Assembly: GCA_018052565.1 (NCBI GenBank)
Contig: JAGPNC010000002.1
Location: forward strand, 6,648-70,647
DNA: 64,000 nucleotides
From: Candidatus Shapirobacteria bacterium
Lineage (GTDB): Bacteria > Patescibacteriota > Microgenomatia > 0-14-0-10-38-17
Reading direction: 5' to 3'
Shown here: in pieces, positions 1 to 64,000 of the stretch
How positions within the stretch are numbered: the first letter of the stretch is position 1
How the letters are laid out: every line of letters starts with the position of its first letter
Notes under the pieces: model-generated
What the model was told of the DNA's origin: nothing
Seen by the model: only the letters and a program-made list of their open reading frames with translations
Databases searched by the model: none
Translations under genes and position numbers: made by a program

Positions 1-1
1 T

Positions 2-679
2 ATTCTTTTTGTCCGTCACGCCAGGTCAGAAAATGACGATGCCAATAGAAGACAGGGGCCGAATTCTAAATTGGGGGAGGTAGGGAGAAGGCAGGCGCTT
101 TTAGCGGCCGAAAGAGTAAACAGGATTATCCAAGAGGGCGATAACAAATATGACTTGATTATCACTAGCCCCTGGCTAAGGGCGCTAGAAACGGCAAAAG
201 TTATCGCTGGCAAGACAGGGATAAAAGTAGAAAAACACCCCTTAATCCATGAATATCTTTCTAATAAAATTCTTATAGACCAACCAATGGACAGCGATAT
301 CGTGAAGGAATTCAAGGAAGCAGCTAGAAATAAAGGTGTCAATCTTGACTGGAGATTCCGGGGAGAGGGGGAGTGCGTACGCGATGTTATTAACAGAGCA
401 ATTAATTTCAAAAATGAGCTATTAAGCAAATATTTGGGGAAGAATTGTTTGGTGGTTTCTCATGGTCTTTTTATTACCAGCTTTATTACGATACTGATGT
501 TGGGAGATCATTATGATGATGCCCAATTCCAGCAAATTTCCGAATTAATCCATTTAGAAAACACTTCTTTTAGCGAGGTGGAATATGACGAGTTTAATAA
601 AAGATGGCAGATTAAATATCTAAATGATTTTAGCCACTTAGAAAAAATATTTGCTAAGAACAAAATTACCCTCCCATAG
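2..679 (+). CDS. histidine phosphatase family protein (phosphoglycerate-mutase-like), 5' end outside window
   Basis: ORF 71-679 contains LIITSPWLRALETA and VVSHG motifs. The same frame stays open upstream to position 2 and encodes VRHARSE (an RHG-type catalytic motif), so the gene begins before the window. Confidence 0.65.
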   Translation: MLFVRHARSENDDANRRQGPNSKLGEVGRRQALLAAERVNRIIQEGDNKYDLIITSPWLRALETAKVIAGKTGIKVEKHPLIHEYLSNKILIDQPMDSDIVKEFKEAARNKGVNLDWRFRGEGECVRDVINRAINFKNELLSKYLGKNCLVVSHGLFITSFITILMLGDHYDDAQFQQISELIHLENTSFSEVEYDEFNKRWQIKYLNDFSHLEKIFAKNKITLP

Positions 680-1341
680 AGGTTAAAAGAAAGCCCTAGA
701 AAAATCTTACGCTTTGGGCAAAGTCTTTCATAAAGTTTGCCCTCGTCTATTTTTACTTTTAGCAACTTTGGCTAGATTTATAGACTGTTATTTTCGTCAA
801 TAATTTTTGCCGGGGTTTCTCTCCTGATAATCTGGCAAAAAGCGCAAGGTCTCATTTTTTAAGGAAAGATAATAATTAACCAGCCAGACCTTGGCTTCCC
901 CGGACTTCAATTTTATCAATTTCTTCCCAGAGGCGCTAAGCCGGCCGAAAGGGGCTGGCGGCGGGTTTCTTTCTTTTCCCCCGCCGACGATTTTCACTGC
1001 CGAAGGCCTGTATTTTTAAGTAAATAAAGTACTTCCTTTCTTTGGCTATGGGTGCCAAAATAGGCCAAAATTTGTTTTAAGTCTTTTTCTTCTGTGCCAA
1101 AGATAGTTTTTTCTTTTAACTTCCTGATAACCGTTTTTATTAATTTTTCGTTTTTCCTCTTTCATTTTCTTTGAGCTATTATATCCCTTGAATTAGATGA
1201 AAAAAGAGCTGATCAACTAAAATTTAAATATTAATCGTTTTTAAAAACTTTTTTAAATAAAAATCATTAATCCTTCTTCTGGCCAATGGTTGGCATATCG
1301 TCCAATTCGTCTGGCGGCCCCAAGGGAAGAACCGCAGGCTT

Positions 1342-1678
1342 TTGCCCGCTCTTGAGGAAGAGAAAAAATATTCAACCAAAAAATGGCGAGAGCGGGCGGA
1401 AAACGGCTATACGCTTTTAGTTTCCGGGGGCGATCAATCCATGGGAATGATCAGCGCTTACGCCAGCAAGGGGGGAGAAATTGCCCATATAGTTAGCGTT
1501 TTTTTCTTCAAAAATTTCGCGACAAAGGTATTGGCAAGGAGCTTTTCGGTGCGGTATTAGAGAGAATAAAAAAATTCTGATATTAAAAAGATTGTTTTAT
1601 CCGTTAACAAGGAACAAATTCCTGCTGTTAAAATGTATCGGCAATTTGGGTTTCAGATTGCGGGCGAAAAACCATAAT
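1342..1678 (+). pseudogene. GNAT family N-acetyltransferase remnant (frameshifted and truncated)
   Basis: Frame A gives ...GGEIAHIVSVFF, then stops. A +2 frame continues FRDKGIGKELFGAVLERIKKF*. A third frame gives IKKIVLSVNKEQIPAVKMYRQFGFQIAGEKP*. Together these form the GNAT acetyl-CoA-binding motifs (R-x-x-G-x-G/A, then Y-x-x-x-GF) split across three frames. Confidence 0.6.
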
Positions 1679-1789
1679 TATTAGACGATGGCAAGAAATC
1701 TTGAATACGAAATCGCGCTGGCGTTAAGAAGATGATCGCTTTCTTTGTTAAATACGAGGCTGGCAAGTTTAATTATGAAGCTGTTGTTT

Positions 1790-2434
1790 TTAGAAGGGGT
1801 GCCTTTCTCTGGCGACATTTGCTTCTTGTTCTTTCCGTTTAACAAGAAGGCCGAGGGCCTGGCGAGGGGAGAGTATTCCGTATGGGAGTCCTCTTACATG
1901 TATCCCTAATCTTCTGGGTTCTATTGGTTGGCCGAGAGCATAATCTGGTTTTTCTTCTCCGTTTTGGAAAAAAGCTTCAAAAAGCTTACCTTTTGATCCA
2001 TCGGCGGCGGCATAGTCTGCCAGCTGGAGAAAAGGATTCGCGCCATTTGGATAATAAAGGCCAAACGCACAAACTAATGGCCAATATTCACCACTCTCCC
2101 ATGCCCGCGGCCTGTTTCTTGAAAAAGCGGCATTAGATTCTTCGCCAGCGCCATAAAGATAGACCAAAAGCAAATCCTCGAGAACCGCGTCTAATGTTTG
2201 TTCTCTTCCAGCGAAGAATCTTTTCCCTTTTTCGTCTCTATATCCTTCTAATCGTGAGATTAATCGCGGCAAGAGATTTTTTCCGAAGTTTTCCAAAATA
2301 GTGGTCATCTCCGTTGTTTCCCCGGTTGTTCCATCCCATAATGTCGGGAAAGTTTTTCTTCCCAAAGAAGTTATTATTCGAGCCGCTCTTTCCTCCTCGG
2401 GGGATTCTTTTATTTTGACATTTTCCGCAGTCAT
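1790..2434 (-). CDS. hypothetical protein (GC-richer than surroundings)
   Basis: Intact 214-aa ORF with no recognisable motifs. Its composition is visibly more GC-rich than neighbouring DNA. Confidence 0.4.
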   Translation of the reverse strand: MTAENVKIKESPEEERAARIITSLGRKTFPTLWDGTTGETTEMTTILENFGKNLLPRLISRLEGYRDEKGKRFFAGREQTLDAVLEDLLLVYLYGAGEESNAAFSRNRPRAWESGEYWPLVCAFGLYYPNGANPFLQLADYAAADGSKGKLFEAFFQNGEEKPDYALGQPIEPRRLGIHVRGLPYGILSPRQALGLLVKRKEQEANVARERHPF

Positions 2435-3247
2435 TTTAATATTTTATTATATCTAACTAGCGATTATAGTATTATAATATATATTGTCAATAATAACAAC
2501 AAAATAAAAAAATCCGTAGAAGGTGATAATATTCTCGGCGGCGAAAGCTAAAAGAAGGCGAATAATTTTCTTGCTAAAATTATTTGGTGTTTTTCTCCTC
2601 GGGCGGTATCAATTTTGTCTAAAAGAACTTTAAAGCCTGCTTTTTCTATAATCTCTTTATTTTTTTGTGGTCCGCAACCACTCTAATATATCGGGACTCT
2701 ATGAAAAGTTCCTATGCCTTCCCGGTTGCCTGCTCCCATGGCCGCTAAAAAACAGGCTGTCCTTATCAAGGGAAGAATTATTTTTTTTAAATATTTAAGA
2801 TTTTTAATCTGCTTTCTTACCGAAGATTACTCTTCGGCAATCCGGCGGTATTCTTTGCCAGTCAGATCCTTATCCATAATAAAGAGGAAATCTTAAAAAT
2901 TATTTAATCTTAAAATTTTTTTCTTTGCTCCCTGGGTTTGAAGTTATTCAACGCCGGACGTTGAATAAAGACCCTTCTCCAATAGAGTAGCATTTTTCCT
3001 TTGTCGTATTAATTATATTTAATATGGACTCTTCAAGGGAAAGATGCCAATTTCTCTCTCTGTGGCTACCCCCCAAAACCTGCCCTCTTTCCTTCAAATT
3101 TGGGGATTCTTAAAGTTAAGGCGACCTCACTTAAAGGGAAAGTAATTTGTTTTCCCTCTTTTTTTTCCTCAACGATTTTTCTTATTTTCTCTAAATTTTA
3201 GCCTGCCCGGCGCATTCTCTCGGGTCCTCTTGTCATATGTCTATATT

Positions 3248-4867
3248 TCATTGCAGGGGTAAGTTGGGAGGAGAAAAGACGCCGGTTTCTTGCTGGAGAA
3301 GATTAAGATAGAGTTGGCTTTTTTGAGGTTCGTTTTTCTCCTGATAAAGAGCGGCTAAGTTTTGGTAGGCCTGAAGATAGTTGGGGTTAATTTCCAAAGT
3401 TTTAAGCCACGCCTTTTCTGCTTCGTCTAATTTCTTTTGGTGGTAATAAGCGACTCCCAAATTAAAATAGGCTTGGTCATAGAAGGGGTAGAGCTCCAAC
3501 TCTTTTTGAAATTCCAAAATTGCCTGATCAAACATTTTTTTCTCCAAGTAAATTACCCCCAAATTGTTATGGACCATCGGCTCAGTGGGGTTTAAAAGAA
3601 GCGCTTTCTCCAATTCTTCTTCGGCTTTTTCTGGCTGGCCTTCTAAGATATAAATTGCTCCCAAGTTGCGGTGGGCAAGAGGATGGGAAGGGGAAGAAGC
3701 CGCGGCTTCCTGCCAAAAAACAAGACGATTTTTGAATTTATCCTGATGGGAAAAATTTATAAGGCTAAAAAACAGAAGAAGAGTGATTCCTCCCCAAAGG
3801 CAGGTTTTATTTTTAAAAGAGAATTTTTTTAAAGGATTTATTTCCGCCAGGATTATTAGGATGCCAATAAGCGGGATATAGGCGCGGTGCTCGCAAAAAT
3901 CGGCAATAGCGGTGGGGTCGGGGCGAACAAAATTTGGAACTAAGAATAAAAGAAACCAAATGAAGCCAAAAATGATAGGGCCGAGCCGCTTATTTTTAGC
4001 AAAAATAATCATCAGGATTAAAATTGCGGCGGCGATAATGCCATAGACAAAAGTAGTATCCGCTAAAGTTGGCAGGACGGTTAAATTGAAAGGGAAGAAA
4101 ATTTTTCCCAAAAATTGGACAAGAGCGGGCAAATTTTTAAAAGCAGAAATAATCATTTCGCCCAAGCCATAATTTATGGGGTTTTTTAAGCCCCAATGGC
4201 GCAGAAAGAAGTAGCAAGTTAAAATTCCCAGCCAAGAAAAAATGAGATCTTTTTGCTTTTTGATAATTTGCTTTTCTCCCTTAATAAGGTAAAGATACAA
4301 AAGAGCGATAACAGGGATAATCAGAGCTGATTCTTTGCTTAAAAGAGCGAGGAAAAAGAAGAAAAGATGATAGAGAAGATCTTTCTTTTGGTAATTTTCC
4401 CAAAAATTAATTAGGAAGATAAAACTGGCCAAAACAAAGATGGCCAAAAGAGAATCATTCCTGCCGGGGATCCAGGCCACGGCTTGAGCCAAAATCGGAT
4501 GAACGGTGAATAAAAGAGTTAAAAATAAACTTAAATGAGGGGAATATTTTAGTTTTTTAAAAAAATAATAGAGAAGACAGGCGGCGCCAAGGTGAAGCAG
4601 AATATTTCCCAAATGATAGCCCCCGGGGGCAACGCCGCTAAATTGACTGTTAATAATGAAAGAAATGGTTAAAAGGGGGCGATAATAGGCGGTGTTAACA
4701 GTGTTTAAAAAAGCATCACGGCTAAAGGCGGCGCCAATATTGCCTAAATTTTTGATAAAATAAAAATTATCTAAGATTAAAACATTATCATCTAAATAAG
4801 TAAGGTCAAAAAAAAGGCTTTTGGCGTAAAGAGCCAGGCCGGTTAAACAAACAATTAAATATTCCAT
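3248..4867 (-). CDS. polytopic membrane glycosyltransferase-like protein (PMT/ArnT-type GT-C fold) with C-terminal TPR repeats
   Basis: About 11 predicted transmembrane segments over roughly 400 aa. The C-terminal 130 aa carry TPR-like repeats (NLGAIYILEGQPEKAEEELEKAL, NNLGVIYLEKKMFDQAILEFQKELEL, YFNLGVAYYHQKKLDEAEKAWLKTLEI). It overlaps the GT2 gene upstream by 13 nt. Confidence 0.6.
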   Translation of the reverse strand: MEYLIVCLTGLALYAKSLFFDLTYLDDNVLILDNFYFIKNLGNIGAAFSRDAFLNTVNTAYYRPLLTISFIINSQFSGVAPGGYHLGNILLHLGAACLLYYFFKKLKYSPHLSLFLTLLFTVHPILAQAVAWIPGRNDSLLAIFVLASFIFLINFWENYQKKDLLYHLFFFFLALLSKESALIIPVIALLYLYLIKGEKQIIKKQKDLIFSWLGILTCYFFLRHWGLKNPINYGLGEMIISAFKNLPALVQFLGKIFFPFNLTVLPTLADTTFVYGIIAAAILILMIIFAKNKRLGPIIFGFIWFLLFLVPNFVRPDPTAIADFCEHRAYIPLIGILIILAEINPLKKFSFKNKTCLWGGITLLLFFSLINFSHQDKFKNRLVFWQEAAASSPSHPLAHRNLGAIYILEGQPEKAEEELEKALLLNPTEPMVHNNLGVIYLEKKMFDQAILEFQKELELYPFYDQAYFNLGVAYYHQKKLDEAEKAWLKTLEINPNYLQAYQNLAALYQEKNEPQKSQLYLNLLQQETGVFSPPNLPLQ

Positions 4868-5595
4868 ATTTTTTTGAAAATTCTTTTAGCCAAGAAATTG
4901 GCGGTAACGCCAAGAGTGCCTAAGCCGTATTTTAAGCTGCGTTTAAAATTAATAGAAGAAGCCTCTGGAAAATAGCGCACCGGCACAGGAATTTCTCCGA
5001 TGCGATAGCCTTTTTCTATAATTTGAAATAGAATTTGGCTGTCAAAGAGAAAATCATCGGAATTTTTTAAAAAGTTAATATTTTCTAAAACTTCTCTTTT
5101 ATAGGCCCTCATCCCCGTATGCCATTCGGAAAGGTTATAACCGCTGGCCAAATTTTCCATAATGGTTAAGAAACGATTACCAAGATATTTATATAAGGGC
5201 ATACCGCCGGCTAAGGTTTCTTGGCGGCTTCTGATCCTTGATCCTAGCATGATGTCAAAGCGATCTTCACCGATAAACTCCACGAAGTATTTAATTATTT
5301 TCGGATCATATTGATAATCGGGGTGGAGCATAATGACAATGTCAGGATGATATTTTAAGGCCACGCGATAGCAAGTTTTTTGATTAGCGCCATAGCCTTT
5401 ATTTTTGGAATGCCGGAAAACAGTTAGTCCTAATTTTTTGGCAATTTTAACGGTTTGGTCGCCACTTTTATCGTCAACAAGAATAATTTTGTCAACTTCA
5501 TCTCGGGGAATGTCAAGAATGGTTTTTTCTAAAGTTTTTTCGGCGTTATAGGCGGGAAGGACAACGATAGTTTTTAGTTTCTTGCGGAGAGGCAT
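4855..5595 (-). CDS. family 2 glycosyltransferase (Dpm1/polyprenyl-phosphate sugar synthase-like)
   Basis: N-terminal VVLPAYNAEKTL...ILVDDKSGDQT matches the GT2 DxD/DD signature. Its 3' end overlaps the TPR membrane protein, which suggests an operon. Confidence 0.75.
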   Translation of the reverse strand: MPLRKKLKTIVVLPAYNAEKTLEKTILDIPRDEVDKIILVDDKSGDQTVKIAKKLGLTVFRHSKNKGYGANQKTCYRVALKYHPDIVIMLHPDYQYDPKIIKYFVEFIGEDRFDIMLGSRIRSRQETLAGGMPLYKYLGNRFLTIMENLASGYNLSEWHTGMRAYKREVLENINFLKNSDDFLFDSQILFQIIEKGYRIGEIPVPVRYFPEASSINFKRSLKYGLGTLGVTANFLAKRIFKKIWNI

Positions 5596-5733
5596 TTTTC
5601 CATCTTAAACTCGTTGGGACAAGAAATTAATGAGAGCCATAAGATGTTTTTTTCTCGATCTGGCTTGTTCGGCAAAAAAGCTACTCCCCCTGCTAACTGC
5701 TAAACTAGTAAGTAGCGATTTGGCGAAAGGAGT

Positions 5734-5789
5734 TTATAAAATAAAGGCGGGCAAAAAATCTCCTTTTTCCAAGAAATTCTACCCGCCTT
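5734..5789 (-). terminator. candidate intrinsic terminator downstream of the RRM protein gene
   Basis: On the minus strand, stem GGCGGG...CCCGCC (5745-5788) is followed by a U-rich run (plus-strand ATAAAATAAA at 5734-5743). The loop is unusually long, so this is weak. Confidence 0.3.
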
Positions 5790-5876
5790 TCTCGGATATC
5801 CTTGTTTCTCTAAACTAGAATAATTTTAAATTTTCCACTAGAGACAGGAATTTATCCTTAAGCAAAACCTTAGATT

Positions 5877-6170
5877 TTATCTCCGGTTATTTTGGTAACC
5901 ACCACGACCTTGCCCTCCGCTTTCTTCCTGGGGACGAGCATCGTTCACTGAGATCGCCCGGCCATCGAGCTCCTTACCATTAAGCTCTTTTTTTGCTTTT
6001 TCCGCGTCAGCATCTTCCATTTCGACAAAACCAAAACCACGAGAACGACCGGACATCCGATCGGTGATAACACTTGCCGAAATCACGTTGCCAACCTGAG
6101 CAAAAAAATCTCTTAGAGAATCGTTGGTGGTGTTCCAAGAAAGATTACCAACAAAAAGTTTCTTTGCCAT
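5877..6170 (-). CDS. RRM-type glycine-rich RNA-binding protein
   Basis: RNP2-like LFVGNLSW and RNP1-like RGFGFVEM, followed by a Gly/Arg-rich C-terminal tail. Confidence 0.85.
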   Translation of the reverse strand: MAKKLFVGNLSWNTTNDSLRDFFAQVGNVISASVITDRMSGRSRGFGFVEMEDADAEKAKKELNGKELDGRAISVNDARPQEESGGQGRGGYQNNRR

Positions 6171-6378
6171 TATTTATCACCTCCTTTTGGGGTACACAGA
6201 AAGTTTGAGGATTGCGCTTGATTGATAAACCTTTATTTGGGCCAAGGCCTAAAAGAATTCTTAAAATGAAGAGTTAAAACCGGCCATTGAATTTTTGGGC
6301 ATGTTTAGTAAGTTTTCGGGCGGTAGGGAGAAAAGAGGTTTTCCTACTAAATAAATTATAACTTAATTATTTTGAAAA

Positions 6379-6867
6379 TCAAGAGGAAAATTGTTTGCCT
6401 GTCCAATCGTGGTATTTTTCTTCAACCAATTGGCGTTCTTTTTCGGTGCGTTGGTGACGTTTTTCTAATTCGGCAGGAATAGCTTTTTTAGCTTTTTTTA
6501 AGTAATCGTAAATTGCTTCGCTTAGGGCATCGGCCGCCAAAACCGAACAGTGAATTTTTACTGGCGGCAATCCCCCCAACGAGTCAACAATTTCCTTTTG
6601 GCTAATTTTTAGGGCTTCATCAAGAGTTTTTCCTTTAGCCATCTCGGTTATTTTGACGCTGGTAGCAATGGCGGCCACACAACCAAAGGTTTCGAATTTA
6701 ATATCCCTAATAATTTCCTCACCCTTGGCGTTTTTGCCCATTTTCAAGTAAAGTTGCATTACGTCACCACAAACGATATTGCCCACCTTGCCCACGCCAT
6801 CGGGATTTTTGATCCGGCCGTAGTTCTTAATATCGTGGAAAGCCTTTAAGACTTGCTGGTTATACAT
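6379..6867 (-). CDS. nifU: Fe-S cluster assembly scaffold protein (NifU/IscU-like) with C-terminal extension
   Basis: Conserved cysteine motifs GDVMQL, ETFGCVAAIATS and KIHCSVLAADAL. It lies directly downstream of the cysteine desulfurase gene on the same strand. Confidence 0.85.
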   Translation of the reverse strand: MYNQQVLKAFHDIKNYGRIKNPDGVGKVGNIVCGDVMQLYLKMGKNAKGEEIIRDIKFETFGCVAAIATSVKITEMAKGKTLDEALKISQKEIVDSLGGLPPVKIHCSVLAADALSEAIYDYLKKAKKAIPAELEKRHQRTEKERQLVEEKYHDWTGKQFSS

Positions 6868-7079
6868 TAGAAATTATTAAGTTGATTGGGTTTTTCTTTA
6901 GGCGTCATCCTGAACTTGGTTCAAGATCTGTTTTCAAAAAATATCAAGTATAATTCAAAAGTTAAAGGTCAAAATGCAAAATTACAAGTCAAAAGTTAAA
7001 AGTTTTCTTTGTTTTACTGCTTTACTTTTGAATTTTAACTTGCACTTTTGCCTTTTGACTTTTGAATTTTTAATTTTTT

Positions 7080-8243
7080 TTATTCTCTTTTTCCAAACGG
7101 CGAAACGCGTCTTAATTTGGCGATCACTTGAGGCAAAACCGCCAAGACCTTATCAATTTCTTCCTCCGTTGTCCAGCGCCCTAGGGAGAGTCGGAGAGAG
7201 CCATGGGCTTCTTGAGGGGCCAAACCACAAGCTAAAAGAACATGGCTTGGTTCAAGCTTTGGCGAGGAGCAGGCGGAGGCAGTGGAAGCGGCAATACCAT
7301 AACGGTCTAATTCAAAGATAATTGCCTCGCCTTCCACGAATTCAAACCAGAAATTAGCGTTGTTGGCTAGTCTTTTAGTAGGATGACCGTTGAGGTGAGC
7401 ACCTGGGATGGTTTTTAAAACACCTTTAATTAATTTGTCGCGCAAACGGCTAATTTCTTTATTTTCCTCGTCCATATTTTTTAGGGCGATATTCACGGCT
7501 TTGGCAAAACCGACAATGGCGGGGACATTAACAGTAGAAGAGCGTTTGCCAAATTCCTGGCCGCCGCCGTGGAGAAGGGGTTCTATATTTACTCCTTTTC
7601 TAATATAAAGGCAAGCCGCTCCCTTAGGGCCATAAATTTTATGGGAAGAAGCGGTGAGAAGGTCAATATTTTCTTTTTTGACATCAAGGGGAATTTTCCC
7701 CAACGTTTGGGCGGCGTCGGTATGAAAATAAACACCGCGCTCTCGGCAGATTTTACCAATTTTACCAATGGGTTCTACGGTGCCGATTTCATTATTGGCA
7801 TGCATAACAGAAACAAGAATGGTGTCTTTCTTGATTTTTGCCTCTACCTCGCGGGGGGAAACCAAACCTTCGTGGTTAACGCTAATTTTTTCTATTTCGA
7901 ACCCCTGGCTTTTGAGCCAATTAGCGCTTTCCAAGACGCAATGGTGTTCAATGGCGGAGATTAAGAGATGACGGCCTTTTTGGCGGTTGGCAAAAGCGAC
8001 TCCTTTTAGAGCAAAATTATTGCTTTCGGTGGCCGAACTGGTAAAAATAATTTCCTCAGGATCGGCGTTTATGGCTTGGGCAAGCGTTTGCCGGCTTTCT
8101 TCCAGTGCCTCTTGGGCTTCTTGGCCAAAGAAGTGAAGAGAGGTAGAATTGCCAAACTTTTGCCGCCAGAAAGGTCGCATCGCCTCAAGCACCCGCTTAT
8201 CTACCGGTGTTGTCGCCGCGTAGTCAAGATAAATCCGATTCAT
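7080..8243 (-). CDS. nifS: cysteine desulfurase (class V aminotransferase, NifS/IscS)
   Basis: PLP-lysine motif SSHKIYGPKG. The C-terminal SSPKLEPSHVLLACG carries the active-site cysteine loop. Length and order match a nifS-nifU pair. Confidence 0.9.
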   Translation of the reverse strand: MNRIYLDYAATTPVDKRVLEAMRPFWRQKFGNSTSLHFFGQEAQEALEESRQTLAQAINADPEEIIFTSSATESNNFALKGVAFANRQKGRHLLISAIEHHCVLESANWLKSQGFEIEKISVNHEGLVSPREVEAKIKKDTILVSVMHANNEIGTVEPIGKIGKICRERGVYFHTDAAQTLGKIPLDVKKENIDLLTASSHKIYGPKGAACLYIRKGVNIEPLLHGGGQEFGKRSSTVNVPAIVGFAKAVNIALKNMDEENKEISRLRDKLIKGVLKTIPGAHLNGHPTKRLANNANFWFEFVEGEAIIFELDRYGIAASTASACSSPKLEPSHVLLACGLAPQEAHGSLRLSLGRWTTEEEIDKVLAVLPQVIAKLRRVSPFGKRE

Positions 8244-8507
8244 AATAAACAGAAGGTTTGTTTTTTTCTTAACTTTTGATTCTTAATTTTAGTTTTTGCT
8301 AATTAGCGATATTTTAAAGTCAAAATTAAAAAATTAAAATTTAAAATTACAAGTCAAAAGTTAAAAGTTTTTTTGCTTTACTACTTTACTTTTGAATTTT
8401 TACTTGTACTTTTAACTTTTAAATTTTGACTTTTAACTTTTATTATTATACCATTTTCCCCCCTTTTGTGGTAAGCTAACAAGACGGTTAAGTTTACTTT
8501 CTTGCCG

Positions 8508-9365
8508 ATGATTGATGTCCATGCTCACCTTAACTTTCAAGATTTTGCTAAGGATTACCAGGAAGTAGCTAAAGAGAGCTTTTCTTCGGGAGTAAAAGCG
8601 ATTATAAATATTGGTTCGAATTTTAAAACCTCCCAAAAAGCAGTTTTAATCGCTCAAGAAATTCCTTTTTGTTTTGCCAGTGTTGGTATTCACCCAATAC
8701 ACTATAATGAAGAGGAATTTAGTAAGAAAAAGTTTATTGATATTATAAATAATAGTAATGAAAAAGTAGTTGCTATCGGAGAAACGGGTTTCGATTACCA
8801 CCATTTGCCAAAAGAAGCCCCTCTGGCAATAGTTAAAAAATCACAAGAAGAGTTATTGGTAAGCCATTTGGAATTAGCTAAAAAATTTAATCTGCCGCTT
8901 ATTTTTCATTGCCGGGGGTCCGAAAATGATCCTTTTGGGGCTTATCTTGATTTGCTGGCGGTTTTAGAAAAATGGCGTGGTAAAATACAAGGCGAAGCCC
9001 CGCACCGTCTGGTACAGGGCAAAGTCCCGTACCGCATGGTACGGGGCGAAGTTCATTGTTTTTGCGGCAACGCCTTTTTAGCGGAAAAATTTTTAAATCT
9101 TGGTTTTTATCTTGGTTTTACCGGTAATATTACCTTTAAAAATATTGACGAGAGTTTGCTTGAGGCGGTTTCTTTTTGCCCGAAAGAAAGAATTTTAGCC
9201 GAAACTGACTGCCCTTATCTTGCCCCCGAGCCTTTTCGAGGCAAACGCAACCTTCCTCATTATGTAATTTATACGATCAAAAAGATTGCCCGGTTAAGAA
9301 AGGAGTCAATGGAGGAGACAGAGGTTTTATTAGAAGAAAATAGTCGGAGACTGTTCGGAATTTAA
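8508..9365 (+). CDS. tatD: TatD family metal-dependent hydrolase/DNase carrying an in-frame palindromic repeat insertion
   Basis: MIDVHAHLNF, GETGFDYH, HCRGS and HCFCGN motifs. The ORF track starts at TTG 8502; ATG 8508 is the more likely start. The insertion is listed separately at 8997-9050. Confidence 0.85.
   Translation: MIDVHAHLNFQDFAKDYQEVAKESFSSGVKAIINIGSNFKTSQKAVLIAQEIPFCFASVGIHPIHYNEEEFSKKKFIDIINNSNEKVVAIGETGFDYHHLPKEAPLAIVKKSQEELLVSHLELAKKFNLPLIFHCRGSENDPFGAYLDLLAVLEKWRGKIQGEAPHRLVQGKVPYRMVRGEVHCFCGNAFLAEKFLNLGFYLGFTGNITFKNIDESLLEAVSFCPKERILAETDCPYLAPEPFRGKRNLPHYVIYTIKKIARLRKESMEETEVLLEENSRRLFGI
8997..9050 (+). repeat. two tandem GC-rich mini-palindromes inside tatD, read in frame as APHRLVQG-K-VPYRMVRG
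   Basis: The first unit (gccccgcaccgtctggtacagggc) is an imperfect stem-loop. The second (gtcccgtaccgcatggtacggggc) has a perfect 8-bp stem, cccgtacc/ggtacggg. The same motif type (ccccgcaccgtatggtgc) recurs between genes at 9466-9495, 40610-40632, 41921-41945 and 54255-54285. Confidence 0.7.
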
Positions 9366-9472
9366 AAGTTCCCGCCTAAGGCGGGTCTCTGCCCAAGGCT
9401 GACCCCTTCCAAGGCGGGGCGCCTCTGGCGGAAAAAATTAAAAGTCCAAAGTTAAAAGTCAATCTGCCAACC
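9366..9472. repeat. GC-core double hairpin (three variants) plus AAAAGT hexamer run
   Basis: ttcccgcctaaggcgggtctctgcccaaggctgaccccttccaaggcggggcgcctctggcggaaaaaattaaaagtccaaagttaaaagtcaa. This matches the core copies at 23988, 26905, 26999, 29047 and 51291. Confidence 0.8.
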
Positions 9473-9499
9473 TTGCACCATTACGGTGCGGGGCTGGCG

Positions 9500-9685
9500 G
9501 GTAATTCAATTGTTCTAATCGCTCTAATTATTCTATCTAATTGACCTAAAGAAATTCCAAATCCCAATTCCCAAAATTACTTAAATAAAAAAATAAATCT
9601 ATTTGGGACTTTGGTGCTTGGGATTTATTTAGAAATTCGGTTAATTAGAATAATTAGAATAATTAGAATAATTTATCCCGTCGCC
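9500..9685 (-). repeat. palindromic element of about 170 bp that lacks a coding region (MITE-like), copy A, reverse orientation
   Basis: It is the reverse complement of the copies at 11531-11703 and 13586-13742. It ends in a fourfold taattagaa tandem (9641-9680). Its internal left half is roughly the reverse complement of its right half. Confidence 0.8.
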
Positions 9686-9741
9686 AATATTATCGGCAAC
9701 GGACTCAGGATAACGCATTGTACCCCTGCTTTTAGTTAATT

Positions 9742-11490
9742 GTGATGATGAAGGATTTTAAAAAAGTCATTTCTTTTGCCAAACCATATCGGTGGCAGAT
9801 TATTTTCGCGATGACGATGCTGGCGTTAGTGGTGGCGGCTGATTTAGCCCTCCCGCGGCTTATCCAAAAGTTAATTGATGAAGGAGTGGCAGTGGGTAAT
9901 TTAACGGTAGTTTGGCGACAGTCAGCCATTATTGTGGGGATTTCGTTTTTGGCGGCGATCTTTTCTTTTTTGAATACGGTTTTTTCGGTTCGGTCTTCCT
10001 ATTTTTTTGGTCGCGATCTTCGCTTGGCCCTTTTTAAAAAAGCTCAAAAACTTTCTTTTGCCAACTTTGATAATTGGGACTTATCAAAAATTTTGGTGCG
10101 TTTAACGGCTGATGTGGAAAGCCTACAGCAGACGCTGCGAATGACGATGAGGATTATTCTCCGTTCTCCCTTGATGGTGGTGGGGAGCAGCATTATGCTT
10201 TTGGGGACGAGTTTGGAGCTTTCTCTAATTGTTCTTTTCTTGTTGCCCGTTTTGGGAATTTTAATAGGAGTTTTTCTTTTTAAAGTTCGTCCCCTTTTTC
10301 GACAAGTTCAAAAAAAGTTAGAAGCCTTAAACCGGGTTTTGGTGGAGAATCTTAACGGGGCGCGGGTGGTGAAAGCTTTTGGCGGGGAAAAACGAGAAAT
10401 TAGCCGGTTTTTCCTTGCCAATCAAGATTTTGCCCGGCAAAATATTCAGGTAATGCAAATTTTCGCCATTTTAGCCCCCACTCTTTTATTGGTAATTAAT
10501 TTTGGAGGAATGGCGGTGGTTTGGTTGGGCGGCCAAAAAGTAATTGCTGGTGTTTTTAGCTCTGGCCAATTGGTGGCTTTTCTTAATTATCTTTTTTTGA
10601 CTATTTTCCCTTTGGTAATGCTGGGGATGGTAATCGCCCGCTTAGCGGCGGCGCGAGTTTCTGCCCAAAGAGTAGGAGAAATTTTCTCTCTTTCCCCCCA
10701 AGTAAAGGAGAAAAGAAATGCCCTAACTTTAGGGAAAATTAAGGGAGAAATTATTTTTGATGAGGTGGAATTTCGCTATCAGAAAGGAGCGCCGGCAGTT
10801 CTCCGTCAAGTTAACCTGAAGATTAAACCGGGGGAGAGAGTGGCGATTTTAGGCGCCACGGGGGCGGGGAAATCAACATTGATTTATCTTATTCCTCGTT
10901 TTTATGACCCAACCGCGGGAAGAGTTTTAATTGATGGCGTTAATCTTCGCCGGGCTTCTCTTCCTTCTTTGCGTTCTCAAATTGGGGTTTGTTTTCAACA
11001 GCCCCTGCTTTTTTCGGGAACAGTTGAAGACAATATCAAATATGGTTCGAAAGATATTAGCGACGAGAGGATGATTGAAGCGGCCAAAATTGCCCAAATC
11101 CATCATTTTATTATGAATTTACCCCAAGGGTATCAGACGCCGGTTTTGCAAGGAGGAGCTAATTTTTCCGGTGGCCAAAAACAGCGCTTAGCTTTAGCGC
11201 GCGCCTTGGCTTTACGGCCTAAGATTTTACTTCTGGACGATGCCACGAGCGCGTTGGATGCGCAAACAGAGATAAAAGTACAGCAGAATTTGCGAAAATT
11301 AGCGCAAAGGAAAGAAAGCACCATTTTAATGGTTGCCCAGCGAGTGAGTTCGGTTTTAAGTTTTGATCGGATTGTGATTTTAGATAGCGGCGTCATTAGT
11401 GCGGTAGGTACCCATCAAGAGCTTTTAGAAAAAAGTCAAATTTACCAGGAAATTTACCAATCACAACTAGGGGAAAGTTTATTGTTGTAA
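9742..11490 (+). CDS. ABC exporter, fused permease/ATPase, subunit 1 (MsbA/MdlB-like)
   Basis: Six predicted N-terminal transmembrane helices. Walker A GATGAGKST, signature LSGGQKQRLALARAL and Walker B ILLLDDATSALD. GTG start. Confidence 0.85.
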   Translation: MMMKDFKKVISFAKPYRWQIIFAMTMLALVVAADLALPRLIQKLIDEGVAVGNLTVVWRQSAIIVGISFLAAIFSFLNTVFSVRSSYFFGRDLRLALFKKAQKLSFANFDNWDLSKILVRLTADVESLQQTLRMTMRIILRSPLMVVGSSIMLLGTSLELSLIVLFLLPVLGILIGVFLFKVRPLFRQVQKKLEALNRVLVENLNGARVVKAFGGEKREISRFFLANQDFARQNIQVMQIFAILAPTLLLVINFGGMAVVWLGGQKVIAGVFSSGQLVAFLNYLFLTIFPLVMLGMVIARLAAARVSAQRVGEIFSLSPQVKEKRNALTLGKIKGEIIFDEVEFRYQKGAPAVLRQVNLKIKPGERVAILGATGAGKSTLIYLIPRFYDPTAGRVLIDGVNLRRASLPSLRSQIGVCFQQPLLFSGTVEDNIKYGSKDISDERMIEAAKIAQIHHFIMNLPQGYQTPVLQGGANFSGGQKQRLALARALALRPKILLLDDATSALDAQTEIKVQQNLRKLAQRKESTILMVAQRVSSVLSFDRIVILDSGVISAVGTHQELLEKSQIYQEIYQSQLGESLLL

Positions 11491-11530
11491 GGAGATGACT
11501 TGTTGTTCTGAACCCGTCGAAAATAATATT

Positions 11531-11703
11531 TGTGACGGGGTAAATTATTCTAATTATTCTAATTAACCGAATTTCTAAATAAACCCCAAGCACCAAAGTT
11601 CCAAATAGATTTATTTTTTATTTTTATTTAAGTAATTTTGGGAGTTGGGATTTGGAATTTCTCTAGGTCAATTAGAACAATTAGAGCAATTAGAATAATT
11701 TTT
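11531..11703 (+). repeat. palindromic MITE-like element of about 170 bp, copy B
   Basis: Near-identical to copy C. It sits between the two ABC exporter genes. Confidence 0.8.
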
Positions 11704-11765
11704 AACTTTAAAGCGATAGATTTGTGGTGCTAAATTTTCAAATGCTGATTTTCTTATAGCAGCTT

Positions 11766-13517
11766 ATGGCAATCAATAATAGCCTTTACCGGTTGAGCGT
11801 GGGGAAAAGATTACTTGCTTACTTTAAGCCTTTTTGGCCAAAACTAATTCTCGTGGGCTTATTCATTCTTTTGGGAATTGCCTTTAGCCTTTTGGAGCCT
11901 TACTTCTTGGGGAAAATTATTGATGACAAACTCTTGGTTGGAGATTGGCAGGGAGCCAAGAAAATGATTTTTATTTTAGGAGGGATTTATGTGGGGGGCT
12001 GGCTAGTGTTTGTCCTGCGCGAAAGGTTAATGGCTAAAATTTCCCAAAAAGCCTTATTTTCCTTGCGCCAGGATCTTTTTACTCATCTCCAGGAGCTTTC
12101 GATACGGTTTTTTGACCAAAGGGCCCATGGCGACCTGATGAGTCGGCTTACTAATGATATTGAGGCCATTAATCGCGCCTTGGGGCAAAACTTGCTTCAG
12201 CTGGCGAGTAACTTTTTATCATTAATTGCTGTCTTGATTTTCATCTTTTTCATTAATTTTCCCTTGGCCTTAACGGTGGCGATTAGTTTTCCTTTTGTGG
12301 CAGGGGTAACGATTTTTGTTACTAAAAGAACGAGGAAAGGTTTTCAGGCTTTACAAAAAGAGATTGGCTCTCTTAACGGAGTGCTGGAGGAGCAAATCGG
12401 GGGGATAAGAACGGTTCAGGCTTTTTCTCAACAAGAGCGGAGCTTGACTTTATTTTCCGAAAAGAACGAGGGAGTTTGTCGACAAGGGATTTATGCCTCT
12501 ACCTTCGCCTTTCTTCTCCCCCCTTTAATTAATATCTTTGCCAATGCTGATATTGGTTTGGTGGCAGGAGTTGGGGGATGGTTGGCTCTTCAGGGGAAAG
12601 TAGGCATTGGCTTGGTGGTGGCTTTTATTAACTATTCTCGTCAAGTTTCCCAGCCGGTGCGTCAATTAGCGGATATTTATAATTCTTTTCAAGAAGCCTT
12701 AGCGGGCGCCAGGCGGGTTTTTGAAGTTATTGATTATCAACCGGAGATTGGGGACGCTCCTAATGCTCGAGAGGTTAATCTTCGCGGTAACGTTTTCTTT
12801 GATAAAGTTAGCTTCTCTTATGATAAAGAGCCGGTTTTGGAAAAAATAAGTTTTGCTATTAAGCCCGGGCAAACATTAGCTTTAGTTGGTCCAACCGGAG
12901 CGGGGAAAACAACTATTGCTAATCTTCTTTTCCGTTTTTACGAGCCAAGAGAGGGAAAAATTTTTCTTGACGATTGGGAAATTAGGAAAATTAAAATTAG
13001 TTCGTTACGACGCCAGCTAGGATTGGTATTGCAGGATCCTTTTCTTTTCTCGACTACTATTTTGGAAAATATTCGCTATGGCCGGCCGGAGGCAAAAAAG
13101 AAAGAAGTCGTTGAAGCGGCCAAAATTGCTGGCGCCCATCAGTTTATTAAGCGCTTGCCCGAAGGATACGAAACAAAACTTTCTTGGGGGGGGACGGATT
13201 TAAGTCAGGGTCAGCGCCAGCTTTTAACCATTGCCCGAGCGGTTTTGGCCAATCCGGTGATTTTGCTTTTAGATGAGGCAACAAGCAGTGTTGATACCCG
13301 CACGGAAATAGAAATCCAGAAGGCCTTAGACCGGTTGCGTCAAGGCCGGACCAGCATTATTATTGCCCATCGGCTTTCGACCATCAGAAACGCGGACCAA
13401 ATTTTGTTTATTAAAAAAGGGAGAATAAGAGAACGGGGCAATCACCAAGAGCTTTTGGCCAAAAAAGGCTTTTATTATCGCTTTTACCGGGCGCAGTTTG
13501 GAGGACTAAGACCATGA
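11766..13517 (+). CDS. ABC exporter, fused permease/ATPase, subunit 2 (heterodimer partner)
   Basis: Walker A GPTGAGKTT, signature LSQGQRQLLTIARAV and Walker B ILLLDEATSSVD. It is arranged in tandem with the previous gene. Confidence 0.85.
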   Translation: MAINNSLYRLSVGKRLLAYFKPFWPKLILVGLFILLGIAFSLLEPYFLGKIIDDKLLVGDWQGAKKMIFILGGIYVGGWLVFVLRERLMAKISQKALFSLRQDLFTHLQELSIRFFDQRAHGDLMSRLTNDIEAINRALGQNLLQLASNFLSLIAVLIFIFFINFPLALTVAISFPFVAGVTIFVTKRTRKGFQALQKEIGSLNGVLEEQIGGIRTVQAFSQQERSLTLFSEKNEGVCRQGIYASTFAFLLPPLINIFANADIGLVAGVGGWLALQGKVGIGLVVAFINYSRQVSQPVRQLADIYNSFQEALAGARRVFEVIDYQPEIGDAPNAREVNLRGNVFFDKVSFSYDKEPVLEKISFAIKPGQTLALVGPTGAGKTTIANLLFRFYEPREGKIFLDDWEIRKIKISSLRRQLGLVLQDPFLFSTTILENIRYGRPEAKKKEVVEAAKIAGAHQFIKRLPEGYETKLSWGGTDLSQGQRQLLTIARAVLANPVILLLDEATSSVDTRTEIEIQKALDRLRQGRTSIIIAHRLSTIRNADQILFIKKGRIRERGNHQELLAKKGFYYRFYRAQFGGLRP

Positions 13518-13585
13518 ATGGGTTCAAAGTGGTTGGCATAATTGGTCATCCCGATCCCGTCGCAAATAATATTAACAAATGGATA

Positions 13586-13742
13586 AATTATTCTAATTAT
13601 TCTAATTAACCGAATTTCTAAATAAATCCCAAGCACCAAAGTTCCAAATAGATTTATTTTTTATTTTTATTTAAGTAATTTTGGGAATTGGGATTTGTAA
13701 TTTCTTTAGGTCAATTAGAATAATTAGAGCAATTAAAATAAC
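13586..13742 (+). repeat. palindromic MITE-like element of about 170 bp, copy C
   Basis: aattattctaattattctaattaaccgaatttctaaataaatcccaagcaccaaagttccaaatagattt...ggtcaattagaataattagagcaattaaaataa. Confidence 0.8.
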
Positions 13743-13790
13743 TTTTATCTTTTTTGCGAGCAAGTTAGTTTTTGCTATACTATATTCAGC

Positions 13791-14255
13791 ATGATTTTGG
13801 GAATTGATCCGGGAGTGGCCTCAACTGGCTGGGCGGTTTTAGACAAGAATAAATTAATCGCCTCTGGGTGTATTAAAACCAGCAAAGAAGATGATTTTTC
13901 TTCCCGCTTAAGCCAAATTTATAAGGAGGTAGAGGAAATCTGTTCTCGTTGGGCAGTGGCAGACTTAGCCATTGAGGAAGTTTTTTTTGCCAAAAATGCC
14001 AAAACGGCTTTAAAAGTAGCCCAGGTAATGGGAGCGATTAAAGCGGCGGCGCAAAATAAAGGCGTGCGGGTTTTTGGCTATACCCCCTTGCAAATTAAAA
14101 TTGCCGTGGTGGGTTATGGTCGGGCAGAGAAAAAACAGGTAGAGTTAATGGTGGGGCAAACGATTAATTTAGATCAAAAGATTAACTCTAATCACGCGGT
14201 TGATGCTTTAGCGGCGGCGCTAACCCATCAGGTGATTTTTAAAAAAAATGATTAG
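13791..14255 (+). CDS. ruvC: crossover junction endodeoxyribonuclease RuvC
   Basis: N-terminal ILGIDPGVASTGWAVLD and the conserved acidic residues. It is followed by ruvA and ruvB. Confidence 0.9.
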   Translation: MILGIDPGVASTGWAVLDKNKLIASGCIKTSKEDDFSSRLSQIYKEVEEICSRWAVADLAIEEVFFAKNAKTALKVAQVMGAIKAAAQNKGVRVFGYTPLQIKIAVVGYGRAEKKQVELMVGQTINLDQKINSNHAVDALAAALTHQVIFKKND

Positions 14256-14844
14256 CGGTATTATTGGCAAGGTTACCAATTTAGAGGGACAACGGGCGGA
14301 CATCCTTTCCGGCTCGCTCATTTTTTCAGTTTTCTTGCCAAATTTAGTGGCCCAAGAAATAAAAGTGGGCGAGAAGAAAACCTTTTACACTTATCTTTCT
14401 CTAAGCGACAAAGGGGTAGAGCTTTTTGGCTTTATCAATCCCGAGGATGTGGCTACTTTTAGATTGCTTTTGACTGTTTCCGGCGTGGGCCCAAAAATGG
14501 CCTTGCGAATTTTTGATAGCCAGAAGGGCGAGAAGATTCAAGCGGCCATTGACCGTGCGGACGTGGATTTTTTTACCCAGATTAAGGGTTTGGGGAAAAA
14601 GACGGCGCAAAGAATTGTGGTTGACTTAAAAGCGGTCTTTGAGAGGAAAAAAGAGGAGGAAGAAAAAACTTTTTGGGAGAAAGAGTCTCTTCTCGCTAAT
14701 GCTCTTGCCCAATTGGGGTTTGACAAGAGAGAGGTGAAGGAAGTTTTAGTTTCTCTACCGGCGGGGCTTGGTACCGATGAAGAGAAAGTAGCTTGGGCAT
14801 TAAATTTTTTGTCAAAAAACAAGCATGGAGAGCAGACAGGATAA
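14248..14844 (+). CDS. ruvA: Holliday junction DNA helicase RuvA
   Basis: MISGIIGKV start, helix-hairpin-helix region LLLTVSGVGPKMALRI. Overlaps ruvC by 8 nt. Confidence 0.85.
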   Translation: MISGIIGKVTNLEGQRADILSGSLIFSVFLPNLVAQEIKVGEKKTFYTYLSLSDKGVELFGFINPEDVATFRLLLTVSGVGPKMALRIFDSQKGEKIQAAIDRADVDFFTQIKGLGKKTAQRIVVDLKAVFERKKEEEEKTFWEKESLLANALAQLGFDKREVKEVLVSLPAGLGTDEEKVAWALNFLSKNKHGEQTG

Positions 14845-15814
14845 TTACCATGGTTTACGGCCAAAAGCGTTGTCGGAGTTTATCGGCCAACCGAAGCTCA
14901 AAGAGCAACTGAAAATTTTTATTGATGCCGCTAAAGGGAGGCATGAGCCTTTGGACCATGTCCTTTTTTACGGCCCGCCGGGGTTAGGCAAAACCACGCT
15001 TGCCTCTCTTTTGGCAGAAGAAATGGGGACATCGTTCCACCCCACTTCGGGTCCGGTTTTAACCCGTTCTGGCGATCTGGCTTCAATCTTAACCTCTCTT
15101 GATGAGGGAGATATTCTTTTCATTGATGAAATTCACCGTTTAACCAAGCCGGTAGAGGAGACGCTTTATCCGGCGATGGAGGATTATGTTTTGGATATTG
15201 TTGTTGGTAAAGGACCATCGGCGCGTACCCTCCGCCTTAAGCTTAAGAAATTTACCGTGGTGGGGGCGACAACACGGATTGGCTTAGTTTCTTCGCCAAT
15301 GCGGGAACGATTTGGTTTTGTCCACCAAATCGACTATTATGATGAGGAGAGTCTTGAGAAAATTATTTTGAATTCGGCTGGGGTTTTGGGGATAAAAATT
15401 GATCAGAAAGCGGCGCGGGAGATTGCTTTGCGTTCTCGGGGTACGCCGCGCACCGCCAATTGGCTTTTAAAAAGAGTACGCGATTTTTCTCAAATAAAAA
15501 ACAAGAATAAAATTGATTTTTTTTCTGCCAAAGAGGCTTTGGCAAAGCTGGAAGTAGACCAATTAGGGTTAACTCGGAGCGACCGCCGTCTCCTAGAGCT
15601 TGTTATCACCCAATATGGCGGCGGCCCGGTAGGTTTAGAAAATTTGGCCGCTGCCTTGGCGGAAGATGTTAGGACGATTACTGATTTTTATGAGCCATAT
15701 CTGATGAAGCTTGGTTTTTTGGAAAGAACACCGCGGGGAAGGGTGGTAACCGCGGAAGCCAAAAAATATTTAAAAATTGGGGATGGCGTTTTCCAGGAAA
15801 AGCTGGTAAAGTAA
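14825..15814 (+). CDS. ruvB: Holliday junction ATP-dependent DNA helicase RuvB
   Basis: LRP..L.EFIGQ, Walker A GPPGLGKTTLA, Walker B DEIHRL, and a C-terminal winged helix. Confidence 0.9.
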   Translation: MESRQDNYHGLRPKALSEFIGQPKLKEQLKIFIDAAKGRHEPLDHVLFYGPPGLGKTTLASLLAEEMGTSFHPTSGPVLTRSGDLASILTSLDEGDILFIDEIHRLTKPVEETLYPAMEDYVLDIVVGKGPSARTLRLKLKKFTVVGATTRIGLVSSPMRERFGFVHQIDYYDEESLEKIILNSAGVLGIKIDQKAAREIALRSRGTPRTANWLLKRVRDFSQIKNKNKIDFFSAKEALAKLEVDQLGLTRSDRRLLELVITQYGGGPVGLENLAAALAEDVRTITDFYEPYLMKLGFLERTPRGRVVTAEAKKYLKIGDGVFQEKLVK

Positions 15815-15892
15815 GAAGGTTTGGTTGATAGACAATAGCTCCAAGTCGCACTTGAAAGGGAAAGTCATCCTAATAAAAATTAGAATATTATT

Positions 15893-15998
15893 TCAAATTC
15901 AAAATTCAAAATTTAAAATTTAAAATTAAAGTAAAAAGTAAAAAACTTTTTACTTTTAAATTGTAATTTTGCATTTTGACTTTTAACTTTTAACTTTT
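15893..15998. repeat. long imperfect AT-rich hairpin (AAAAGT/ACTTTT hexamer family)
   Basis: Left arm aaattcaaaatttaaaatttaaaattaaagtaaaaagtaaaaaac. Right arm tttttacttttaaattgtaattttgcattttgacttttaacttttaactttt. Confidence 0.75.
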
Positions 15999-16004
15999 AT
16001 TATC

Positions 16005-16616
16005 ATGTCCGAAATCGCCGTTGGCAAACTGGTTAAGGGGGATACTTTTTATTTTAACAACCGGCCCTTTATTGTCTTAGAGGTTCGGTCAAAGCATTTA
16101 GGCCGTGGTGGGGCAATCTATCGGGTAAAGATGCGTGACTTAAAGCAGGGGACAATTTTAACCAAAGCTTTTCGGCCTACGGAAAAATTTGAGGAAGTAG
16201 AAAGCGAAATCCTGCCGGTTAATTTTCTTTACACCGACGGGGAAGAAGCCTATTTTATTAATCCCCGGACTTTTGAGCAGGTAAGTTTAGCCTTAGAAAG
16301 GATTGGGGAAGGAGCGCCTCTGCTTAAAGAAGGCGAAAATTATCGCTTGAGGTTGGTGGATGGTGAGCCGGTGGACTTGATGATGCCGCCGAAGGCAAGA
16401 AGGCGAGTAATTGAGGCGCCTGAGGCCGTTCGTGGCAACACAGCCACCGCGGCCACTAAATGGGTAACGATTGAAGGAGGCGTTAAGATAGAAACCCCTC
16501 TTTTTATTAAAAAAAACGACGTGATTATTATTGATACCCGAACGCTGACTTACGAGGCGAAAGAAACGGGGCAGAATAGAGGAGGTGAGAATAATGAACC
16601 AAAGGAATCAAGATAA
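16005..16616 (+). CDS. efp: elongation factor P (tip residue of the modification loop is Arg)
   Basis: KHLGRGGAIYRVKMRDLK aligns with the KPGKGQAFARVKLRRL loop of EF-P. The residue at the modification tip is R. The protein has a roughly 15-aa C-terminal extension. Confidence 0.85.
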   Translation: MSEIAVGKLVKGDTFYFNNRPFIVLEVRSKHLGRGGAIYRVKMRDLKQGTILTKAFRPTEKFEEVESEILPVNFLYTDGEEAYFINPRTFEQVSLALERIGEGAPLLKEGENYRLRLVDGEPVDLMMPPKARRRVIEAPEAVRGNTATAATKWVTIEGGVKIETPLFIKKNDVIIIDTRTLTYEAKETGQNRGGENNEPKESR

Positions 16617-16938
16617 AGGAGTAAAGAAGAACATTTTGGCGGCGGTATTAGGCGCTTTGGCAGGAGGTGTGGCGGGCATTCTTTTTGCGCCAAAATCAGG
16701 CAAGGAAACGCGAGGAGATATTAAAAAAGCGGTAGAAAAAGCAACGGCAGAGATTAAGGAAAAAGCAGAAGGAGTGCGTGACCTGACAGTAGAAAAATAT
16801 CAGGCTATTGTTGATGAGGTAACGGGAGAATATCAGGAATTAAAAGATTTAAGCGCCGAGAAATTGGGCAAGATAAGAGAAAACCTCTACAAAAATTACC
16901 AGAAAGCCAAGAAAGGAAAGGTTAGGGCTTCTGCCTAA
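16594..16938 (+). CDS. YtxH-like membrane-anchored coiled-coil protein
   Basis: GGAGGTG ribosome-binding site at 16581, about 8 nt before ATG 16594. ILAAVLGALAGGVAGILFAPKSGKETRGD, then a Lys/Glu-rich helix. Confidence 0.6.
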   Translation: MNQRNQDKGVKKNILAAVLGALAGGVAGILFAPKSGKETRGDIKKAVEKATAEIKEKAEGVRDLTVEKYQAIVDEVTGEYQELKDLSAEKLGKIRENLYKNYQKAKKGKVRASA

Positions 16939-16994
16939 GAATTACACCCTTGCGATTTAGCAGATTTTGTGGTAGACTGCTAAAAGTAGCTAAA

Positions 16995-19400
16995 ATGCCT
17001 ATTTTATTAAAACCCGAAACACGAGCGGAAGGGAAAGAGATGGCTGTAGTTGCCTTACGCGACACGGTGGTTTTTCCCGACAATGAGCTTCCTATTACTT
17101 TTGGCCGGCCGGAATCCGTCAAAGCGGTTTTAGAGGCTTACCAAAAGAGTAAGGAAATTTTCTTGGCAGCCCAAAAAAATGCTCGTCTTAATAAGCCGGG
17201 CTGGAAAGGAATTTATGAAGTGGGAACAATTGCTAGACTGGAGAATGTTATCCAGGCAGAAGGAGCTGTTTATGGAATTGCCCGTGGTTTAAAAAGGGCA
17301 AAAATTGTTCAGCCTCTTACCGACACGCCATTTCTGAAAGCAGTTGTGGCCGAGTTGCCAGCGGAAAAGGCAGAAGACGAAAAAGAGTTACAAGTTTTGG
17401 GCAATCTGCTTATTAACCAATTGCGGCGGGCGCTTTCGTTGGGAAAGAGTTTTGATCCTCGTCTTTTGGAACGCTTATCGGAGAGCGATCCGCGCCAGTT
17501 GAGTTATCAATTAGCCTCTTTACTTGATTTAGAGCCTGCTCAAAAACAAGCTCTTTTGGAGGAAAATAAATTGAAGGAGAGATTGGAAAAACTCGCCGAA
17601 TATCTAGCTCGGGAAATTAAGGTTTTAGAACTGGAAAGGCAAATTGATTCCAAAACGCAGGATAGTTTTGATCGCTCAATGAGGGAGACAGTCCTGCGCC
17701 AACGGCGGGAAATGATTGACCGGGAATTAGGGAAATTAGGAGCGCAGGAGGAAGATCCGGAAATTAGAAAATTTCGGGAAAAGATTAAAAAGGCGGGAAT
17801 GCCGCCGCAGGCGCGAAGAAAAGCAGAGGAAGAACTTGATCGCTTGGCCAAAATGTCGCCGATGAATCCGGAAAGCGGCTATTTGCGCACTTATTTAGAT
17901 TGGCTTACCAGTCTTCCTTGGGAAAATAAGAAAAGCTCCAATAATGTTAGCCTCAAGAAGGCGGCAAAAATTTTAGATGAAGATCATTATGGGTTAAAAG
18001 AAGTTAAGGAGAGAATTTTAGAGTATTTGGCGGTGATGCAATTGCGCGAAAAAAATAAGGAAGAGAGCGGCAAGAAGAAAAGAACTAATTTTCCGACAAT
18101 TTTATGTTTTATCGGCCCGCCGGGGGTGGGAAAAACTTCAGTAGGTAAATCGATTGCCAGGGCCTTGGGGCGAAAATTTGTGCGAGTTTCTTTAGGCGGC
18201 GTTCGTGACGAGGCGGAGATTCGCGGTCACCGGCGCACCTATGTGGGGGCCCTGCCGGGACGGATAATCCAGGGGATGAAAGAAGCGGGCGCAAAGAATC
18301 CGGTTTTTATGTTGGATGAAATTGATAAGGTGGGAGCGGATTTTCGCGGCGATCCGGCGAGCGCTTTGCTGGAGGCGCTGGATCCCGAGCAGAATAAAGA
18401 ATTCTCCGATCATTATCTTGAGGTGCCCTATGATCTTTCCGAAGTCTTCTTCATTACCACCGGTAATGTCTTGGATAATATTTTATCTCCCTTGCGGGAT
18501 AGAATGGAAATTATCCACTTTCCGGGCTATACCGATGAAGAAAAATATTTTATTGCCAAGAAGTATCTTTGGCCAAAGCAGCTAGAGGCTAATAGCCTTG
18601 AGAAAGAAATGATCGCTATTACGCCGGCGGCTTTATATAAGATTATTCATTCTTATACCCGGGAGGCGGGAGTGCGCCAGCTTGAGAGGGAGCTGGCGCG
18701 GATTGCCAGAAAAAGGGCGCGTCAGGTGGCGGAAGGGAAAAAAGTGGCGAAAAAAATTACCTCAACCGAACTTCATTCTCTTTTGGGTCCAGCCGAATTT
18801 TCCTCTCTTGCCGCGGAAACTAAAGAAGAAGTGGGGCGGGCCACCGGGTTAGCATGGACGCAAGCGGGGGGAGAAATTTTATTTATCGAAGTAGCATTAA
18901 TGCCGGGGAAAGGGCAAATCCTCTTGACCGGTCACTTGGGAGAGGTGATGAAGGAATCCTGCCAGGCGGCCATTTCTTATGTTCGCAGTCATTGGAAAAG
19001 CCTGGGTTTAGAAAAAGATTTCAGTAAGAATTTGGATATTCATGTCCATGTACCCGAGGGGGCTGTCCCCAAGGATGGCCCGTCGGCTGGGGTAGCGATT
19101 GCTACGGCGGTCGTTTCCGCTTTAACGGGTAAGCCGGTAAGAAATGAAGTGGGCATGACAGGAGAAATTACTCTCCGGGGGAAAGTTTTAGAAATTGGCG
19201 GGGTAAAAGAAAAGGTTTTGGCCGCTCACCGCGCCGGCTTAAAAAAGGTAGTTTTGCCCAAAAGTAATAAAAAGGATCTAGAAGATATTCCGGAAAGAAT
19301 AAGGAGAGAAATGAAGTTTGTTTTTGTGGAGAATTTAGATGAAGTTTTTGGAGAGGTTTTGGTAGAGCATAAAAAAAGGCCGGAAACAAAAACAAAATAA
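16995..19400 (+). CDS. lon: ATP-dependent Lon protease
   Basis: N-terminal LON domain, AAA+ motif GPPGVGKTS, and S16 catalytic motifs [10 protein letters not shown]...K. ATG 16995 is the likely start; the ORF track extends it to 16950. Confidence 0.9.
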
Positions 19401-19493
19401 GGAAAATTTGGGAAGTTAAATTAAGAATTTGCGGCTGGGACATAATTCGTCATTCCGACGAAAGTGTCATCCTGATGGCAGATTGTATTTTCT

Positions 19494-20840
19494 TCATTTT
19501 CTCTTATTTTTTCTTTGCTCTTTTTCTAAAAGCTTGGCCGCTTTTTCCCTTATTCCGGCTGTTCGCGTTAACACTGTTAACGATTGCCTGCCGGCCCTAA
19601 CCTCTTCAATTAAATAAATTAATGAGGCGGGGCTTATGAAATTCCCCCGCGAATCTTGAACTCCGCCTAATTCTTCTAATTTCCGATAAAGCTGTCCAAA
19701 GTTTTTTGCGTCGCTAATCTTACGAACAGGTTTATTGAGGCGAAGCAGCTCGGTCAGGGGAACCTCTTTACTCATTATTTTGCCTTTTTCTCCCTCGACC
19801 TGCCTAATGACGACTGCTTTTCCTTCTTCAACAGATGCTACGATCCAGCCGGTTTCAATAGCGCCACTGCTTCTTTGGACCACCACTTGTGAGCCGCTCT
19901 CTATTTTAAATTTTGGTCGTCTCTTAGATTTCTCCGGTTCCATAGAAGTTTCAGGCCTTGCTGGTATTGTAAAGACAACTGCTGTCATATCATCTTTTTG
20001 GGCACGAGGATGGGATGATAGGCTTCTTTTTTGCGCTTTTTTGACTAATATTTTTGCTGCTCTCTTATTGCTTTTGGTTTTAAGAATTATTCTCCTTATC
20101 TCCGGATCGGTAAGATTGCCAGTGATGCCATCGGAACAAAGGAGAATGCGGTCTCCCGGTTCTACCGGAAAAACATAAAAGGTAGGGGTGGGGGTTGGTT
20201 CATTTCCATCCAGCGCTCGGCTAATAATATCTTTCTCTTCGAAGTACGGTTTTATTTCATCAGGAAGATCTGCCGGATTATCGCAATTACTGATTGCTTC
20301 TTGCACCTGCCTGGCCAAAGGGTCGCCCCCATCGCTTCTGGCTAGACTGTCGTCAAGCGTCACTCTTTCTTGTTCTTGCTGTTTTTTGCTGAATATGTAA
20401 GCCCGGCTATTACCAATATTAGCCACGATGAGCTTTTGCTCTTCCGGTTTTTGGGGGTTTTCCCAAAGATAAGCAATGACGGCGGTGGTTGAACCGGCGC
20501 CTGGTGTTTGTCTAATTCTCTGACTGGCTGATCTTAACGCTTCGGCAAGCTGTCCTTGAACTTCCTCCGGCGAATTAGGAATAGATTGTTCGGATAAATA
20601 ATCCCTCACAGCATTTTCAGCTGAGATAGCGGCTTCTTTGCCGCCGGGCTCTCCGCCAACACCGTCAAAGACGGCAAAAACCCCTCTGTCCGGCATAAGC
20701 AAACAGGAATCTTCGTTTCTTTCGGGGTGTTGAAAACTGGCTTCGGTTTCCCAGCCAAAGGCTACCCGTGGTGAAGGTTTCCCCTTTTCCTTTTTTAGAC
20801 CGATTTCTCCTCGAAGAAAGTTAAAAATAGTTTCTGGCAT
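19494..20840 (-). CDS. PP2C-family Ser/Thr protein phosphatase with an unassigned C-terminal domain of about 170 aa
   Basis: PPM motifs FAVFDGVGG, ANIGNSRAY, LLCSDGITGNL and DDMTAVVF. The C-terminal half (KFKIESGSQVVVQRSSGAIETGWIVASVEEGKAVVIRQ...) matches nothing I recognise and ends in a Lys/Arg-rich tail. Confidence 0.75.
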   Translation of the reverse strand: MPETIFNFLRGEIGLKKEKGKPSPRVAFGWETEASFQHPERNEDSCLLMPDRGVFAVFDGVGGEPGGKEAAISAENAVRDYLSEQSIPNSPEEVQGQLAEALRSASQRIRQTPGAGSTTAVIAYLWENPQKPEEQKLIVANIGNSRAYIFSKKQQEQERVTLDDSLARSDGGDPLARQVQEAISNCDNPADLPDEIKPYFEEKDIISRALDGNEPTPTPTFYVFPVEPGDRILLCSDGITGNLTDPEIRRIILKTKSNKRAAKILVKKAQKRSLSSHPRAQKDDMTAVVFTIPARPETSMEPEKSKRRPKFKIESGSQVVVQRSSGAIETGWIVASVEEGKAVVIRQVEGEKGKIMSKEVPLTELLRLNKPVRKISDAKNFGQLYRKLEELGGVQDSRGNFISPASLIYLIEEVRAGRQSLTVLTRTAGIREKAAKLLEKEQRKNKRK

Positions 20841-20857
20841 TTGTTTTTGTTTTTTTA

Positions 20858-20930
20858 AGTAGCCCCATCGGGATTTGAACCCGAATTGCCAGGATGAGAA
20901 CCTGGTGTCCTAACCGTTAGACGATAGGGC
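20858..20930 (-). tRNA. tRNA-Glu (anticodon CTC)
   Basis: The reverse complement GGCCCTATCGTCTAACGGTTAGGACACCAGGTTCTCATCCTGGCAATTCGGGTTCAAATCCCGATGGGGCTA folds as a cloverleaf. 7-bp acceptor stem, D-loop GTCTAACGGTTAGGAC, anticodon stem CCAGG/CCTGG with loop TTCTCAT, T-arm TCGGGTTCAAATCCCGA. CCA is not encoded. Confidence 0.85.
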
Positions 20931-20937
20931 CTTTTAA

Positions 20938-21135
20938 AGTTAAAAGTCCAAAGTATAAAAATCTCAAAACTCAAATGGCAAATGTTAAAACTACAACTCA
21001 AAACTTAAATCTGAAAACACTTTTAAGTCTTAAAAAGTTTTGACATTTACCATTTAGTTTTGCGTTTTACCATTTGAGTTTTAAGATTTTATTTAGGTTT
21101 TGATCTTTGATTTTTGCATTTTGATTTTTCTTATT
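20938..21135. repeat. long imperfect hairpin, 'aaaactcaaatgg' variant of the intergenic repeat family
   Basis: Left arm (20945-21010) is taaaaatctcaaaactcaaatggcaaatgttaaaac.... Right arm (21040-21110) is gttttgacatttaccatttagttttgcgttttaccatttgagttttaagatttt. The reverse complement of the right arm is near-identical to 27033-27090. Confidence 0.75.
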
Positions 21136-21279
21136 ATATCTTTTTTATTTTTTCTTGACAAGGAGGGGATAAAGTAATATAATCCCTTCGTTCTCTAAAT
21201 TAAATTTCGGGCAGAGAACGCCTTTTTAATCTACGGGAAAAGAGCCTCTTTTAAGTTATTTTAGCTGCTTTTTTATAGA

Positions 21280-21738
21280 ATGGACAAGAAAATTTTGACT
21301 CCTGAAGGATTTCGTGATCTTCAGGGGAAATTGAACCAGTTAAGGAAAAAACGCCCGGCAATTTTGGACCGTTTGGAACATGCACGGAGTATGGGTGATT
21401 TGGCGGAGAACAGCGAATATACTCAGGCTAAGCAAGATTTAGAATTTTTGGATCACCAAATTGACGAATTAGAAGAAAAAATTATCCAATCGCGAGTAGT
21501 TGGCAACGAGGCTCAAAATGGCCAGGTAAAGATTGGCAGTCAGGTGGAGATGATTTTGGGTCAGAAGCCGATCGTTTTGTCAGTGGTAGGTGATGATGAG
21601 GGCAACCCATTAGCAGCAAAGATTTCTTATTCTTCACCTTTAGGTCAAGCTCTGCTAGGCAAAAAAGCAGGGCAGGAGGTTGTTTTAAAGACCCCGGCAG
21701 GAGAAGAATTAGTTTACCAGATTAAAAAAGTTAGTTAA
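21280..21738 (+). CDS. greA: transcription elongation factor GreA
   Basis: N-terminal coiled-coil LTPEGFRDLQGKL...GDLAENSEY and a C-terminal FKBP-like domain. Confidence 0.9.
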   Translation: MDKKILTPEGFRDLQGKLNQLRKKRPAILDRLEHARSMGDLAENSEYTQAKQDLEFLDHQIDELEEKIIQSRVVGNEAQNGQVKIGSQVEMILGQKPIVLSVVGDDEGNPLAAKISYSSPLGQALLGKKAGQEVVLKTPAGEELVYQIKKVS

Positions 21739-21771
21739 AGGAGAAAGTTTTGTGCTAAACTAAGGTTTGAG

Positions 21772-23220
21772 ATGAATGCGCGCTTGGGAAAGATTCGCCA
21801 GGAGAGAATTAAAAAACTTCAGGAGTGGCGCCATCTTGGCGTTGACCCCTTTCCTCCTCGACTCCCCAAAAGAGAGCTAATAGAAAAAGCCAGGGGGGAA
21901 AAAGGAAAAAAAGTGAGTGTTTGCGGGCGGATTAGGGCTTGGCGTGGTCATGGTGGTTCTTCTTTTGCCGATCTTTATGATCAAAGCGGTAAGATCCAGC
22001 TTTTTTTCAGCCGTCGCGATTTGGGGGAGGAAAATTATCACCATCTTGATCTTTTAGATATTGGTGATTTTCTTTTCGTCCGGGGAGAAGTTTTTGAAAC
22101 AAAGAAGGGAGAAATTAGCGTTAAAGTTTCCTCTTATCAGCTTTTGGCTAAATCTTTACGTCCTTTGCCGGGTAAATGGCGAGGATTAAAAGATATTGAG
22201 CTACGATGCCGTAAGCGTTATCTGGATCTTCTGATTAACCCCGCTTCTTTTGATGTTTTTCTTAAAAGAAGCCAGACAGTGAGTTTTGTCCGCTCTTTTT
22301 TGGAAAAAGAAGGGTTTTTGGAGGTCGAAACGCCTACTCTTCAGCCGCTTTATGGCGGTGCTTCCGCGCGGCCGTTTGTTACCCACCACCATGCCCTAGA
22401 TGTTGATCTTTACCTGAAAGTTTCCGATGAGCTTTATCTTAAACGCCTGATTATTGGTGGGATAGAAAAGGTTTTTGAAATTGATCATAACTTTCGCAAC
22501 GAGGGAATTGACAAGCATCATAATCCGGAATTTACGATGATGGAATGCTACTGGGCGTATGCTGATTACCATGATATGATGAGGCTGACAGAAGAGCTTT
22601 TTTCCCGGGTGGCCAAAGAGGTTTTAGGGGAAACCATAATTTCTTATCACGGCCATAAAATTAATTTAAAGACGCCTTGGGAAAGGATAAGCATGGCGGA
22701 GGCAATTAAGCATTATTTGGGTTGGGACCCTCAAAAGATAAGCGACCGAGAATTAAAGAAAAAGCTAGCGCAAAAAAAGATGATTCTTCCGGGTGAATTT
22801 AATCGGGGGCAGGCAATGGCGGCTCTTTTCGAGGAGGTTGAGCCCTATTTAGTTCAACCTACTTTTATCTACGATTATCCCAAAGAGACAACGATGCTGT
22901 GCAAGTTGAAGCCAGAAAATCCCGACTTAATTGAACGCTTTGAGCCTTATATTGCCGGCATGGAAGTAGGTAATGCCTATTCGGAATTAAATGATCCGCT
23001 TTTACAGCGGGAATTTTTTGCCGATCAGGTAGAGAGGAAAAAAGCTGGCGATGAAGAAGCCACGCCAATGGATGAAGATTTTCTTGAGGCCATGGAGTAT
23101 GGAATGCCCCCCACCGGCGGGCTGGGGATTGGTATTGACCGGATGATAATGCTTTTAACAGGCCAGGAAAATATTCGCGATGTTATCCTTTTCCCGACGC
23201 TAAGGCCGAAGAAAGAATAA
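21772..23220 (+). CDS. lysS: lysine--tRNA ligase (class II)
   Basis: N-terminal OB fold, motif 1 LRCRKRYLDLLINP, motif 2 FRNEGID and motif 3 GGLGIGIDRMIMLLTG. Confidence 0.9.
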   Translation: MNARLGKIRQERIKKLQEWRHLGVDPFPPRLPKRELIEKARGEKGKKVSVCGRIRAWRGHGGSSFADLYDQSGKIQLFFSRRDLGEENYHHLDLLDIGDFLFVRGEVFETKKGEISVKVSSYQLLAKSLRPLPGKWRGLKDIELRCRKRYLDLLINPASFDVFLKRSQTVSFVRSFLEKEGFLEVETPTLQPLYGGASARPFVTHHHALDVDLYLKVSDELYLKRLIIGGIEKVFEIDHNFRNEGIDKHHNPEFTMMECYWAYADYHDMMRLTEELFSRVAKEVLGETIISYHGHKINLKTPWERISMAEAIKHYLGWDPQKISDRELKKKLAQKKMILPGEFNRGQAMAALFEEVEPYLVQPTFIYDYPKETTMLCKLKPENPDLIERFEPYIAGMEVGNAYSELNDPLLQREFFADQVERKKAGDEEATPMDEDFLEAMEYGMPPTGGLGIGIDRMIMLLTGQENIRDVILFPTLRPKKE

Positions 23221-23229
23221 AGACAGTAT

Positions 23230-23350
23230 AAAGTCAAAAGTTAAAATGCAAAAGTCAAAATTTCAAGTTAAAAGTTAAAAGTTTTTTTTGTTTTACTTTT
23301 GAATTTTTACTTGTACTTTTAACTTTTGAATTTTAACTTTTGACTTTTCT
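23230..23350. repeat. AAAAGT/ACTTTT hexamer hairpin
   Basis: aaagtcaaaagttaaaatgcaaaagtcaaaatttcaagttaaaagttaaaagt, a short loop, then ttttgaatttttacttgtacttttaacttttgaattttaacttttgactttt. Confidence 0.8.
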
Positions 23351-23392
23351 AAGCAATTAAGCAATTCAATAAGTGAATAATTTATTTTATCT

Positions 23393-23941
23393 ATGATTAC
23401 CCGTGAGGAAGCCTTAGGGCTTTTGGAAGAAAATCTTTCCAACCATAATTTAATAAAACATAGTTTAGCCTCGGAAGCAGTGTTGCGGGCGTTGGCTTCT
23501 CGTCTAGGGGAAAATGAAGAAGAATGGGGTTTGGCTGGACTTTTGCATGACCTGGATGCCCAAATTGCTTCTCCTCAGGAGCACGGCTTGAAAACCGTGG
23601 CTATTTTAGGGGAAAAAATTAATCCGGCAATGGCGCAGGCGATAAAATCTCATAACCAGCCTTTTAATGGTATTAAACGGGAGACAAAATTTGATAACGC
23701 TTTGGCGGCGGGGGAGACAATTACGGGCCTAATTGTTGCCGCAACGTTAGTTCTGCCAAGCAAGAAATTGGCCGATTTAAAATTGGCAAGTGTTTTGAAA
23801 AGATTTGAGGAAAAGCATTTCGCCGCCGGCGCCAGAAGAGAAGATATTGCTCTGTGTGAAAAATTGGGGCTAAGCTTGGAAGAATTTGCCGACCTTGCCC
23901 TTAAGGCAATGCAGGGGATAAGCGAAGAATTAGGGTTATAA
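23393..23941 (+). CDS. HD-domain phosphohydrolase (YqeK-like)
   Basis: H..SLASEAVLRALASRLG...AGLLHDLD gives the H...HD motif of the HD superfamily in a protein of about 180 aa. Confidence 0.6.
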   Translation: MITREEALGLLEENLSNHNLIKHSLASEAVLRALASRLGENEEEWGLAGLLHDLDAQIASPQEHGLKTVAILGEKINPAMAQAIKSHNQPFNGIKRETKFDNALAAGETITGLIVAATLVLPSKKLADLKLASVLKRFEEKHFAAGARREDIALCEKLGLSLEEFADLALKAMQGISEELGL

Positions 23942-23969
23942 TTGATTATTGAATTACTCAGCGACTTAG

Positions 23970-24092
23970 AAAAGTCAAAAGTTAAAATTTTCCGCCCAAG
24001 GCGGATCCGTCTCTGGCGGAAAAAGTCAAAAGTGCAAGTAAAAATTCAAAAGTAGCAAGGCAAAGAAACTTTTAACTTTTGAATTTTGAATT
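23970..24092. repeat. AAAAGT hexamer hairpin with GC core
   Basis: aaagtcaaaagttaaaattttccgcccaaggcggatccgtctctggcggaaaaagtcaaaagtgcaagtaaaaattcaaaagt ... acttttaacttttgaattttgaatt. Confidence 0.8.
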
Positions 24093-24098
24093 ATCTTT

Positions 24099-25355
24099 AT
24101 GCTTTCTATTGATTTTGTTCGTCAAAACAAGGAGTTAGTTAAAAAGGCAGCAAGCGAGAAGCAGCTTGATCCTAAAGTGGTGGATCAACTTTTAGATGCT
24201 GATGCTAAAAGGCGGGAGTTAATTCAGAAAATAGAAGCTTTACGGCAACAAAGAAAGATTGCTTCCCAAGAGAGAGAGATCGAAGAAGGGAAAAAGATAA
24301 AAGAAGAGTTGGGAAAGCTTGAGCCAGAGCTAAAAAAAATTGAAAAAGAATATAGGAAGCTGATGTTTTTGGTTCCCAATATCCCTTCTCCTGACACACC
24401 AGAAGATGATCAGGAAATTTACCGGTGGGGTGATAAGCCAAAATTTAATTTTGCTCCTCTTTCTCATCTTGAATTAGGGGAAAAACTAGATTTAATTGAT
24501 CTTAAAAAAGGCGCCAAAACTGCTGGCTTCCGGGGTTATTACCTTAAGAACGAGGCAGCCCAGCTTCATTTTGCCCTTCTTTTTTATTCGTGGCAGAAAA
24601 TTATCAGTAAAGGTTTTACGCCATTTTTGCCACCGACGATTTTGCGGGAATTTACTCTTTTAGGGAGCGGCCATTTTCCTTTTGGCCGTGAGGATATTTA
24701 TCAAATTGCCAATCCCGGCAAACTTGAAAGTGGGGAGAAAATAAGCGAACCTTTGTTCTTGGCCGGCACGGCTGAGCCATCGCTTTTAGCTTATTTTGCC
24801 AACGAAACTTTAAGAGAAGAAGATTTGCCGGTTAAAGTTTGCGGCTGGACGCAGTGCTATCGCTCTGAGGTAGGCAGTTATGGCCGGGACACACAAGGGA
24901 TTTATCGGATTCATGAGTTTATGAAAGTGGAGCAAGTGGTTTTGTGCCAGGGAGACGAAAAAGTTTCGGACGAGTGGTTGGAAAAAATGCGTATTTATTC
25001 GGAGGAAATATTGCGTGACCTAAAGCTTCCTTATCGGGTTATTCAGGTAGGGAAAAAAGAGATGGGGGCGGGGAAGCGAAAAATGTATGACCTGGAAACC
25101 TGGATGCCATCTCGTCATGCTTATGGAGAAACCCATTCTGATTCTAATTTAACTGACTGGCAAGCGCGAAGGCTAAATATTAAATACCGGAGCAAGAAAG
25201 GAGAGATTAAGTTTGTTCATTGCCTTAATAATACCGTTTTGGCCTCGCCGCGGATTTTAATTGCCATTTTAGAAAACTATCAACAGAAAGACGGTTCGAT
25301 TTTAGTCCCCGAAGTTTTGCAAGGATTAGTAGGGAAGGAGAGAATCACTCGCTAG
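24099..25355 (+). CDS. serS: serine--tRNA ligase
   Basis: N-terminal coiled-coil arm and class II motifs (FRGYYLKN, CYRSE..S.G.DT.G.YR.HEF.KVE, a GSG/GxGxER-type motif). Confidence 0.9.
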   Translation: MLSIDFVRQNKELVKKAASEKQLDPKVVDQLLDADAKRRELIQKIEALRQQRKIASQEREIEEGKKIKEELGKLEPELKKIEKEYRKLMFLVPNIPSPDTPEDDQEIYRWGDKPKFNFAPLSHLELGEKLDLIDLKKGAKTAGFRGYYLKNEAAQLHFALLFYSWQKIISKGFTPFLPPTILREFTLLGSGHFPFGREDIYQIANPGKLESGEKISEPLFLAGTAEPSLLAYFANETLREEDLPVKVCGWTQCYRSEVGSYGRDTQGIYRIHEFMKVEQVVLCQGDEKVSDEWLEKMRIYSEEILRDLKLPYRVIQVGKKEMGAGKRKMYDLETWMPSRHAYGETHSDSNLTDWQARRLNIKYRSKKGEIKFVHCLNNTVLASPRILIAILENYQQKDGSILVPEVLQGLVGKERITR

Positions 25356-25444
25356 ACGACGTTATTTAGCCTCAATTCGTGGTATATTATCCCCAAAGAA
25401 TAGGCTTTTCCTGTTTCTTGCTTGATAGCCAAATTACTATAGAC

Positions 25445-25470
25445 ACTCCATTGCTACATAGCAATGGAGT
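25445..25470. repeat. perfect 11-bp-stem hairpin ACTCCATTGCTA-CAT-AGCAATGGAGT, copy 1 of 2
   Basis: It lies between convergent serS and the methylthiotransferase gene. A second copy is at 35136-35161. There is no U-run on the correct side for a classical terminator on either strand. Confidence 0.6.
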
Positions 25471-25540
25471 AAAAGTTAAAAAACAGAGAGAAAAGAAGTT
25501 ATTGCATTTTTTAATCTTAAAAGCAGAGGCGCAAAACCCA

Positions 25541-26857
25541 TTAACTCCCGTCGGGGATTAATGGGGTGCCATGGAGCTTTTTGCCGCCAATTAGGCCGGT
25601 AATTTTAATGGGGATGATTTTTGGTTCTAGTTTTTTAGAGGTGGCAATTTCTGTTTCCCAAAAATTTTCTGTCAAACCATGCCAGTTTTTCCCTTTTTTT
25701 CCTAAAATCAGGCAGTTTAATTTTTTGCCGATAAGTTTTTTGCCCTCCTCTTGACGAATCTTTTCTGTTAGGACGCGTACCTTCTGGCTTCTCTCTTTTT
25801 TAATTTCTTGGGGAACTTCTTCCCAGAGACCATTTTTTATCATTTTGTCGGCAGTGGTTCCCGGTCGGGCAGAAAAACGGAAAGTATGGGCAAAGGCAAT
25901 TTTCGTCTCTTTAATATATTGCAGTGTTTGTTGAAAATCTTCTTCCGTTTCCCCCGGAAAGCCAACAAGGATGTCACTGCGCAAATTAAATTCAGGGACT
26001 TCTTGTTTTATATATTGTAGTAGCTTTTTTGTTTTTTCTAGATTAGTTTTCGGCCGATTCATTAGCTGGTGAAGACGAGAGGAACCGGTTTGAAGAGCAA
26101 GATGAAAATAGAGAGAAAGGCGTTTTTCGCTGTGGTAGTCTTTTAAATAAGTTTCTACTAGGGCTGGCGTAATTAAGTTGGGGGTAAGGGAGCTCAGGGA
26201 AAGCCGAGTCAGTCTTGTTTTTTTTAAGATTAAGTTAATAAGATCATTTAGCCTGTCATGGGTTTTTAAGTCTTGGCCGAAAGAGGAAAGGTTAATCCCG
26301 CATAAAATCACTTCCTGAACGCCTTGGTTAACCAGTCGATTAATCTCTTTAATAATTTCTTGCGGTGGTCTGCTTTGAAGTTTCGGCCGCAAAAAAGGGA
26401 CAAGACAAAATGAACAATATTGCTGGCAGCCGTCTTGAATTTTTACCCACTCTCGGATTGGTGTTTCCCGGCTTGAGAAAATTCTTTTTTTTCTGGCAAG
26501 AAATGGAAATCGCGAGGTGATAATTGAGGGGATTTTTTCTTTGTCAAGATTATCGATAAAAAGATCGGCGGCGGGCAAGTTTATCCCTAATTTTTTTTGG
26601 GTTTCAACGGCACAGCCGGTAACAACCAAAAAACTTTTTGGGAATTCTCGTTTAAGGTGGTTGATAGCTTGTCGTGTTTCATGCTCAGCTTTTTGAGTAA
26701 CGGCGCATGTGTTTAAAATGATCAAGTCGGGGGCAATTTTATCTTCAGCGCCAAACAGGGTAAAGCCTTTGTTGATTAGTTCTTCCTGGATTCTTTTGCT
26801 TTCTGCCCGATTAACCCGGCAGCCAAAGTTTTGGATGGAAAAAGTAGGAGAAGACAT
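25541..26857 (-). CDS. radical-SAM methylthiotransferase (MiaB/RimO family)
   Basis: N-terminal MTTase domain with FGCRVNRAES, radical SAM CQQYCSFC, and a C-terminal TRAM-like region. Confidence 0.8.
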   Translation of the reverse strand: MSSPTFSIQNFGCRVNRAESKRIQEELINKGFTLFGAEDKIAPDLIILNTCAVTQKAEHETRQAINHLKREFPKSFLVVTGCAVETQKKLGINLPAADLFIDNLDKEKIPSIITSRFPFLARKKRIFSSRETPIREWVKIQDGCQQYCSFCLVPFLRPKLQSRPPQEIIKEINRLVNQGVQEVILCGINLSSFGQDLKTHDRLNDLINLILKKTRLTRLSLSSLTPNLITPALVETYLKDYHSEKRLSLYFHLALQTGSSRLHQLMNRPKTNLEKTKKLLQYIKQEVPEFNLRSDILVGFPGETEEDFQQTLQYIKETKIAFAHTFRFSARPGTTADKMIKNGLWEEVPQEIKKERSQKVRVLTEKIRQEEGKKLIGKKLNCLILGKKGKNWHGLTENFWETEIATSKKLEPKIIPIKITGLIGGKKLHGTPLIPDGS

Positions 26858-26865
26858 GAGATAAA

Positions 26866-27125
26866 ATTAAAAGTCCAAAGTTAAAAGTTAAAAATTAAAA
26901 GTCAAAAATTCCCGCCCAAGGCGGGTCCGCCATGGGCGGAAAAAGTCAAAAGTTAAAAGTAAAAGAACAGATCAAAGAACAAAAATCAAAATGTCCCCCT
27001 AGGGCGGGGCGCCTCTGGCGGAAAAAGTATAAAAATCTCAAAACTCAAATGGCAAAACGCAAAACTAAATGGTAAATGTCAAAACTTTTAAGACTTAAAA
27101 GCGTTTTCAGATTTGAGCGCTGAAA
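26866..27125. repeat. composite repeat block: AAAAGT hexamers, two GC-core double hairpins and an 'aaaactcaaatgg' arm
   Basis: aaaagtccaaagttaaaagttaaaaattaaaagtcaaaaattcccgcccaaggcgggtccgccatgggcggaaaaagtcaaaagttaaaagt...ccccctagggcggggcgcctctggcggaaaaagtataaaaatctcaaaactcaaatggcaaaacgcaaaactaaatggtaaatgtcaaaactttt. Confidence 0.8.
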
Positions 27126-27162
27126 TCCTGTGATTTTTTGCTGCCAGCAAATGTAAGCTTAT

Positions 27163-27287
27163 TGTGGCTGGGACATAAATGTTATTTTGAGCCCGCCTTG
27201 GCGGGGGGAGAATCCCCTTGTATGAGATTCTTCAGTCGCTTACGCTCCTTCAGAATGACAGAAAAAGAATTATGTCCCAGCCACACT
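27163..27287. repeat. MITE-like palindromic element with terminal inverted repeats GTGGCTGGGACATAA / TTATGTCCCAGCCAC
   Basis: Both inverted repeats can be read directly. The interior contains ggggagaatcccc and cagaatgacag. Related ends occur at 19425-19480, 41878-42062 and 54212-54330. Confidence 0.7.
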
Positions 27288-27477
27288 ATTATATATCATC
27301 AGCTTAGTTTAAAGATGGGTTATAATTAGAGTGGGCTAAATAAAAATTTTTAATTTTGAATTGTCATTTTGCATTTTGACTTTTGAATTTTGATTTTTTA
27401 ACTTTAAGACCTTAGAATTTTTACCGATTTTGAGTTAGATTTTTAGCAAAACAAAAAAATATTATTTAAATTAAGTT

Positions 27478-30267
27478 ATGCTTTCTTTTCTTAAAAACAT
27501 TTTTGATGTTCAGGCGGCGGAGATTAAGCGCTTTTCCAAACTAGTGGAGAAAATTAATTTACAAGAAGAGGCGGTTAAGAAATTAAGCGACAAGGCGCTG
27601 GCGGCTAAGACGAAAGAGTTTACTTCTCGTCTGGAAAAAGAGCCGTTGGAATCTTTATTGACGGAGGCTTTTGCGGTGGTGCGCGAGGCATCGCGGCGAA
27701 CGATTGGCTTGCGTCATTTTGATGTTCAGCTGGTGGCGGCGGCGGCTCTTTTTGAAGGCAAAATTGCCGAGCAGAAAACCGGCGAGGGAAAAACTTTATC
27801 AGCCACGCCGGCGCTTTACCTTCGGGCGCTGGCAGGTAAGGGAGCGCATTTGGTAACCGTTAATGATTATTTGGCGCGGCGTGATGCGGGCTGGATGGGG
27901 CCAATATTCCATTTTTTGGGATTTTCGGTGGGCTGTTTAGTTCACGATCAGGCTTTTTTATTTGATCCTAATTTTTCTCAAGAAGCTGATGACCAGCGTT
28001 TGTCCCATTTGCGGCCGGTTTCAAGAAAAGAGGCTTATCAAGCGGATATTACTTATGGGACGAACAACGAGTTTGGCTTTGATTATCTTCGCGATAATTT
28101 AGTTTTCAATCTGCCCGATAAATCGCAGCGGGGTCATTATTTTGCGGTGGTAGACGAAGTTGACTTTGCCTTAATTGACGAGGCGAGAACCCCTTTGATT
28201 ATTTCTTCTCCTGAGCTTGAAGCGACCGATAAATATTATCAGTTTGCCCGGTTGGCCCGGGAGCTTAATAATGGGATTGATTATAAGGTTGATGAGGAAG
28301 CCAAGAATGTGCTTTTGACTGATCACGGCATTTCGAAGGTGGAAAAACGCCTCGGGGTGGAGAATCTTTATGAAAAAGATTTTGAAAGCATCCACCATTT
28401 AGAAAACGCCCTCAAGGCTAAGGAACTTTTTCGTCTTAACCGCGATTATGTAATTAAAGATGGCGAAGCGGTGATTGTGGATGAATTTACCGGCCGGTTA
28501 ATGTTTGGCAGGCGCTGGTCGGCGGGTTTGCATCAGGCGGTGGAGGCAAAAGAAGGGGTGAAAATCCAGCAGGAGTCAAAAACCTTAGCGACGATTTCTT
28601 TTCAGAATTACTTTCGTCTTTATGAAGTTCTGTCGGGGATGACAGGAACGGCCTATACCTCTCGAGAAGAGTTTAAGAAAATTTACGGCTTGGATACGCT
28701 GGTTATTCCTACTTATAAACCGATTAGAAGAATTGACCACCCTGACGCCATTTTTAAAACGCAACGGGCCAAATACACGGCGGTGGCTAACAAAGTGGAA
28801 GAGCTTCATAAAAAAGGCCAGCCGGTTTTGGTGGGGACAACTTCGATTGAGAAAAATGAGATCGTTTCAAGGCTTTTGGCCCATAAGGGTATTCCCCATC
28901 AGGTTTTAAATGCCAAAAACCATGAGAAGGAAGCGGGTGTGATTTCCCAGGCTGGGAAAAAGGGGGCGGTGACGGTGGCGACCAATATGGCCGGGAGGGG
29001 AGTAGATATTGTTTTGGGTGGAGAACCACCAAAAGAAAGTCAAAAGTCCCCGCCCAAGGCGGGTCCGCCTCTGGCGGAAAAAGTCCCCGCCCAAGGCGGG
29101 TCCGCCTCTGGCGGAAAAAGTTCAAAGCCAGAAAGACAGAATAGTAAAGAGGAGCAGCTAAGATGGCAGAAGGAGCATGAGGAAGTAATAAATCTGGGAG
29201 GGCTGTTTGTTTTAGGAACAGAGCGGCATGAAGCGAGGCGGATTGATAATCAACTACGCGGCCGTGCGGGTCGTTTGGGCGATCCGGGCGCTTCCCAGTT
29301 TTTTATTGCCCTAGACGATGATATGATGCGCGTTTTTGGTGGGGAGCAAATTGCCGGCTTGATGACCCGCTTTAATTTCCCCGATGACGTGCCGATTGAA
29401 AACAGCTTAATTAGCCGCTCTTTGGATCAGATTCAAGCCAAGGTAGAAAGCGTAAATTTTGATGCCCGTCGTTATCTGGTTGAATATGATGATGTTATCA
29501 ATAAGCAGCGGGAAGTTATTTATAAAATTAGGGATAAAGTTTTGCTTTGGGAGGAAGAAAAGAATTTTGCTGCTCTTAAAAAAGCAGTTTTGGAAAAAGT
29601 CAATCAAGAGCTGGAGGGGTTGGTTGATCGTTGTACTGATTATGCTAACGGCGAGAAAGGAAGGGTTGACGAGGGCGCCTTGTTGAATGAAGTTTTGGAA
29701 ATTATCCCCCTTCAGGATAAAGCAAGCTTAGGGAAAGAAATTCATCAGCAAGAGGCGGAGACGGTTAAGAAAATCTTGCATAATTTAGCCGAAAATTCCT
29801 GGCAAATGCTTGAGGAAAAAATAGGCAAGGATAATCTTCTTACCCTGGGCAAGTGGGTTTATCTTTCAACGATTGATCGTTTTTGGACAGAGCATCTTGA
29901 TAATATGGAGGCTTTGCGGGAAGGGATTTCGCTACGAGCTTATGGTCAGGAAAATCCTTTGGCGGCTTACAAAAAAGAGGCCTTTGAGGCTTTTGAAAAA
30001 TTAATGGCGGAGGTTGACTATCAGGTGAGCCGGCGGATTTTGCGCCTTGAGGTGAGAGAGCCTTCTTTTGTTTCCCCTTTCTCGGGTTTGGTTACTAACG
30101 CCGATCATTCTGACGGAATGGGGCTGGTTTCTGCTAATTTTGTGGGGCCATCAAGAAATGTTTCCCAGCCATTAGCGCCACGCCCTAAAACCCCAGGCCG
30201 TAATGATCTTTGCCCCTGCGGCAGCGGAAAAAAGTATAAGAAATGCTGTTATCCGAAATACGGGTAA
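27478..30267 (+). CDS. secA: preprotein translocase ATPase SecA carrying an in-frame repeat-element insertion
   Basis: DEAD-like motor motifs (KTGEGKTL, VTVNDYLARRD, DEVDFALIDEARTPLIIS, TNMAGRGVDIVLGG, GTERHEARRIDNQLRGRAGRLGDPG). The C-terminal Zn finger is CPCGSGKKYKKCC. Confidence 0.9.
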   Translation: MLSFLKNIFDVQAAEIKRFSKLVEKINLQEEAVKKLSDKALAAKTKEFTSRLEKEPLESLLTEAFAVVREASRRTIGLRHFDVQLVAAAALFEGKIAEQKTGEGKTLSATPALYLRALAGKGAHLVTVNDYLARRDAGWMGPIFHFLGFSVGCLVHDQAFLFDPNFSQEADDQRLSHLRPVSRKEAYQADITYGTNNEFGFDYLRDNLVFNLPDKSQRGHYFAVVDEVDFALIDEARTPLIISSPELEATDKYYQFARLARELNNGIDYKVDEEAKNVLLTDHGISKVEKRLGVENLYEKDFESIHHLENALKAKELFRLNRDYVIKDGEAVIVDEFTGRLMFGRRWSAGLHQAVEAKEGVKIQQESKTLATISFQNYFRLYEVLSGMTGTAYTSREEFKKIYGLDTLVIPTYKPIRRIDHPDAIFKTQRAKYTAVANKVEELHKKGQPVLVGTTSIEKNEIVSRLLAHKGIPHQVLNAKNHEKEAGVISQAGKKGAVTVATNMAGRGVDIVLGGEPPKESQKSPPKAGPPLAEKVPAQGGSASGGKSSKPERQNSKEEQLRWQKEHEEVINLGGLFVLGTERHEARRIDNQLRGRAGRLGDPGASQFFIALDDDMMRVFGGEQIAGLMTRFNFPDDVPIENSLISRSLDQIQAKVESVNFDARRYLVEYDDVINKQREVIYKIRDKVLLWEEEKNFAALKKAVLEKVNQELEGLVDRCTDYANGEKGRVDEGALLNEVLEIIPLQDKASLGKEIHQQEAETVKKILHNLAENSWQMLEEKIGKDNLLTLGKWVYLSTIDRFWTEHLDNMEALREGISLRAYGQENPLAAYKKEAFEAFEKLMAEVDYQVSRRILRLEVREPSFVSPFSGLVTNADHSDGMGLVSANFVGPSRNVSQPLAPRPKTPGRNDLCPCGSGKKYKKCCYPKYG
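29032..29125 (+). repeat. intergenic-type repeat (AAAAGT plus two 37-nt GC-core units) embedded in frame in secA
   Basis: aaagaaagtcaaaag, then tccccgcccaaggcgggtccgcctctggcggaaaaag twice (29047-29083 and 29084-29120). Because 37 is not a multiple of 3, the two copies are read in different frames, giving SPPKAGPPLAEK and VPAQGGSASGGK, between DIVLGG and GGLFVLGTERHE. Confidence 0.85.
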
Positions 30268-30269
30268 AA

Positions 30270-30385
30270 AAAATTCAAAATTCAAAAGTAAAAATGCAAA
30301 ATTACAAGTCAAAAGTTAAAAGTTTTTTTTGCTTCACTTTTTAATTTTAACTTGCACTTTTGACTTTTGAATTTTGAATTATAAC
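30270..30385. repeat. AAAAGT/ACTTTT hexamer hairpin
   Basis: aaaattcaaaattcaaaagtaaaaatgcaaaattacaagtcaaaagttaaaagt, a T-rich loop, then ctttttaattttaacttgcacttttgacttttgaattttgaatt. Confidence 0.8.
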
Positions 30386-30456
30386 TTTAGCCTTTACACT
30401 TTAAATTTTTTATAGCAGTATGAGGACTTTTTCGTTTATAATCTTTTTAACTATTT

Positions 30457-31470
30457 ATGGATAAAGAAGAGCTGCCAAGCCGTTTAAAAAATTTGGAGGA
30501 AAAGCTTAGCTTTGAGGCAAAGAAGAAACGTCTTGTTGAGCTTAGAAAAGAAAGCGAGAATCCCGCTCTTTGGCAAGATCACCAGCGGGCAGCCGAAATA
30601 ATGAAAGAGTTAGCTGATTTACAAAAGGAAGTGGAGACAATGGAAATGGCGGCTCTTTTTATTGAAGAAGGAGAGTGGGGGGAGGCTGAGAATTTACTGT
30701 CGCAATTAGAAAAAGAGCTTTACTTTTCCGGCCCCTATGACCGGGGAGGAGCCATAGTTACTATTCAGGCGGGGCAGGGGGGAACAGAGGCGATGGATTG
30801 GGCGGGGATGCTGGAGCGAATGTACCAGCGTTTTTTTGAAAAAAGGGGTTGGCGATATGAGATTTTGGATCGTTCTGTAGGCGAGGAAGCGGGGATTAAG
30901 GGCGTTACTATGAAAGTAGAAGGGAAAAATATTTATGGCGCCCTTAAGCATGAACAAGGGGCCCATCGCCTAGTGCGTCAGTCTCCTTTTAATGCTGATA
31001 AATTGCGTCAAACTTCTTTTGCGCGGGTGGAGGTTTTCCCTATTCTTCCCAAGGATGATTTTGAAATTAATGAAGATGAAATCGAATTTGAGGCTTTTCG
31101 GGCCGGTGGTCATGGTGGGCAAAATGTTAACAAGGTAGCCACAGCGGTGCGTTTACGCCATAAGCCGACAGGCATTGTCGTTTCTTGCCAGTCGCAGCGT
31201 TATCAGGCGCAAAATCGGGAACTGGCCATGGATCTTTTACGCCAAAAGCTTTGGGCGCTTCAAGAAGAAGAAAGGGAGAAAAAAGAAGCTCAAATCCGCG
31301 GTGAATATCACGCTCCCAGTTGGGGCCAGCAAATCAGGTCTTATGTTTTACACCCCTATAAAATGGTGAAAGACTTGCGTACTGGTTACCAAACAAGCAA
31401 TGCGGAAGCAGTCTTAGATGGTAATTTAGATTGTTTAATTGATGAAGAAATTAAAATCTTGGCAAGATAA
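30457..31470 (+). CDS. prfB: peptide chain release factor 2 (no programmed frameshift)
   Basis: Both the SPF tripeptide ([17 protein letters not shown]) and the GGQ motif ([13 protein letters not shown]) are present. The ORF is continuous from Met. Confidence 0.85.
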
Positions 31471-31508
31471 AAAAATTATGTTATAGTGGGTTCAAACAAT
31501 TAAAAAAC

Positions 31509-32006
31509 ATGGCAGAAGAAGAAACTTATCTAATAAACGAGTCAGGAGAAAATCAAGAAACACCAAAAGGGGAAGGGAGAGAAGAAAACTTTTTTTCCTC
31601 TCCCAAGGGGAAAATTATCGCCGCGGTAGTGGCGGTGGTGGTAATTGGCTTGGGTGTTTTGACGGGAAAATCTTTAGCTAAACCAGGAGAGAAGGAAATA
31701 AAAACGGTAGTTTCTGGGGTAGCTGAGGGGGAGGAAGTAAGGGCGGGGATGGAGTTAGGCCTTCCCGATGCCCAGAAAACATTTAAAGATAGCGCGATTG
31801 GGGTCGTAAGAGAAGGGGGGGTTGACGGCGAAGGAACCCATCATTTGGAGCGCGAAGGCGGTCCTTCGCAGAATGTTTATCTTACTTCTTCAACGGTAGA
31901 CCTAAGCCAGCTGGTGAATCATAAAGTCCAAGTTTGGGGAGAGACTTTTGCCAGCCAGAAAGCAGGCTGGTTTATGGATGTTGTTAAAGTAAAAGTTCTA
32001 GAATAG
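31509..32006 (+). CDS. hypothetical membrane-anchored protein
   Basis: Acidic N-terminus, one transmembrane segment (IIAAVVAVVVIGLGVLTG), then a Gly/Glu-rich domain of about 110 aa. Confidence 0.45.
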   Translation: MAEEETYLINESGENQETPKGEGREENFFSSPKGKIIAAVVAVVVIGLGVLTGKSLAKPGEKEIKTVVSGVAEGEEVRAGMELGLPDAQKTFKDSAIGVVREGGVDGEGTHHLEREGGPSQNVYLTSSTVDLSQLVNHKVQVWGETFASQKAGWFMDVVKVKVLE

Positions 32007-32024
32007 AAAAAATGTCTCCTTATA

Positions 32025-32756
32025 ATGATGACTGCCGAGGAAAACGAAACAGCGGAAAATAAAAAGAAGCCGGTGGTGAGATTGGAGAAAGTAGGGAAAA
32101 AATTTGGTCCGCTGACAATTTTTGAAGAAATTACTTTTTCTCTTTTCCCCGGGGAATTTGCTTTTTTGGTAGGGCCTTCAGGGTCGGGAAAAACAACCCT
32201 TCTTCGTTTAATTTACCGTGAACTTTTGCCAAGCACGGGGGAAATTTTTTTGGACGAGGAAAAAATTTCCGAGAAAATTTCGGGGCGGAGACTTTGTGAG
32301 ATAAGGAGAAAAATTGGTCGGGTTTTCCAGGATTTGAAGATAATTCAGGACCGGACCGCTTGGGAAAATCTGATGCTGGCTTTCCAAATCTTGGGAAAAA
32401 ACGAGAAGGAAGCAAGAAGTGAAATGGAGGAAATTTTGACACTGGTTGGTCTTGGGGAAAGGATAAATCTTTTCCCCAATCAGCTGTCAGAGGGAGAAAA
32501 GCAGCGGCTGGGAATTGCCCGGGCTTTGGTAGGGGAACCGGAAATTCTTTTAGTTGATGAGCCGACTAGTAATTTGGATCCGGCCAACACCTGGCAAATT
32601 ATGAAGCTTTTAGACAAAATCAACAGAAGGGGGATTGCGGTTTTGTTATCTACCCACGATGAAGATCTGGTAAACTCTTTACAAAAAAGAGTGATTGAGC
32701 TTGGAGAAGGAAAATTATTAAGAGACGAGCCAAAAGGAGGTTACGCGTCAAAATGA
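32025..32756 (+). CDS. ftsE: cell division ATP-binding protein FtsE
   Basis: Walker A GPSGSGKTTLL, signature LSEGEKQRLGIARAL and Walker B LLVDEPTSNLD. It is followed by ftsX, with the two coding regions overlapping. Confidence 0.85.
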   Translation: MMTAEENETAENKKKPVVRLEKVGKKFGPLTIFEEITFSLFPGEFAFLVGPSGSGKTTLLRLIYRELLPSTGEIFLDEEKISEKISGRRLCEIRRKIGRVFQDLKIIQDRTAWENLMLAFQILGKNEKEARSEMEEILTLVGLGERINLFPNQLSEGEKQRLGIARALVGEPEILLVDEPTSNLDPANTWQIMKLLDKINRRGIAVLLSTHDEDLVNSLQKRVIELGEGKLLRDEPKGGYASK

Positions 32757-33640
32757 ATAGCTTTAAAACAGCCCTAAACCATATTCGCCGTTCTCCCTAC
32801 CAGACGGTTTTGATTATTTTGGTTTTGTTTTTTTCCTTTTTTCTTTTAACCTCTTTTGCCGTTTTAGCTTTTGCTTCGCAAAAAATTCTGACCTTTTTTG
32901 AGGCCAAACCGCAGGCAATCGCTTATTTAAAAGATGAAGCGACAGCCGAGCAGGTGCAGGCGGTTATTGATAAACTTAAGACCACAGGGAAGGTTAAGGA
33001 GATAAAATATGTTTCTAAAGAAGAAGCGCTCAAAATTTATCAGGAGGCCAACAAGGATAATCCTCTGCTTTTGGAGATGGTGACCGCCGACATTCTGCCG
33101 GCAAGTTTAGAAATTTCTGCCACTAATATTGCCTATCTTGAGGAGTTGGCTTCTATTTTAGAGCAAGAAGAGATTGTTTCTGTTTCCGAAAGCGGCAGAA
33201 AAGAAATTGATTTTGCCAAGGACATTGCCACCTCGCTGCGGCAGTGGACACAGACAATTAGAAAAGTGGGAATAGGCTTGGGCGCTTTTTTGGTAGCGGA
33301 GTGCTTTTTGCTTATCTTGGTAATTACCTCGATGAAAATTGCCCTGAGACGTGAGGAAGTAGAAATTGTCCGTCTTTTAGGTGGCTCTTCTTGGTTTGCG
33401 CGCCTGCCGTTTTTGCTCGAAGGGGCGATTTATGGTTTTTTTGGTTCACTTTTGGGAGCGGGGGCAACCTATTTGCTTTTAAGTCAGGGCGGAAAAACAG
33501 CCGAGCAATTTTTAGGAAATATTGGTATTTTCCCTCTGCCATCTTCTTTTCTCTTGGCGCTTTTTGGGGGAAACGTCATTTTTGCTTCTTTTCTTTGTTC
33601 CCTGGCCAGTTTTACCGCTACGAGACGATACCTAAAATAG
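32753..33640 (+). CDS. ftsX: cell division permease-like protein FtsX
   Basis: One N-terminal transmembrane segment, a periplasmic domain of about 100 aa, and three C-terminal transmembrane helices with the FtsX-type LRREEVEIVRLLGGS motif. Confidence 0.8.
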   Translation: MNSFKTALNHIRRSPYQTVLIILVLFFSFFLLTSFAVLAFASQKILTFFEAKPQAIAYLKDEATAEQVQAVIDKLKTTGKVKEIKYVSKEEALKIYQEANKDNPLLLEMVTADILPASLEISATNIAYLEELASILEQEEIVSVSESGRKEIDFAKDIATSLRQWTQTIRKVGIGLGAFLVAECFLLILVITSMKIALRREEVEIVRLLGGSSWFARLPFLLEGAIYGFFGSLLGAGATYLLLSQGGKTAEQFLGNIGIFPLPSSFLLALFGGNVIFASFLCSLASFTATRRYLK

Positions 33641-33699
33641 CTTCGCGTTTTCTTTTTCAGCAAGGAGGATTTTTGCAAAAGGCGGCCGAAGTGTGGCAT

Positions 33700-33830
33700 A
33701 ATGGAAGAAAAATTAAAAGTCAAAAGTTAAAAGTTAAAAGTCCAAGTAAAAATTCAAAAGTGAAGCAAAAAAAACTTTTGACTTTTAACTTGCAATTTTG
33801 AATTTTGCATTTTGACTTTTGAATTTATAA
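33700..33830. repeat. AAAAGT/ACTTTT hexamer hairpin
   Basis: aaagtcaaaagttaaaagttaaaagtccaagtaaaaattcaaaagtgaagc, aaaaaaa, then acttttgacttttaacttgcaattttgaattttgcattttgacttttgaattt. The arms are about 80% complementary. Confidence 0.8.
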
Positions 33831-33862
33831 CTTATTGTTTATTCAATTAAATGTTTTTAAAA

Positions 33863-35050
33863 ATGGAAAATATGAGGAAAAGAAAAAAGCTGTTTTGGTT
33901 TCTTTTTGCCGTTTTCGTCGGTTTTTTTCTTTGCGCCTGCTCAACGGTTTTAGCTGATGAGGTGAGCGATAAGTTTAACAATTTGCAGAACCAAATTAGT
34001 GATTTGGAAAAAAAGCTTGAGGAAACGCGGGGACAGAAACAAACTCTTTCTTCCCAAATCGCCTATATGAATCAGCAAATCCAAATTGCCCAGCTAAAAA
34101 TTAACCAAACTCAAGCCCAAATAAGTACCCTGGAGGAAGAAATTGACGATCTTTCTTTGAAAATTGATCGTCTGGATGTTTCTTTGGATAAGCTTTCCCA
34201 ACTCCTTCTGTGTCGGGTGGTAGAGACTTATAAAAAAGGCCAGACAGAACCGGCCCTGCTTCTTTTCGCCGCTGATGATATGAGCCAATTTTTAACCAAT
34301 TATCGTTATCTTCAAGAAGCGCAAAAGCATGATAAGGCCTTAATCTTGGCGGTACAGGAAGCGCGCAATAACTTTGATGCCCAAAAAACGCTCAAAGAAG
34401 AAAAACAAGCGGAGCTGGAGAAATTGAGAGCTCAACTTCAACAGCAAAATAATCTCTTGGCTCAGCAGAAAGCGGACAAAGAACATCTTTTGGCGGTAAC
34501 TAAAAGCAATGAAGCTTTATATCAACAGATGCTTGCTAATGCTTTGGCGGAGCTTCAAGCCATTCAGGCGATTGTAGCTGGCAGAGGAGAAGAAAAAGAA
34601 GTTGGAGCGGTAAAACAGGGGGAAAAAATTGCCACGGTTATTCAGGGTAAATCTTCCTGCTCGACGGGAACGCATTTGCATTTTGAGGTGCGGGAGGGGA
34701 GTGGCCTTAAAAATCCTTTTTCTTATCTTTCCCCGACTTCGTTAACTAATGATTCTGGTGGTGATGAATATTTTTTTGGGGGCGATTGGCCTTGGCCGTT
34801 AAGCGGTTCGATCAGATTAACTCAAGGTTTTGGCAACACCTGGTGGGTGCGTTCTGGGGGGGCGAATTATCCTTCTCATACCGGAATTGATATTGTTTCC
34901 GACAATAGCGCTGTGGCGGCAGTCAAGGAAGGAACTTTATATAACGGTTCAATTAAGTGTGGCGGTGGAAATTTATTTTATGTGAGGGTCGATCATGCCG
35001 ATTCTGGCCTTGACACCTATTATCTTCATGTCAACTACGCCAAGCTTTAA
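33863..35050 (+). CDS. M23 (LytM-type) peptidase with N-terminal coiled coil (EnvC-like partner of FtsEX)
   Basis: Signal/transmembrane segment, a heptad-rich coiled coil of about 200 aa, and the M23 motifs GTHLHFEV ... HTGIDI. It lies immediately downstream of ftsEX. Confidence 0.75.
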   Translation: MENMRKRKKLFWFLFAVFVGFFLCACSTVLADEVSDKFNNLQNQISDLEKKLEETRGQKQTLSSQIAYMNQQIQIAQLKINQTQAQISTLEEEIDDLSLKIDRLDVSLDKLSQLLLCRVVETYKKGQTEPALLLFAADDMSQFLTNYRYLQEAQKHDKALILAVQEARNNFDAQKTLKEEKQAELEKLRAQLQQQNNLLAQQKADKEHLLAVTKSNEALYQQMLANALAELQAIQAIVAGRGEEKEVGAVKQGEKIATVIQGKSSCSTGTHLHFEVREGSGLKNPFSYLSPTSLTNDSGGDEYFFGGDWPWPLSGSIRLTQGFGNTWWVRSGGANYPSHTGIDIVSDNSAVAAVKEGTLYNGSIKCGGGNLFYVRVDHADSGLDTYYLHVNYAKL

Positions 35051-35135
35051 AAGGGCAGGCCAGCTAAAAAACTTTATCTTTCTCGTGATTTTAATTAGTC
35101 CCGCTATTTTTGGTAAAAAACAGGGTCATTTTTTT

Positions 35136-35161
35136 ACTCCATTGCTATGTAGTAATGGAGT
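35136..35161. repeat. hairpin ACTCCATTGCTATGTAGTAATGGAGT (copy 2 of the 25445 element)
   Basis: Near-identical to 25445-25470. It lies downstream of the M23 peptidase gene. Confidence 0.55.
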
Positions 35162-35285
35162 AAATGGAGATTAAGATAATCTTTTCTGATAAATCTATTA
35201 TTTTTGCCCCGAAATGCTCTAAGGCATTTCAGGGGTCAATCAGCCTAAGATGTAAAAATAAAATTTTCTTCTTGATAAAAAGAAT

Positions 35286-36638
35286 TTGGTTTTTAATAAT
35301 GAGAATATTGTGGGCAAAAAGAGAATCTTTTTTCTTTTATCGGGAGCGGCTATCTTCTTTTTTTTAGCAAAAGAGGTGTTGGCAATCAATTTTGGCGATG
35401 TGGTTATTAATGAGGTAATGTGGATGGGAACTGCAGCATCGTTCAGCGACGAGTGGATAGAGCTTTTCAATCTAACTGATAAGGAAATAAGTTTATCTGG
35501 CTGGATTTTAGCCGCGGAAGATAACACTCCATATATAAACTTAGAGGGAAAGATTGGGCCACAAGCATTTTTTCTATTAGAGAGAAGCGATGATCAAACA
35601 GTTAGTAATGTCCCCGCTGACCAAATTTATACAGGTGATTTAAATAATAACGGCGAACATTTATTTTTATTTTTAAAAAATGATCAGTCTCAAGTTATTA
35701 TTGATGAACTTAATGCTTCTAGGGGTTGGCCTGCAGGAAGTAATGATTTAAAGGCAAGTATGGCTCGGCAGAGTGATGGTGGCTGGTTGACAAGTGATGT
35801 TGGCCAAGGTAAAGATGCTAATGGTGATTTTATAAATGGGACACCCCGAGAGGCGAACAGGTTCTTGCCTACACCAACATTAACTCCGCCACCGACGTTG
35901 ATAATATCGCCTTCACCTGCCCCCTCCGCCCCTACCCCAACAACGCCGATAACGGCAACATCTGTTCTCTCTCCGACAAAAGTGCCTACTCCCTCCTTGG
36001 CTTCGGCAAAGGCAACTTACCAAATTAACGAAGTGAGAAATGAGAAAGGAGAAGCTCTTTCCAGTGTTAAGATTTATGTTGATGATCAATACATCCATCA
36101 TTATGCGCCGGAAGTTTTAGAATTTTGCGACGCTTGCTTCTGCGATAGTGAGAAAAAAGTTGCCTGCGGTTTTGGTGAACACACTATTAGGCTTGAGAAA
36201 AATGGTTATCAAGATTGGGAAGAAGAAAAAACGATTGAAGTAGGGAATTCTTATCTTGTTAACCCCGTGATGATTTTTCCCTTCTTGACGCTTACCCCCA
36301 CTGCTGTGTCGATGCTGACACCGTCGTCAAAAGCAGAAAAAGAAGAAAATCTTTTGCCAACAATAACCTCTTTATTAAGCCCTAATTTTTCCCCTTCACC
36401 GTTTTTATTTTTAAATAATTTTTCTCTTTTGCCTAAGAAGCTTGTTGGTAAAGAAGAAGAGATAGCTAACGTTAACGAGGCGGGCCAGGTTTTAGGAGAA
36501 CAGGAAGAAAAAGAAAAGCAAACCCCTGACTGGTATTTTGTGGTTGGCGCTTTTTATTTGGGCACTTCCGGCTGGCGCTTATCAAGGAAAAGTGGTGATG
36601 ATATAATGGAAAAGTTGGATTTTAAAGAGGAAAAATGA
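35286..36638 (+). CDS. secreted lamin-tail-domain (LTD) protein with Pro/Thr-rich linker
   Basis: Signal peptide, then VVINEVMWMGTAASFSDEWIELFNLTD, which is the LTD signature. A PT-rich linker (PTPTLTPPPTLIISPSPAPSAPTPTTPITATS) follows. GTG at 35313 may be the true start. Confidence 0.7.
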   Translation: MVFNNENIVGKKRIFFLLSGAAIFFFLAKEVLAINFGDVVINEVMWMGTAASFSDEWIELFNLTDKEISLSGWILAAEDNTPYINLEGKIGPQAFFLLERSDDQTVSNVPADQIYTGDLNNNGEHLFLFLKNDQSQVIIDELNASRGWPAGSNDLKASMARQSDGGWLTSDVGQGKDANGDFINGTPREANRFLPTPTLTPPPTLIISPSPAPSAPTPTTPITATSVLSPTKVPTPSLASAKATYQINEVRNEKGEALSSVKIYVDDQYIHHYAPEVLEFCDACFCDSEKKVACGFGEHTIRLEKNGYQDWEEEKTIEVGNSYLVNPVMIFPFLTLTPTAVSMLTPSSKAEKEENLLPTITSLLSPNFSPSPFLFLNNFSLLPKKLVGKEEEIANVNEAGQVLGEQEEKEKQTPDWYFVVGAFYLGTSGWRLSRKSGDDIMEKLDFKEEK

Positions 36639-37042
36639 AAAAAGCCATTTCTTTTCTTAACCGTTTTTTGCCGCCTGTCTTGGTGATGGCTTTAATTTTT
36701 TATCTTTCTTCTCGCTCTTCTTTTTCAGTTTCCCAAAATTTTTGGTTAAATTTTTTTGTTTTTAAAACCTTACATTTTTTGGAGTTTGGGTTTTTATTTT
36801 TGCTTTGGGTACGCGCCTTTGCTGGCAAAAAAAATCGCTTTTGGCTGGCTTTTCTTTTAAGTTTTTTTTGGGCGCTAACCGATGAGGTTCACCAGCTTTT
36901 TGTCCCTACACGGGAAGGAACAATCCGTGATATGCTTATTGATACGGCCGGCATTTTATTTTTTTGGTGGCTTTTATGGAGTATCTTACCAAAAGCGCCC
37001 AAGAAACTAAAAGATTGGGCAAAAAAATTGGCGCTAGTCTAG
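36635..37042 (+). CDS. VanZ-like membrane protein
   Basis: Four transmembrane segments and ALTDEVHQLFVPTREGTIRDMLIDTAG, a VanZ-family motif. Confidence 0.6.
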   Translation: MKKAISFLNRFLPPVLVMALIFYLSSRSSFSVSQNFWLNFFVFKTLHFLEFGFLFLLWVRAFAGKKNRFWLAFLLSFFWALTDEVHQLFVPTREGTIRDMLIDTAGILFFWWLLWSILPKAPKKLKDWAKKLALV

Positions 37043-37443
37043 AACCCGGTGATGTTTTGGCTTGCTTTGGCGAGCTGGGGGGTGGGAAAACCACTTTTCT
37101 TCAGGGAGTGGCTCAATCGTTAGGGGTAAGGGAACGAATTTTGAGCCCTACTTTTATTCTTATGCGCCAATATGAACTGCCTTTTAGCAAAAGAGGGATC
37201 GAAAGATTTTACCACTGGGACTGGTACCGAATTCATGGAGAAAAGGAGGCCTTGGCAGCAGGATTTAATGAGAATCTTCTTGATCAAAAAGCAGTGGTGG
37301 CGATAGAATGGGCAGAAAACGCTCTTAAAGCTTTACCGAAGAAAAGAATCGAAGTCCATTTTGAATATGGGGAGAAGGGGGATGAAAGGAAGATAAGAAT
37401 AAAAAAAAAGTATCAAGTATTAAGTATTATGTATTATGTATAA
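36976..37443 (+). CDS. tsaE: tRNA threonylcarbamoyladenosine biosynthesis protein TsaE
   Basis: GELGGGKTTFLQG (P-loop), SPTFILMRQYE and HWDWYRI. ATG 36976 is the likely start. Confidence 0.8.
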   Translation: MEYLTKSAQETKRLGKKIGASLEPGDVLACFGELGGGKTTFLQGVAQSLGVRERILSPTFILMRQYELPFSKRGIERFYHWDWYRIHGEKEALAAGFNENLLDQKAVVAIEWAENALKALPKKRIEVHFEYGEKGDERKIRIKKKYQVLSIMYYV

Positions 37444-37694
37444 GTCAGGGACAGAAAGAAGGCAGCTCATCATTTGTAGCTGGCAACTCATAATTAATGT
37501 AGATTTTAACTTTTATTAGCTTTGTGGCAAGTATCATTTGCAATGGGGTTAGAATGATAAACATAATTATTGCGCCGCTTTAGGTTTAGAAATTAAATAA
37601 TTTATTTTTTTCATTTTGCCTGCAAACTAGTCCCGTATATTGAACGGGCAGTTAATTCTTGAATTTTTTATACTTAATACTTAATACTTAATAC

Positions 37695-37988
37695 ATGATA
37701 CTCTTTCTTGATACCACCAATAACCAGAAAGTTTTTCTAAAAATTGGCAGGAAAGCCACTACAATAGATAAAAGCGAAGATTTATTAGGAGCAATAGAAA
37801 GTTTATTAAATAAAAGTGGCTATACAATGGACGATATTAGCGCGATAGAAATTAATACCGGTCCGGGTTCTTTTACTGGTCTGCGAATCGGCCTAACCAT
37901 TGCCAATGTTTGGGGTTGGTTTAAGAAAATTAAGATCAATGGTCATTTGATTGCCTCTGGTAATTTTATCCTGCCAAAGTATGAATAA
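37695..37988 (+). CDS. tsaB: minimal TsaB-like protein (97 aa, N-terminal ASKHA half only)
   Basis: ILFLDTT...INTGPGSFTGLRIGLTIANVWGW matches the TsaB/YeaZ core. The ORF ends after 97 aa. Confidence 0.6.
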   Translation: MILFLDTTNNQKVFLKIGRKATTIDKSEDLLGAIESLLNKSGYTMDDISAIEINTGPGSFTGLRIGLTIANVWGWFKKIKINGHLIASGNFILPKYE

Positions 37989-39543
37989 GAAGCTAATCTT
38001 TTGTTCTCTATTTATTTTTTCCATATTCTTCTTTTTTTCGGCCGAGGTTAATGCTTCCTCTCCTATCTCTGCTTGGGATTTTAGTTTTTACGGCGACTAT
38101 TGTCGGCAAGAGAAATGGCGCTGGCTTTGTCAGATGAGTCAAACCGAACTAGCCGCTTTAAGAGAAGAAGATCGTTGGGAGCTAGTTTTGGACGATTTTT
38201 CTTCTTTTGGCGCCGACCAGGGGATAGAGTTTTTCTTTTCGCCTCTTGAAGAAAACTTTAGAAGTCCGGTTTTAACTGTGTCTTTGCGAGTGATCGGAGA
38301 GACTTTTGGTTTAGCCCGCCTAGAGGTTTATCGAGGGAATAATTGGCAGATGGTCTGGGGTGGGGTAGGCCATGATCGGCTTGTATTTAATGGCAATGAG
38401 CCTTGGCGGGAAAAGATAAGACTAGAAGAGGTTTTGGGAGATAGGTGGCAAGAAGAATTAAAAAATGGGCTGTGGGTGAGGCTTCAGGTAGGGCCGTTAG
38501 TCTCTCCAAACTATGTTTTGCCGGCAATTGATCAATTAGCGATTGTTGATGATTTTGGGGAGGAGATTTTGACGCCAACAATGGGAATAACGGTCACCCT
38601 GTCTCCGACTGCCACCGCTACTCTTTCATTATTAACTTCCACCCCGAATTTAGACCCTACCGCCATACTTACCCCCAGATTAACTGCTGCCTTAACGCCT
38701 AGCCCCGCGGTAACAACGACTCCCACAATTACTCCAATGCCGCCAACACCAACCGAAGTCTTAAAAAAGAAAGAGACGGTTTGGCTTTATCCCAAGGAAG
38801 GGGAGACCGTTTCGGGAAAAGTAGTTTTAGAGGCGATATTGAGCGAAGAGGGGAAAGAAGTAGGAACCTCAAGACAGTTTTTTTCTTGGCGGCCCTTGGG
38901 GCAAAGTTCGTGGTATCAGCTTCCAGAAAATGTTTGGCAAACCGAAAGCCTGCCTTTGGGAGAATATCAACTTCAGGCAAGGCTGACCAGCGAGGGAGGA
39001 GAGGAGAAAAGCGCTGAAATTAACGTTAATTTAGGGGTTAGAATTTTCAACGTTTTTTTAACGGGGAGAACTCTTTCTTGGCAAACCGATCGGCCCGCCT
39101 GGGGGCGAATTGTTTATGACCGCGTTTCCCATTCCATGATTAACAAAGACTATCCTAATTTTGGCTATCTTTGGGCAAGCGAGGCTACCAGTAAACAAAA
39201 ACAAACCAGCCACCAGTTTACTTTCGGGCAAATTCCTACCGGCCGTTATTATTACCGCATTTTGGCCTTTGGCTCGCCGGTTTCCTATAGCGACGAATAT
39301 ATTTTAGAAACGGACTCCTTGTTAATTGGAGAAAAAGAAGAAGTTTTGGGACAAAAAACTAGCGCCGAGACAAGTTTTTCTTCTTCAGTAGAACCGGAGG
39401 AAGAAAAGAAAGAAGAAACACTTGATCAGGGTCAGTCCTTACCCACGAAAAACCCGTTTAGTCTTCCCCGCCTATTGGCTTTATTTTTAGCGGGGGCTTT
39501 CCTAGGGGGAACAATTATTCATTTGACAAAGAAGAAAAAATAG
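37984..39543 (+). CDS. large secreted or surface protein with Thr/Pro-rich linker and C-terminal transmembrane anchor
   Basis: Signal peptide MNKKLIFCSLFIFSIFFFFSAEVNA. PT-rich region TVTLSPTATATLSLLTSTPNLDPTAILTPRLTAALTPSPAVTTTPTITPMPPTPTE. C-terminal anchor LALFLAGAFLGGTIIHLTKKKK. Confidence 0.6.
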   Translation, partial: NKKLIFCSLFIFSIFFFFSAEVNASSPISAWDFSFYGDYCRQEKWRWLCQMSQTELAALREEDRWELVLDDFSSFGADQGIEFFFSPLEENFRSPVLTVSLRVIGETFGLARLEVYRGNNWQMVWGGVGHDRLVFNGNEPWREKIRLEEVLGDRWQEELKNGLWVRLQVGPLVSPNYVLPAIDQLAIVDDFGEEILTPTMGITVTLSPTATATLSLLTSTPNLDPTAILTPRLTAALTPSPAVTTTPTITPMPPTPTEVLKKKETVWLYPKEGETVSGKVVLEAILSEEGKEVGTSRQFFSWRPLGQSSWYQLPENVWQTESLPLGEYQLQARLTSEGGEEKSAEINVNLGVRIFNVFLTGRTLSWQTDRPAWGRIVYDRVSHSMINKDYPNFGYLWASEATSKQKQTSHQFTFGQIPTGRYYYRILAFGSPVSYSDEYILETDSLLIGEKEEVLGQKTSAETSFSSSVEPEEEKKEETLDQGQSLPTKNPFSLPRLLALFLAGAFLGGTIIHLTKKKK

Positions 39544-39559
39544 TCTTAAAATAATCTTA

Positions 39560-40453
39560 ATGAGCGCCAATAAAGGTTTAAAAGATTTTTTTATTCCCAG
39601 CGAAAGCAATAACTTCCGTGCCCGTTTGCTTCATCTGCCCTTTCTGGCCGCTTTTCTCTTTTTCTTTCTCTTTTTCAAAACCGCCCTTTCCCTTTATCTC
39701 TTGGCTAACCCCGCCGTTTTGGGTTATTCTTCGCAAATTACCAGCGCCCAAGTTGTAGAATTAACAAATGAAGAAAGAAAAAAATATGGCTTATCGGCGC
39801 TAACTGTTAATCCCCTTTTGGAAGAAGCGGCTCGTCGCAAGGCGGAGGATATGTTTGCTAACGATTATTGGTCGCATCGTTCGCCAGCAGGAAAAACCCC
39901 GTGGGATTTTTTAAAGGAAGTCGATTATAGTTATGTTTACGCGGGAGAAAATTTAGCCCGTGATTTTGCTGACGCCTCGGCAGTGGTAGCGGCTTGGATG
40001 GCCTCTCCCAGCCATAAAGAAAATATTGTGGGTAAGAATTATCAAGAAATTGGGGTGGCGGTGGTAGATGGCGAGCTGGGAGGTTTGAAAACTACCTTGG
40101 TAGTGCAGATGTTTGGCACGCCGGCAAAGCTGGTGTCGCCAAAACCACAGGCACCGGTTAAGGAAATTCCGCAAGAGACGATATTGAAAACGGAAGAAAG
40201 TGGAGTGGTGCTTCCTTCGGCAGAAAGGAATAATAATCTTGGCGAAAAAGAGGGAACAATCAATCTTTTGTCTTTAGAAAAATTAGCGGTAGTTTTTTTC
40301 CTGGGATTACTCTTGGGAGTTTTAACGGTTGATAAATTGGTGGCCGAAAAACGGCAAGCGCCGCGTTTAACTGCCGATAATAATGCCCATCTTATTTTTT
40401 TGCTTTTTATCATTTTGGTGGTGGCTCTTTTGGAGGCGGGAACGATTGTGTAA
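39560..40453 (+). CDS. CAP/SCP/PR-1 domain protein (YkwD-like) with C-terminal membrane anchor
   Basis: LTNEERKKYGLSALTVNPLLEEAARRKAEDM...YWSH...GENLA...WMASPSHKENIV...QEIGVAVV is the CAP-domain motif set. Confidence 0.7.
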   Translation: MSANKGLKDFFIPSESNNFRARLLHLPFLAAFLFFFLFFKTALSLYLLANPAVLGYSSQITSAQVVELTNEERKKYGLSALTVNPLLEEAARRKAEDMFANDYWSHRSPAGKTPWDFLKEVDYSYVYAGENLARDFADASAVVAAWMASPSHKENIVGKNYQEIGVAVVDGELGGLKTTLVVQMFGTPAKLVSPKPQAPVKEIPQETILKTEESGVVLPSAERNNNLGEKEGTINLLSLEKLAVVFFLGLLLGVLTVDKLVAEKRQAPRLTADNNAHLIFLLFIILVVALLEAGTIV

Positions 40454-40494
40454 GAAACCAATGGCTCAATTGCTGAATGGCCAAATTGCGTAGA

Positions 40495-40732
40495 AAAGTT
40501 AAAAGTTAAAAGTTAAAAGTTAAAATTACAAGTCAAAATTCAAAAGTAACAGGGCAAAGAACTTTTAACCCGCCTATCGGTGGGCGGGCTTTTGACTTGT
40601 CTACTAGCCATGCACCATACGGTGAGGGGCTAGCTGGCGGGAAACAAAAATCTTAAAACGTTTTTGAATTTTGATTTAGGCTTTGATCTTTGCTTTTTGC
40701 GTTTTGCGCTGAGATTTAATTCTTGATTTTTG
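40495..40732. repeat. composite repeat: AAAAGT run, GC-core hairpin, ccccgcacc-type mini-palindrome and tttgatct arm
   Basis: aaagttaaaagttaaaagttaaaagttaaaattacaagtcaaaattcaaaagt ... cccgcctatcggtgggcggg ... gcaccatacggtga ... tttgaattttgatttaggctttgatctttgctttttgcgttttgc. Confidence 0.75.
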
Positions 40733-40782
40733 TTAGATTAGAACGATACTAATACGCTAATACTAATAATGGGAGGACAAAA

Positions 40783-41043
40783 ATGACTACTAAAAAAACC
40801 AGCAAGGCTTTTCCTTTCGACTATTTAGTCTTAGCTTTAATTTTGGCCTCGGCGACGATTTTATTTCTTTATTTCCCTCCTCTTTCGGGCAAAAGGGAAA
40901 TTGCCGCTGTCTCTTTGGGTATTTTTTATTTTCTTTGGGGAGTTTGGTACCATAATCGCCGCGGTGATTTAGTTTTAAAAATCATTTTAGAATATTTGGC
41001 GGTCGCCGCTTTAGGAGTAACCGCTTTATTAATTTTGCTTTAA
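40783..41043 (+). CDS. small two-transmembrane-helix membrane protein
   Basis: 86-aa ORF with two hydrophobic helices. GGAGG-like ribosome-binding site (gggaggacaaaaATG). Confidence 0.45.
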   Translation: MTTKKTSKAFPFDYLVLALILASATILFLYFPPLSGKREIAAVSLGIFYFLWGVWYHNRRGDLVLKIILEYLAVAALGVTALLILL

Positions 41044-41047
41044 AAAG

Positions 41048-41776
41048 ATGAAAGGAGTTATTTTGGCAGGAGGTTTAGGCACACGTCTTTACCCTCTCAC
41101 TTGGGCGACAAACAAGCATCTTTTGCCCATTTTTGATAAACCAATGATTTTTTACCCGATTAACACTTTGGTTAAGGCGGGAATTAAAGAAATCTTGGTG
41201 GTTACTGGTGGGCCGCATGCCGGCCATTTTCTTCAGGTTTTAAAAAATGGTAAAGAGCTAGGCCTAAAGCATTTAGAATATGCTTACCAGGAAGGAGAAG
41301 GTGGTATTGCCGCGGCGTTATCCTTGGCCGAAGACTTTGCCGATGGGGGAGCGTTGGCGGTGGTTTTAGGCGATAACACCACCGATGCTGACATTTCTTC
41401 AGCGGTGAAAAATTTTCGGGGAGGAGCGACAGTTTTTTTGAAAAAAGTGCCTGATCCCCAGCGTTTTGGTGTGCCTGTTTTTGACCAAAAAAACTCAAAA
41501 AAGATTATCAAGATTGAAGAAAAACCGGCAAAGCCGCAGTCAAATTTTGCCGTTACCGGTCTCTATCTTTATGATAACCAAGTTTTTAAAATTATTAAAA
41601 CTCTCAAGCCATCGGCGCGGGGAGAGTTAGAGATAACCGATGTTAACAATTATTATCTTAAAGAGGGAAAGCTTACTTGGTTTAACCTTAGCGGTTTTTG
41701 GTCCGACGCGGGCACTTTCGAAAGCCTTTTTCGGGCTAATAAATATTGGGCGGAGAAGAAGATGAAGCAACCATAA
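41048..41776 (+). CDS. rmlA: sugar-1-phosphate nucleotidyltransferase, short-form glucose-1-phosphate thymidylyltransferase-like
   Basis: MKGVILAGGLGTRLYPLT...K.LLPI.DKPMI.YPI matches the RmlA/GlmU N-terminal signature. It sits in a locus with rmlBCD. Confidence 0.7.
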   Translation: MKGVILAGGLGTRLYPLTWATNKHLLPIFDKPMIFYPINTLVKAGIKEILVVTGGPHAGHFLQVLKNGKELGLKHLEYAYQEGEGGIAAALSLAEDFADGGALAVVLGDNTTDADISSAVKNFRGGATVFLKKVPDPQRFGVPVFDQKNSKKIIKIEEKPAKPQSNFAVTGLYLYDNQVFKIIKTLKPSARGELEITDVNNYYLKEGKLTWFNLSGFWSDAGTFESLFRANKYWAEKKMKQP

Positions 41777-41795
41777 TAACAGTTTTGAGGAGGTA

Positions 41796-42178
41796 AATTA
41801 TTTTAATTATTCTAATTGACCTAATTATTCTAAAGAAACCCCAAACGCCAAACCCCAAATTTTTAAATGATTTTTTTGCGACTGAGACATAATTCGTCAT
41901 TCTGACCCTGAGCAAAGCCCTGTACCAAACGGTGCGGGGCGAAGCAAGGGGAAGAATCCCCTCTGGAAATTATGTTTTAAAGGAGATCCTTCCCCCACTG
42001 TTGGCGGGGTCAGGATGACGCAGTGGACCCTGCTGCTCATTTATGTCACAGGGTCTTGTCGGCAGAAAGAATCATATTTTAGCCACGTTTTTATTTATAT
42101 TAATTTTGAGAATTGTGGCTTTGGGTGTTTTTTAGGTCAATTAGAATAATTAGAGCAATTAAGATAATTTTTTGATTT
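41796..42178. repeat. 170-bp MITE-like element interrupted by a nested GACATAA-TIR element
   Basis: Left part 41796-41876 (aattattttaattattctaattgacctaattattctaaagaaaccccaaacgccaaaccccaaat). Right part 42063-42178 (...ttttaggtcaattagaataattagagcaattaagataatttt). The nested insert 41878-42062 carries ctgagacataattcgtcattctgaccc ... ggggtcaggatgacgcag ... tttatgtcacag. Confidence 0.7.
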
Positions 42179-42261
42179 GATAAGGAGATAGTGTGGACAA
42201 ATTCAGGATGATACCAAACTAAATTTAGAAATAGTACAAAGATTGTGATTGTTATATTTAA

Positions 42262-43665
42262 TTAAGTTCCCTTAATAACGGCTAAAGGCTTAAGCCGGGC
42301 AACTTTAGAGGTGAGCCCTTCTTTAACTAAAACATCAACTACTTCTTCGATGTCTTTATAGGCTCCGGGGGCTTCATCGGCAATTTTATGAAAGGGGAGA
42401 TTATAAATTATTTTCCCCATTGATTTTTCAAACTGGGGAAGACTGATATTTCTTTGGGCGGCGCGGCGGGACATCAGCCGGCCAGCGCCATGGTTAACGG
42501 AGTGGAAGGTATCCTTATTTTTAGAAGTGCCTACCACTACATACGAAGCGGTTCCCATGCTGCCGGGAATTAGGGCGGGGTGGCCGGTTTTAACAAAAGA
42601 GGGGGGATTTTGGGGGTGGTTAGGGGGAAGGGCGCGGGTGGCTCCTTTGCGATGGACTAAAACTTTTTGGCCAAGGTGATTTTCCCATTTGGCAATATTA
42701 TGAGCGACATCATAAAGAAGATAGAGGGGATCATTGTTGCCAAAGGTTTCCCGCCAAGCTTGGCGGACAAAATGGGTGATAATTTGCCGGTTTACAAAGG
42801 CAAAATTAACACAGGCGGCCATGGCGCCAAAATAACGTTCTCCTTCTGGGGTGGTGACAGGAAGAGCGGCTAGGCCTTGGTTAGGGATTGTTAGTTGGTA
42901 TTTTTCTTTTTTCCGCCAAAGAATTTGGGTGTAATCAAGGCAAGTTTGGTGGCCTAAGGCGCGGGAGCCGGTATGAATCATGACGGCGATTTGGTTAGGG
43001 AAAAGGCCGAATGCTTGGGCGATTTGCTTATTAAAAATCCGATCTACCTTTTGGATTTCGATAAAATGATTACCAGAGCCGAGAGTGCCCAGTTCGTTTT
43101 TAGCGCGGCTAATAGCTTTAGTGGAAAGGCAGGAAAATTCTGCTTCTTCCATGCGACCGTTTTCCTCGGTTCTTTCCAAATCTTCTCTCTGCGCCAAGCC
43201 CTTTTCTACCATATAAAAAAGTCCTTTCCGGCAAACTTTTTCTAGAGAAAGGCCAAGATGCCCTTTCTGCTGTCCTCCCAAGCCTAAGGGGACAAATTGG
43301 CTGATCTTTTCGATTAATTGCCGTAATAGAGAAGGGGTGAAAACTTCTTTGTCGTAAACTTGCTGGGAAAGAAGAAGGCGCACGCCGCAATTAATATCCA
43401 TTCCCACAGCGCCAGCAGAAACTAATCCTTGCGTTGCCATCACGCCACCAATTGGCAGGCCAAAACCTTCGTGGATATCCGGCATTCCCAATACTGGTGA
43501 AATTACTTTTGGTAAACAGGAGGCGGCAATTAATTGTTCCAAGCTCCTATCTTCCTGGATTGGCTTTAAGAGTTTTTCGGAGGCGTAGATGACGACTTCG
43601 GCCTGCATTAACCCGCTTTTTTTAATCCGCCATTTTTGAGGGGAGAGAGACTCAAGGCTAAACAT
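42262..43665 (-). CDS. rtcB: RNA-splicing ligase RtcB
   Basis: Metal and GMP-histidine motifs: DIHEGFGLPIGGV, HTGSRALGHQ, HNIAKWENH, NHGAGR. Confidence 0.9.
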   Translation of the reverse strand: MFSLESLSPQKWRIKKSGLMQAEVVIYASEKLLKPIQEDRSLEQLIAASCLPKVISPVLGMPDIHEGFGLPIGGVMATQGLVSAGAVGMDINCGVRLLLSQQVYDKEVFTPSLLRQLIEKISQFVPLGLGGQQKGHLGLSLEKVCRKGLFYMVEKGLAQREDLERTEENGRMEEAEFSCLSTKAISRAKNELGTLGSGNHFIEIQKVDRIFNKQIAQAFGLFPNQIAVMIHTGSRALGHQTCLDYTQILWRKKEKYQLTIPNQGLAALPVTTPEGERYFGAMAACVNFAFVNRQIITHFVRQAWRETFGNNDPLYLLYDVAHNIAKWENHLGQKVLVHRKGATRALPPNHPQNPPSFVKTGHPALIPGSMGTASYVVVGTSKNKDTFHSVNHGAGRLMSRRAAQRNISLPQFEKSMGKIIYNLPFHKIADEAPGAYKDIEEVVDVLVKEGLTSKVARLKPLAVIKGT

Positions 43666-43805
43666 TATTGCTCAGAATGATATAATTAAATAGAGCTAAA
43701 TTGGTTTTAAATTATTCTAAGTTAAAAGTTTTTTATCTTAGTTTTTAATTTTATTTGTCTCCTTGGGAGAGATAATTTTAACTTTTAAATTTTCCTTTGT
43801 TTATT

Positions 43806-44309
43806 ATGGCGGAAGAGAAAATTTTTTTCAATAATCCTATTTTAGGGAGAAAATCACTGACGGAGGTGGTGGAGGAAATTGTTTCCTTTATTGGCAGCGA
43901 TCCGGGGTCTTTTTACCATTTGATTATCGGCACCGACTCCCAAGATCACGCCATGGAAAAAGCCGATGGCTATCTTAATTTGGTTTCGGCGATTGTTATT
44001 TATCGCGAAGGACGGGGAGGTCGTTATTTTTGGCGGCGGCAAAGGCTGCCTCATTCCCGAAACCTGCGGGAAAAAATTTATCAGGAAACACTGACATCGC
44101 TTGACTTGGCGGAGAAGCTGGTGCCTTTTTTACAACAAAAGCTTAATGGTAATGAATATGAGTTAGAGATTCATATTGATGTGGGGAATGCCGGTCCTAC
44201 CCGCGAGATGATCCGTGAGCTGGTGGCGATGGTTAATAGTAATGGTTTTTTGGCTAAAACAAAGCCGGAGTCTTATGGCGCCACCTGCGTGGCTGACAAA
44301 TACACGTAA
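43806..44309 (+). CDS. hypothetical protein (possible RNase-H-like/YkuK-type fold) divergent from rtcB
   Basis: ORF of about 168 aa containing YHLIIGTDSQ and VSAIVIYREGRGGRYFW. No confident family assignment; it is not an archease. Confidence 0.4.
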   Translation: MAEEKIFFNNPILGRKSLTEVVEEIVSFIGSDPGSFYHLIIGTDSQDHAMEKADGYLNLVSAIVIYREGRGGRYFWRRQRLPHSRNLREKIYQETLTSLDLAEKLVPFLQQKLNGNEYELEIHIDVGNAGPTREMIRELVAMVNSNGFLAKTKPESYGATCVADKYT

Positions 44310-44311
44310 AA

Positions 44312-44490
44312 AAAGTTAAAAGTAAGGCAAATCGTAAAAAAGCAAAGATTAAAAATAAAAACAACAAACAGTAATTAGCAACTCGTAATTAAAAAATAGT
44401 TTTGTCTCTGGTAATTAGCAAGGCTTTGAGCTATAAACTTTTGACTTTTAATTTGAAATTTTGACTTTTTAATTTTAAATTTTGAATTTT
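44312..44490. repeat. AAAAGT/ACTTTT hexamer hairpin with long internal spacer
   Basis: aaaaagttaaaagtaaggcaaatcgtaaaaaagcaaagattaaaaataaaaac ... cttttgacttttaatttgaaattttgactttttaattttaaattttgaatttt. Confidence 0.75.
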
Positions 44491-44493
44491 GTT

Positions 44494-45510
44494 ATGAGGT
44501 TGCTTGTTACCGGCGGGGCGGGTTTTATTGGCACTAATTTTATCCGCTACTGGGTTAAAAATCATCCCCAAGACAAGATTGTTAATCTTGACAAGCTCAC
44601 CTACGCCGGTGATCGGCAAAATTTAGCGGACCTGGAGAACACTTCTTCCTATTGTTTTGTTAAGGGCGATATCGGCGATCCCGAATTGGTAGACAAGCTG
44701 ATGAAAGAGGTTGACACAGTGATAAACTTTGCGGCCGAAAGTCATGTTGATCGTTCAATTGATAATCCCGAAGTTTTTTTAAAAACTAATATTTTGGGGA
44801 CTTTTAACTTGCTCGAGGCAGCGTTGAAAAATAAAGTTAAGCGGTTTCATCATATTTCAACCGATGAAGTTTTTGGCGAGCTTTCCTTAAAATCAAAAAG
44901 AAAGTTTAACGAAAAAACGAAATTTTCTCCCCGAAGTCCTTATTCTGCTTCTAAAGCCGGTTCCGACCATTTGGTTTTAAGTTATTACCACACCTATGGG
45001 CTACCGGTAACGATTACCAATTGTTCCAATAATTACGGCCCTTATCAGTATCCGGAAAAATTTATCCCCCGCATGATTACCAATCTTTTGGAGGGTAAGA
45101 AAATTCCTATCTACGGTGACGGCAAATATGTTCGCGATTGGCTTTATGTTGATGATCATGTGCGGGCGATTGAGGCGGTTTTGTTTTACGGCAAGCCGGG
45201 GCAAACTTATTGCGTGGGTGGGTTAACTAAAGATGTCAGCAATCTTGATCTGGCGAAAATGATTCTAAAGATTATGGGCAAAGGCGAAGATTATTTAGAA
45301 TTTGTGGCCGATCGGGCGGGCCATGACCGGCGCTATGCCGTTGATTGGCAAAAGATTAAGGATAAACTTGGTTGGCAGCCCCAAGAAACAATTGAATCGG
45401 GGTTGGAAAAAACAGTTTCTTGGTATTGCCAAAATAAGCTGTGGTGGCAGAAAAAAAAGAAAGAAGCGGAAAATTTTTACCAAAAATTAGCCGCCAAAAA
45501 ATTTAAATGA
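44494..45510 (+). CDS. rmlB: dTDP-glucose 4,6-dehydratase
   Basis: LVTGGAGFIGTNF Rossmann fold, catalytic YSASKAGSDHLV. Length and order match rmlBCD. Confidence 0.9.
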   Translation: MRLLVTGGAGFIGTNFIRYWVKNHPQDKIVNLDKLTYAGDRQNLADLENTSSYCFVKGDIGDPELVDKLMKEVDTVINFAAESHVDRSIDNPEVFLKTNILGTFNLLEAALKNKVKRFHHISTDEVFGELSLKSKRKFNEKTKFSPRSPYSASKAGSDHLVLSYYHTYGLPVTITNCSNNYGPYQYPEKFIPRMITNLLEGKKIPIYGDGKYVRDWLYVDDHVRAIEAVLFYGKPGQTYCVGGLTKDVSNLDLAKMILKIMGKGEDYLEFVADRAGHDRRYAVDWQKIKDKLGWQPQETIESGLEKTVSWYCQNKLWWQKKKKEAENFYQKLAAKKFK

Positions 45511-46073
45511 ATTTTAAAAAGCTTAAAATTTCGGGGCTAATCGTCGTTGAGCCGGATGTTTTTGGCGACGAAAGAGGGTTCTTTTTAGAATCTTATAACC
45601 GGGAAAAATTTGCTAAAGGAGGGATAAGCGTTAATTTTGTCCAAGATAATCATTCCCGTTCTTCTCGGGGGGTTCTGCGGGGCCTTCATTTTCAAAAAGC
45701 TTCTTTTGCTCAAGATAAATTAGTGCGGGTGGTGCGGGGAGAAGTTTTTGATGTTGCCGTTGATCTTCGGCCCGGCTCTCCCACCTTGGGCCAATGGGAA
45801 GCAGTGATTCTTTCGGAAGAAAATAAGAAAATGTTTTTTATTCCTCAGGGTTTTGCTCATGGGTTTTTAGTCTTAAGCCCCTTAGCCGATTTTGAGTATA
45901 AGGTGAGTAATTTTTATTCGCCGCAAGACGAGATGGGCATTATTTTCAACGACCCCGAGATTAACATTTCTTGGCCTTTGGCCAAAGAAGAGCTGATTTT
46001 GTCCGCCAAAGATAAGAATTGGCCGTTATTTTCTCAAATTAAAGATAACTTAAAGAAAATATGGGGAAAATAA
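45507..46073 (+). CDS. rmlC: dTDP-4-dehydrorhamnose 3,5-epimerase
   Basis: RGLHFQ and a cupin fold (VFDVAVDLR..SPT.G...). It overlaps rmlB by 4 nt. Confidence 0.85.
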   Translation: MNFKKLKISGLIVVEPDVFGDERGFFLESYNREKFAKGGISVNFVQDNHSRSSRGVLRGLHFQKASFAQDKLVRVVRGEVFDVAVDLRPGSPTLGQWEAVILSEENKKMFFIPQGFAHGFLVLSPLADFEYKVSNFYSPQDEMGIIFNDPEINISWPLAKEELILSAKDKNWPLFSQIKDNLKKIWGK

Positions 46074-46951
46074 AAATTATCGGTACTGGCTTAAGCGGCT
46101 TAGTGGGCTCGCGTATTGGAGAAATTCTTCGGGGCACCTACTCGTTTGTTGATTTTTCTCTCGAGACGGGGGTTGATATTTTGGACATTAAGTCTTTAGA
46201 AAAGCAATTTTTAGAAAATAAGGAAGCAAAGGCGCTGATTCATTTAGCGGCTTTTACTGACACGAATGCTGCTTGGCAAGAGCGGGGAGATAAAAACGGC
46301 CTGTGTTATCGTCTTAATGTTTTGGGGACCAAAAATATTATCAAGCTTTGTCAAGAATATGGCCAGTATTTAATTTATGTTTCTACGGACTTTGTTTTTT
46401 CCGGCAAAAAAGAAGGTGTTTATACCGAAAAAGATACTCCTGATCCGATTGAGTGGTATGGGCAAACTAAACGGTGGGCTGAAGAAACGGTTTTGGAAAG
46501 TGGACTGGCCGCGGCAATTATTCGTCTTTCTTATCCTTTTCGGGCCTCATTTCCGGGCAAAAAAGATTTAGTGCGCAAAATTATTGAGGGGCTAAGGGAA
46601 AAAACGCTTTATCCTCTTTTTGCTGATCAAGTTATTACCCCTACCTTTATTGATGACTTTGCGGACGGAATTGACTATTTCTTAAAAGAAAAACCAACCG
46701 GCATTTTCCATTTGGTGGGGGAGAGCCATCTTTCTCCCTACGGGGTGGGAAAAGAGGTGGCGCGGACTTTTGGTTTTGATCCTAAGTTAGTAAAGAAAGG
46801 AAGCCTGCGAGATTATGAACGAAATGCTCCTCCAGGTTCGCGGCCCTTCCAGAAAAATTTAGCTCTTGATAACCAGAAAATTACTTCTTTAGGAATAAAA
46901 ATGCTTCCCTTTGCGGCCGCGCTCAAAAAAGTTAGAAAACAACTCAGCTAA
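46061..46951 (+). CDS. rmlD: dTDP-4-dehydrorhamnose reductase
   Basis: Rossmann IIGTGLSGLVGSRI, STDFVFSG...Y.E.D, and YGQTKRWAE (the YxxxK triad). Confidence 0.8.
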   Translation: MGKIKIIGTGLSGLVGSRIGEILRGTYSFVDFSLETGVDILDIKSLEKQFLENKEAKALIHLAAFTDTNAAWQERGDKNGLCYRLNVLGTKNIIKLCQEYGQYLIYVSTDFVFSGKKEGVYTEKDTPDPIEWYGQTKRWAEETVLESGLAAAIIRLSYPFRASFPGKKDLVRKIIEGLREKTLYPLFADQVITPTFIDDFADGIDYFLKEKPTGIFHLVGESHLSPYGVGKEVARTFGFDPKLVKKGSLRDYERNAPPGSRPFQKNLALDNQKITSLGIKMLPFAAALKKVRKQLS

Positions 46952-47982
46952 GTGAATATTTTCTCGGCCAAAAGAATAACGCCTCCTGTCACTAAGGGAA
47001 TAAAGAGATTATCGTTGATCCGTTTATTATTAATTTTTGGTTCGCTGAATTCTAAAATGGTGGTAGTAAGGATGGCGGGGGCCAGAAATTTTAAGGGCGC
47101 ATAGGGGAGAGAGACGGTGGTGGTGGCAATGGCGCTGGCAAAGGCAGCGCTCCAGCGTTTCTTTAAAGAATGACCGTTATTAAGGTAATAACCGGCGATA
47201 GCATTAACCGAATCGCCTACCGCTAAACTTAAAATTGCCACGGTGGCAACGGGAAGAGGAAAAACAAGAGTAGCGATTAAACTGCTCCAGGTAAAAAGTA
47301 GTGGTCCGGCTCCTAAAAACTTAGGTAATGGTTTCCTTTCAAAGTAAATAATTAAATTGTTCAAGGGCACAAAAGGTAAAAGGTGGTTTAACAAGAGAAG
47401 GATAGTTAAGAGAAAAGTAAAGAGAGTAAAGTAGCGGGGGGTTAAAATTTGGTAATTAATCGCAAGCGCGAGAGACAAGCCGTAAAAAAGATGAACGATT
47501 TTTCTTCTTAAGTTGATGTTTTTGCCCCAGTCAGAAGCGCTTTTGGTTTGAGAGAGAGAATAAAATGACCAGAAGACAGCGGTGGCAAAAAAGAAGCCGC
47601 CGGCAACATCGGTAACGTGATGTAGTCCTAGGGCAACGCGGGAATAAGCGACTAGAAAAGCTCCCAAGAAGCCTAAGGGGGAAAATTTTGGCCAAAGAAC
47701 GATGATTGTCCAAGCAATAACGGTCGCTACTGCCGCATGGAGGGAGGGGAAAGCAAAATCGGTGGGGATGTTGGCAGTTACTCCCAGTATGGTTGGGTTT
47801 TCAACAAATGGTCGGCTTATTTGGGTTAAATCTTTAACCACTTTTCCCCCGAATAAAGTAAAAATCAAGGCAGGGGCAAAAATGGGGAGGAAAAACTCTT
47901 TTTTAAATTTAAGGATAAAAAAAACAAACAAACCAACTAATGCTGGTAAAAGCCATGGTGAATTAAGGATGGCAAGGCTCAT
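46948..47982 (-). CDS. fusion membrane protein: PAP2 phosphatase domain plus CdsA/DolK-like (CTP-dependent polyprenol kinase family) domain
   Basis: N-terminal PAP2 motifs KDLTQISRPF, PSLHAAV and SRVALGLHHVTDVAGG. The C-terminal half has additional transmembrane segments and LAVGDSVNAIAGYY, a GDxxAxxxG motif of the dolichol/polyprenol kinase-CdsA superfamily. Confidence 0.5.
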   Translation of the reverse strand: MSLAILNSPWLLPALVGLFVFFILKFKKEFFLPIFAPALIFTLFGGKVVKDLTQISRPFVENPTILGVTANIPTDFAFPSLHAAVATVIAWTIIVLWPKFSPLGFLGAFLVAYSRVALGLHHVTDVAGGFFFATAVFWSFYSLSQTKSASDWGKNINLRRKIVHLFYGLSLALAINYQILTPRYFTLFTFLLTILLLLNHLLPFVPLNNLIIYFERKPLPKFLGAGPLLFTWSSLIATLVFPLPVATVAILSLAVGDSVNAIAGYYLNNGHSLKKRWSAAFASAIATTTVSLPYAPLKFLAPAILTTTILEFSEPKINNKRINDNLFIPLVTGGVILLAEKIFT

Positions 47983-48821
47983 TTTTGGGAAATTTTTTTT
48001 GTTTTGGAAGCAGAAAGAAATTTCTCTTTTGATCCTATGAGAAAGTTATTAAGGGTAAACAGCAAAACGCCAAAAGAAAAAATTAATTCCGTGGGCTCCT
48101 GATCGCGAGCATCAATAAAAGCGTCAAAGAAGTTAAGATCTTTATGGAGCCAAAACTGAAGCCAAAGAAGAGCATCCTTGCCCCAAAAATCGCAAGAAGG
48201 AAGAATCATGTCCCGTATAAAAGTAGCCACAGGCTCATCCAGATACCGAACCCAAAGGTAATAGAAAAAAAGGGGAAGAAAATAAAGAGAAAGATTTTTA
48301 GCGGGAAAAAAATTTTTTATTTCAGGAATTCTCTTCTCAAACTTTTGGGCAATTTTCCACCCAAAAGTGCCCCAAAGACCGATTAGGATATAAATTTGCG
48401 GTAATTTACCTTGAATAAAATTTAAATTATGGAAAGTAATTTCTCCTTGGGTATTTTTCGAGGCGATATTTTCCGATGTTTCTATCCCCAAAATTCTTTG
48501 TCCCCACGAAATTTCTTCGCCGGCAGTAAAAAATAATCCCAGAAAGAGGATTGAGAAAAAAACTCCTTTCCCAAATTTTTTCTTTTTAAGGAAATGGTAG
48601 GAAACGAGGAAAGAAAAAATGCTAGCAAGGAGAAAAAAGATAAATTGTAACCATTCAACAGGGCTATCTTCAGCAACAAAGAGATGGTAACGATAGTCGT
48701 TTTTTATCTTAAAAACGGCGAAGAAAATAACCATAAAAATGGGGAAAAGAAAGACAGCTGGGCTTTCTTCAATAAATTTTTTTAATTTCATTTTTTGGGA
48801 ATAATATGCCTCTCTTGCCAC
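47979..48821 (-). CDS. polytopic membrane protein, unknown function
   Basis: About 7 transmembrane segments. Overlaps trmD by 34 nt and the PAP2 fusion by 4 nt. Confidence 0.45.
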   Translation of the reverse strand: MAREAYYSQKMKLKKFIEESPAVFLFPIFMVIFFAVFKIKNDYRYHLFVAEDSPVEWLQFIFFLLASIFSFLVSYHFLKKKKFGKGVFFSILFLGLFFTAGEEISWGQRILGIETSENIASKNTQGEITFHNLNFIQGKLPQIYILIGLWGTFGWKIAQKFEKRIPEIKNFFPAKNLSLYFLPLFFYYLWVRYLDEPVATFIRDMILPSCDFWGKDALLWLQFWLHKDLNFFDAFIDARDQEPTELIFSFGVLLFTLNNFLIGSKEKFLSASKTKKISQK

Positions 48822-49483
48822 TCTTTTATTTTCTTGGGATCCCCAGAGAGAAGCGCCTTGGGCACTTTAAGGCCGAGAAATTTTTCGGGACGAGTGTATT
48901 GGGGATACTCAGCTAAAAGTTCAAAATCTGGTTTTGAAAGCCGAGAAGAAATTTTTTTAAGACCGGGCGAGAAGGATTCGATTTGGCTGGCCTCTTCTTT
49001 CTTTAAAACGCCGGGCAAGAGGCGAACAACGGCGTCGGTAATCGCCATTGCCGGAATTTCTCCCCCTGTTAAAACAAAATCTCCCAGAGAAATTTCTTCA
49101 TCAACAAATTTTTTAATCCGTTCATCAAAGCCTTCGTAGTGGCCGCAAATCAGAATAATTTCTTGAAGTTTTGCTAATTGCCGCGCCTTTTTTTGGTTAA
49201 AAGTTTTTCCCCGGGGGGTAAGAAGAATGGTTTTTTGATTTTTCTTTGACCAATCATTGGTGAGTTCTTTTAAGGCATTGTAAAGCGGCTCGATGCGCAA
49301 AACCATTCCCGTGCCCCCGCCGTAAGGGCGGTCGTCGACGGTGCCGCGTTTGTCAATGGCCCATTGGCGCAAATTATGAATTTTTATTTCTACCAGTCCC
49401 TTTTCCTGAGCGCGCTTGACAATGCTTTCCCCAAAAGGGCCAGCAAACATTTTGGGGAAAAGGGTAAGAATGTGAATAAGCAT
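48788..49483 (-). CDS. trmD: tRNA (guanine37-N1)-methyltransferase TrmD
   Basis: HILTLFP.MF, DDRPYGGGTGMV, and the SPOUT trefoil-knot motif set. Confidence 0.9.
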   Translation of the reverse strand: MLIHILTLFPKMFAGPFGESIVKRAQEKGLVEIKIHNLRQWAIDKRGTVDDRPYGGGTGMVLRIEPLYNALKELTNDWSKKNQKTILLTPRGKTFNQKKARQLAKLQEIILICGHYEGFDERIKKFVDEEISLGDFVLTGGEIPAMAITDAVVRLLPGVLKKEEASQIESFSPGLKKISSRLSKPDFELLAEYPQYTRPEKFLGLKVPKALLSGDPKKIKEWQERHIIPKK

Positions 49484-49511
49484 TGTTTTTTTATTTTACC
49501 TCTCTTTATTT

Positions 49512-51047
49512 TTAACGAAAATAAGTTGAATTAATCAAGTTAGGATCGCTAGGAATTTTAATTTCTTCTTCGGAAAGAAGATACTTTTCTATTCTAAAAT
49601 CATTATCGAACGCCATTGTTTTTTCGGGATCTTTCTTAACATTAACCTGATTTTTGGCCCACCAACTTCCTTCTAACCAAGGCTTGTCTTGGGGGGGAGA
49701 AAAAATGAGTAAGTAGGTTACTGGTTTTTTTTCGAAAGCGTGAGCTTGATATGGATAAAACTGGTTCCAGTATTCCATTGCGTATCGGGGGCTGTAAGAA
49801 TAAAGATCTGGCGTGTAGGCAAAATATCCAAAATCATTTTCTGCGTCTTGGAAAATAGTCCTAGCGGCTTGGCTTATAAATCGCCATGAGCTTTGGTCAA
49901 GATGAAGATCTTCTGGGGTTTGCCTAAGAAGAGAAAAATTTTTAATAAAAAGATTAGCATTCAGGGCGAGGCAAAAAATAATAATAAAAGGGGTCTTTTT
50001 AGGGAAAAACTTTGTCAAGGAAGAGATTATCATTATAGAGATCGGAATTAAAGCCCAATAATGATAACTTTGGAGTTTGCCAAAATTTACTCCGGTAAGA
50101 ATCCAAAAGCCCAAAAATAAAAAAAGGAAATCTTGGTAGACTTTTTCTTTATTCTTTCGGCTTAATATTACCAGTACACTTAGAAAAATAATAAGAAGAA
50201 GAAACGACCAAGCTCCCTTGAAAAATCCTAATCCGGAGTAAGTCATGATCTCGATCCTGTTTTTAATTAAAACGGCTAAGTTTAGCTTTGATCGGCCAAG
50301 TTGATGAAGAAAACTCCAGACTGCTTTTCCCTGAAGAAAATCGTGGCGGAAATCAAAGATGATAAAGTTGGCTAAAGAAATAATTAATCCTAATAAAAAA
50401 AGGCCAGTCTCAGAGAGATGAATTTCTTTTTTAAGAAACTGGAAGAAAATTTTTACTCCCGCAATTATAATTAGGGGTAAGCCAAAGCCCAGTTGGAATT
50501 GAGCCAAGATTCCTCCAAACAATCCTAAGAATAAGAAATTTATTTTTTTTGATGTCTTTTCTTTTCCTATCTGGTAGAAAAAATAGAAAAATAGGGGAGA
50601 AAAAATAATTGCCCCAAACGGATGAAAGAAATTCCCCACCCAGTCATTTATTTTAAGAGCGTAGATGACGATGCTTACGGCGGCGGCTTGGGTACCAAAG
50701 ATTTTTTTAGTTACAAAGAAAAGAATCATTTCTGCAATAAGAGTTAGTGCCAAGTAAAAGTAATTTTGAGCGATAGGGTCTCCTTTAAATATTAGGAAAA
50801 CAGGGAGATTTAAGTATGTCCAAGCAGGGCCATGGAAAAGGCCGCTTATCTCACCGACCCGTGGTCCGACAAGAGATGGTTTTTTACTGTCAACAACATC
50901 TTTGATGAGAAAGAAATCTCTGGCAATATCAGTGTGAAAAGAAAAATTTTGGAATTTTATTAAAGGGATGTTTTCAATAAGATTAATAGCGATAACGCTG
51001 GCAAAAACTAAGGCCAAAAAAAACTGCTGACGTGTTTTTTTCTCCAT
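49512..51047 (-). CDS. large polytopic membrane protein, candidate GT-C-type glycosyltransferase
   Basis: 511 aa with at least 11 transmembrane segments and a first extracytoplasmic loop carrying acidic residues (HTDIARDF). No soluble domain. Confidence 0.4.
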   Translation of the reverse strand: MEKKTRQQFFLALVFASVIAINLIENIPLIKFQNFSFHTDIARDFFLIKDVVDSKKPSLVGPRVGEISGLFHGPAWTYLNLPVFLIFKGDPIAQNYFYLALTLIAEMILFFVTKKIFGTQAAAVSIVIYALKINDWVGNFFHPFGAIIFSPLFFYFFYQIGKEKTSKKINFLFLGLFGGILAQFQLGFGLPLIIIAGVKIFFQFLKKEIHLSETGLFLLGLIISLANFIIFDFRHDFLQGKAVWSFLHQLGRSKLNLAVLIKNRIEIMTYSGLGFFKGAWSFLLLIIFLSVLVILSRKNKEKVYQDFLFLFLGFWILTGVNFGKLQSYHYWALIPISIMIISSLTKFFPKKTPFIIIFCLALNANLFIKNFSLLRQTPEDLHLDQSSWRFISQAARTIFQDAENDFGYFAYTPDLYSYSPRYAMEYWNQFYPYQAHAFEKKPVTYLLIFSPPQDKPWLEGSWWAKNQVNVKKDPEKTMAFDNDFRIEKYLLSEEEIKIPSDPNLINSTYFR

Positions 51048-51196
51048 CTGTTAAAAATAATTTAGATTTTATTTTTTAATCGAGAGGCGTTAAGTTGTAT
51101 TTTAACAGTTTTCTATGGTATATTTCAAAGATAACCCGTTTGTATTTTAATTAAAAAATTATACCTGTGGAGCGATAATAATTGGTCATTTTAGCG

Positions 51197-51352
51197 AAAG
51201 TTAAATTCAAAATGCAAAAGTCAAAATGCAAAATTCCAAGTTAAAAGTTAAAAGTCTTTTTGCATTACTTTTGAATTTTTACTTGTAATTTTTCCGCCAG
51301 AGGCGGACCCGCCTTGGGCGGGGAGTTTTAAATTTTAACTTTTAACTTTGAT
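51197..51352. repeat. AAAAGT hexamer hairpin plus inverted GC core
   Basis: aaagttaaattcaaaatgcaaaagtcaaaatgcaaaattccaagttaaaagttaaaagt ... acttttgaatttttacttgtaatttttccgccagaggcggacccgccttgggcgggg. The GC core is the reverse complement of the secA-embedded unit. Confidence 0.8.
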
Positions 51353-51357
51353 TTTAT

Positions 51358-51753
51358 ATGACCAATTGTGTTTTTTGCCAAATTGCGGCAGGAAAAATTC
51401 CTTGTTTTAAAATCTACGAAGAGGAAAGTTTTCTGGCTTTTTTGGATATTAATCCCTGGGTTGAGGGGCACACCTTGGTAATTCCCAAAAAGCATTACCG
51501 TTGGGTTTGGGATATGCCGTCAGATCTTATCGGCCAGTATTTTGTGGTTGTTAACAAGGTTGCCAATCATTACCGTCAAGTTTTTAAAACCGAATTTGTG
51601 ATGAGCTGGATTTATGGCTTCGAAGTCCCCCACGCCCATATTCATCTTTTCCCCAACTCGCGGGGAAAAATTGCTTTTTATCCCAAAGAAAAATTACCCA
51701 TTCTTACTCCAGAGGGAGGAGAAAAGCTGGCGGCAAAACTAAGATTAGAATAG
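51358..51753 (+). CDS. HIT (histidine triad) family hydrolase, paralog 1
   Basis: CVFCQIAAGKIP...GHTLVIPKKHY...HAHIHLFP (HxHxHxx). Confidence 0.85.
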   Translation: MTNCVFCQIAAGKIPCFKIYEEESFLAFLDINPWVEGHTLVIPKKHYRWVWDMPSDLIGQYFVVVNKVANHYRQVFKTEFVMSWIYGFEVPHAHIHLFPNSRGKIAFYPKEKLPILTPEGGEKLAAKLRLE

Positions 51754-51776
51754 AACTTGTAAAATTACGAGTAAGT

Positions 51777-52181
51777 ATGGAAAGTTGTATTTTTTGCCAA
51801 ATTGCCAAAAGGAAAGCGCCGGCAGAAATTATTTATGAAGAGCCAGGGGTAATTTGTTTTTTGCCCAAAGAAATTGAAGTTTATGGGCATACCTTGGTAG
51901 TGCCTAAACAACATTATGCTGACTTATACGATATACCAGCAAGTGTGCTTGCGGATTTGGTAAGAGTGGTGCAAAAGCTAACAAAAGAATATCGGCAGAG
52001 AATAGGAGCAACCGGGATGCACTTGATGCATGCTAGCGGTCGGGATGGACAGCAATCGGTTTTTCATTTTCACTTCCACCTTCTTCCCCGCTTTAAAAAC
52101 GACGGTCTTAACACTTGGCCTAATTTGCCAAAGATAGGAATAAACAGGGGCGACCTTTACGCTAAATTACGAATAGGCTAG
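51777..52181 (+). CDS. HIT family hydrolase, paralog 2
   Basis: CIFCQIAKRKAPAE...GHTLVVPKQHY...HFHFHLLP. Confidence 0.85.
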   Translation: MESCIFCQIAKRKAPAEIIYEEPGVICFLPKEIEVYGHTLVVPKQHYADLYDIPASVLADLVRVVQKLTKEYRQRIGATGMHLMHASGRDGQQSVFHFHFHLLPRFKNDGLNTWPNLPKIGINRGDLYAKLRIG

Positions 52182-52187
52182 TTTCTA

Positions 52188-52748
52188 ATGGATTATTTGA
52201 CCCTTCGTCAAGACAATATTGAAATCAAGCATGTTGTCGGCGACGAAGTTTGGGCTAAAGAAACCCTTATTTTTTTACAAGAGGTGCTTGTTTTCCTTTC
52301 CCACTATTTTGGTCTAAAGAAACCATTTTCTTTGATAAGGGTAGTTTTGGCTCCTGGCAGAAGCCAATATGACCAGCTGGTCGCAAATTTTTTAGGAGTT
52401 AAGGCAAAGATACCCTCTGCCCCCCAAAGAATTGCTCAAATACAAAAAACAAAGATGGTTTTTCTTTCACCCGTCTCTTATGAAGACGACTCTTCTTATA
52501 AATTTAAGCCCGACGAATATAGGCGGCTTGTCTTTCATGAACTGGTTCATGTTTTTGGGGAGTATTTATCTGCCGACATGGAAGCGGTTCCTTGCTGGTG
52601 GGGAGAGGGTTTGGCTGTTTATTTATCAGGGCAAGGAGAACATGAAGACGAATTTCGGCAGCCTGTTTTAAGAGGAATAAGAGAAAGGAATATCCCCAAT
52701 TTTCAAAGTATTCAGGCAAGCAGAAAACAAAGCTATCAGTGGGGGTGA
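52188..52748 (+). CDS. hypothetical protein with HExxH motif (possible small zinc metallopeptidase-like)
   Basis: VFHELVHVF with a downstream GEGLAVY glutamate. No other assignable motif. Confidence 0.4.
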   Translation: MDYLTLRQDNIEIKHVVGDEVWAKETLIFLQEVLVFLSHYFGLKKPFSLIRVVLAPGRSQYDQLVANFLGVKAKIPSAPQRIAQIQKTKMVFLSPVSYEDDSSYKFKPDEYRRLVFHELVHVFGEYLSADMEAVPCWWGEGLAVYLSGQGEHEDEFRQPVLRGIRERNIPNFQSIQASRKQSYQWG

Positions 52749-52897
52749 ACAATCGTTAATTTTATTGAAAAAACTTATGGTAAAAGGATGATTCTTAAGA
52801 TCGCAAATAAAGTGAATGGCGGGAATATTTTGGGAATTATTGGCGAGAATTCAGAGGATTTTGAAAAGAAATGGAAAAACATGCTATATTCTAAACA

Positions 52898-54193
52898 ATG
52901 AAAATTGCAGTTGTCGGCGCCGGTTACGTTGGGTTAACGTGGGCGGCCGTGTTGGCTTCATTGAGCCATAAGGTCCTTTTGGTAGAAAACAACCCGAAGA
53001 AATTGGCCAAGCTTAAGAAGGGCCAGCCGCCGTTTTTTGAACCCGGCCTCGAGCCACTTTTAAAAAAAGAAATTAAGAGTAAACGACTTTCTTTTTCTTC
53101 ATCAATCAAAGATCTTCAGGAAAAACCGGAGGTTGTTTTTATTTGTGTGGGCACTCCTTCTCGCCAAGACGGTTCAATTGACCTTTCTTATGTTTTTGCC
53201 GTGGCCAAGGAATTAGGGAAAAATCTTTGGCCTGGCCAGACCACGGTAGTTCTTAAGAGTACCGTTTTGCCGGGGACAACTAAAAAGGTTGAAGAAATAA
53301 TTAGCCAAAATAAAAATAAAAAAGCCACTTTTAGCTTAGCTTTTTGTCCGGAATTTTTAAGAGAAGGCAAGGCGGTTGAAGACAGCTTTCGCCCCAACCG
53401 AGTTATTATTGGCAGCAATGATAAGAGAGCAATTGCTATTCTTAAAAAAATTCACGCTCCTTTTGGAGCGCCAATTTTAGCGGTAAAAACGGAAAGCGCC
53501 GAAGTTACTAAATATGCGGCTAATGCCTATTTGGCCTTACGGATTGTTTTTGCTAATCAAATTGCTGATTTAGCCGAGAGGGTAGGGGCGGAGGTAGAAG
53601 AGGTGATTGCAGGCATCGGACTTGACCCGCGGATTGGCAGCGCTTATTGGTATCCCGGTTTAGGCTATGGTGGCTCTTGCTTTCCCAAGGATGTAGCCGC
53701 CTTAGCTTCTTTTAGTACTAAAAAGGGGCTAAAACAGTCGCTTTTTTCTTTTATGGATCATTACAACCAAAGCCGCCCCGAGAAAAAGTTAGCGGAGATT
53801 GAAGAAAAATGGGGTCAAGCGCTTGGAAAAAGAGTGGCGGTTTGGGGGTTAGCCTGTAAGCAGGGAACTGATGACGTGCGGGGTTCGGCGGCGCTTTTGA
53901 TGGCCGATAAATTATCAAAAAAAGGAGCGGCGGTTTTTGCTTTTGACGCCCTGGCAGAAGAGAATGCCCAAAGGGCATGCCCCAACGTTTGTTATTCTCC
54001 CGACCCCTATTCGGTAGTGAAGAACGTAGATTGGCTTTTGGTTTTAAGCGACGATCCTCTTTTTGCGAAGGCAAACTTTGCGAGAGTGAAGAAATTGATG
54101 AGGGGAAGAAAAATTTTTGACGCCCGTAATATTTTGCCTAAAGAAGAACTTAAAAAAATGGGCTTTGACTACTTGGGTGTCGGCAGAATTTAA
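52898..54193 (+). CDS. ugd: UDP-glucose 6-dehydrogenase family (UDP-sugar dehydrogenase)
   Basis: MKIAVVGAGYVGL NAD fold and catalytic GGSCFPKD. Confidence 0.85.
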   Translation: MKIAVVGAGYVGLTWAAVLASLSHKVLLVENNPKKLAKLKKGQPPFFEPGLEPLLKKEIKSKRLSFSSSIKDLQEKPEVVFICVGTPSRQDGSIDLSYVFAVAKELGKNLWPGQTTVVLKSTVLPGTTKKVEEIISQNKNKKATFSLAFCPEFLREGKAVEDSFRPNRVIIGSNDKRAIAILKKIHAPFGAPILAVKTESAEVTKYAANAYLALRIVFANQIADLAERVGAEVEEVIAGIGLDPRIGSAYWYPGLGYGGSCFPKDVAALASFSTKKGLKQSLFSFMDHYNQSRPEKKLAEIEEKWGQALGKRVAVWGLACKQGTDDVRGSAALLMADKLSKKGAAVFAFDALAEENAQRACPNVCYSPDPYSVVKNVDWLLVLSDDPLFAKANFARVKKLMRGRKIFDARNILPKEELKKMGFDYLGVGRI

Positions 54194-54211
54194 TTTTGTA
54201 TTTTGCTTGTA

Positions 54212-54560
54212 GCTGAGACATAATTCTTGATGCTGTTGTAAATTTGCCCGCCTGCCGGCGAGGCCCCGCACCGTATGGTGCAGGACGAGGCAGGATTCAG
54301 CGTCATCCTATATCGGACACATCAAAAATTCCAAATCCCAAATAACAAATCACAAACAAATTCCAATAACCAAATTCCAAAGGATGACACTTTCGCCAGC
54401 CCCGTAGCAAATATTATTTACGGCGGGGCCAGGGTGACGGCTTGCTTTCGCTGCGTCATTCCGGGCTTGACCCGGAATCTGCCTTGAGGCGGAAAGAAGG
54501 GCAGATCCTGGCCCTGATTTTTATCAGGGCAGGCTTTTCGTTAGTTGGGATGACGAGTTG
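54212..54560. repeat. cluster of GACATAA-TIR / gtcatcc and ccccgcacc-type palindromic repeats
   Basis: gctgagacataattc ... gccccgcaccgtatggtgcagg ... cagcgtcatcctata ... gcgtcattccgggcttgacccggaatc ... ggcagatcctggccctgatttttatcagggcaggc. It fills about 350 bp of non-coding DNA between ugd and the GT2-GtrA gene. Confidence 0.55.
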
Positions 54561-54613
54561 CGCCTCACTTATTTTGCTTGTATTTATTAAATAATTATTG
54601 TATTTTAAGGTTA

Positions 54614-55756
54614 ATGGCTAAAGAAAAAGCTGTCGTCATCATTCCCACCTATAACGAGCGGGAAAATATTGGCCGGATGATTGAGATTTTGGAGAAAGAG
54701 ATTTTCCCGCAAGTTAAGGATTGGGAAATGGCCATTTTGGTGGTTGATGACCATTCTCCCGACGGCACTGCTGAGGTTGTGCGGGAGAAGATGAAGGTTT
54801 ATCCTAACATTGAGCTTTCTTTAGGGGAAAAGCAGGGCTTGGGAGCGGCTTACGCGCGGGGAATGAAATATGCGATGGAAAAAATGAATGCGGATTGGGT
54901 GATTGAATTTGACGCCGATTTCCAGCATGATCCGGCGTACATCCCCGCCCTTTTAAAAGCCGCTAAAGAAGACTATGACTATGTGGTCGGCTCCCGTTAT
55001 GTCCCCGGTGGGAAAGTTCCCCAGGATTGGAATTTTTCTCGCCGCTTAATTAGCTCTTTGGGTAGTTTGGTGGCTCGTTTTGTTCTTTTCTTCCCTTTTG
55101 AATTTAAAAACGCCCCGCGCGATTTAACTTCCGGCCTTAAGGCAACAAAGGTAAAGGGATTTTTGGAAAAAATTGACCTAGACCATCTTCTTTCTAAGGG
55201 CTATGCTTATAAAATCGAGATTTTTTACCGGATGGTAAAACTTGGGGCGAGGGTAAAAGAAATTCCCATTGAGTTTAAAAACCGGGAAAAAGGGGAATCA
55301 AAGATGCCGCCAAAGAATTTAACCGATTCTCTGAAAGTGGTTATTAAGCTTCGTCTTCAAGATGAGAAAACGCAAAGTTTTTTAAAGTTTGCCGTGGTGG
55401 GTTTTGTGGGCTATTTGGTGAATGCGCTTTCTTTGGCGCTTTTTACTTCTTTTTCTTGGCCAGAGGCTCTTTGTTGGCTTTTGTCAACCGAGCTGGCGAT
55501 TATTTCTAATTTTACCTGGAACAACCTTTGGACTTTTGCTAAGGAAAAGTTTACCAAGCCTTCATTGGTTTTGAAGAAATTCCTCCAGTTTAACTTAACT
55601 TCGGCGGGAGCCTTAGTTATCCAAACGGCGATGGGGACACTTTTAGTTAGCCTCTTTGGCCCCCACCGCCAACTTTACTTGCCCCTGATTATTGTTTTTA
55701 TGGTTTTACCTTATAACTGGTTGATGTATAACCGGGTCATTTGGAAGAAAAAGTAA
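54614..55756 (+). CDS. GT2 (Dpm1-like polyprenyl-phosphate hexose synthase) fused to C-terminal GtrA-like membrane domain
   Basis: VVIIPTYNERENI...LVVDDHSPDGT...EFDADFQHDP. The C-terminal 120 aa form four transmembrane helices: FLKFAVVGFVGYLVNALSLALFT...LVIQTAMGTLLVSLF (GtrA-type). Confidence 0.75.
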   Translation: MAKEKAVVIIPTYNERENIGRMIEILEKEIFPQVKDWEMAILVVDDHSPDGTAEVVREKMKVYPNIELSLGEKQGLGAAYARGMKYAMEKMNADWVIEFDADFQHDPAYIPALLKAAKEDYDYVVGSRYVPGGKVPQDWNFSRRLISSLGSLVARFVLFFPFEFKNAPRDLTSGLKATKVKGFLEKIDLDHLLSKGYAYKIEIFYRMVKLGARVKEIPIEFKNREKGESKMPPKNLTDSLKVVIKLRLQDEKTQSFLKFAVVGFVGYLVNALSLALFTSFSWPEALCWLLSTELAIISNFTWNNLWTFAKEKFTKPSLVLKKFLQFNLTSAGALVIQTAMGTLLVSLFGPHRQLYLPLIIVFMVLPYNWLMYNRVIWKKK

Positions 55757-55763
55757 CCCAGAG

Positions 55764-56972
55764 TCACAAGTAAGGCGCCCAATCAGCTAAGGGCATGATA
55801 TTAAAGCTAACGAAATTGATGGCGTAAAGGAAAAGAGGCGGCAAAAGGATAATAAAGGGAATTAAGAATTGCTTCTTTTGAAAAAAATTCTCTCCGCCCA
55901 ACAACAGGAATGGCAGGGCGGGAATCATATAGCGGGCAATATCGCGGTGGGAAACAAAGATTAGAGAAAGATAAAAAATTGCCGGGAAGATAAACAAGAC
56001 ATCATTTTTATATTTTTGCCAAAGAGAGAAAAGAAGAATTCCCCCCAAAAGATAATAAAGATAAACATCCTCCAGCCAAATTGTCCCGACCCATTCTTCT
56101 TTGAAGTCAAAAACTTGGAATGGCGGCCAGAAAAGGTGGATGTTGTCGCCGGTTTTAAAATAAGCCCAAAAATCGCCCGTGGTAATTTGGTAAAGAAAAA
56201 AGACGCTGATGATGCCCAGCGGTGTTAAAAGAATGGGCCAAAATTTTTTGAAAGCTTCTTTGGCCTTGGCCTTGTCTTTTAAGAAAGAAGAAGACTTTAG
56301 AGTCTTAATTAAGGCGGTTAAGCCAAGGGCGCCAGCTAAAAGTACGCCCGGGCTTTTAACCGTTTGGGACAAAATCGCCATGAAGGCGCTTTTGCCATAG
56401 TTTTCTTTTTTAAAAAAGTAAGCCGCACTAATAATAAAAAATAAGAAGAGCGGCTCTGGGCTGGGGATGTTTTTGACTACTAGCCACCGGGCGGGGAAGA
56501 AAGCAAAAAGGGAACTTAAGAGCAAGCTTGTTTTTTTATTTTTACTAACAAGCAGAAGCAATTTATAGAAAGCAAAAATCGCCATCAGGCTGGTGACCTG
56601 AGTGGCAATAATAGCCGCATGGGGAAAGTCAACTTTTGGCAAGCGGGAAAAAAGCCAGATTAAGGCCGGGTAGGCAGGGAAATGAGCAGGGAAATAACTT
56701 GGCGGTAGAGTGTTGGGGAAAAAGGCGTTAATTTTTTGGGGATCATACCAAGTTTTGGCGACGATAATATAATTTAGGCTGTCAAAATTTAGCAAAATGG
56801 TAGAGAAGTTAAATTTTTCGGCATAATTTAAGCCGAAGAAGGAGTTAAGGTGAAAAACAAAAGGAAAATATAAAATAGCCGTTGAAAAAAGAGAGACTAA
56901 AGTTAGTGCCAAAAAGGGGTGAGTCAGAGCCCAGTGTCCAAGGCTTTGGGAAAATTTTTTAATTTTAGCCAT
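55764..56972 (-). CDS. polytopic membrane protein, candidate GT-C-type glycosyltransferase or polymerase
   Basis: 402 aa, about 11 transmembrane segments, conserved-looking loop HRDIARYMIPALP. Confidence 0.4.
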   Translation of the reverse strand: MAKIKKFSQSLGHWALTHPFLALTLVSLFSTAILYFPFVFHLNSFFGLNYAEKFNFSTILLNFDSLNYIIVAKTWYDPQKINAFFPNTLPPSYFPAHFPAYPALIWLFSRLPKVDFPHAAIIATQVTSLMAIFAFYKLLLLVSKNKKTSLLLSSLFAFFPARWLVVKNIPSPEPLFLFFIISAAYFFKKENYGKSAFMAILSQTVKSPGVLLAGALGLTALIKTLKSSSFLKDKAKAKEAFKKFWPILLTPLGIISVFFLYQITTGDFWAYFKTGDNIHLFWPPFQVFDFKEEWVGTIWLEDVYLYYLLGGILLFSLWQKYKNDVLFIFPAIFYLSLIFVSHRDIARYMIPALPFLLLGGENFFQKKQFLIPFIILLPPLFLYAINFVSFNIMPLADWAPYL

Positions 56973-57004
56973 AATTCTTTTTTTAGTATAACAGAATTGT
57001 TAAT

Positions 57005-57125
57005 TTAAAAGTTAAAATTCAAAATGCAAAATTCAAAATTGCAAGTCAAAAGTTAAAAGTTTTTGCTTTAATTTTGAATTTTTAATTGCAATTTTGATTT
57101 TTGACTTTTAACTTTTGAATTTAAA
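57005..57125. repeat. AAAAGT/ACTTTT hexamer hairpin
   Basis: aaaagttaaaattcaaaatgcaaaattcaaaattgcaagtcaaaagttaaaagt ... ttttgaatttttaattgcaattttgatttttgacttttaacttttgaattt. Confidence 0.8.
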
Positions 57126-57193
57126 AAAGTTCTAGCTGCGTTGAAAGAAACGATAACATCCGAATAATAACAGTTGTGTTAAGATAATAAAGA

Positions 57194-58693
57194 ATGATGG
57201 TGAAACATAAAGTGAAATTTCTCCACTGGGTCCCGCTTGTCTTGCTTATTTTTCTCTCCTTTTTTCTTCGCTTTTATAAGCTTGAGGAGTTAACTACTTT
57301 TCTTGATGATCAGGGGCGAGATGTTTTGAAGGCAGCCCAGATTATCAAAGAAAAAAATTTGCCGTTTATTGGCCCCATGGCTTCAATTGGCAATGTTTAT
57401 TTGGGGCCTCTTTATTATTGGGCAATTGCTCCTTTCCTTTGGCTTTTTAATTTTAATCCGGTGGGGCCGGTGGTTTTGGTGGCTCTTTTGGGAGTGCTAA
57501 CTAATATTTTGCTTTTCTTTTTCCTTTGGCGCTATTTTGATAAAACCAGCGCTTTTTTTGCCAGTTTTCTTTACGCTCTCTCACCTTTAATTTTGCAAAA
57601 TAGCCGTTTTTCCTGGAATCCCAACCCCGTGCCCTTCTTTACTCTTCTTTGGTTTATCCTCATGCTAAAATTTTTTGACGAAGAAAAAGGGCGGTGGCTT
57701 TTTGGGGCGGGCATTTGCTTGGGGATTTTGCTCCAGCTTCATTATGTCACCGGCCTTCTTTTGATCTTTACCGTTATTGGGTTTTTATTTTGGTTGGTTA
57801 AAAAAAGCCGCCGAGAAAGTTTTTCTGCTAGCTTTTTGAAGCCCTTTGGCTGGTTAATTTTAGGGGTAATTATTCCCCTAATTCCCTTTATTCTCTTTGA
57901 GTTTAAAAATTATTTTCTTAATACGCGGGCGGCTTGGGAATTTCTTTTTGGTGGCCAAAAAGAGGGAGCCTTGCTGGTAAATCCGCTCGAGCGCGCCCTT
58001 GCCCTTTTAAATCGTTTTCTCCAGGAACTTTTAGGCCTTTCTCGGCCTTCGCCTATACCCATAATTTATTTTGCTTCGACTATTTTTTCTCTTTTTTTGG
58101 CGGGAAGAAAAAAATTAGGCGAAGAGAGAAATAAAGTAGTTTTTCCCGCAATTTTAATTTTAATTTCCACCCCTCTTTTGCTTTGTTTGGCGGTTAAGGA
58201 CGAAATCCATCTTCATTATATTGGCATTCTTTACCCGTTTATTTTTATTATTGTGGCGGCGGGAGACTATTTATGGCGTAAGATTAAGCTTTGGCCATTA
58301 GTAATTTTAAACAGTGCTCTTTTTCTTTGGGCTGGTTATCAGATGGCCACTTGGGATTATCAGCGAATTATTAAGGCGGATAGTAATCACCAGATAGAAA
58401 AAGCAAAGCTGACGGCTGAATATATTGAAAAGGAGGCAGAGGACAAAAATATTTTTGTGGCCTCCTTAACTGGCTCTCCCTCTGCTTATCAATTTCGTTA
58501 TTTTCTTTACGTTCATGGTTTTGCCACTGATTCTTTACACCCTTCCTCTATTTTTGCCGTGTGTTGTGATAATCCTTGCCAGCCAGAAAAAAGCATTATT
58601 TGGGAATTTGCCCAATTTGGGGCTTTAAAAACGGTGAGCGAAAAAATGCTTCCTTATGGAGTGTGGGTGTATGAATTGAAAATAGAAGATTAA
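57194..58693 (+). CDS. GT-C-fold membrane glycosyltransferase (PMT/ArnT-like)
   Basis: 499 aa, about 12 transmembrane segments, first loop LDDQGRDVL (a DD/DE motif typical of GT-C enzymes), no soluble catalytic domain. Confidence 0.5.
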   Translation: MMVKHKVKFLHWVPLVLLIFLSFFLRFYKLEELTTFLDDQGRDVLKAAQIIKEKNLPFIGPMASIGNVYLGPLYYWAIAPFLWLFNFNPVGPVVLVALLGVLTNILLFFFLWRYFDKTSAFFASFLYALSPLILQNSRFSWNPNPVPFFTLLWFILMLKFFDEEKGRWLFGAGICLGILLQLHYVTGLLLIFTVIGFLFWLVKKSRRESFSASFLKPFGWLILGVIIPLIPFILFEFKNYFLNTRAAWEFLFGGQKEGALLVNPLERALALLNRFLQELLGLSRPSPIPIIYFASTIFSLFLAGRKKLGEERNKVVFPAILILISTPLLLCLAVKDEIHLHYIGILYPFIFIIVAAGDYLWRKIKLWPLVILNSALFLWAGYQMATWDYQRIIKADSNHQIEKAKLTAEYIEKEAEDKNIFVASLTGSPSAYQFRYFLYVHGFATDSLHPSSIFAVCCDNPCQPEKSIIWEFAQFGALKTVSEKMLPYGVWVYELKIED

Positions 58694-58791
58694 TCTGTTA
58701 TTTTAGGGCTAATTATTAGGAAAATTCAACTTTTGACTTTTGAATTTAATAAATGTTTTTTGCTTAAATAGAAATTTTAGTGAATCTTAAG

Positions 58792-59559
58792 ATGGCTGAA
58801 AACAAAGGCTCTCTTTTTCTCTCGGTAGTCATTCCCTGCTACAACGAAGAAGAAAATTTGAAACGGGGAGTTTTAAAAGAGGTGGCTGACTACCTTGGGA
58901 AACAGAAATATTCTTGGGAAGTAATCATCTCCGATGATGGCTCTAGCGATAAGAGCAAGGAGCTGGCGCGAAATTTTGTCAAAAATCAGCCCGGCTTCCT
59001 TTTGCTTGAAAATCGGCATGGAGGAAAACCTTATGCGGTTTGGCAGGGGATCAAAAAGGCCCGTGGAGAAATTGTTTTGTTTACCGATATGGACCAGTCA
59101 ACTCCGATTAGGGAAATAGAAAAGCTTTTGCCTTATTTTAAAAAGGGTTATGAGGTGGTTATCGGTTCAAGAGGCTGGAAACGAAGTGGCGCTCCACTTT
59201 ACCGCCAATTAGCGGCTTTTATTTTTTTGCAAGTGCGACGGCTTCTTCTCTTGCCGGAAATTGTTGATACCCAATGCGGTTTCAAGGCTTTTAAAACAAA
59301 AGTGGCTCAAGAACTTTTCCCTAAACTTTCGGTTTTGGAAAACTGGCAAGAAGCTTCCGGCTGGCGGGTAACCGCCTTTGATGTGGAGCTTTTGTTTTTA
59401 GCCAAAAAAAAGGGTTATAAGATTAAAGAGGTGCCGGTTTTATGGCAAGACGAAGATGTGGCTTCAGGCAAAAATAAAAGCTTTGTTAAGGAGTCGCGAC
59501 AGATGCTGGAGCAAATTATTAACGTTAGAAAAAACGAGCGGAAAGGGAAATACCAATAA
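58792..59559 (+). CDS. family 2 glycosyltransferase (Dpm1-like)
   Basis: LSVVIPCYNEEENL...IISDDGSSDKS...FTDMDQSTP. Confidence 0.8.
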   Translation: MAENKGSLFLSVVIPCYNEEENLKRGVLKEVADYLGKQKYSWEVIISDDGSSDKSKELARNFVKNQPGFLLLENRHGGKPYAVWQGIKKARGEIVLFTDMDQSTPIREIEKLLPYFKKGYEVVIGSRGWKRSGAPLYRQLAAFIFLQVRRLLLLPEIVDTQCGFKAFKTKVAQELFPKLSVLENWQEASGWRVTAFDVELLFLAKKKGYKIKEVPVLWQDEDVASGKNKSFVKESRQMLEQIINVRKNERKGKYQ

Positions 59560-59672
59560 AAGTTAAAAGTCAAAAGTTAAAAGTCAAAATTGCAAGTAAA
59601 AATTCAAAAGTAAAGCGAAATTTAACTTTTAAATTGTAATTTTAACTTTTGACTTTTAACTTTTGAATTTAC
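59560..59672. repeat. AAAAGT/ACTTTT hexamer hairpin
   Basis: aaagttaaaagtcaaaagttaaaagtcaaaattgcaagtaaaaattcaaaagtaaagcgaaatttaacttttaaattgtaattttaacttttgacttttaacttttgaattt. Confidence 0.8.
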
Positions 59673-59677
59673 TTTTT

Positions 59678-60817
59678 ATGTTTTGTGCCTTTTCTATTTT
59701 AACTCTTCTTTCTTATCTGGCTCTTTTTTTTCTTTCCTATTGTTGGGTTGACCCGAATCTTACTTTGACTTCCTGGGAGCCGCTGAATCAAATTTTGGAA
59801 CAGTTTAAGCATTTTGGTTATACAAATCCCTCTCTTTCTTCCCGTCTTTACTTATTAATAATTACCATCTTATTTTTGGAGCAAATTTATTTGCTCTTTT
59901 CTCATCTTCTTTCCAAGGCAGAAAGAAAAAAATTGCTGCTTTTGGCGGCGGCGGTTATCTTTTTGGCTGCTCTTTCTTATCCTTTTCTATCCCATGATTT
60001 ATTCAGCTATTTATTTGACGCTAAAATAATTTGGCATTATCAAAAAAATCCCTATCTCTTTTCCCCAAACCAATTTGCTTCTGATCCTTGGTTAAGATTT
60101 ACCCACTGGACTCATCGCACCACTCCTTACGGCCCTGTTTGGTTAGCCTATAGTTTACTGCCGGCGATTTTTTCTTTTGGCCATTTCGCCCTCAACTTTT
60201 ACGGCCTGAAATTGCTCAATGGTTTAGTTTTTTTTGCCGCTGGCTGGTGTTTATTAAAAATTAACCAAGACGATCGGCGAGTTTTTGCTTATTGGTTTTT
60301 TAACCCCTTTTTATTAATTGAGCTGGTGGTTAATAGCCATAATGATTTGTTAATGATTGCTTTGTTTTTCGCCAGTTTGTTTTTTTACCACGAGAGAAAA
60401 AAGCTTGCCGCGGCGGGAGTATTTTTACTATCAGTAGCGACAAAATTTATTACCATCCTTTCTTGGCCCTTGGTTTTTTTTAAAAATCGTCATTTTTGGG
60501 CGACTGGTTTCCTTTTTTTCTTGCTTTTGGGTTTTTCTTGGCAGATTACCCGTTTTCAGCCCTGGTATTTTAGCTGGGCTTTCTTGGCGCTTCCTCTTCT
60601 TGGGCTGACTAATTTTTCTTGGGCAACTGTCTTTGCCGGCCAGTTTCTTCTGCTGGTTTTAAAATATTACCCCTTTTTGGCAACTGGCTCTTGGGAAAAA
60701 ACGGCTCACTTTCAATTTTTTCAAGCTTTCTTTATTTTTTTAGCCTTTTTCTTTTTAGCCCAGTTGCCAGCTCTACAGAAATTTATTTCCAAACGCTTTC
60801 GATCCCGGCCTAATTAG
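59678..60817 (+). CDS. polytopic membrane protein (possible GT87/DUF2029-like glycosyltransferase)
   Basis: About 380 aa with roughly 10 transmembrane segments. Confidence 0.4.
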   Translation: MFCAFSILTLLSYLALFFLSYCWVDPNLTLTSWEPLNQILEQFKHFGYTNPSLSSRLYLLIITILFLEQIYLLFSHLLSKAERKKLLLLAAAVIFLAALSYPFLSHDLFSYLFDAKIIWHYQKNPYLFSPNQFASDPWLRFTHWTHRTTPYGPVWLAYSLLPAIFSFGHFALNFYGLKLLNGLVFFAAGWCLLKINQDDRRVFAYWFFNPFLLIELVVNSHNDLLMIALFFASLFFYHERKKLAAAGVFLLSVATKFITILSWPLVFFKNRHFWATGFLFFLLLGFSWQITRFQPWYFSWAFLALPLLGLTNFSWATVFAGQFLLLVLKYYPFLATGSWEKTAHFQFFQAFFIFLAFFFLAQLPALQKFISKRFRSRPN

Positions 60818-60838
60818 TAATTTGCTATAATTCTAGTT

Positions 60839-62344
60839 ATGAAAAAATTTATTTCCGGTTGTAGCCGTAAGTGGTGGCTATGGCTGGCAGCAGGGATAAT
60901 TCTTTTGTTTTTAACAAGAATAATTAATTTAACCCGTCTACCGATTTTTTGCGATGAAGCGATTTACATTCGCTGGTCGCAGATTGCCTGGAAAGAAGCC
61001 TCTTTACGCTTTATCTCCTTAACTGATGGCAAACAACCCTTTCAAACCTGGATTACCATCCCCTTTTTAAAAGTTTTTCCCGATCCGCTGGTGGCGGGAC
61101 GTCTGCCAGCCGCGCTGGCGGGGATTGCTTTACCTTTCATCTTAACTGCCTTGTCTTTTTTACTTTTTCCCAAGAACAAGAGAGTGCCTCTTTTTGTCTT
61201 TTTCTTGGCAGTTTTTTGTCCCTATCTCTTACTTTATTCCCGGATGGCCTTAGCCGAAGCCTGGTTAACTCTTTTTGCCGCCGGAGCGGTTTTCTTTTCT
61301 TATTTGTTGGCCAAAACAAGGCGTTTAGATGTAGCTCTTTTGGCTGGCGGTTGGTTAGGATTAGCCTTATTAGTTAAATCCCAAGCCTGGTTTTTTGTTC
61401 TTCTTTTCCCCCTTAGCCTTTTATTTGTGCCGGTTGATTTTTCTAAAAAAAATTTTCGTGAAGCAGGGAAATTCTTGGGATTGTTTTTGGTGGCGGTTTT
61501 TGTTGCTTATTTAATTTATAACGTTCAGAGATTATCACCATGGATGAATATGATTGGCCAAAAGAATCAAGGTTTTGTTACCTCCCCCTTGAAAGCGCTG
61601 AAAGAATTACCTATTTTTTGGCAAAACCTCAGGGCTTCTTCTCGCTGGTTTTGGGTTTATTTAACCTGGCCGGTTTGTTTGCTTTCTTTAGCGGGTTTGT
61701 TTTTATGGTTTAAAAAAGATTGGCGGCAGGGGCTTTTTTTGGCCGGTTGGTTTTTCCTGCCTTTTTTGGCCACTAATTTAATTGCCCGGGTTTACAACTC
61801 TCGTTATCTGGCTTTCTTGGCTTTTTTGCCCCTGCTTTGGGCGGCTTTTGGGCTTGCCTGGCTTAAGAAAAAGATTAGCTCCCGATTTTTATGGGGGGTC
61901 ACCCTGCTTTTGATTTTCTTCTTGCCATCTCTAAGATGCTATCAGCTAATTTTTATTCCGGAAGAATTTCCTTTTACCAAAACGGACCGGGGCTATCTTG
62001 AGGGGTGGACTGCCGGTTATGGGATTAAAGAAGTTGTTGCTAACTTGAGGGAAGCTTCCCAAGATAAGCCGGTAATAGTTGGCACCGAGGGCAATTTTGG
62101 TCTTCTATCCCAAGGGCTGGAAATTTATTTTGCCTTTGACCCTAAGGTAGAAGTGGTGGGTTTTTATCCTCTCCCCCAAGAATTGCCGCCGGCTGACTGG
62201 CTTGAGAAAACAAAGGAGAAAAGAGTCTTTTTTGTGATTAATAATACGCCGGGAGATTTCTCCAAAGAGCACTTTGTTTTACGAGGAGAATACCCCAAGG
62301 TTGGTGACAGCGGCTCGCTGCGATTATATGAAGTGGTGGAGTAA
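60839..62344 (+). CDS. GT-C-fold membrane glycosyltransferase (ArnT/PMT family-like)
   Basis: The first periplasmic loop is PIFCDEAIYIRWSQIAWKE (DExxY-type motif). About 12 transmembrane segments and a C-terminal soluble domain of about 130 aa. Confidence 0.55.
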   Translation: MKKFISGCSRKWWLWLAAGIILLFLTRIINLTRLPIFCDEAIYIRWSQIAWKEASLRFISLTDGKQPFQTWITIPFLKVFPDPLVAGRLPAALAGIALPFILTALSFLLFPKNKRVPLFVFFLAVFCPYLLLYSRMALAEAWLTLFAAGAVFFSYLLAKTRRLDVALLAGGWLGLALLVKSQAWFFVLLFPLSLLFVPVDFSKKNFREAGKFLGLFLVAVFVAYLIYNVQRLSPWMNMIGQKNQGFVTSPLKALKELPIFWQNLRASSRWFWVYLTWPVCLLSLAGLFLWFKKDWRQGLFLAGWFFLPFLATNLIARVYNSRYLAFLAFLPLLWAAFGLAWLKKKISSRFLWGVTLLLIFFLPSLRCYQLIFIPEEFPFTKTDRGYLEGWTAGYGIKEVVANLREASQDKPVIVGTEGNFGLLSQGLEIYFAFDPKVEVVGFYPLPQELPPADWLEKTKEKRVFFVINNTPGDFSKEHFVLRGEYPKVGDSGSLRLYEVVE

Positions 62345-64000
62345 AATTGCAAAATACCAGAATTTTCTTTGGCTAGGGCTGTTTTTGACGGCCAACGTGG
62401 TTCTTTTGTTGCCTGTTTTAGGCAGGGACCAGTTTTTCCCTTCTCATGACGATACCTGGATTATCCGCCTCCAGCAGTTCGACCGGGCGATTAAGCTGGA
62501 ACAGATCCCGCCGCGCTTGGCTCCTGACATGGCTTTTGGCTTTGGCTATCCGCTTTTTGTTTACTATTCGCCTCTTTTTACTTTTCTTTCCTGGCTTTTT
62601 TTAAAAATCGTTGGTTCTTACTCTTTGGCGGTAGTTTTAACGATTGTTTTGGTCAATTTTTTGGGAACTTGGGGGATGTTTCTTTTGGCAAAGAAATTCT
62701 TTGGTCTTGCGGGAGGGCTTGTTGCCGCGTTGGCCTTCACTTTTTTGCCCTACCGGGCATTGGATGTTTATGTGCGTGGCGCCTTCGCAGAACTAACCGC
62801 TTTCTCTCTTTTGCCTTTTTTCTTTTACTTTTTCTTTGGTCTTTTCTCCGGCGAAAAAAGAAAGAAAAACGCCCTGGGGCTTGTTTTAACCACCGTTGGC
62901 CTTGTTCTTTCCCATAACTTGATGCTCATTATTTTAGCTTATCTTTCCCTGCCGCTCTTAATTTTAGCTTTTTGGCAGTTATTTCGCCAACGCCTTCCCT
63001 GGCGCTGGCCGATCTTAGTTATCTTTCTTGTTCTCTTCCTAAGCGCTTTTTATTGGTTGCCAATGATAGTCGGTTTGGATAATGTTCAGGCAATTAATCA
63101 GGCCCAAAAAACTTCTTTTGCCGATCATTTTGTTTATCTTGGCCAGCTTTGGAATTGGCCGTGGGGTTTTGGCGGTTCCGACATCGGTTTAGCTGACGGG
63201 ATGTCTTTTAAAATTGGTAAAGTTCATTTGCTCTTAGCCTTAGGGGGATTATTAGCTTTATTCTTAGGCAAAAAATGGCCAAAAGAAATTATCTGTTTGC
63301 TAATTATAGGTTTTTTATCGTTTTTCTTTTGTTTATCCTCTTCTTCATTTTTTTGGAAAAATCTCCCTTATTTAGCGGTGGTTCAATTTCCGTGGCGTTT
63401 CTTGGGACCCTTAAGCCTGGTAGTTTCTTTTTTCGCCGGAGGAATTATTCTTCTACCAGAAGCAATTCATTTTTTGAAATTTCCCGCCATCCTTAAAAAA
63501 TTTGGGATGGGATTAATTATTTTGGTAAGCATCAGCGGCTTAATATATTTTAATTTAAAATATTTTGTCCCGCGATTTAAGATTTATCAGGCCGATGAAG
63601 TTTATTTAACTCCGGAAAGGATCGCTCAGGCAGCAAAGGTGATCCCGGAATATTTGCCCCGTTGGGCAAGCTCCTGGCCAGAGGAAAAGCCGGTACAAGC
63701 CGTAGAGGTAGAGAAGGGGAAGGTGAAAATATCTCTTGACTCCCCTTATAAAATTATTTTTAAAGTTGAAGAAGAGAAGCCGGAATCGATCGTTGTTAAC
63801 CGCTTTTATTTTCCCGGCTGGCAAGCCAAAAGCGGTTCGGGAGAAAAAATAAGCCTTGGGCCGGAAGAAGGGAGAGGCAGAATTGTTTTCGCTTCTGAGG
63901 TTGAAAAAGATGAGGAGATATCAGTTTTTTTTGCCCCCACTTTAGTAGAAAAAATAAGCATAGGCTTATCGGTTTTGGGGTTAGTTCTTTTGCTGTTGGT
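62328..64000 (+). CDS. large polytopic membrane protein (candidate GT-C/YfhO-like), 3' end outside window
   Basis: ATG at 62328 in frame 0 overlaps the previous gene by 17 nt. I checked the frame as open at several points through 64000 (…RDQFFPSHDDTWIIRLQQFDRAIKLEQIPPRL… / …RFYFPGWQAKSGSGEKISLGPEEGRGRIVFASE…). It is missing from the ORF track only because it has no stop inside the window. Confidence 0.55.
   Translation, partial: MKWWSKIAKYQNFLWLGLFLTANVVLLLPVLGRDQFFPSHDDTWIIRLQQFDRAIKLEQIPPRLAPDMAFGFGYPLFVYYSPLFTFLSWLFLKIVGSYSLAVVLTIVLVNFLGTWGMFLLAKKFFGLAGGLVAALAFTFLPYRALDVYVRGAFAELTAFSLLPFFFYFFFGLFSGEKRKKNALGLVLTTVGLVLSHNLMLIILAYLSLPLLILAFWQLFRQRLPWRWPILVIFLVLFLSAFYWLPMIVGLDNVQAINQAQKTSFADHFVYLGQLWNWPWGFGGSDIGLADGMSFKIGKVHLLLALGGLLALFLGKKWPKEIICLLIIGFLSFFFCLSSSSFFWKNLPYLAVVQFPWRFLGPLSLVVSFFAGGIILLPEAIHFLKFPAILKKFGMGLIILVSISGLIYFNLKYFVPRFKIYQADEVYLTPERIAQAAKVIPEYLPRWASSWPEEKPVQAVEVEKGKVKISLDSPYKIIFKVEEEKPESIVVNRFYFPGWQAKSGSGEKISLGPEEGRGRIVFASEVEKDEEISVFFAPTLVEKISIGLSVLGLVLLLL

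Follow-up and report, generated by a model that had tools for sequence, protein, structure and literature searches.

Palindromic repeats apparently gained at three neighbouring gene boundaries around an ABC exporter pair, and their likely place in a hairpin family of the Candidate Phyla Radiation

The locus and its three repeat copies

Two genes for ABC half-transporters are located next to each other in the window (the whole stretch of DNA that was analysed, 64 kb in length, from a MAG of Candidatus Shapirobacteria): ABC1 (positions 9745..11490, +), with the domains ABC_membrane and ABC_tran, and ABC2 (11766..13517, +), an ancient paralogue of ABC1 with 34% amino acid identity. A TatD gene precedes this exporter pair and ruvC follows it. 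The gaps between these genes contain one copy each of an AT-rich repeat of 215–222 nt, here named c1 (9508..9724, -), c2 (11495..11716, +) and c3 (13538..13759, +). A first-pass annotation had reported three near-identical, imperfectly palindromic copies with tandem ends at these sites; this description was confirmed, and the boundaries were moved outward on one side of the core, where an extension of 36–48 nt with a GC hairpin had been overlooked. Since all three copies share the extension, the units were set as given above.

The core, which is 95–97% identical in pairwise comparisons, extends over ~9508–9675 in c1, 11543–11703 in c2 and 13586–13745 in c3. The extension of c1, with its GC hairpin (9677–9703), points toward the start codon of ABC1; those of c2 and c3 occupy 11495–11542 and 13538–13585, with the GC hairpin at 11513–11540 and, in degenerate form, at 13556–13582. 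c2 begins 4 nt past the stop codon of ABC1 and leaves 49 nt to the ATG of ABC2; c3 is found in the gap delimited by the stop of ABC2 (13517) and the ATG of ruvC (13791). An exact 41-mer was restricted to 9624–9664 (-), 11543–11583 (+) and 13586–13626 (+), where shuffled sequences lead one to expect none. Arrays of 9-nt units (AATTATTCT / TAATTAGAA) were detected by TRF at both termini, together with inner 7-nt units (AAATCCC / TTTGGGA). The arm tips are 82% complementary over 32–33 nt and pairing continues inward, the whole core being an imperfect palindrome; according to folding calculations each copy would form one long imperfect hairpin (z-scores of -5.7 to -6.4 for RNA and -3.4 for DNA). 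The GC hairpin of the extension, CCCGTNG-loop AATAWTATT-CNACGGG, is common to c1–c3 (P<0.0005), at an identity between the extensions of only about 65–70%, versus 95–97% for the cores. To the right of the palindrome, the similarity between c2 and c3 was not significant (P=0.83), and neither an ORF nor an Rfam match was found within the copies.

Copies were counted in the 64-kb window, and 71 kb of the source genome were covered. The search for further copies, as proposed in the first pass, yielded a diverged family member in the window, c4 (41794..42170, +; arms ~41794–41868 and 42085–42170), and a large family in other genomes (see below). c4 separates a nucleotidyltransferase gene from rtcB, two genes that converge on it; the c4 loop holds a nested, unrelated, GC-rich structured insert of roughly 200 nt (~41870–42075). 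The GC hairpin occurs a fourth time, stand-alone, as CCCCGTAGCAAATATTATTTACGGCGGGG at 54402..54426 (no strand assigned), with no adjoining 9-mer palindrome. No member of the c1–c3 subfamily was found in the JGI metagenomes searched.

An assignment to TIGR-Tas guide arrays was considered and rejected. Such arrays consist of tandem ~36-nt units or stem-loops, contain box C/D motifs and lie beside a gene for a Nop-domain Tas protein. Each of c1–c3, by contrast, is one hairpin, set apart from the others and built from 9-nt sub-units instead of tandem ~36-nt units, and their immediate neighbours are TatD, ABC transporter and RuvC genes, with no Nop-domain Tas among them.

Comparison with close relatives

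Three contigs (L076, L077 and L079), whose ABC proteins are 85–89% identical to those of the window (89% for ABC1 and 85% for ABC2 in L076), were used for comparison. The synteny TatD-ABC1-ABC2 is retained in all of them, and the orthologous sites are empty of c1–c3. From the ABC1 stop to the ABC2 ATG there are 3 nt in the three relatives (gagTAAaaaATG) versus 275 nt in the window; the gap between TatD and ABC1 amounts to 89 nt in L076 versus 376 nt in the window. At the c2 junction, ABC1 extends 4 residues beyond the C-terminus of its L076 orthologue. The ancestral Shine-Dalgarno (SD) sequence of ABC2, AGGAGAG, lies inside the 3' end of ABC1 in L076 and is no longer adjacent to ABC2 in the window. 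Orthologous genes of window and relatives are 80–83% identical at the nucleotide level, the copy cores 95–97%.

This comparison of sequences shows that three adjacent gene boundaries acquired the core palindrome once the lineage of this Shapirobacterium had separated from its nearest sampled relatives, and that one of these gains fell inside a formerly tightly coupled two-gene ABC operon. The synteny check suggested in the first pass thus points to a recently gained, dispersed non-coding repeat; with further copies present and orthologous sites empty, the reading as a mobile repeat survives. At ruvC, a promoter-like site (TTGCGA-16-TATACT with TG; 13754..13781, +) is found 9 nt upstream of the ATG; its -10 block TTTTTGCTATACT is kept in the relatives and is therefore part of ruvC, not of the element. 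Two further observations were made: c3 coincides with the breakpoint of an indel, the window lacking about 5 kb that the relatives possess, and palindromes of the heptamer type persist in a relative at orthologous gaps.

If the ABC pair had come in as a cassette, the copies might be scars of that recombination, as the first-pass annotation also considered. The pair is indeed bracketed by copies, and the next-best homologues of ABC2 fall to 55% identity, two of them bearing labels (Anaerolineales, Chloroflexi) other than those of the Candidate Phyla Radiation (CPR). However, this origin is contradicted by the syntenic relatives, which have the same gene context and none of the elements, so that c1–c3 appear as recent gains instead; likewise the pair is adjacent in more distant homologues, one copy lies between the two genes and not at the edges alone, and the same element family occurs beside unrelated genes in many genomes. 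Acquisition scars seem scarcely credible.

Another explanation would be local copying only: one element could have been duplicated to neighbouring gaps, or three older ones homogenised, by recombination or gene conversion within a 4-kb stretch, with no dedicated mobility mechanism. The three near-identical copies are confined to 4.3 kb, the sole other copy in 64 kb (c4) is diverged, target-site duplications (TSDs) are absent and c3 is at the indel breakpoint mentioned above. The lower identity of the extensions also fits; it suggests that the cores were perhaps homogenised by gene conversion and are not very recent inserts, or else that core and extension have had different pasts. Yet the ABC1-ABC2 site was formerly a 3-nt spacer and hence had no older element to convert, c1 is oriented opposite to c2 and c3, and in other genomes sharp-ended subfamilies exist at unlinked loci, for which some dispersal route is needed. 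Local copying as the whole explanation is held to be quite improbable.

Related elements in other genomes

A 26-mer from the outer arm (AATTATTYTAATTATTCTAATTRACC) matched exactly at 74 loci in the species-representative genomes searched, nearly all labelled as Patescibacteria/CPR lineages or TPA "Saccharibacteria" MAGs; 39 of the matches are full palindromes. The arms of this family are composed of tandem 7–9-nt units, the outer ones of the TAATTATTC / TAATTRACC and the inner ones of the AAATCCC / AATGACC types. Unit number varies; from one genome to another the inner sequence is free to change, yet it stays self-complementary. Long members (about 450–550 nt) have one gene in the loop; short members (100–250 nt) are empty. 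The arms of c2 and c4 match arms from other genomes at 90–98% over 37–52 nt, those flanking PF05635 genes included, and the 5' arm of c4 is 98% identical over 51 nt to an element of Yanofskybacteria.

At six of the 74 loci the same arms, 445–550 nt apart, surround one PF05635 ORF (45–48 bits, cut-off 33.8). For 77 of 78 testable metagenomic relatives of this ORF, inverted arms with this type of unit stand on either side, and in L058, L085, L083 and L154 PF05635 genes are enclosed by arms that match c1–c4 at 90–97%. Of 58 loci, 44 have the ORF in the direction of both neighbours and 2 have it against both; within the 64-kb window, no PF05635 gene was found. The intervening sequences (IVSs) of rRNA are stem-bordered elements with PF05635 which are cut by RNase III (PMC4990558); rRNA insertions of CPR bacteria contain PF05635 ORFs (PMC11270868), and PF05635 is of Avd-like nature (PMC10053308). 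None of the sampled elements was inside an rRNA gene, and no rRNA gene adjoined any of them. The CPR-wide foldback family is previously undescribed, and we are inclined, with some reservation, to regard c1, c2, c3 and the older c4 as ORF-less short forms of it, i.e., of an IVS-like foldback (hairpin) family.

The designation as MITE-like in the first pass holds for size, lack of coding capacity, copy number and terminal inverted repeats; the empty sites in relatives and the other hairpins nested within copies would also agree with it. It fails in other respects: there was no TSD at the window copies, at ~40 full palindromes or at four sharply bounded copies from Doudnabacteria (about 45 inspected copies), and the only long forms found enclose a PF05635 gene and no transposase or other mobility enzyme. 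Variable unit numbers and a free, self-complementary inner sequence are likewise at odds with a canonical MITE, that is, an internally deleted IS whose terminal repeats are recognised by a DDE or Y1 transposase that moves it in trans. Because neither TSD nor transposase was found, c1–c3 are not considered canonical MITEs, an origin which appears very improbable, and it is from presence/absence and copy similarity that they are called mobile.

Full palindromes were located between co-directional genes in 31 of 32 cases, versus a base rate of 75% (P about 0.001). They fill the intergenic gaps, the distance to stop and start codons being usually under 20 nt. In the window, strong palindromes are present in about 20 of 32 testable intergenic gaps. 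The placement of c1–c3 at the ABC pair, previously called striking, is less special than it looked, because of these palindromic gaps and the general position of the family between co-directional genes; it is largely a genome-wide trait. An SD-like motif was seen in only about 9 of 56 window genes, and TGnTAnnnT is found 6–12 nt upstream of the ATG in many.

Such data could suggest operon punctuation, i.e., regulatory cassettes selected at gene boundaries, the stem of which would terminate, insulate or be cut to release short-leader mRNAs, while the terminal TTAGAATAATT would provide a -10-like TAGAAT for a leaderless start. The filled stop-to-start gaps are in favour, as are the -10-like boxes right before ATGs in an SD-poor genome and the heptamer-type palindromes kept in the relative. 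Family-wide, the downstream ATG usually follows 1–12 nt past the terminal unit, and solo 5' arms stand immediately upstream of rpsP and rpsG. However, close relatives express the same genes without c1–c3, the window copies have larger margins to the ATG (31–49 nt), and the conserved promoter of ruvC is its own, outside the element. The idea of a terminator cassette received no support from a consensus scan, which gave no intrinsic terminator in or beside c1–c3; the GC hairpin has a 12–14-nt loop and no T-run, which does not correspond to an intrinsic terminator. A sense-strand bias of RNA folding was not found either (sense more stable in 11 of 31 elements, antisense in 20; 117 versus 134 G-U pairs), and in a symmetric palindrome an outward promoter would also be directed antisense into the upstream gene. 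A regulatory cassette therefore appears unlikely.

Interpretation and known systems

As short forms of the foldback family, c1–c3 would be selfish DNA which lands, with no TSD, in short spacers between co-directional genes. They would probably be co-transcribed with the flanking genes and tolerated because the RNA forms a long AU-rich stem extruding from the message. This stem would probably be cut by RNase III, like the stems of rRNA IVSs, which is an analogy, since no sampled element lies in an rRNA gene. The sense-strand fold bears no mark of selection in the 31 elements compared above, which speaks against this reading, as does the lack of a PF05635 gene in the window. Through the gain of c2, ABC2 may have been deprived of SD coupling to ABC1 and would now depend on a short-leader or leaderless-type start of its own, the prevailing mode in this genome. 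As the enzyme that moves the DNA, the PF05635 protein is the sole candidate encoded by the family.

A wider and rather doubtful proposal would make the PF05635 hairpin elements a distinct class of mobile elements dwelling in transcripts, which insert between cistrons or into rRNA helices and are excised by RNase III. In SD-poor bacteria of the CPR, polycistronic messages might in this way be split into mRNAs with short leaders; PF05635 might bind the arms and drive copying, possibly via an RNA intermediate, with a reverse transcriptase of the host as partner, in the manner of Avd in DGRs. c1–c3 would then be non-autonomous copies whose recent gain uncoupled the ABC operon, so that its two genes would now be expressed separately.

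To our knowledge, no explanation has been found in thirty years for the IVSs of rRNA genes and their S23p/PF05635 ORF, and we know of nobody who could account for their movement or the role of the protein. The results point to elements of the IVS kind, with recognisable unit-repeat arms, as abundant between ordinary protein-coding genes across the CPR. Their long (PF05635-bearing) and short (empty) forms resemble autonomous and non-autonomous transposons. Comparing occupied with empty sites in closely related genomes allows the element to be observed as it spreads; the insertion mechanism and the role of the Avd-like protein outside DGRs can thus be studied on a large body of comparative data. 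The findings also bear on operon expression in tiny, SD-poor genomes packed with intergenic palindromes, and should account for many of the small ORFs wrongly called, and of the unusual intergenic regions, in annotations of CPR MAGs.

Among known systems, the IVSs of rRNA (S23p/PF05635 ORF; Leptospira, Coxiella, CPR insertions) are likewise stem-loops with long inverted-repeat borders, a long form with a single PF05635 ORF in the loop, ORF-less forms and a sporadic distribution that hints at gain and transfer. Like the CPR elements, they are not known to have a transposase or a TSD (PMC4990558, PMC11270868). However, rRNA IVSs are situated in rRNA helices and the CPR elements between protein-coding genes; the CPR arms have 45–80 nt of tandem 7–9-nt units, compared with about 28 bp in Coxiella; and CPR short forms far outnumber the long ones. 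RNase III excision belongs to the rRNA IVSs and would apply to the CPR elements by analogy.

Correia/CREE, ERIC, RUP, BOX and MITEs are likewise small intergenic repeats without coding capacity and present in multiple copies; they have inverted ends and possible hairpins in co-transcribed RNA, and they too show presence/absence between close relatives. Correia elements make TA duplications, whereas the CPR elements have no TSD; unlike MITEs, the latter have no transposase-bearing parent among the long forms found, their ends are variable-number sub-repeat arrays and PF05635 is the sole cargo. With REP, REPIN-RAYT and BIMEs they share intergenic hairpins without TSDs, mostly in co-directional or convergent gaps, and mosaic clusters with other short repeats, e.g., in the window gap 9366–9741. 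The CPR arms, as read from the sequence, do not contain the GTAG-type REP core, no RAYT (Y1 transposase) gene was noticed in the 64 kb inspected, and REPINs are lineage-specific, whereas the CPR element sequence is conserved across many classes. Eukaryotic Foldback (FB) transposons also have long inverted arms of variable-number tandem sub-repeats, with little or no loop in most copies and a gene in a minority; they belong to another domain of life, make TSDs and have a known transposase, and the resemblance to the CPR elements is architectural only.

Repeats in the window

The first-pass annotation had reported three copies of a MITE-like palindrome of about 170 bp around the ABC half-transporter genes ABC1 and ABC2, and these copies (c1, c2 and c3) were confirmed in the sequence: an exact 41-mer of the left arm was present at just three places in the entire window (0 expected). 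The core palindromes were located at 9508–9675 (c1, reverse orientation), 11543–11703 (c2, +) and 13586–13745 (c3, +). They shared pairwise identities of 95–97%, and each formed a single long imperfect hairpin (RNA z = -5.7 to -6.4; DNA z = -3.4). The outer arms consisted of tandem 9-nt units, AATTATTCT on the 5' side and TAATTAGAA on the 3' side, and the inner arms of 7-nt units (AAATCCC / TTTGGGA); as read from the sequence, the 5' arm was poor in G and the 3' arm poor in C on both strands.

The palindrome had been described correctly, but a one-sided extension and a fourth copy had been missed. The extension, of 36–48 nt, includes a small GC hairpin (CCCGTNG, loop AATAWTATT, CNACGGG), which was found once more as a solitary structure at 54402–54426. 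The extension is significantly common to c1, c2 and c3 (P < 0.0005), with an identity of only about 65–70%. Since the cores are far more alike (95–97%) than the extensions, the three adjacent cores may perhaps have been homogenised by gene conversion, or core and extension may have had different histories. To the right of the palindrome the similarity between copies was at chance level (P = 0.83); with the extension on the other side, the whole units thus comprise about 215–222 nt, namely 9508–9724 (c1, -), 11495–11716 (c2, +) and 13538–13759 (c3, +). The idea that c2 had been copied from c3, taking along the promoter and initial codons of ruvC, was discarded, given the same right-flank value and an unstable MAFFT alignment.

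The diverged fourth copy, c4 (41794–42170), contains a GC-rich insert of about 200 nt nested in its loop. This insert (41870–42075) starts with GCGACTGAGACATAATTCGTCATTCTGACCC, is strongly structured (z = -7.3) and had no match in Rfam; pieces related to it, with the 5' motif, are present in two further gaps (19424–19475 and 54202–54235). For c1–c4 themselves, Rfam yielded no family at the gathering threshold nor at E ≤ 1. At 54300–54430 an array of G-poor units (AAATCCCAAATAACAAATCACAAACAAATTCCAATAACC...) lacks a mirror arm and precedes the solitary GC hairpin; an ORF of 70 aa predicted across this stretch (54275–54487) is probably spurious.

A second and more abundant class of intergenic palindromes is built from 7-nt units (AAAAGTC/AAAAGTT ... 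AACTTTT/GACTTTT) and is found between tandem, divergent and convergent genes alike, at 6950–7090, 8310–8450, 15890–16005, 20950–21135, 23220–23350, 30260–30400, 33700–33840, 40490–40570, 44427–44497, 51200–51364, 57000–57130 and 59556–59680. A GC-rich repeat family, CCCGCCCAAGGCGGGTCCGCCTCTGGCGGAAAAAGT, adjoins AT-rich palindromes (9365–9430, 23990–24025, 26915–26950, 26997–27033, 29053–29126 and 51290–51325) and creates mosaic, BIME-like intergenic regions; the gap 9366–9741, for example, comprises this repeat, heptamer units, the GC hairpin CCCCGCACCGTAATGGTGCA (9474–9493) and c1. Two stretches were free of ORFs of at least 70 aa, 2435–3247 (813 nt) and 60818–62273 (1456 nt). The latter lies where the AT skew is strongly negative (-0.33) and gave nothing in Rfam at the gathering threshold.

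Absence of the elements in close relatives

In the window, annotated as Candidatus Shapirobacteria (Microgenomates, CPR), the local gene order begins with an IscS-like aminotransferase (minus strand), followed by TatD (8502–9365), c1, ABC1 (9745–11490), c2, ABC2 (11766–13517), c3 and ruvC-ruvA-ruvB. ABC1 and ABC2 are ancient paralogues, with 34% protein identity. The nearest database relatives, three independent assemblies (L076, L077 and L079), showed protein identities of 89% for ABC1 and 85% for ABC2 and nucleotide identities of 80–83%; L076 shares with the window the order RRM-NifU-IscS-TatD-ABC1-ABC2 ... RuvCAB-EFP-YtxH-Lon. In all three relatives the ABC1 stop is separated from the ABC2 start by 3 nt (gagTAAaaaATG), and a Shine-Dalgarno sequence for ABC2, AGGAGAG, is located within the 3' end of ABC1. 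In the window this gap measures 275 nt, and the ABC1 frame extends four codons further, into the inserted DNA. Likewise, the TatD-ABC1 spacer is 376 nt long, versus 89 nt in L076. In remoter homologues (about 55% identity), too, the two genes overlap or lie close together, so that the adjacent arrangement is the ancestral one.

At the place of c3 the relatives carry about 5 kb with genes for LytR-CpsA-Psr, an alpha/beta hydrolase, a Mur ligase and Ddl, none of which was found anywhere in the 64-kb window; L079 is without LytR between ABC2 and ruvC. c3 lies at this breakpoint (window 13517–13791 versus 11761–17000 in L076 and 2856–6313 in L079). The -10 block of ruvC (TTTTTGCTATACT, 9–10 nt upstream of the ATG) is conserved in the window and the relatives, and lies outside c3.

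As these relatives lack the elements at the orthologous sites, c1–c3 are younger than the split between the window and its relatives. The suggestion that the copies are scars from acquisition of the transporter pair does not hold, because the relatives already possess the pair in syntenic position. Heptamer palindromes are present in L076 at two orthologous gaps (IscS-TatD and RuvB-EFP), with diverged sequence; they are old residents, and c1–c3 are newcomers. Beyond the relatives with 83–85% identity, homologues of ABC2 drop to 55%, and two of these have non-CPR labels (Anaerolineales, Chloroflexi), a hint that the exporter pair may be rare in CPR, or may once have been transferred horizontally.

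The visible consequence for the pair is the loss of the Shine-Dalgarno sequence formerly within the 3' end of ABC1. A similar motif precedes only about 9 of 56 putative genes in the window, and ABC2, like most, has none. Many genes possess an extended -10-like TGnTAnnnT or a TATAAT-like box 6–12 nt upstream of the ATG, e.g., at 13773–13781 (ruvC) and 52880–52890 (gene at 52898), which suggests that leaderless mRNAs, or mRNAs with very short leaders, could be widespread in this genome.

A family in CPR genomes and its link to PF05635

In a set of 185,579 species-representative genomes, the outer 26 nt of the arm, AATTATTYTAATTATTCTAATTRACC, had exact matches at 74 loci; the source MAG itself was not among the matches in this set. 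Nearly all hosts are labelled as CPR/Patescibacteria lineages (including Doudna-, Yanofsky-, Kuenen-, Staskawicz-, Falkow-, Zambryski-, Berkel- and Liptonbacteria, Sungiibacteriota, Magasanikiibacteriota and Paceibacterota) or as TPA "Saccharibacteria" MAGs, and a handful as "Gammaproteobacteria" (automated TPA MAGs) or simply "bacterium". In 39 of 76 matches the 26-mer formed the outer 5' arm of a palindrome of 90–340 nt with the architecture of c1–c3. The inner units and the loop vary freely among genomes while self-complementarity is kept, and the arms of c2 and c4 are 90–98% identical over 37–52 nt to those of other lineages. Viral contigs contained no match to the 26-mer and hence no evidence of phage carriage; a subfamily-specific 33-mer had no match in JGI metagenomes, i.e., no additional copies of the c1–c3 subtype. 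Searchable full texts of the literature did not contain the arm motifs, and a query of them for CPR with palindromic or MITE terms also returned no description of these elements.

One Doudnabacteria genome contained a sharply bounded subfamily (AATTATTC...GAATAATT), whose four copies are unlinked and have unrelated flanks and no target-site duplication; a 43-nt GC hairpin was nested in two of the four. Small GC-rich hairpins of 35–45 nt are nested within the AT-rich palindromes of loci L016, L070, L056 and L061 (e.g., CCTGTCCTCCGCAGTAGCAGTAGCTACTGCTACGGAGGATGGAGG; CCCCGTTAGAAA...TTTCTAACGGGG). Some members of a subfamily have them, always at the same position, and others do not, which gives the impression of hairpins inserted as a second layer. 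Target-site duplications were sought at c1–c3 and at family copies, and none were found. As a mobility enzyme was not found either, the designation as a canonical MITE had to be abandoned, and the first-pass interpretation holds in part.

Six of the 74 loci have this 5' arm and, at a distance of 445–550 nt, its mirror image, with a single ORF of about 125 aa between them; the arms pair over 45–60 nt, with the ORF in the loop. Five aligned proteins of this kind were about 70% identical, in spite of very different hosts. They belong to PF05635, the S23p or intervening-sequence (IVS) protein, and a metagenome search with the enclosed protein retrieved 564 relatives. In 77 of the 78 best testable metagenomic loci the inverted repeat across the ORF was better than in shuffled controls, and the arms consisted of the same unit types (CTAATTNNC, AATGACNAAT). 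The ORF was co-directional with both neighbours at 44 of 58 loci and opposed to both at 2 of 58. No PF05635 gene was detected by tblastn in the window or its contig extension. At a Doudnabacteria locus (L003, about 2619–3125 of the scan strand), which also holds tRNA genes, half an element is followed by an 81-aa ORF for a stand-alone GIY-YIG nuclease.

Placement between genes and relation to intervening sequences

Among the full palindromes of the family, 31 of 32 classifiable cases were situated between co-directional genes, one between convergent and none between divergent genes; the base rate of co-directional pairs in the same loci was 75% (P about 0.001). The gap is nearly filled: distances from stop to element and from element to next start, approximate because ORF calls were crude, are usually < 20 nt, and the downstream ATG commonly follows 1–12 nt past the terminal TTAGAATAATT. 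Solo 5' arms without a mirror arm, always in the sense, G-poor orientation, make up the entire stop-to-start spacer before rpsP (S16), rpsG (S7) and a third gene (L019 4253–4285, L047 4965–5015 and L006 3473–3507; scan-strand coordinates).

The placement around the exporter genes had been considered striking, but proved less exceptional. Palindromes as such are common in the window: in a rough test with only 8 shuffles per gap, 20 of 32 testable gaps (≥ 60 nt) folded far better than shuffles (z ≤ -3), including tandem, divergent and convergent gaps, most of them with palindromes of the AAAAGTN type. Still notable is that a single young subfamily occupies three consecutive boundaries, including one inside an operon whose genes were previously coupled.

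A role as terminators was not borne out, as a consensus scan found no intrinsic terminator site. A split ribosome-binding site, with a Shine-Dalgarno sequence upstream of the 5' arm brought close to the ATG by the hairpin, was discarded because such sequences were not enriched (6/31 versus 12/93, P = 0.39). A test for selection on the sense-strand RNA showed no bias in G-U pair asymmetry or in minimum free energies; the sense strand folded better in 11 and the antisense strand in 20 of 31 elements. Palindromy thus seems to belong to the DNA and not to reflect selection on the RNA. TIGR-Tas arrays, raised by a literature match, were dismissed, since the elements neither form tandem arrays nor have a Tas neighbour. 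An apparent sarcin-ricin motif in one locus (L038) proved to be coincidental.

The evidence best supports a reading of c1–c4 as ORF-less short forms of a family of IVS-like foldback elements. In itself, the element is probably neutral or selfish. Such elements would spread as selfish DNA, be co-transcribed with their neighbours and fold in the RNA, where the stem could be removed or cleaved by RNase III; this would explain why an insertion inside an operon is tolerated.

ORFs of PF05635 are the hallmark of rRNA intervening sequences, which are bordered by stems, are of unknown mobility and are cut from pre-rRNA by RNase III (PMC4990558). Such ORFs occur in rRNA insertions of CPR (PMC11270868), and the protein is homologous to Avd, an accessory protein of DGRs (PMC10053308). 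The family link provides a tractable handle on the long-standing puzzle of IVSs and PF05635, and also bears on operon organisation in CPR genomes. While rRNA IVSs lie in rRNA genes, none of the sampled family elements was in, or flanked by, rRNA genes; the family is read here as IVS-type hairpin elements between protein genes, with short non-coding derivatives.

Follow-up and report, generated by a model that had tools for sequence, protein, structure and literature searches.

A 30-nt double-hairpin repeat in the variable linker of SecA from a Candidatus Shapirobacteria bacterium and its relatives in other phyla

The secA gene and its 25-residue insertion

The secA gene occupies positions 27478-30267 of the forward strand of the window (the whole 64-kb stretch of DNA that was analysed) and, according to the list of open reading frames and its translation, encodes 929 amino acids in an intact, uninterrupted frame. 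The product belongs to the SecA family, as it is similar over its full length to the SecA structures of T. maritima, B. subtilis and E. coli (phmmer against the PDB, E of about 1e-229) and contains the Pfam domains SecA_DEAD, PP_bind, P-loop_SecA, SecA_SW and SEC-C. Other genes in the window include RtcB, RuvABC and a TatD nuclease.

Compared to the closest SecA genes, this one carries a net insertion of 75 nt (29044-29118, forward strand) that adds residues 523-547 (KSPPKAGPPLAEKVPAQGGSASGGK) to the protein. In a codon-level comparison, the span from DIVLGG to GTERH is 225 nt long in the window, whereas it is only 150 nt in the related locus L002. We aligned 40 SecA homologues and found that the 25 residues are missing from the nearest of them (P0002-P0004, 83-86% identical) and from most of the next 36. 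The T. maritima structure has about two residues at this point, so that residues 514-570 of our protein are left unaligned opposite residues 541-544 of its chain. AlphaFold2 predicts a coil for residues 503-549, with a pLDDT below 50 for residues 522-551. The insert belongs to a variable linker within the second nucleotide-binding domain (NBD2). As this linker is predicted to be a disordered surface loop, the extra residues would be tolerated.

The insert contains a perfect tandem repeat, which Tandem Repeats Finder places at 29042-29121 with a period of 37 nt, 2.2 copies and 100% matches. It is composed of two identical 30-nt double hairpins (CCCGCCcaaGGCGGG TCCGCCtctGGCGGA, 0 mismatches to the consensus), both on the forward strand. 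Copy 1 (29049-29078) is read in frame +1 as PPKAGPPLAE and copy 2 (29086-29115) in frame 0 as PAQGGSASGG. The AAAAGTC heptamer between them (29079-29085, forward strand) resembles the DNA into which the element inserts and is not a part of the element. Similar heptamer-like coding DNA lies on the same strand both upstream (GAAAGTCAAAAGTC, 29035-29048, encoding E S Q K S) and downstream (AAAAGTTCAAAG, 29116-29127), the latter being the source of the AAAAG that follows the element. The SecA loops of relatives can also be read as AAAAGTT-type heptamers (K-V-K/Q-S-S-K-L-K-V-Q-S). Fifteen of the 75 extra nucleotides are heptamer-like DNA and not element, and the exact loop that preceded the insertion is not among the observed sequences. 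Other Shapirobacteria SecAs (L003, L148 and L149) carry related, partly decayed copies in the same loop, and that of L003 contains its own stem variant together with a decayed twin.

A more careful look at the repeat changes some of what a first-pass annotation had concluded from the same DNA. It had correctly recognized a GC-core repeat that is present twice in secA and again in intergenic spacers (five of them in this window), had placed the insertion between DIVLGG and GTERHE, and had anticipated both a lineage-specific insertion of about 25 residues and its location in a surface loop. Translation confirms that the two units are read in different frames (SPPKAGPPLAEK, then VPAQGGSASGGK). 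However, the A-rich fragment in front of the repeat is the heptamer AAAAGTC and not a hexamer. The 37 nt given as the unit are indeed the tandem period, but the biologically meaningful unit is 30 nt long, and the additional 7 nt are the target heptamer. Similarly, the secA frame is intact as claimed, but its restoration is a puzzle only if this heptamer is counted as a part of the unit. Each element copy keeps the frame because its length is exactly 10 codons. The main proposal, in which a palindromic repeat from intergenic DNA entered a tolerant linker of variable length and is carried there in frame, is supported, although its expression as a peptide is only inferred. Translation of the 25 Pro/Ala/Gly/Ser/Lys-rich residues as part of SecA is most likely, judging from the open frame and from the frame bias described below.

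Apart from the secA pair, every copy in the window is intergenic. The 35-mer core has five matches with at most three mismatches (at 23991, 26911, 29049, 29086 and, on the reverse strand, 51288), whereas 100 shuffled sequences gave none. The single-hairpin motif CCGCCNNNGGCGG occurs 20 times versus 1.5 expected. On the forward strand, a copy with three mismatches (23991-24020) and another with the loops CAA/ATG (26911-26940, upstream of secA) are both found inside AAAAGTY heptamer arrays, and a Hamming scan located a degenerate copy (CCCCCtagGGCGGG GCGCCtctGGCGGA) at 26993-27022. At 9366-9435 (forward strand), directly after the stop codon of TatD, a composite combines an intact first hairpin with decayed hairpins and a variant of the second hairpin. 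The 30-nt core of the reverse-strand copy at 51293-51322 is identical to those in secA.

The 30-nt element, its target sites and its spread

The repeat unit is CCCGCCnnnGGCGGG|TCCGCCnnnGGCGGA. As single-stranded DNA, it folds into two hairpins with 6-bp stems and 3-nt loops (-13.1 kcal/mol, z = -4.8). About 14 variants have compensatory stem changes, and no double hairpins were found in shuffled DNA. The stems are therefore maintained through compensatory changes. Pairs of filled and empty sites in duplicated tRNA genes define the boundaries of the element, as the members of each pair differ by exactly 30 nt and show no target-site duplication (TSD). One such site is in tRNA-Ser(CGA), CTCG^AAAAGCGG, in loci L006 and L021 (the caret marks the insertion point), and the other is in the D-loop of tRNA-Val, GCTCAGTT^GGTTAGAGC, in L100. 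Hence, the inserted unit is exactly 30 nt long. We also considered the heptamer arrays as insertion footprints or target duplications, but abandoned this idea in view of the tRNA pairs, which have no duplication.

The flanks were analyzed using a scan that imposed no flanking sequence and yielded at least 120 metagenome stretches. In this set, AAA is enriched 11.7-fold on the 3' side and TTT 5-fold on the 5' side. The 5' flanking 4-mers are CTTT, CTTC, AGCT, TATG and similar. Insertion prefers T[G/T/C]^AA(A), and this preference is real but loose. In 14.8% of copies, but only 0.9% of random junctions, the two flanks pair into a stem of 6 bp or more, and at several loci the element is found at the apex of a GTAG-type REP hairpin. 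Seventeen of 158 copies have a tRNA gene no more than 300 nt away, whereas 5.1 would be expected, and most of these are located in the D-, anticodon- or T-loop of a tRNA copy that is partial or duplicated. We rejected the possibility that these are introns, as their hosts are truncated or redundant and adjoin intact genes. The element strongly favours short sites that are prone to become single-stranded, namely hairpin loops (those of tRNA genes and the apices of REPs) and short tandem arrays.

The family is not genome-specific and is found in many bacterial phyla. Matches at 24 loci come from metagenome-assembled genomes (MAGs) that are labelled as Omnitrophota, several CPR groups, Verrucomicrobiota, Planctomycetia, Deltaproteobacteria/Syntrophaceae, Thermodesulfovibrionales and Gammaproteobacteria. 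The stem uniformity among L028-L147 is partly by construction, since the search pattern fixed the stems, but at the 24 MAG loci the free positions of the pattern resolve to the same second hairpin. All genome matches are MAGs, and no isolate was found among them. A search of 2.9 million viral contigs returned a single match, which leaves a phage origin without support. No Rfam family matched the element (only sub-threshold chance matches, E of about 0.1-0.4), and a scan of the window at gathering thresholds detected one tRNA only. Literature searches for the literal junction sequence, the encoded peptides and CPR repeat elements gave nothing relevant.

Long open frames contain 97 of 155 copies, and in 64% of these the reading frame is one of the two that encode PAxGGSAxGG or SAxGGPAxGG. 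This bias could in part be due to the preferred target, with its AAA or TTT codons in frame, and not to peptide selection. By Pfam, the hosts include RecG, GyrA, DnaJ, RpiB, ATP synthase beta (AtpD), a NadB-like protein and ArgRS. RecG and DnaJ each carry the element at the same site even in hosts that are just 43-50% identical.

No mobilising gene was found in the DNA that was searched. Pfam analysis of about 30 ORFs of the window and of a precomputed list identified housekeeping genes only, with no transposase or recombinase. Where the first and second hairpins occur as half-sites separated by 0.8-3 kb, the intervening DNA encodes ordinary genes and no transposase. At other loci, the 150 ORFs within 2.5 kb of elements fall into 143 families, none of which recurs more than three times, and there is no transposase among the 25 of these 143 Pfam families that were listed.

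Origin of the secA insert

The most probable explanation, in which we have good but not complete confidence, is that the secA insert represents two copies of a 30-nt non-coding mobile repeat that are tolerated in a variable linker. The element would spread by a cut- or copy-and-paste reaction supplied in trans, and both copies would have landed in the AAAAGTY heptamer-like coding DNA that forms the NBD2 linker of Shapirobacteria SecA. Copies inside ORFs would survive only in those frames and places where the peptide is harmless. Our best guess for the mobiliser, which remains doubtful, is an HUH-type single-strand DNA nuclease or transposase that recognizes the two hairpins. The lack of a mobilising gene in the DNA searched and the lack of an orientation bias both weigh against this explanation. 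The dimer could have arisen from two separate 30-nt hits at consecutive heptamers, with every intermediate in frame, from a core-AAAAGTC-core block that was taken over from an intergenic array in a single step, or from a 37-nt duplication with a one-unit intermediate that is out of frame. These three routes are not resolved.

Transposition into secA is not required if the dimer was created by homology-driven copying (gene conversion, template switching or slippage) with an intergenic heptamer array that already held core-AAAAGTC-core, or by a 37-nt tandem duplication of a single insert. We find this unlikely, but it must be taken seriously. In the window, AAAAGTY arrays surround the element in every case, the linker of relatives itself reads as heptamers, the two secA units are 100% identical, and tandem cores with the same 7-nt spacing recur in L081 and L111. 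Moreover, an assembly of the same species (ENA ERZ27275284, L151) has one 37-nt unit where others have two, and the absence of exactly one unit implies a 37-nt slippage either in vivo or in silico. However, secA of L151 is frameshifted and split into two ORFs (P0123 and P0121), so that a duplication would have to pass through a non-viable intermediate. Furthermore, the element inserts elsewhere without any flanking homology (ATG^AAA in RpiB, tRNA loops), and as CAA/TCT is the commonest loop pair in this genome, the identity of the two copies need not mean duplication. The same L151 assembly, together with the origin of our sequence in a short-read MAG, might suggest that an assembler spliced the repeat into secA or invented its copy number. 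The likelihood of such an artefact is close to negligible. All three assemblies (the NCBI MAG, JGI 3300007465 and ENA ERZ27275284) agree exactly on the position of the element in secA and on its flanks. The JGI assembly (L152), which is independent and 99.4% identical over 17.5 kb, has the same two-copy insert, and this answers the concern about a chimera raised in the first-pass annotation. In addition, the array of 80 nt is shorter than a read, secA is contiguous on both flanks, the two-copy form restores the frame, and other species carry related insertions in this loop. Since L151 has a single unit, the number of copies in secA either is polymorphic or is easily misassembled.

Two further explanations concern the fate of the insert and not its origin. 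The insert might never become a peptide, being spliced out with religation or bypassed in translation. In favour of this, the RNA of the insert has a highly stable fold (-48.9 kcal/mol, z = -6.4), the window includes a gene for the RNA ligase RtcB, and the element also occurs in tRNA-gene loops. Nevertheless, a length that is a multiple of 3, the open frames around the copies and the preference for two benign frames would all be needless in a sequence that is removed. The tRNA genes that host the element are truncated or redundant and lie beside an intact one, and neither a bulge-helix-bulge, nor an intron-like feature, nor an Rfam match was found, all of which makes removal very improbable. 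Alternatively, the sequence might be kept for its use, as a flexible linker that tunes the ATPase or as an mRNA structure that paces translation, instead of being carried along neutrally. In agreement with such a role, this loop holds related or decayed copies in several Shapirobacteria lineages. The variable subdomain regulates ADP release in E. coli SecA, and Das and colleagues (2012, J Bacteriol 194:2205, cited in PMC13178939) are reported to have found a regulatory role for it. We consider usefulness improbable, albeit less so than removal, as close relatives manage without the insert and identical DNA is found, in either orientation, in spacers and unrelated proteins. Besides, the recurrence in the same SecA loop is explained by its linker being made of the preferred heptamer target of the element. 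That the insert is not ancestral protein sequence follows from its absence in close relatives and from its DNA identity to the intergenic copy at 51293-51322. In summary, two copies of a mobile 30-nt repeat in a tolerant linker remain the reading that we favour.

Comparison with known repeats and implications

Rickettsia palindromic elements (RPEs) were reportedly described by Ogata and colleagues in 2000. Like the 30-nt element, they are palindromic repeats located both between genes and in frame in functional, often essential genes, where the insert is read as an extra peptide in tolerant surface regions (PMC3733652). The secA insert behaves as expected of an RPE-like repeat in that the same repeat is present both in non-coding DNA and inside an intact ORF, is absent from close orthologues (P0002-P0004, L002) and, as far as the AlphaFold2 coil and the short T. 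maritima linker indicate, occupies a structurally tolerant surface region. However, RPEs are about 100-150 bp long and essentially confined to Rickettsia, whereas the present element consists of two minimal hairpins, is found in many phyla, and has demonstrated clean boundaries and a target preference. It is not a member of the RPE family proper (RPE-1 to RPE-8), given its length, the lack of anything related in Rfam and its occurrence in a CPR taxon.

Bertels and Rainey are reported to have described REP elements with RAYT transposases in 2011. Mobilisation in trans is presumed for REPs, as it is here. REPs and BIMEs are also GC-rich hairpins of 20-40 bp, often dimeric and mostly extragenic (Di Nocera et al. 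2013, PMC3733652). A minority, among them intragenic GTAG- and CGTC-tagged REPs, are in frame within ORFs, many of these being replication or repair genes, and there a dimer encodes 20-30 amino acids (PMC3733652). The element differs from REPs in its flank profile, which shows neither a GTAG nor a CGTC tag adjoining it. GTAG belongs only to the outer REP that hosts some copies, in which the element is a guest. REP families are usually species- or genus-specific, whereas the stems of this element are conserved across phyla. Furthermore, no RAYT (Y1 transposase) gene was found in the window, between the half-sites or among the neighbour-ORF families listed.

IS200/IS605 transposons and their miniature derivatives (PATEs) move by HUH single-strand transposition and have a hairpin at each end. 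The element likewise inserts without TSD (as in L006, L021 and L100) and has an affinity for single-strand-prone DNA. It also has two hairpins and inserts next to a short preferred sequence, an outward resemblance to these transposons, although the flank preference is loose and the guide and cleavage-site architecture was not identified. The ends of IS608 have a defined guide and cleavage-site spacing, for which 30 nt leave no room. No TnpA/TnpB partner was found, nor was an autonomous relative with the same ends encoding TnpA, the half-sites enclosing ordinary genes. IS200/IS605-type elements normally show an orientation bias with regard to replication (towards the lagging-strand template), which is absent here (50 versus 53 copies by the sign of the local GC skew, a crude proxy).

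A classical MITE (terminal inverted repeats, TSD, 70-300 bp) is ruled out by the length and the lack of TSD, and a structured RNA family of Rfam by the absence of any but chance matches. The SDR4-6 repeats of Nostoc, hairpin-forming dispersed repeats of 21-27 nt, reportedly show signs of mobility (Elhai and colleagues, Genome Res, 2008). They are often nested in tandem heptamer and other repeats and also have no known transposase, but they are cyanobacterial and differ in sequence. The double-hairpin elements (DHEs) of Allomyces and the GC clusters of yeast are mobile GC-rich double hairpins of fungal mitochondria. Like the 30-nt element, they place two adjacent GC-rich hairpins into spacers, RNA genes and, in frame, protein genes of an AT-rich genome. 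They are organellar and unrelated in sequence, and no phylogenetic link is expected. PARCELs (2010, PMC2996958) are coding repeats with dyad symmetry, whose patchy distribution suggests that they were transferred horizontally. However, these are 75-nt (25-aa) tandem domains of surface proteins, unlike the element, which forms short inserts in spacers, housekeeping genes and RNA-gene loops.

The element is similar in kind to the Rickettsia RPEs and the intragenic REPs, but is unusually small, frame-neutral and present across phyla. It is possible, though we put this forward tentatively and short of an even chance, that it represents an undescribed cross-phylum class of ultra-small mobile DNA. 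Such an element, 10 codons long, frame-neutral and TSD-less, would seek hairpin loops and T^AAA and be moved in trans by an unknown, possibly widely shared or host enzyme. As a side effect, essential proteins in CPR bacteria, Omnitrophota and further uncultured lineages would acquire ready flexible linkers of the form PAxGGSAxGG or SAxGGPAxGG. Should both its presence across phyla and its TSD-less boundaries be borne out, it would be among the smallest mobile units known, with a sequence conservation that far exceeds that of species-specific REPs. Either the mobilising enzyme would then be promiscuous, or the element would have spread horizontally between bacteria that live together in groundwater and sediment. 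The preference for hairpin loops, including those of tRNA genes, offers a directly testable handle on the mechanism. In practical terms, the element leads to mistakes in annotation and assembly (in one assembly of this species, a unit that collapsed or slipped has split secA), inflates apparent protein divergence and could serve as a strain marker. For protein evolution, this would be a case in which a selfish 30-nt DNA has lengthened an essential motor protein of a reduced CPR genome by 10-25 residues. The recurrence in the same SecA loop, as well as in RecG, DnaJ, GyrA and ATP synthase elsewhere, would show in concrete terms how linkers and variable subdomains can grow.

The tandem insert in SecA

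The secA reading frame (27478-30267, forward strand) encodes a protein of 929 residues in which every canonical domain is present, and solved SecA structures match the product at E of about 1e-229. Within it, Tandem Repeats Finder detected a perfect array of 37 nt x 2.2 at 29042-29121, which can be written as AAAAGTC^[30]AAAAGTC^[30]AAAAGTT, where [30] is a 30-nt double hairpin, the element. The units fall in two different reading frames; the tryptic peptides predicted for the insert are SPPKAGPPLAEK and VPAQGGSASGGK. As RNA the dimer could form a single long hairpin (-48.9 kcal/mol). A Hamming scan of the window, which yielded nothing in 20 shuffles, placed copies at 29049 and 29086 in secA and at 23991, 26911, 26993 (degenerate) and 51293 (reverse strand) in intergenic DNA, with a composite at 9366-9435; the secA pair is the only one inside a gene. 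A 35-nt core matched five window sites at up to three mismatches (0 in 100 shuffles), and CCGCCNNNGGCGG, the motif of a single hairpin, occurs 13 times as often as expected. The first-pass annotation had described an intergenic repeat placed twice in tandem in secA and read in two different frames. Its overall interpretation is essentially right, and the finding is real.

When the 40 best homologues are aligned, the three closest SecA proteins (83-86% identical) lack exactly KSPPKAGPPLAEKVPAQGGSASGGK, as do most of the others. The DIVLGG..GTERH interval measures 225 nt in the window versus 150 nt in L002, the locus of SecA protein P0003, whose flanks align codon for codon (...GAA AGT CAA [75 nt] AGT TCA AAG...). 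The relatives thus bear out the lineage-specific insertion of 25 residues that had been expected from the sequence.

Mis-assembly had also been a concern. However, L152, the contig of P0122 (an independent JGI sequence within the 90% cluster of the window SecA), carries the same two units and is 99.4% identical to the window across 17.5 kb. A contig of the same species, L151 (ENA ERZ27275284 k141_6694; 99.25% identical), contains exactly one 37-nt unit within the stretch 7369-7540 that corresponds to window 29005-29170, and its secA is consequently frameshifted and split into 548 + 330 aa. As this form disrupts the gene, one 37-nt unit is not viable; either the assembler collapsed the tandem or the slipped allele is genuine. 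Since L152 has both units and L151 has one, the presence of the element in secA is reproducible, but its copy number still requires read-level support.

HMMER aligns the query as far as residue 514, opposite residue 541 of T. maritima SecA, and resumes at residue 570, opposite 544, so that the entire linker is extra relative to the T. maritima structure. This linker is the part of nucleotide-binding domain 2 called the variable ('VAR') subdomain, which E. coli SecA has and B. subtilis SecA lacks. Das et al. (2012, cited in PMC13178939) reportedly studied it. An AlphaFold2 model based on 60 homologues (mean pLDDT 77.9) shows coil at 503-549, pLDDT below 50 at 522-551 and then a confident helix at 550-572. 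Insert residues 523-547 are therefore predicted to sit in a disordered surface loop, and the HMMER gap and this predicted coil agree with the earlier expectation of a surface loop in domain 2.

In Shapirobacteria the coding DNA of the linker itself consists of AAAAGTT-type heptamers (K-V-K/Q-S-S-K-L-K-V-Q-S). Three further lineages have related or decayed copies there: L003 has a stem variant of its own (TGGGCC..GGCCCA) together with a decayed twin, and L148 and L149 each retain a single-hairpin remnant. Being built of the element's preferred target, the SecA linker is a recurrent landing pad.

Boundaries, spread and targets of the element

A genome scan with the pattern CCCGCCNNNGGCGGGTNNNCCNNNGGNNNAAAAAG, one genome per species, returned 24 loci against about 0.02 expected in random sequence by our own arithmetic, and the free positions resolved almost always to TCCGCCnnnGGCGGA. 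Judging by record titles, the loci belong to Omnitrophota, Saccharibacteria, Magasanik-, Komeili-, Yanofsky- and Doudnabacteria, Paceibacterota, Verrucomicrobiota, Planctomycetia, Syntrophaceae and Deltaproteobacteria, Thermodesulfovibrionales and Gammaproteobacteria. A flank-free scan of metagenome contigs gave at least 120 stretches with at least 126 copies.

Three loci of the genome scan contain tRNA-Ser(CGA) in two forms, an intact gene and, a short way upstream of it, a partial duplicate whose anticodon loop reads CTCG[CCCGCC...GGCGGA]AAAAGCGG versus CTCGAAAAGCGG in the intact gene. L100 has three tRNA-Val genes in tandem, and what distinguishes them is this same stretch of 30 nt in the D-loop (GCTCAGTT^GGTTAGAGC). 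These pairs of filled and empty sites fix the boundaries unambiguously: the element is exactly 30 nt long and is inserted without target duplication. As 30 nt is ten codons, each insertion keeps the frame. The 7 nt between the secA cores are a heptamer of the target and lie outside the element; the frame is intact, as first noted, but the repeated unit is 30 rather than 37 nt.

Among the matches listed, loop 1 is almost always NNA and loop 2 TNN, which makes the second hairpin an inverted twin of the first, the closing pair alone differing. The 1.06 Mb of fetched loci contain 149 canonical double hairpins (none in shuffled sequence) and about 14 more with compensatory stem changes such as TCAGCC/GGCTGA, TTCGCC/GGCGAA, TCGGCC/GGCCGA and CCAGCC/GGCTGG. 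The uniformity of the stems in loci L028-L147 is partly built in by the search pattern. As single-stranded DNA, the 30-mer folds into two hairpins at -13.1 kcal/mol.

The flanks of the listed matches are enriched 11.7-fold in AAA downstream and 5-fold in TTT upstream, the most frequent junctions being TG^AA, TT^AA and TC^AA. A flanking stem of at least 6 bp surrounds 14.8% of these copies versus 0.9% of random junctions. Some of the copies with such a stem sit at the apex of a GTAG-type REP hairpin or of a second kind of palindrome, and co-amplification with host repeats may inflate this count. Hitch-hiking inside such repeats may be a further route of spread. The two apex arrangements, cGTAGGGGCGGAGCTTy[el]AGCTCCGCCC and CCGCTCACCCTGAGCy[el]TGTCGAAGGGCGAGCG, where [el] is the element, were seen in L033, L034, L048, L059, L060, L085, L097, L119, L121 and L134, and in L037, L039, L040, L069, L076 and L137, respectively.

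Likewise among the listed matches, 17 of 158 copies have a tRNA gene within 300 nt (5.1 expected), and on inspection these occupy D-, anticodon- or T-loops of tRNA copies that are partial or redundant. Loci with a copy exactly in such a loop were noted (L006 70-175, L021 7790-7900, L027 4815-4890, L036 2425-2690, L010 7926, L071 1013, L118 1544, L095 638, L100 5888 and 6000, L129 560, L144 2241). The hosts are partial or duplicated genes adjoining an intact copy, regularly paired with local duplication, and one side often has just 5-9 nt of tRNA sequence. Other copies lie within tandem 7-8-mer arrays, including the AAAAGTC type in Omnitrophota; arrays of this type flank the element in Omnitrophota and other MAGs (L005, L007, L016, L120).

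The window has further repeats. In about 14 intergenic spacers an A-rich heptamer array, (AAAAGTY / AAAATTC)n, is followed 10-60 nt on by a complementary (RACTTTT)n array, forming imperfect inverted repeats of 50-60 bp (6952-7078, 8316-8442, 15890-15999, 20936-21129, 23230-23348, 30270-30388, 33708-33833, 51197-51349, 57002-57122 and 59557-59670, among others). Arrays of the 9-mer TAATTAGAA and its complement AATTATTCT (9642-9673, 11543-11565, 11669-11700, 13586-13608, 13713-13741, 41796-41833, 42139-42169) are a second, unrelated short-repeat system, flanking both tandem ABC-transporter genes and the gene of an RtcB-family RNA ligase (42262-43665, reverse strand; Pfam E = 2e-145). We considered RtcB-linked removal of the element from RNA in this small CPR genome and found no supporting evidence. 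The TatD frame (8502-9365) has an in-frame tandem at 8986-9052 (27 nt x 2.5) with a different GC hairpin, CCCGTACCgcaTGGTACGGGG, encoding GKIQGEAPHRLVQGKVPYRMVRGE; it may be a second kind of in-gene repeat insertion, and a similar motif recurs at about 9470-9500. Upstream of secA, at 27090-27330, the arms of a 16-nt inverted repeat (TGTGGCTGGGACATAA ... TTATGTCCCAGCCACA) are separated by about 90 nt that contain the GC hairpin GAGCCCGCCTTGGCGGGGGG. This region has no Rfam match; a small RNA and a further repeat are both possible.

Copies inside coding frames

Among the matches listed, 97 of 155 non-redundant copies are inside a frame that runs for at least 150 codons without a stop. Frame 0 accounts for 37 forward (PAxGGSAxGG) and 25 reverse copies (SAxGGPAxGG), and frame +1 for 13 forward (PPxAGPPxAE) and 10 reverse ones (PPxADPPxAG). 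The 12 copies in frame +2, both orientations combined, give Arg-rich peptides, and many of these are probably spurious frames in GC-rich DNA. Selection for a harmless Gly/Ser/Ala-rich peptide would fit this bias, with the preference for in-frame AAA/TTT codons as a confounding factor.

Hosts confirmed by Pfam are RecG, GyrA, DnaJ, RpiB (immediately past the start codon, ATG^AAA), ATP synthase beta, a NadB-like flavoprotein and ArgRS. One RecG site, HGK[M/L]^K, and one DnaJ site, past the J domain, each carry the element in hosts only 43-50% identical, which suggests either that hot spots are reused or that the element is very strongly conserved. In the ATP synthase beta of L049 (residues about 26-100), the 10-aa element follows VVDVHF, and the N-terminal barrel has a second Gly/Pro/Ala-rich insert of about 45 aa (…SNHSAASGGTPPFKGGGASQVNRGASHPAKGEYPAKQGEG…), suggesting repeated colonisation by GC-rich repeats.

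Inferred mobilisation, origin of the dimer and known systems

The data demonstrate precise 30-nt insertion without target duplication and a short flank preference; they also demonstrate that the hairpins are conserved and that hairpin loops and tandem arrays are favoured sites. An enzyme acting in trans and recognising hairpins in single-stranded DNA would mobilise such an element. This is an inference, with HUH-type transposition (IS200/IS605, RAYT/REP, IS91) as the closest analogy, and we hold it only tentatively. No partner gene was found in the window, between half-sites or among the listed families of 150 neighbouring ORFs; there is no orientation bias relative to GC skew and no GTAG or CGTC tag beside the element, and viral contigs gave one match only. 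All of this points against HUH-type mobilisation. As for the secA dimer, two stepwise 30-nt hits would leave every intermediate in frame, and a core-heptamer-core block could possibly have been imported by recombination between heptamer arrays. Duplication of 37 nt would instead need an out-of-frame intermediate such as that of L151.

Small dispersed repeats of Nostoc, which nest within heptamer arrays, and fungal mitochondrial double-hairpin elements resemble the element. As a phenomenon it matches both the Rickettsia RPEs and the GTAG/CGTC REPs inside genes that Di Nocera et al. catalogued (PMC3733652). The element differs from all these systems in its 30-nt size, intrinsic frame neutrality, demonstrated clean boundaries, use of tRNA-gene loops and sequence conservation across phyla. 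No earlier description was found in Rfam or, by literal sequence, peptide or keyword, in the literature, of which our coverage is incomplete. The chance is substantial that the underlying 30-nt element represents a micro-mobile element not described before and unusually widespread.

Follow-up and report, generated by a model that had tools for sequence, protein, structure and literature searches.

Probable cell-envelope glycosylation cluster of a Candidatus Shapirobacteria genome, rich in GT-C-type membrane proteins, is conserved throughout Microgenomates

The contig studied here belongs to a Candidatus Shapirobacteria MAG (Patescibacteria/CPR, Microgenomates), and the 64-kb window is the whole stretch of it that was analyzed. 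Between 41 and 64 kb, the window encodes RmlA-like, RmlB, RmlC and RmlD proteins, UDP-glucose dehydrogenase, and two Dpm1/GtrB-type GT2 enzymes, along with six GT-C-type polytopic proteins. The region at 3.2–5.6 kb adds a third GT2 and one more GT-C, the seventh, which carries TPR repeats (Table 1). An ORF check recovered every reading frame named in the initial annotation at its coordinates, and profile, hhalign, and fold evidence bears out its description of the region as a cell-envelope glycosylation locus in which genes for nucleotide-sugar synthesis stand with Dpm1-type GT2s and numerous membrane proteins of the GT-C type. The starts at 54614, 58792, 59678, and 37984 are the first ATGs within slightly longer TTG/GTG reading frames. 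Genes for RtcB, an RNaseH-like protein, TrmD, and two HIT proteins are also located inside the 23-kb interval. Therefore, the interval is not one operon, and since these housekeeping genes interrupt the region, co-regulation is unproven. Promoter and terminator scans of the region gave no signal above shuffles.

Table 1 Features of the 64-kb window, with supporting evidence for each.
Feature	Coordinates	Strand	Evidence
GT-C_G, PMT_2 domain and C-terminal TPR repeats, 539 aa	3248..4867	-	PMT_2 31.0 bits, above 26.1 cutoff; TPR families
Dpm1-type GT2, 246 aa, 13-nt overlap with the start of GT-C_G	4855..5595	-	PF00535 81.7 bits
Candidate acceptor: membrane-anchored surface protein, lamin-tail domain and Pro/Thr-rich linker	35286..36638	+	LTD 46 bits
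Candidate acceptor: secreted protein, Pro/Thr-rich linker, C-terminal TM anchor	37984..39543	+	PT tract, residues ~207-268
RmlA-like glucose-1-phosphate thymidylyltransferase, short form, 242 aa	41048..41776	+	PF00483 188 bits
RmlB, dTDP-glucose 4,6-dehydratase	44482..45510	+	TIGR01181 487.9 bits, above 365.1 cutoff
RmlC, dTDP-4-dehydrorhamnose 3,5-epimerase	45507..46073	+	TIGR01221 250.2 bits, above 155.75 cutoff
RmlD-like dTDP-4-dehydrorhamnose reductase	46061..46951	+	PF04321 155 bits; TIGR01214 146.8 bits, below 224 cutoff
PAP2 phosphatase (residues ~1-150) fused to 6-TM domain (~155-344)	46948..47982	-	PAP2 56.5 bits
GT-C_A, GT-C_C-family paralog, 511 aa	49512..51047	-	hhalign probability 100%, E 1.4e-58, to C family
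UDP-glucose 6-dehydrogenase	52898..54193	+	All three UDPG_MGDP_dh domains; TIGR03026 421 bits vs 190 cutoff
Polyprenyl-phosphate glycosyltransferase, Pyrococcus DPMS type, GT2 and 4-TM GtrA/DPMS domain	54614..55756	+	PF00535 92 bits; PF04138 65 bits
GT-C_B, compact, 402 aa, without Pfam family; anchor gene of conserved cluster	55764..56972	-	AlphaFold and Foldseek
GT-C_C, PMT_2-type, 499 aa, C-terminal extracytoplasmic domain	57194..58693	+	PF13231 47.9 bits, above 26.1 cutoff
Dpm1/GtrB-type GT2 without TM helices, ~255 aa	58792..59559	+	PF00535 99 bits
GT-C_D, compact MptA/MptB-family membrane glycosyltransferase, 379 aa	59678..60817	+	Precomputed PF26314 MptA_B_family
GT-C_E, PMT_2-type, 501 aa	60839..62344	+	PF13231 37.5 bits, above 26.1 cutoff; hhalign probability 99.2% to C family
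GT-C_F, 561 aa; gene end at 64013, 13 nt past window	62328..64000	+	hhalign probability 98.4% to C, 97.4% to A

The main new result of this study is that the Shapirobacteria cluster is one form of a gene cluster whose conservation spans the whole of Microgenomates. Relatives of GT-C_B were detected in at least 540 genomic loci, 80 of which were fetched for gene-order counts. The order DPMS / GT-C_B / GT2 / GT-C_C / GT2 / GT-C_E / GT-C_F is found again in these 80 loci, and the grouping is therefore not due to chance. The DPMS gene is convergent with that of GT-C_B in 70 of 72 loci, a GT2 gene lies upstream of GT-C_B in 65 of 70, and in loci with full flanks the median content per 21 kb is 5 GT-C and 3 GT2 genes. 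The number of GT-C paralogs, at first regarded as an oddity of one tiny genome, is instead a conserved hallmark of Microgenomates. GT-C_C is present in one to four copies per related locus and the 58792-type GT2 usually in two, and GT-C_A (3/80 loci), GT-C_D (4/80), and UDP-glucose 6-dehydrogenase (3/80) are accessory. GT-C_G adjoins the GT-C_F end of the cluster in related locus L005. An rml operon flanks the cluster in approximately 30 of the 80 loci, a Wzx-type Polysacc_synt_3 gene (144.9 bits) adjoins GT-C_F in 24, and a tandem GT2 gene is positioned between TrmD and rmlD in 5. The Wzx gene of the relatives is absent from the window, with no trace in the 0.5 kb from GT-C_F to the contig end. 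A literature search found no published description of a Microgenomates multi-GT-C cluster.

The assignment of the polytopic proteins to the GT-C class is supported by evidence that differs from protein to protein. The Pfam cutoff of PMT_2 (PF13231, 26.1 bits) is passed by three of them, GT-C_C, GT-C_E, and GT-C_G. Profile links join to these GT-C_A, for which the Pfam search gave no match, and GT-C_F, which stays under the cutoff at 22.9 bits for PTPS_related and at 21.9 bits for PMT_2. GT-C_A is 27% identical to GT-C_C over 222 residues. The 26 best Foldseek PDB matches of the AlphaFold model of GT-C_B (pLDDT 93.5) all have the GT-C fold, with probability 1.0. STT3 and PglB are at the top, PimE, ALG, PIG, ArnT, and Pmt have similar scores, and the likeness is limited to the shared GT-C membrane core (TM-score ~0.5). 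GT-C_D is placed by its MptA_B_family membership, and its structural matches are weak (model pLDDT 94.7; best match PIG-M, E 0.64, probability 0.97). The GT-C families have no sequence-detectable characterized or solved relative: a PDB sequence search with GT-C_C gave none, and the C and E family profiles found no solved PMT. The initial annotation called the paralogs unrelated; however, profile-profile comparison connects A, C, E, and F and, less strongly, B, and D alone stands apart, with no link to the other GT-C families of the cluster. Judged by these profiles, the paralogs are dissimilar but mostly related.

The first-loop acidic motifs described for these proteins are present in all seven: four have a DD or DE dyad, and three have one conserved Asp. 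Invariant acidic residues occur in the first loops of the B, C, D, and E families: D64, together with an invariant N62, in GT-C_B, D39 in GT-C_C, and the Asp-Glu dyad D39 and E40 in GT-C_E. GT-C_A keeps an Asp aligned with D39 of the C family.

The closest families and structures of all three GT2s are polyprenyl-phosphate sugar synthases (DPMS, GtrB, ArnC, PpgS, PgfS, AglJ), in agreement with the earlier reading of three Dpm1-type enzymes, one of them GtrA-fused. This fusion enzyme, encoded at 54614, matches PDB 5MLZ over the whole chain including the TM domain (E 3.6e-46, residues 17–389 versus 24–372 of 374), and its top NCBIfam match is AglJ. The GT2 at 58792 is most similar in the PDB to DPMS 5MLZ, GtrB 5EKP, and ArnC, and in NCBIfam to PgfS; the GT2 at 4855 best matches PpgS, dolichyl-phosphate hexose transferase, and AglJ. 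These NCBIfam scores are all below cutoff. Of the nucleotide-sugar set, RmlB, RmlC, and UDP-glucose dehydrogenase exceed their cutoffs, the last that of the NDP-sugar dehydrogenase family TIGR03026. The RmlD and short RmlA-like proteins have the rmlD and rmlA families as top NCBIfam matches, yet score under the equivalog cutoffs (for RmlA, TIGR01207 at 246.7 bits against 360, covering model positions 1–236 of 286). These sub-cutoff scores count against assigning substrates to the GT2s, RmlA, and RmlD. No evident dTDP-rhamnose-consuming enzyme is encoded among the window's genes.

The protein described initially as a PAP2-kinase fusion is confirmed in its PAP2 half, which weakly matches the undecaprenyl-diphosphatase SepP. 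The kinase half is plausible at the superfamily level only, through remote relatives. The C-terminal domain has no Pfam match on its own and has 2597 relatives; 19 of 100 stand-alone relatives match PF01148 (best 1.4e-6), and JGI annotates one homolog as 'dolichol kinase'. The links of the domain to the CTP_transf_1/dolichol-kinase superfamily are weak, and we propose a role of the fusion in lipid-carrier recycling.

We hypothesize, with considerable confidence, that the cluster glycosylates the cell envelope at the outer face of the cytoplasmic membrane by a polyprenyl-phosphate-sugar to GT-C route, which is the most likely reading. The underlying type of mechanism is already known. From the identities of the parts and the gene order we infer the catalytic steps, sugars, and acceptors of the pathway. 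Activated sugars would be produced in the cytoplasm: dTDP-rhamnose by RmlABCD, UDP-glucuronate by UDP-glucose dehydrogenase, and others from elsewhere in the genome. The three Dpm1/GtrB-type GT2s would transfer single sugars to polyprenyl phosphate at the inner leaflet. The lipid-linked sugar would then be flipped, with the DPMS-fused GtrA-like 4-TM domain and, in relatives, the adjacent Wzx-type protein as candidate flippases. Subsequently, the six or seven GT-Cs, each with its conserved first-loop Asp, would hand the sugars over to extracytoplasmic acceptors, and the PAP2 and dolichol-kinase-like fusion would regenerate polyprenyl phosphate. For the acceptors, our best guess is a division of labor: GT-C_B and GT-C_D, which have no soluble domain, would act on lipid-linked or membrane-proximal glycans in the manner of PimE, ALG, and PIG enzymes, and GT-C_A, C, E, F, and G, which are PMT_2-type with C-terminal or TPR domains, would modify Pro/Thr-rich linkers of surface proteins, a wall polymer, or both.

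The acceptor may be a non-protein glycoconjugate, assembled or decorated outside the membrane; as the main role of the cluster, this has close to an even chance. One candidate product is a lipoglycan whose sugars are added one at a time from polyprenyl-phosphate donors, in the way that mycobacteria make LM/LAM (PimE, MptA/B/C). Alternatively, the system could attach side chains to teichoic acid or to a wall polysaccharide that contains rhamnose, after the manner of GacI/GacL and CsbB/YfhO. Few donors feeding many GT-Cs, as in mycobacteria, and the MptA_B family membership of GT-C_D are consistent with this role. GT-C_B and GT-C_D are compact and have no soluble domain, and PimE, ALG, and PIG, structural neighbors of GT-C_B, act on lipid-linked glycans. 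The rml operons, Wzx-type flippase genes, and tandem GT2 genes of the related loci, together with a weak match of GT-C_B to NF046093, 'cell surface glycopolymer formation protein', also point to a glycan product. However, genes for a priming phosphoglycosyl transferase, a polymerase, an LCP ligase, and a cytoplasmic polymer GT are all missing from the 64-kb window, and GT-C_D occurs in few of the loci. CPR bacteria reportedly lack lipid synthesis (PMC12114108), and a lipid anchor would therefore need to be acquired.

It is also possible, although somewhat doubtful, that the main role is protein O-glycosylation, in which the GT-Cs would modify Ser/Thr in the Pro/Thr-rich linkers of two surface proteins (35286–36638 and 37984–39543), after the model of actinobacterial Ppm1/Pmt or streptococcal GtrB/PgtC2 and Pgf. 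Both proteins are present, and theirs are the only PT-rich tracts in the whole 64 kb, 1.5–6 kb upstream of rmlA. They are candidate substrates rather than the obvious ones that the initial annotation saw. In the first, a 30-residue stretch is 73% P/T/S; the second has no family match in the profile search. Syntenic homologs of the first in L026 and L061 and of the second in L005 are likewise PT-rich, and 13 of 1214 ORFs in related loci are PT-rich, several on the same side of the cluster. PgfS as the top, sub-cutoff family of the GT2 at 58792, the Asp-Glu dyad of GT-C_E, which is typical of PMTs, and the TPR repeats of GT-C_G, a protein-binding module, all favor a protein acceptor. There is experimental precedent in streptococci, where a GT2 and GT-C pair glycosylates extracytoplasmic Ser/Thr-rich regions (PMC12041528). 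Conversely, profile search found neither Pfam PMT (PF02366) nor MIR domains in the window's proteins, the C and E profiles match no solved PMT, six or seven GT-Cs with three donor synthases exceed the needs of known systems, and the Wzx gene and rml operon of relatives suggest glycan polymers.

N-glycosylation of the oligosaccharyltransferase type (AglB/PglB), the en bloc transfer of a preassembled lipid-diphosphate oligosaccharide, is disfavored as very improbable. STT3 and PglB top the matches of GT-C_B, and AglJ those of the DPMS-type enzyme; however, PimE, ALG, PIG, ArnT, and Pmt score alike over the same core, and GT-C_B has no large C-terminal periplasmic domain. The AglB analogy drawn at the outset fails: Pfam gave no STT3 match, the WWDxG motif is missing, and the window encodes neither a phosphoglycosyl transferase nor a set of cytoplasmic GTs. 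It is just as improbable that the polytopic proteins are clustered transporters, flippases, or structural membrane proteins: GT-C_C has 'flippase activity-associated protein Agl23' as its top NCBIfam match (37 bits versus a 126 cutoff) and the Pfam set searched gave above-threshold matches for just three of the seven, but no profile places them among transporters, and the three PMT_2 matches with the links of A and F to them, the Foldseek probabilities of GT-C_B (at most 0.13 for MFS, ABC, and MATE transporters versus 1.0 for GT-C), the invariant first-loop Asp, and the retention of the genes beside polyprenyl-phosphate sugar synthases argue for glycosyltransferases.

The proposed polyprenyl-phosphate-sugar to GT-C route resembles several known systems. 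Mycobacterial and corynebacterial Ppm1, with PimE, MptA, MptB, MptC, and Pmt, assembles LM/LAM and O-mannosylates proteins, and Pmt typically acts on PT-rich secreted proteins. The likeness in logic to this system noted initially holds, and it extends to Gtr-type systems. As in mycobacteria, many GT-C paralogs are combined with few polyprenyl-phosphate sugar donors, and GT-C_D is an MptA_B_family member. In contrast, GT-C_D scores far under the equivalog cutoffs of MptA (9.3e-14; 51 versus 439 bits) and MptB (1.1e-6; 27 versus 40 bits), and the analysis turned up neither a PF02366 protein nor PIM or inositol genes. ArnC/ArnT and Rhizobium RgtE/RgtA-D modify lipid A or LPS core with Ara4N or GalA. 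They share with the cluster an ArnC-like GT2 paired with PMT_2-type GT-Cs, and here UDP-glucose dehydrogenase is encoded directly upstream of the synthase; however, the window has no LPS pathway, ArnA, or ArnB, and the dehydrogenase is rare in related loci. The enzyme at 54614 has the same GT2 and 4-TM GtrA/DPMS layout, end to end, as Pyrococcus furiosus dolichol-phosphate mannose synthase, but its host is bacterial and it remains under the NCBIfam equivalog cutoffs.

Streptococcal GtrB with PgtC2 and PgfS/PgfM1/PgfM2 are three-component (GtrA/GtrB/GtrX-type) extracytoplasmic glycosylation systems (PMC12041528). Under the proposed route, the Shapirobacteria cluster shares with such systems a GT2 that makes a polyprenyl-phosphate sugar, a small flippase-like TM module (here the GtrA domain), GT-C transfer outside, adjacent genes, and Ser/Thr/Pro-rich surface proteins nearby. 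Further three-component systems are GacI/GacL and CsbB/GtcA/YfhO of Bacillus and Listeria. Unlike these, the cluster has GT-C families with no sequence-detectable characterized or solved relative, its GtrA-like module is fused to a synthase, and a single region of a CPR genome smaller than 1 Mb combines three synthases with six or seven GT-Cs.

Seven of the ~65 genes on the contig code for polytopic proteins with 6-13 hydrophobic segments by hydropathy analysis, here named GT-C_A to GT-C_G. All ORFs named in the initial annotation, which had described a surface glycosylation locus, were found in the window. Matches above the 26.1-bit gathering cutoff of PMT_2 (PF13231) place GT-C_C (47.9 bits), GT-C_E (37.5 bits) and GT-C_G (31.0 bits), the last of which also contains TPR repeats, among the GT-C enzymes as had been proposed. 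GT-C_F (21.9 bits) and GT-C_A (7.1 bits) score below the PMT_2 cutoff, and GT-C_F is also slightly below that of PTPS_related. GT-C_B and GT-C_D do not match PMT_2 or any other Pfam family in our searches, even at E-values up to 10. None of the seven reaches equivalog level or membership of GT39 (PF02366). PF02366 PMT, MIR and PMT_4TMC have no match at E of 0.01 or better in any window protein, and precomputed PF02366 assignments occur on a few distant homologs of GT-C_B only.

Coordinates of the glycosylation genes and neighboring features in the window
Feature	Position	Strand	Remark
GT-C_G	3248-4867	-	
GT2	4855-5595	-	
tRNA-Glu (CTC)	20859-20931	-	sole RNA gene of the 64 kb (Rfam, ARAGORN)
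FtsE, FtsX and coiled-coil M23 peptidase	32025-35050		
Pro/Thr-rich protein	35286-36638	+	
Pro/Thr-rich protein	37984-39543	+	
RtcB RNA ligase and RNaseH-like gene	42262-44309	-, +	
PAP2 fusion	46948-47982	-	
280-aa protein	47979-48821	-	4 hydrophobic segments
GT-C_A	49512-51047	-	
Tandem HIT-family genes (two)	51358-51753, 51777-52181	+	between GT-C_A and UGDH
UDP-glucose 6-dehydrogenase (UGDH)	52898-54193	+	
GT2, DPMS-type	54614-55756	+	
GT-C_B	55764-56972	-	
GT-C_C	57194-58693	+	
GT2	58792-59559	+	
GT-C_D	59678-60817	+	
GT-C_E	60839-62344	+	
GT-C_F	62328->64000	+	561 aa; ends 13 nt past the window edge

The GT-C proteins are as dissimilar as the initial annotation had stated, since pairwise BLAST detects only the similarity of GT-C_A to GT-C_C (27% over 222 aa). 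Comparison of family profiles, built from homologs in related loci, by hhalign connects most of them: the probabilities are 100% for A-C, 99.2% for C-E, 98.4% for C-F and 97.4% for A-F, followed by 94.1% for E-F, 92.4% for A-E, 91.4% for B-C and 88.3% for B-E. GT-C_D does not exceed 8% with any other GT-C family and is, at the profile level, a separate lineage. It thereby serves as an internal control against the remaining profile links being mere artifacts of transmembrane composition. The GT-C fold assignment of GT-C_A, C, E, F and G comes only from the PMT_2 matches and hhalign links. For GT-C_B, C, D and E, sequence and profile searches against PDB sequences returned nothing meaningful.

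The predicted structures of GT-C_B and GT-C_D are all-helical bundles. The AlphaFold model of GT-C_B, calculated from a 46-homolog alignment, has a pLDDT of 93.5, and its 26 best PDB matches in Foldseek all have the GT-C fold, with a probability of 1.0. They include STT3/PglB, PimE, ALG12, PIG-M, ALG9, PIG-U, ArnT, DPY19, ALG6 and Pmt4. The structure search supports the proposed GT-C identity of this protein, which matches transporters with a probability of 0.13 or lower; together with the PMT_2 matches and hhalign links above, this leads us to reject a transporter reading of the polytopic proteins. The model of GT-C_D (pLDDT 94.7) has only weak Foldseek matches (best E 0.64, probability 0.97), the best of which are GT-C enzymes. 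GT-C_D and all 120 of its homologs carry the precomputed assignment PF26314 MptA_B_family. GT-C_D scores 51.2 bits (9.3e-14) against the NCBIfam model of MptA (TIGR03459; cutoff 439) and 27.4 bits against that of MptB (NF038066; cutoff 40). Because it matches PF26314 and misses both equivalog cutoffs, GT-C_D is predicted to be a member of the MptA_B family and not an ortholog of MptA or MptB.

Conserved acidic residues, as expected of GT-C enzymes, occur in the predicted first extracytoplasmic loop of the window proteins. In this loop, the C family has an invariant D39, the E family an invariant D39-E40 pair, and the B family invariant N62/D64. In the GT-C_D family, D107 is invariant and D25 nearly so, and GT-C_F and GT-C_G contain DD dyads.

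The candidate partners of the GT-C proteins are three GT2 enzymes. The DPMS-type enzyme is composed of a GT2 domain and a GtrA/DPMS transmembrane domain, and aligns end to end, transmembrane domain included, with the dolichol-phosphate mannose synthase of Pyrococcus furiosus (PDB 5MLZ, E 3.6e-46). Both domains of what had been annotated as a GT2-GtrA fusion are present, but the alignment identifies the arrangement as the native architecture of this enzyme type. By its sequence, the protein belongs to the polyprenyl-phosphate glycosyltransferases of the Dpm1/GtrB/ArnC-type GT2 group. The other two enzymes (starting at 58792 and 4855) have their best PDB and NCBIfam matches among DPMS, GtrB sll0501, ArnC, PgfS, PpgS, dolichyl-phosphate hexose transferase and AglJ. 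Their membership of the polyprenyl-phosphate glycosyltransferases is probable rather than established, as they lack transmembrane helices and every score is under the equivalog cutoff. The GT-C proteins are predicted to use polyprenyl-phosphate-linked sugar donors solely because their genes keep a conserved position next to Dpm1-type GT2 genes.

Among the nucleotide-sugar genes, RmlB, at 487.9 bits over a cutoff of 365, and RmlC, at 250 bits over a cutoff of 156, are firmly identified. RmlA, a short protein of 242 aa (246.7 bits, cutoff 360), and RmlD (146.8 bits, cutoff 224) are best matches below the cutoff. The UGDH contains all three UDPG_MGDP_dh domains. The rml genes are split, as rmlA is separated from rmlB by the RNA ligase gene RtcB and by a gene for an RNaseH-like protein (PF04308), the latter of which keeps its synteny with rml genes in 14 of 80 related loci. 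The window has no evident consumer of dTDP-rhamnose, and no cytoplasmic rhamnosyltransferase is encoded alongside its rml operon. In five relatives (L023, L033, L058, L079 and L031), a 598-aa protein with GT2-domain matches, absent from the window, is encoded between TrmD and rmlD and is a candidate cytoplasmic rhamnosyltransferase.

The related loci (L handles) were collected by searching species-representative genomes with the alignment of the B family. The search found at least 540 loci, of which 80 were fetched, from Shapiro-, Woese-, Collier- and Blackburnbacteria and other Microgenomates, and the window proteins were mapped onto their six-frame ORFs. The recurring order, in window orientation, is (CAP ... 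rmlA-D), TrmD, DPMS (+), B (-), GT2 (+), one to four copies of C (+), GT2 (+), E (+) and F (+). Convergence of DPMS and B is seen in 70 of 72 loci; in 65 of 70, B has a GT2 gene ahead of it. Where the 10-kb flanks are complete (41 loci), the median is five GT-C genes (range 1-7) and three GT2 genes. A Wzx-type flippase gene (Polysacc_synt_3, 144.9 bits) follows GT-C_F in 24 loci, among them L002 and L007 as the closest relatives; in 13 loci, GT-C_F is followed by an uncharacterized protein of at least 621 aa that has no Pfam match. L013 and L020 are also among the loci with such genes beside GT-C_F. The last 0.5 kb of the contig after GT-C_F contains no Wzx gene, and the contig does not encode the protein of at least 621 aa either.

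The window deviates from the consensus by the missing GT2 gene between B and C, where a 221-nt gap (56973-57193) separates the divergent GT-C_B and GT-C_C. Since 65 of 70 related loci have a Dpm1-type GT2 at this position, the copy has been lost from, or moved within, this genome. GT-C_A, GT-C_D, the UGDH, the HIT pair and the PAP2 fusion are accessory genes, each present in at most nine of the 80 loci. The GT-C_G/GT2 pair is located 57 kb from the main cluster. In L005, by comparison, GT-C_G abuts the GT-C_F end, and in L023 and L033 the GT2 of the pair lies just past the Wzx gene at that end of the cluster; the displaced pair indicates a rearrangement. The cluster is clearly of Patescibacteria type, yet many of the TPA MAG records in which it occurs (L004, L005, L009, L010, L025, L060 and others) bear the title 'uncultured Gammaproteobacteria' or 'Pseudomonadales', and single records are titled 'Bathyarchaeia' and 'Spirochaetia'; mislabelling or chimeric binning is the probable cause.

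The PAP2 fusion protein is composed of a PAP2 phosphatase domain (residues 1-150) and a domain with six transmembrane segments (residues 155-344). The former is supported by PF01569 (56.5 bits, cutoff 27.2), and its similarity to undecaprenyl-diphosphatases is weak, with SepP (44.6 bits) and PRK11837 (27.8 bits) both below cutoff. The latter has the conserved motifs RRKxxHLxYG, YFER, GDSxNAxxG, EPK and DDNxxIP, has no Pfam match at E-values up to 10, and no solved relative of it was found in PDB sequence and profile searches. A profile search gathered 2597 relatives of this domain, both stand-alone (~195 aa) and fused to PAP2 (~380 aa). One homolog carries the JGI name 'dolichol kinase'. Among 100 remote stand-alone relatives, 19 match PF01148 CTP_transf_1 (best 1.4e-6), and the next family is matched by six. 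CdsA, dolichol kinase and phytol kinase all belong to the CTP_transf_1 superfamily. The PAP2 half of the annotated 'PAP2-kinase' fusion is thus confirmed, and a kinase identity of the second domain is plausible from these remote matches.

The window has a GC content of ~41%. Its first 33 kb encode housekeeping functions: IscS/NifU, an ABC exporter pair, RuvABC, EF-P, Lon, GreA, tRNA synthetases, a MiaB-like protein, SecA, RF2 and FtsEX. A surface-protein group follows, with a coiled-coil M23 peptidase, a lamin-tail-domain protein, VanZ, a secreted unknown protein and a CAP-domain protein. FtsE, FtsX and the M23 peptidase, in an EnvC-like arrangement, directly precede the Pro/Thr-rich surface proteins. 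The ORF of the 280-aa protein shares 34 nt with TrmD and 4 nt with the beginning of the PAP2 fusion; the protein has no Pfam match even at E-values up to 10, and among the related loci only L002 and L007 have homologs. A HIT gene occupies the equivalent site, between DPMS and TrmD, in nine of 80 related loci, and a tie of the HIT genes to nucleotide-sugar metabolism is possible. A promoter and terminator scan of the window gave no signal above shuffles, and we therefore make no operon claim from it.

The predicted parts of the cluster fit the established polyprenyl-phosphate-sugar route. The sugars may mainly be transferred to proteins or to glycans and lipoglycans; these readings are not mutually exclusive, and we give each somewhat less than an even chance of being the principal role. 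Protein acceptors are favored by the only two Pro/Thr-rich ORFs of the window, which lie directly upstream of the cluster and whose syntenic homologs elsewhere are Pro/Thr-rich too, by the TPR repeats of GT-C_G, and by the PMT-like Asp-Glu dyad of GT-C_E. A precedent exists in streptococci, where pairs of GT2 and GT-C enzymes glycosylate extracytoplasmic Ser/Thr-rich regions (PMC12041528). Glycan or lipoglycan acceptors are favored by the many GT-C proteins per donor, the compactness of GT-C_B and GT-C_D, the MptA_B-family membership of GT-C_D, and the PimE, ALG and PIG enzymes among the structural neighbors of GT-C_B. The synteny of the rml operon and Wzx in relatives, and the tandem GT2 genes beside rmlD in five loci, point in the same direction. 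The absence from the window of a phosphoglycosyl transferase, a polymerase, an LCP ligase and STT3 speaks against a classical Wzy- or OST-type pathway being encoded here. An AglB/OST reading is rejected, as there is no STT3 Pfam match and translation of the window in all frames yields no WWDxG motif.

We speculate, while considering it rather unlikely, that Microgenomates build a lineage-specific, complex, LAM-like surface glycan or lipoglycan almost wholly on the membrane's outer surface, by sequential GT-C enzymes from a few polyprenyl-phosphate sugars. One donor could be an unprecedented polyprenyl-phosphate rhamnose, given an rml operon without a cytoplasmic rhamnosyltransferase, and the glycan would be a main determinant of cell-cell contact by these ultra-small, probably host-dependent cells.

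CPR bacteria (Patescibacteria) represent a large share of bacterial diversity and combine genomes smaller than 1 Mb with a presumed lifestyle of attachment to other cells. To our knowledge, their surface chemistry is essentially undescribed. Conserved in Shapiro-, Woese-, Collier- and Blackburnbacteria alike, the cluster singles out the predicted extracytoplasmic glycosylation as a function that is core to the lineage and under selection. The concrete targets that it offers are a GT-C family outside Pfam whose model is of high confidence, three candidate synthases of lipid-linked sugars, and defined Pro/Thr-rich candidate acceptors; all of them are accessible to heterologous reconstitution, with no need to cultivate the organism. 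We found no description of the cluster in CPR in the open-access literature, an absence that is not proof of novelty. The closest known systems are the Gtr-type three-component glycosylation systems (streptococcal GtrB/PgtC2, Pgf, GacI/GacL and CsbB/YfhO), the mycobacterial Ppm1/Mpt/Pmt network, ArnC/ArnT and RgtE/RgtA-D, and, for the synthase, PfDPMS. The mechanism is familiar from these systems, whereas the multi-GT-C array is uncharacterized, lineage-wide, and located in minimal genomes.
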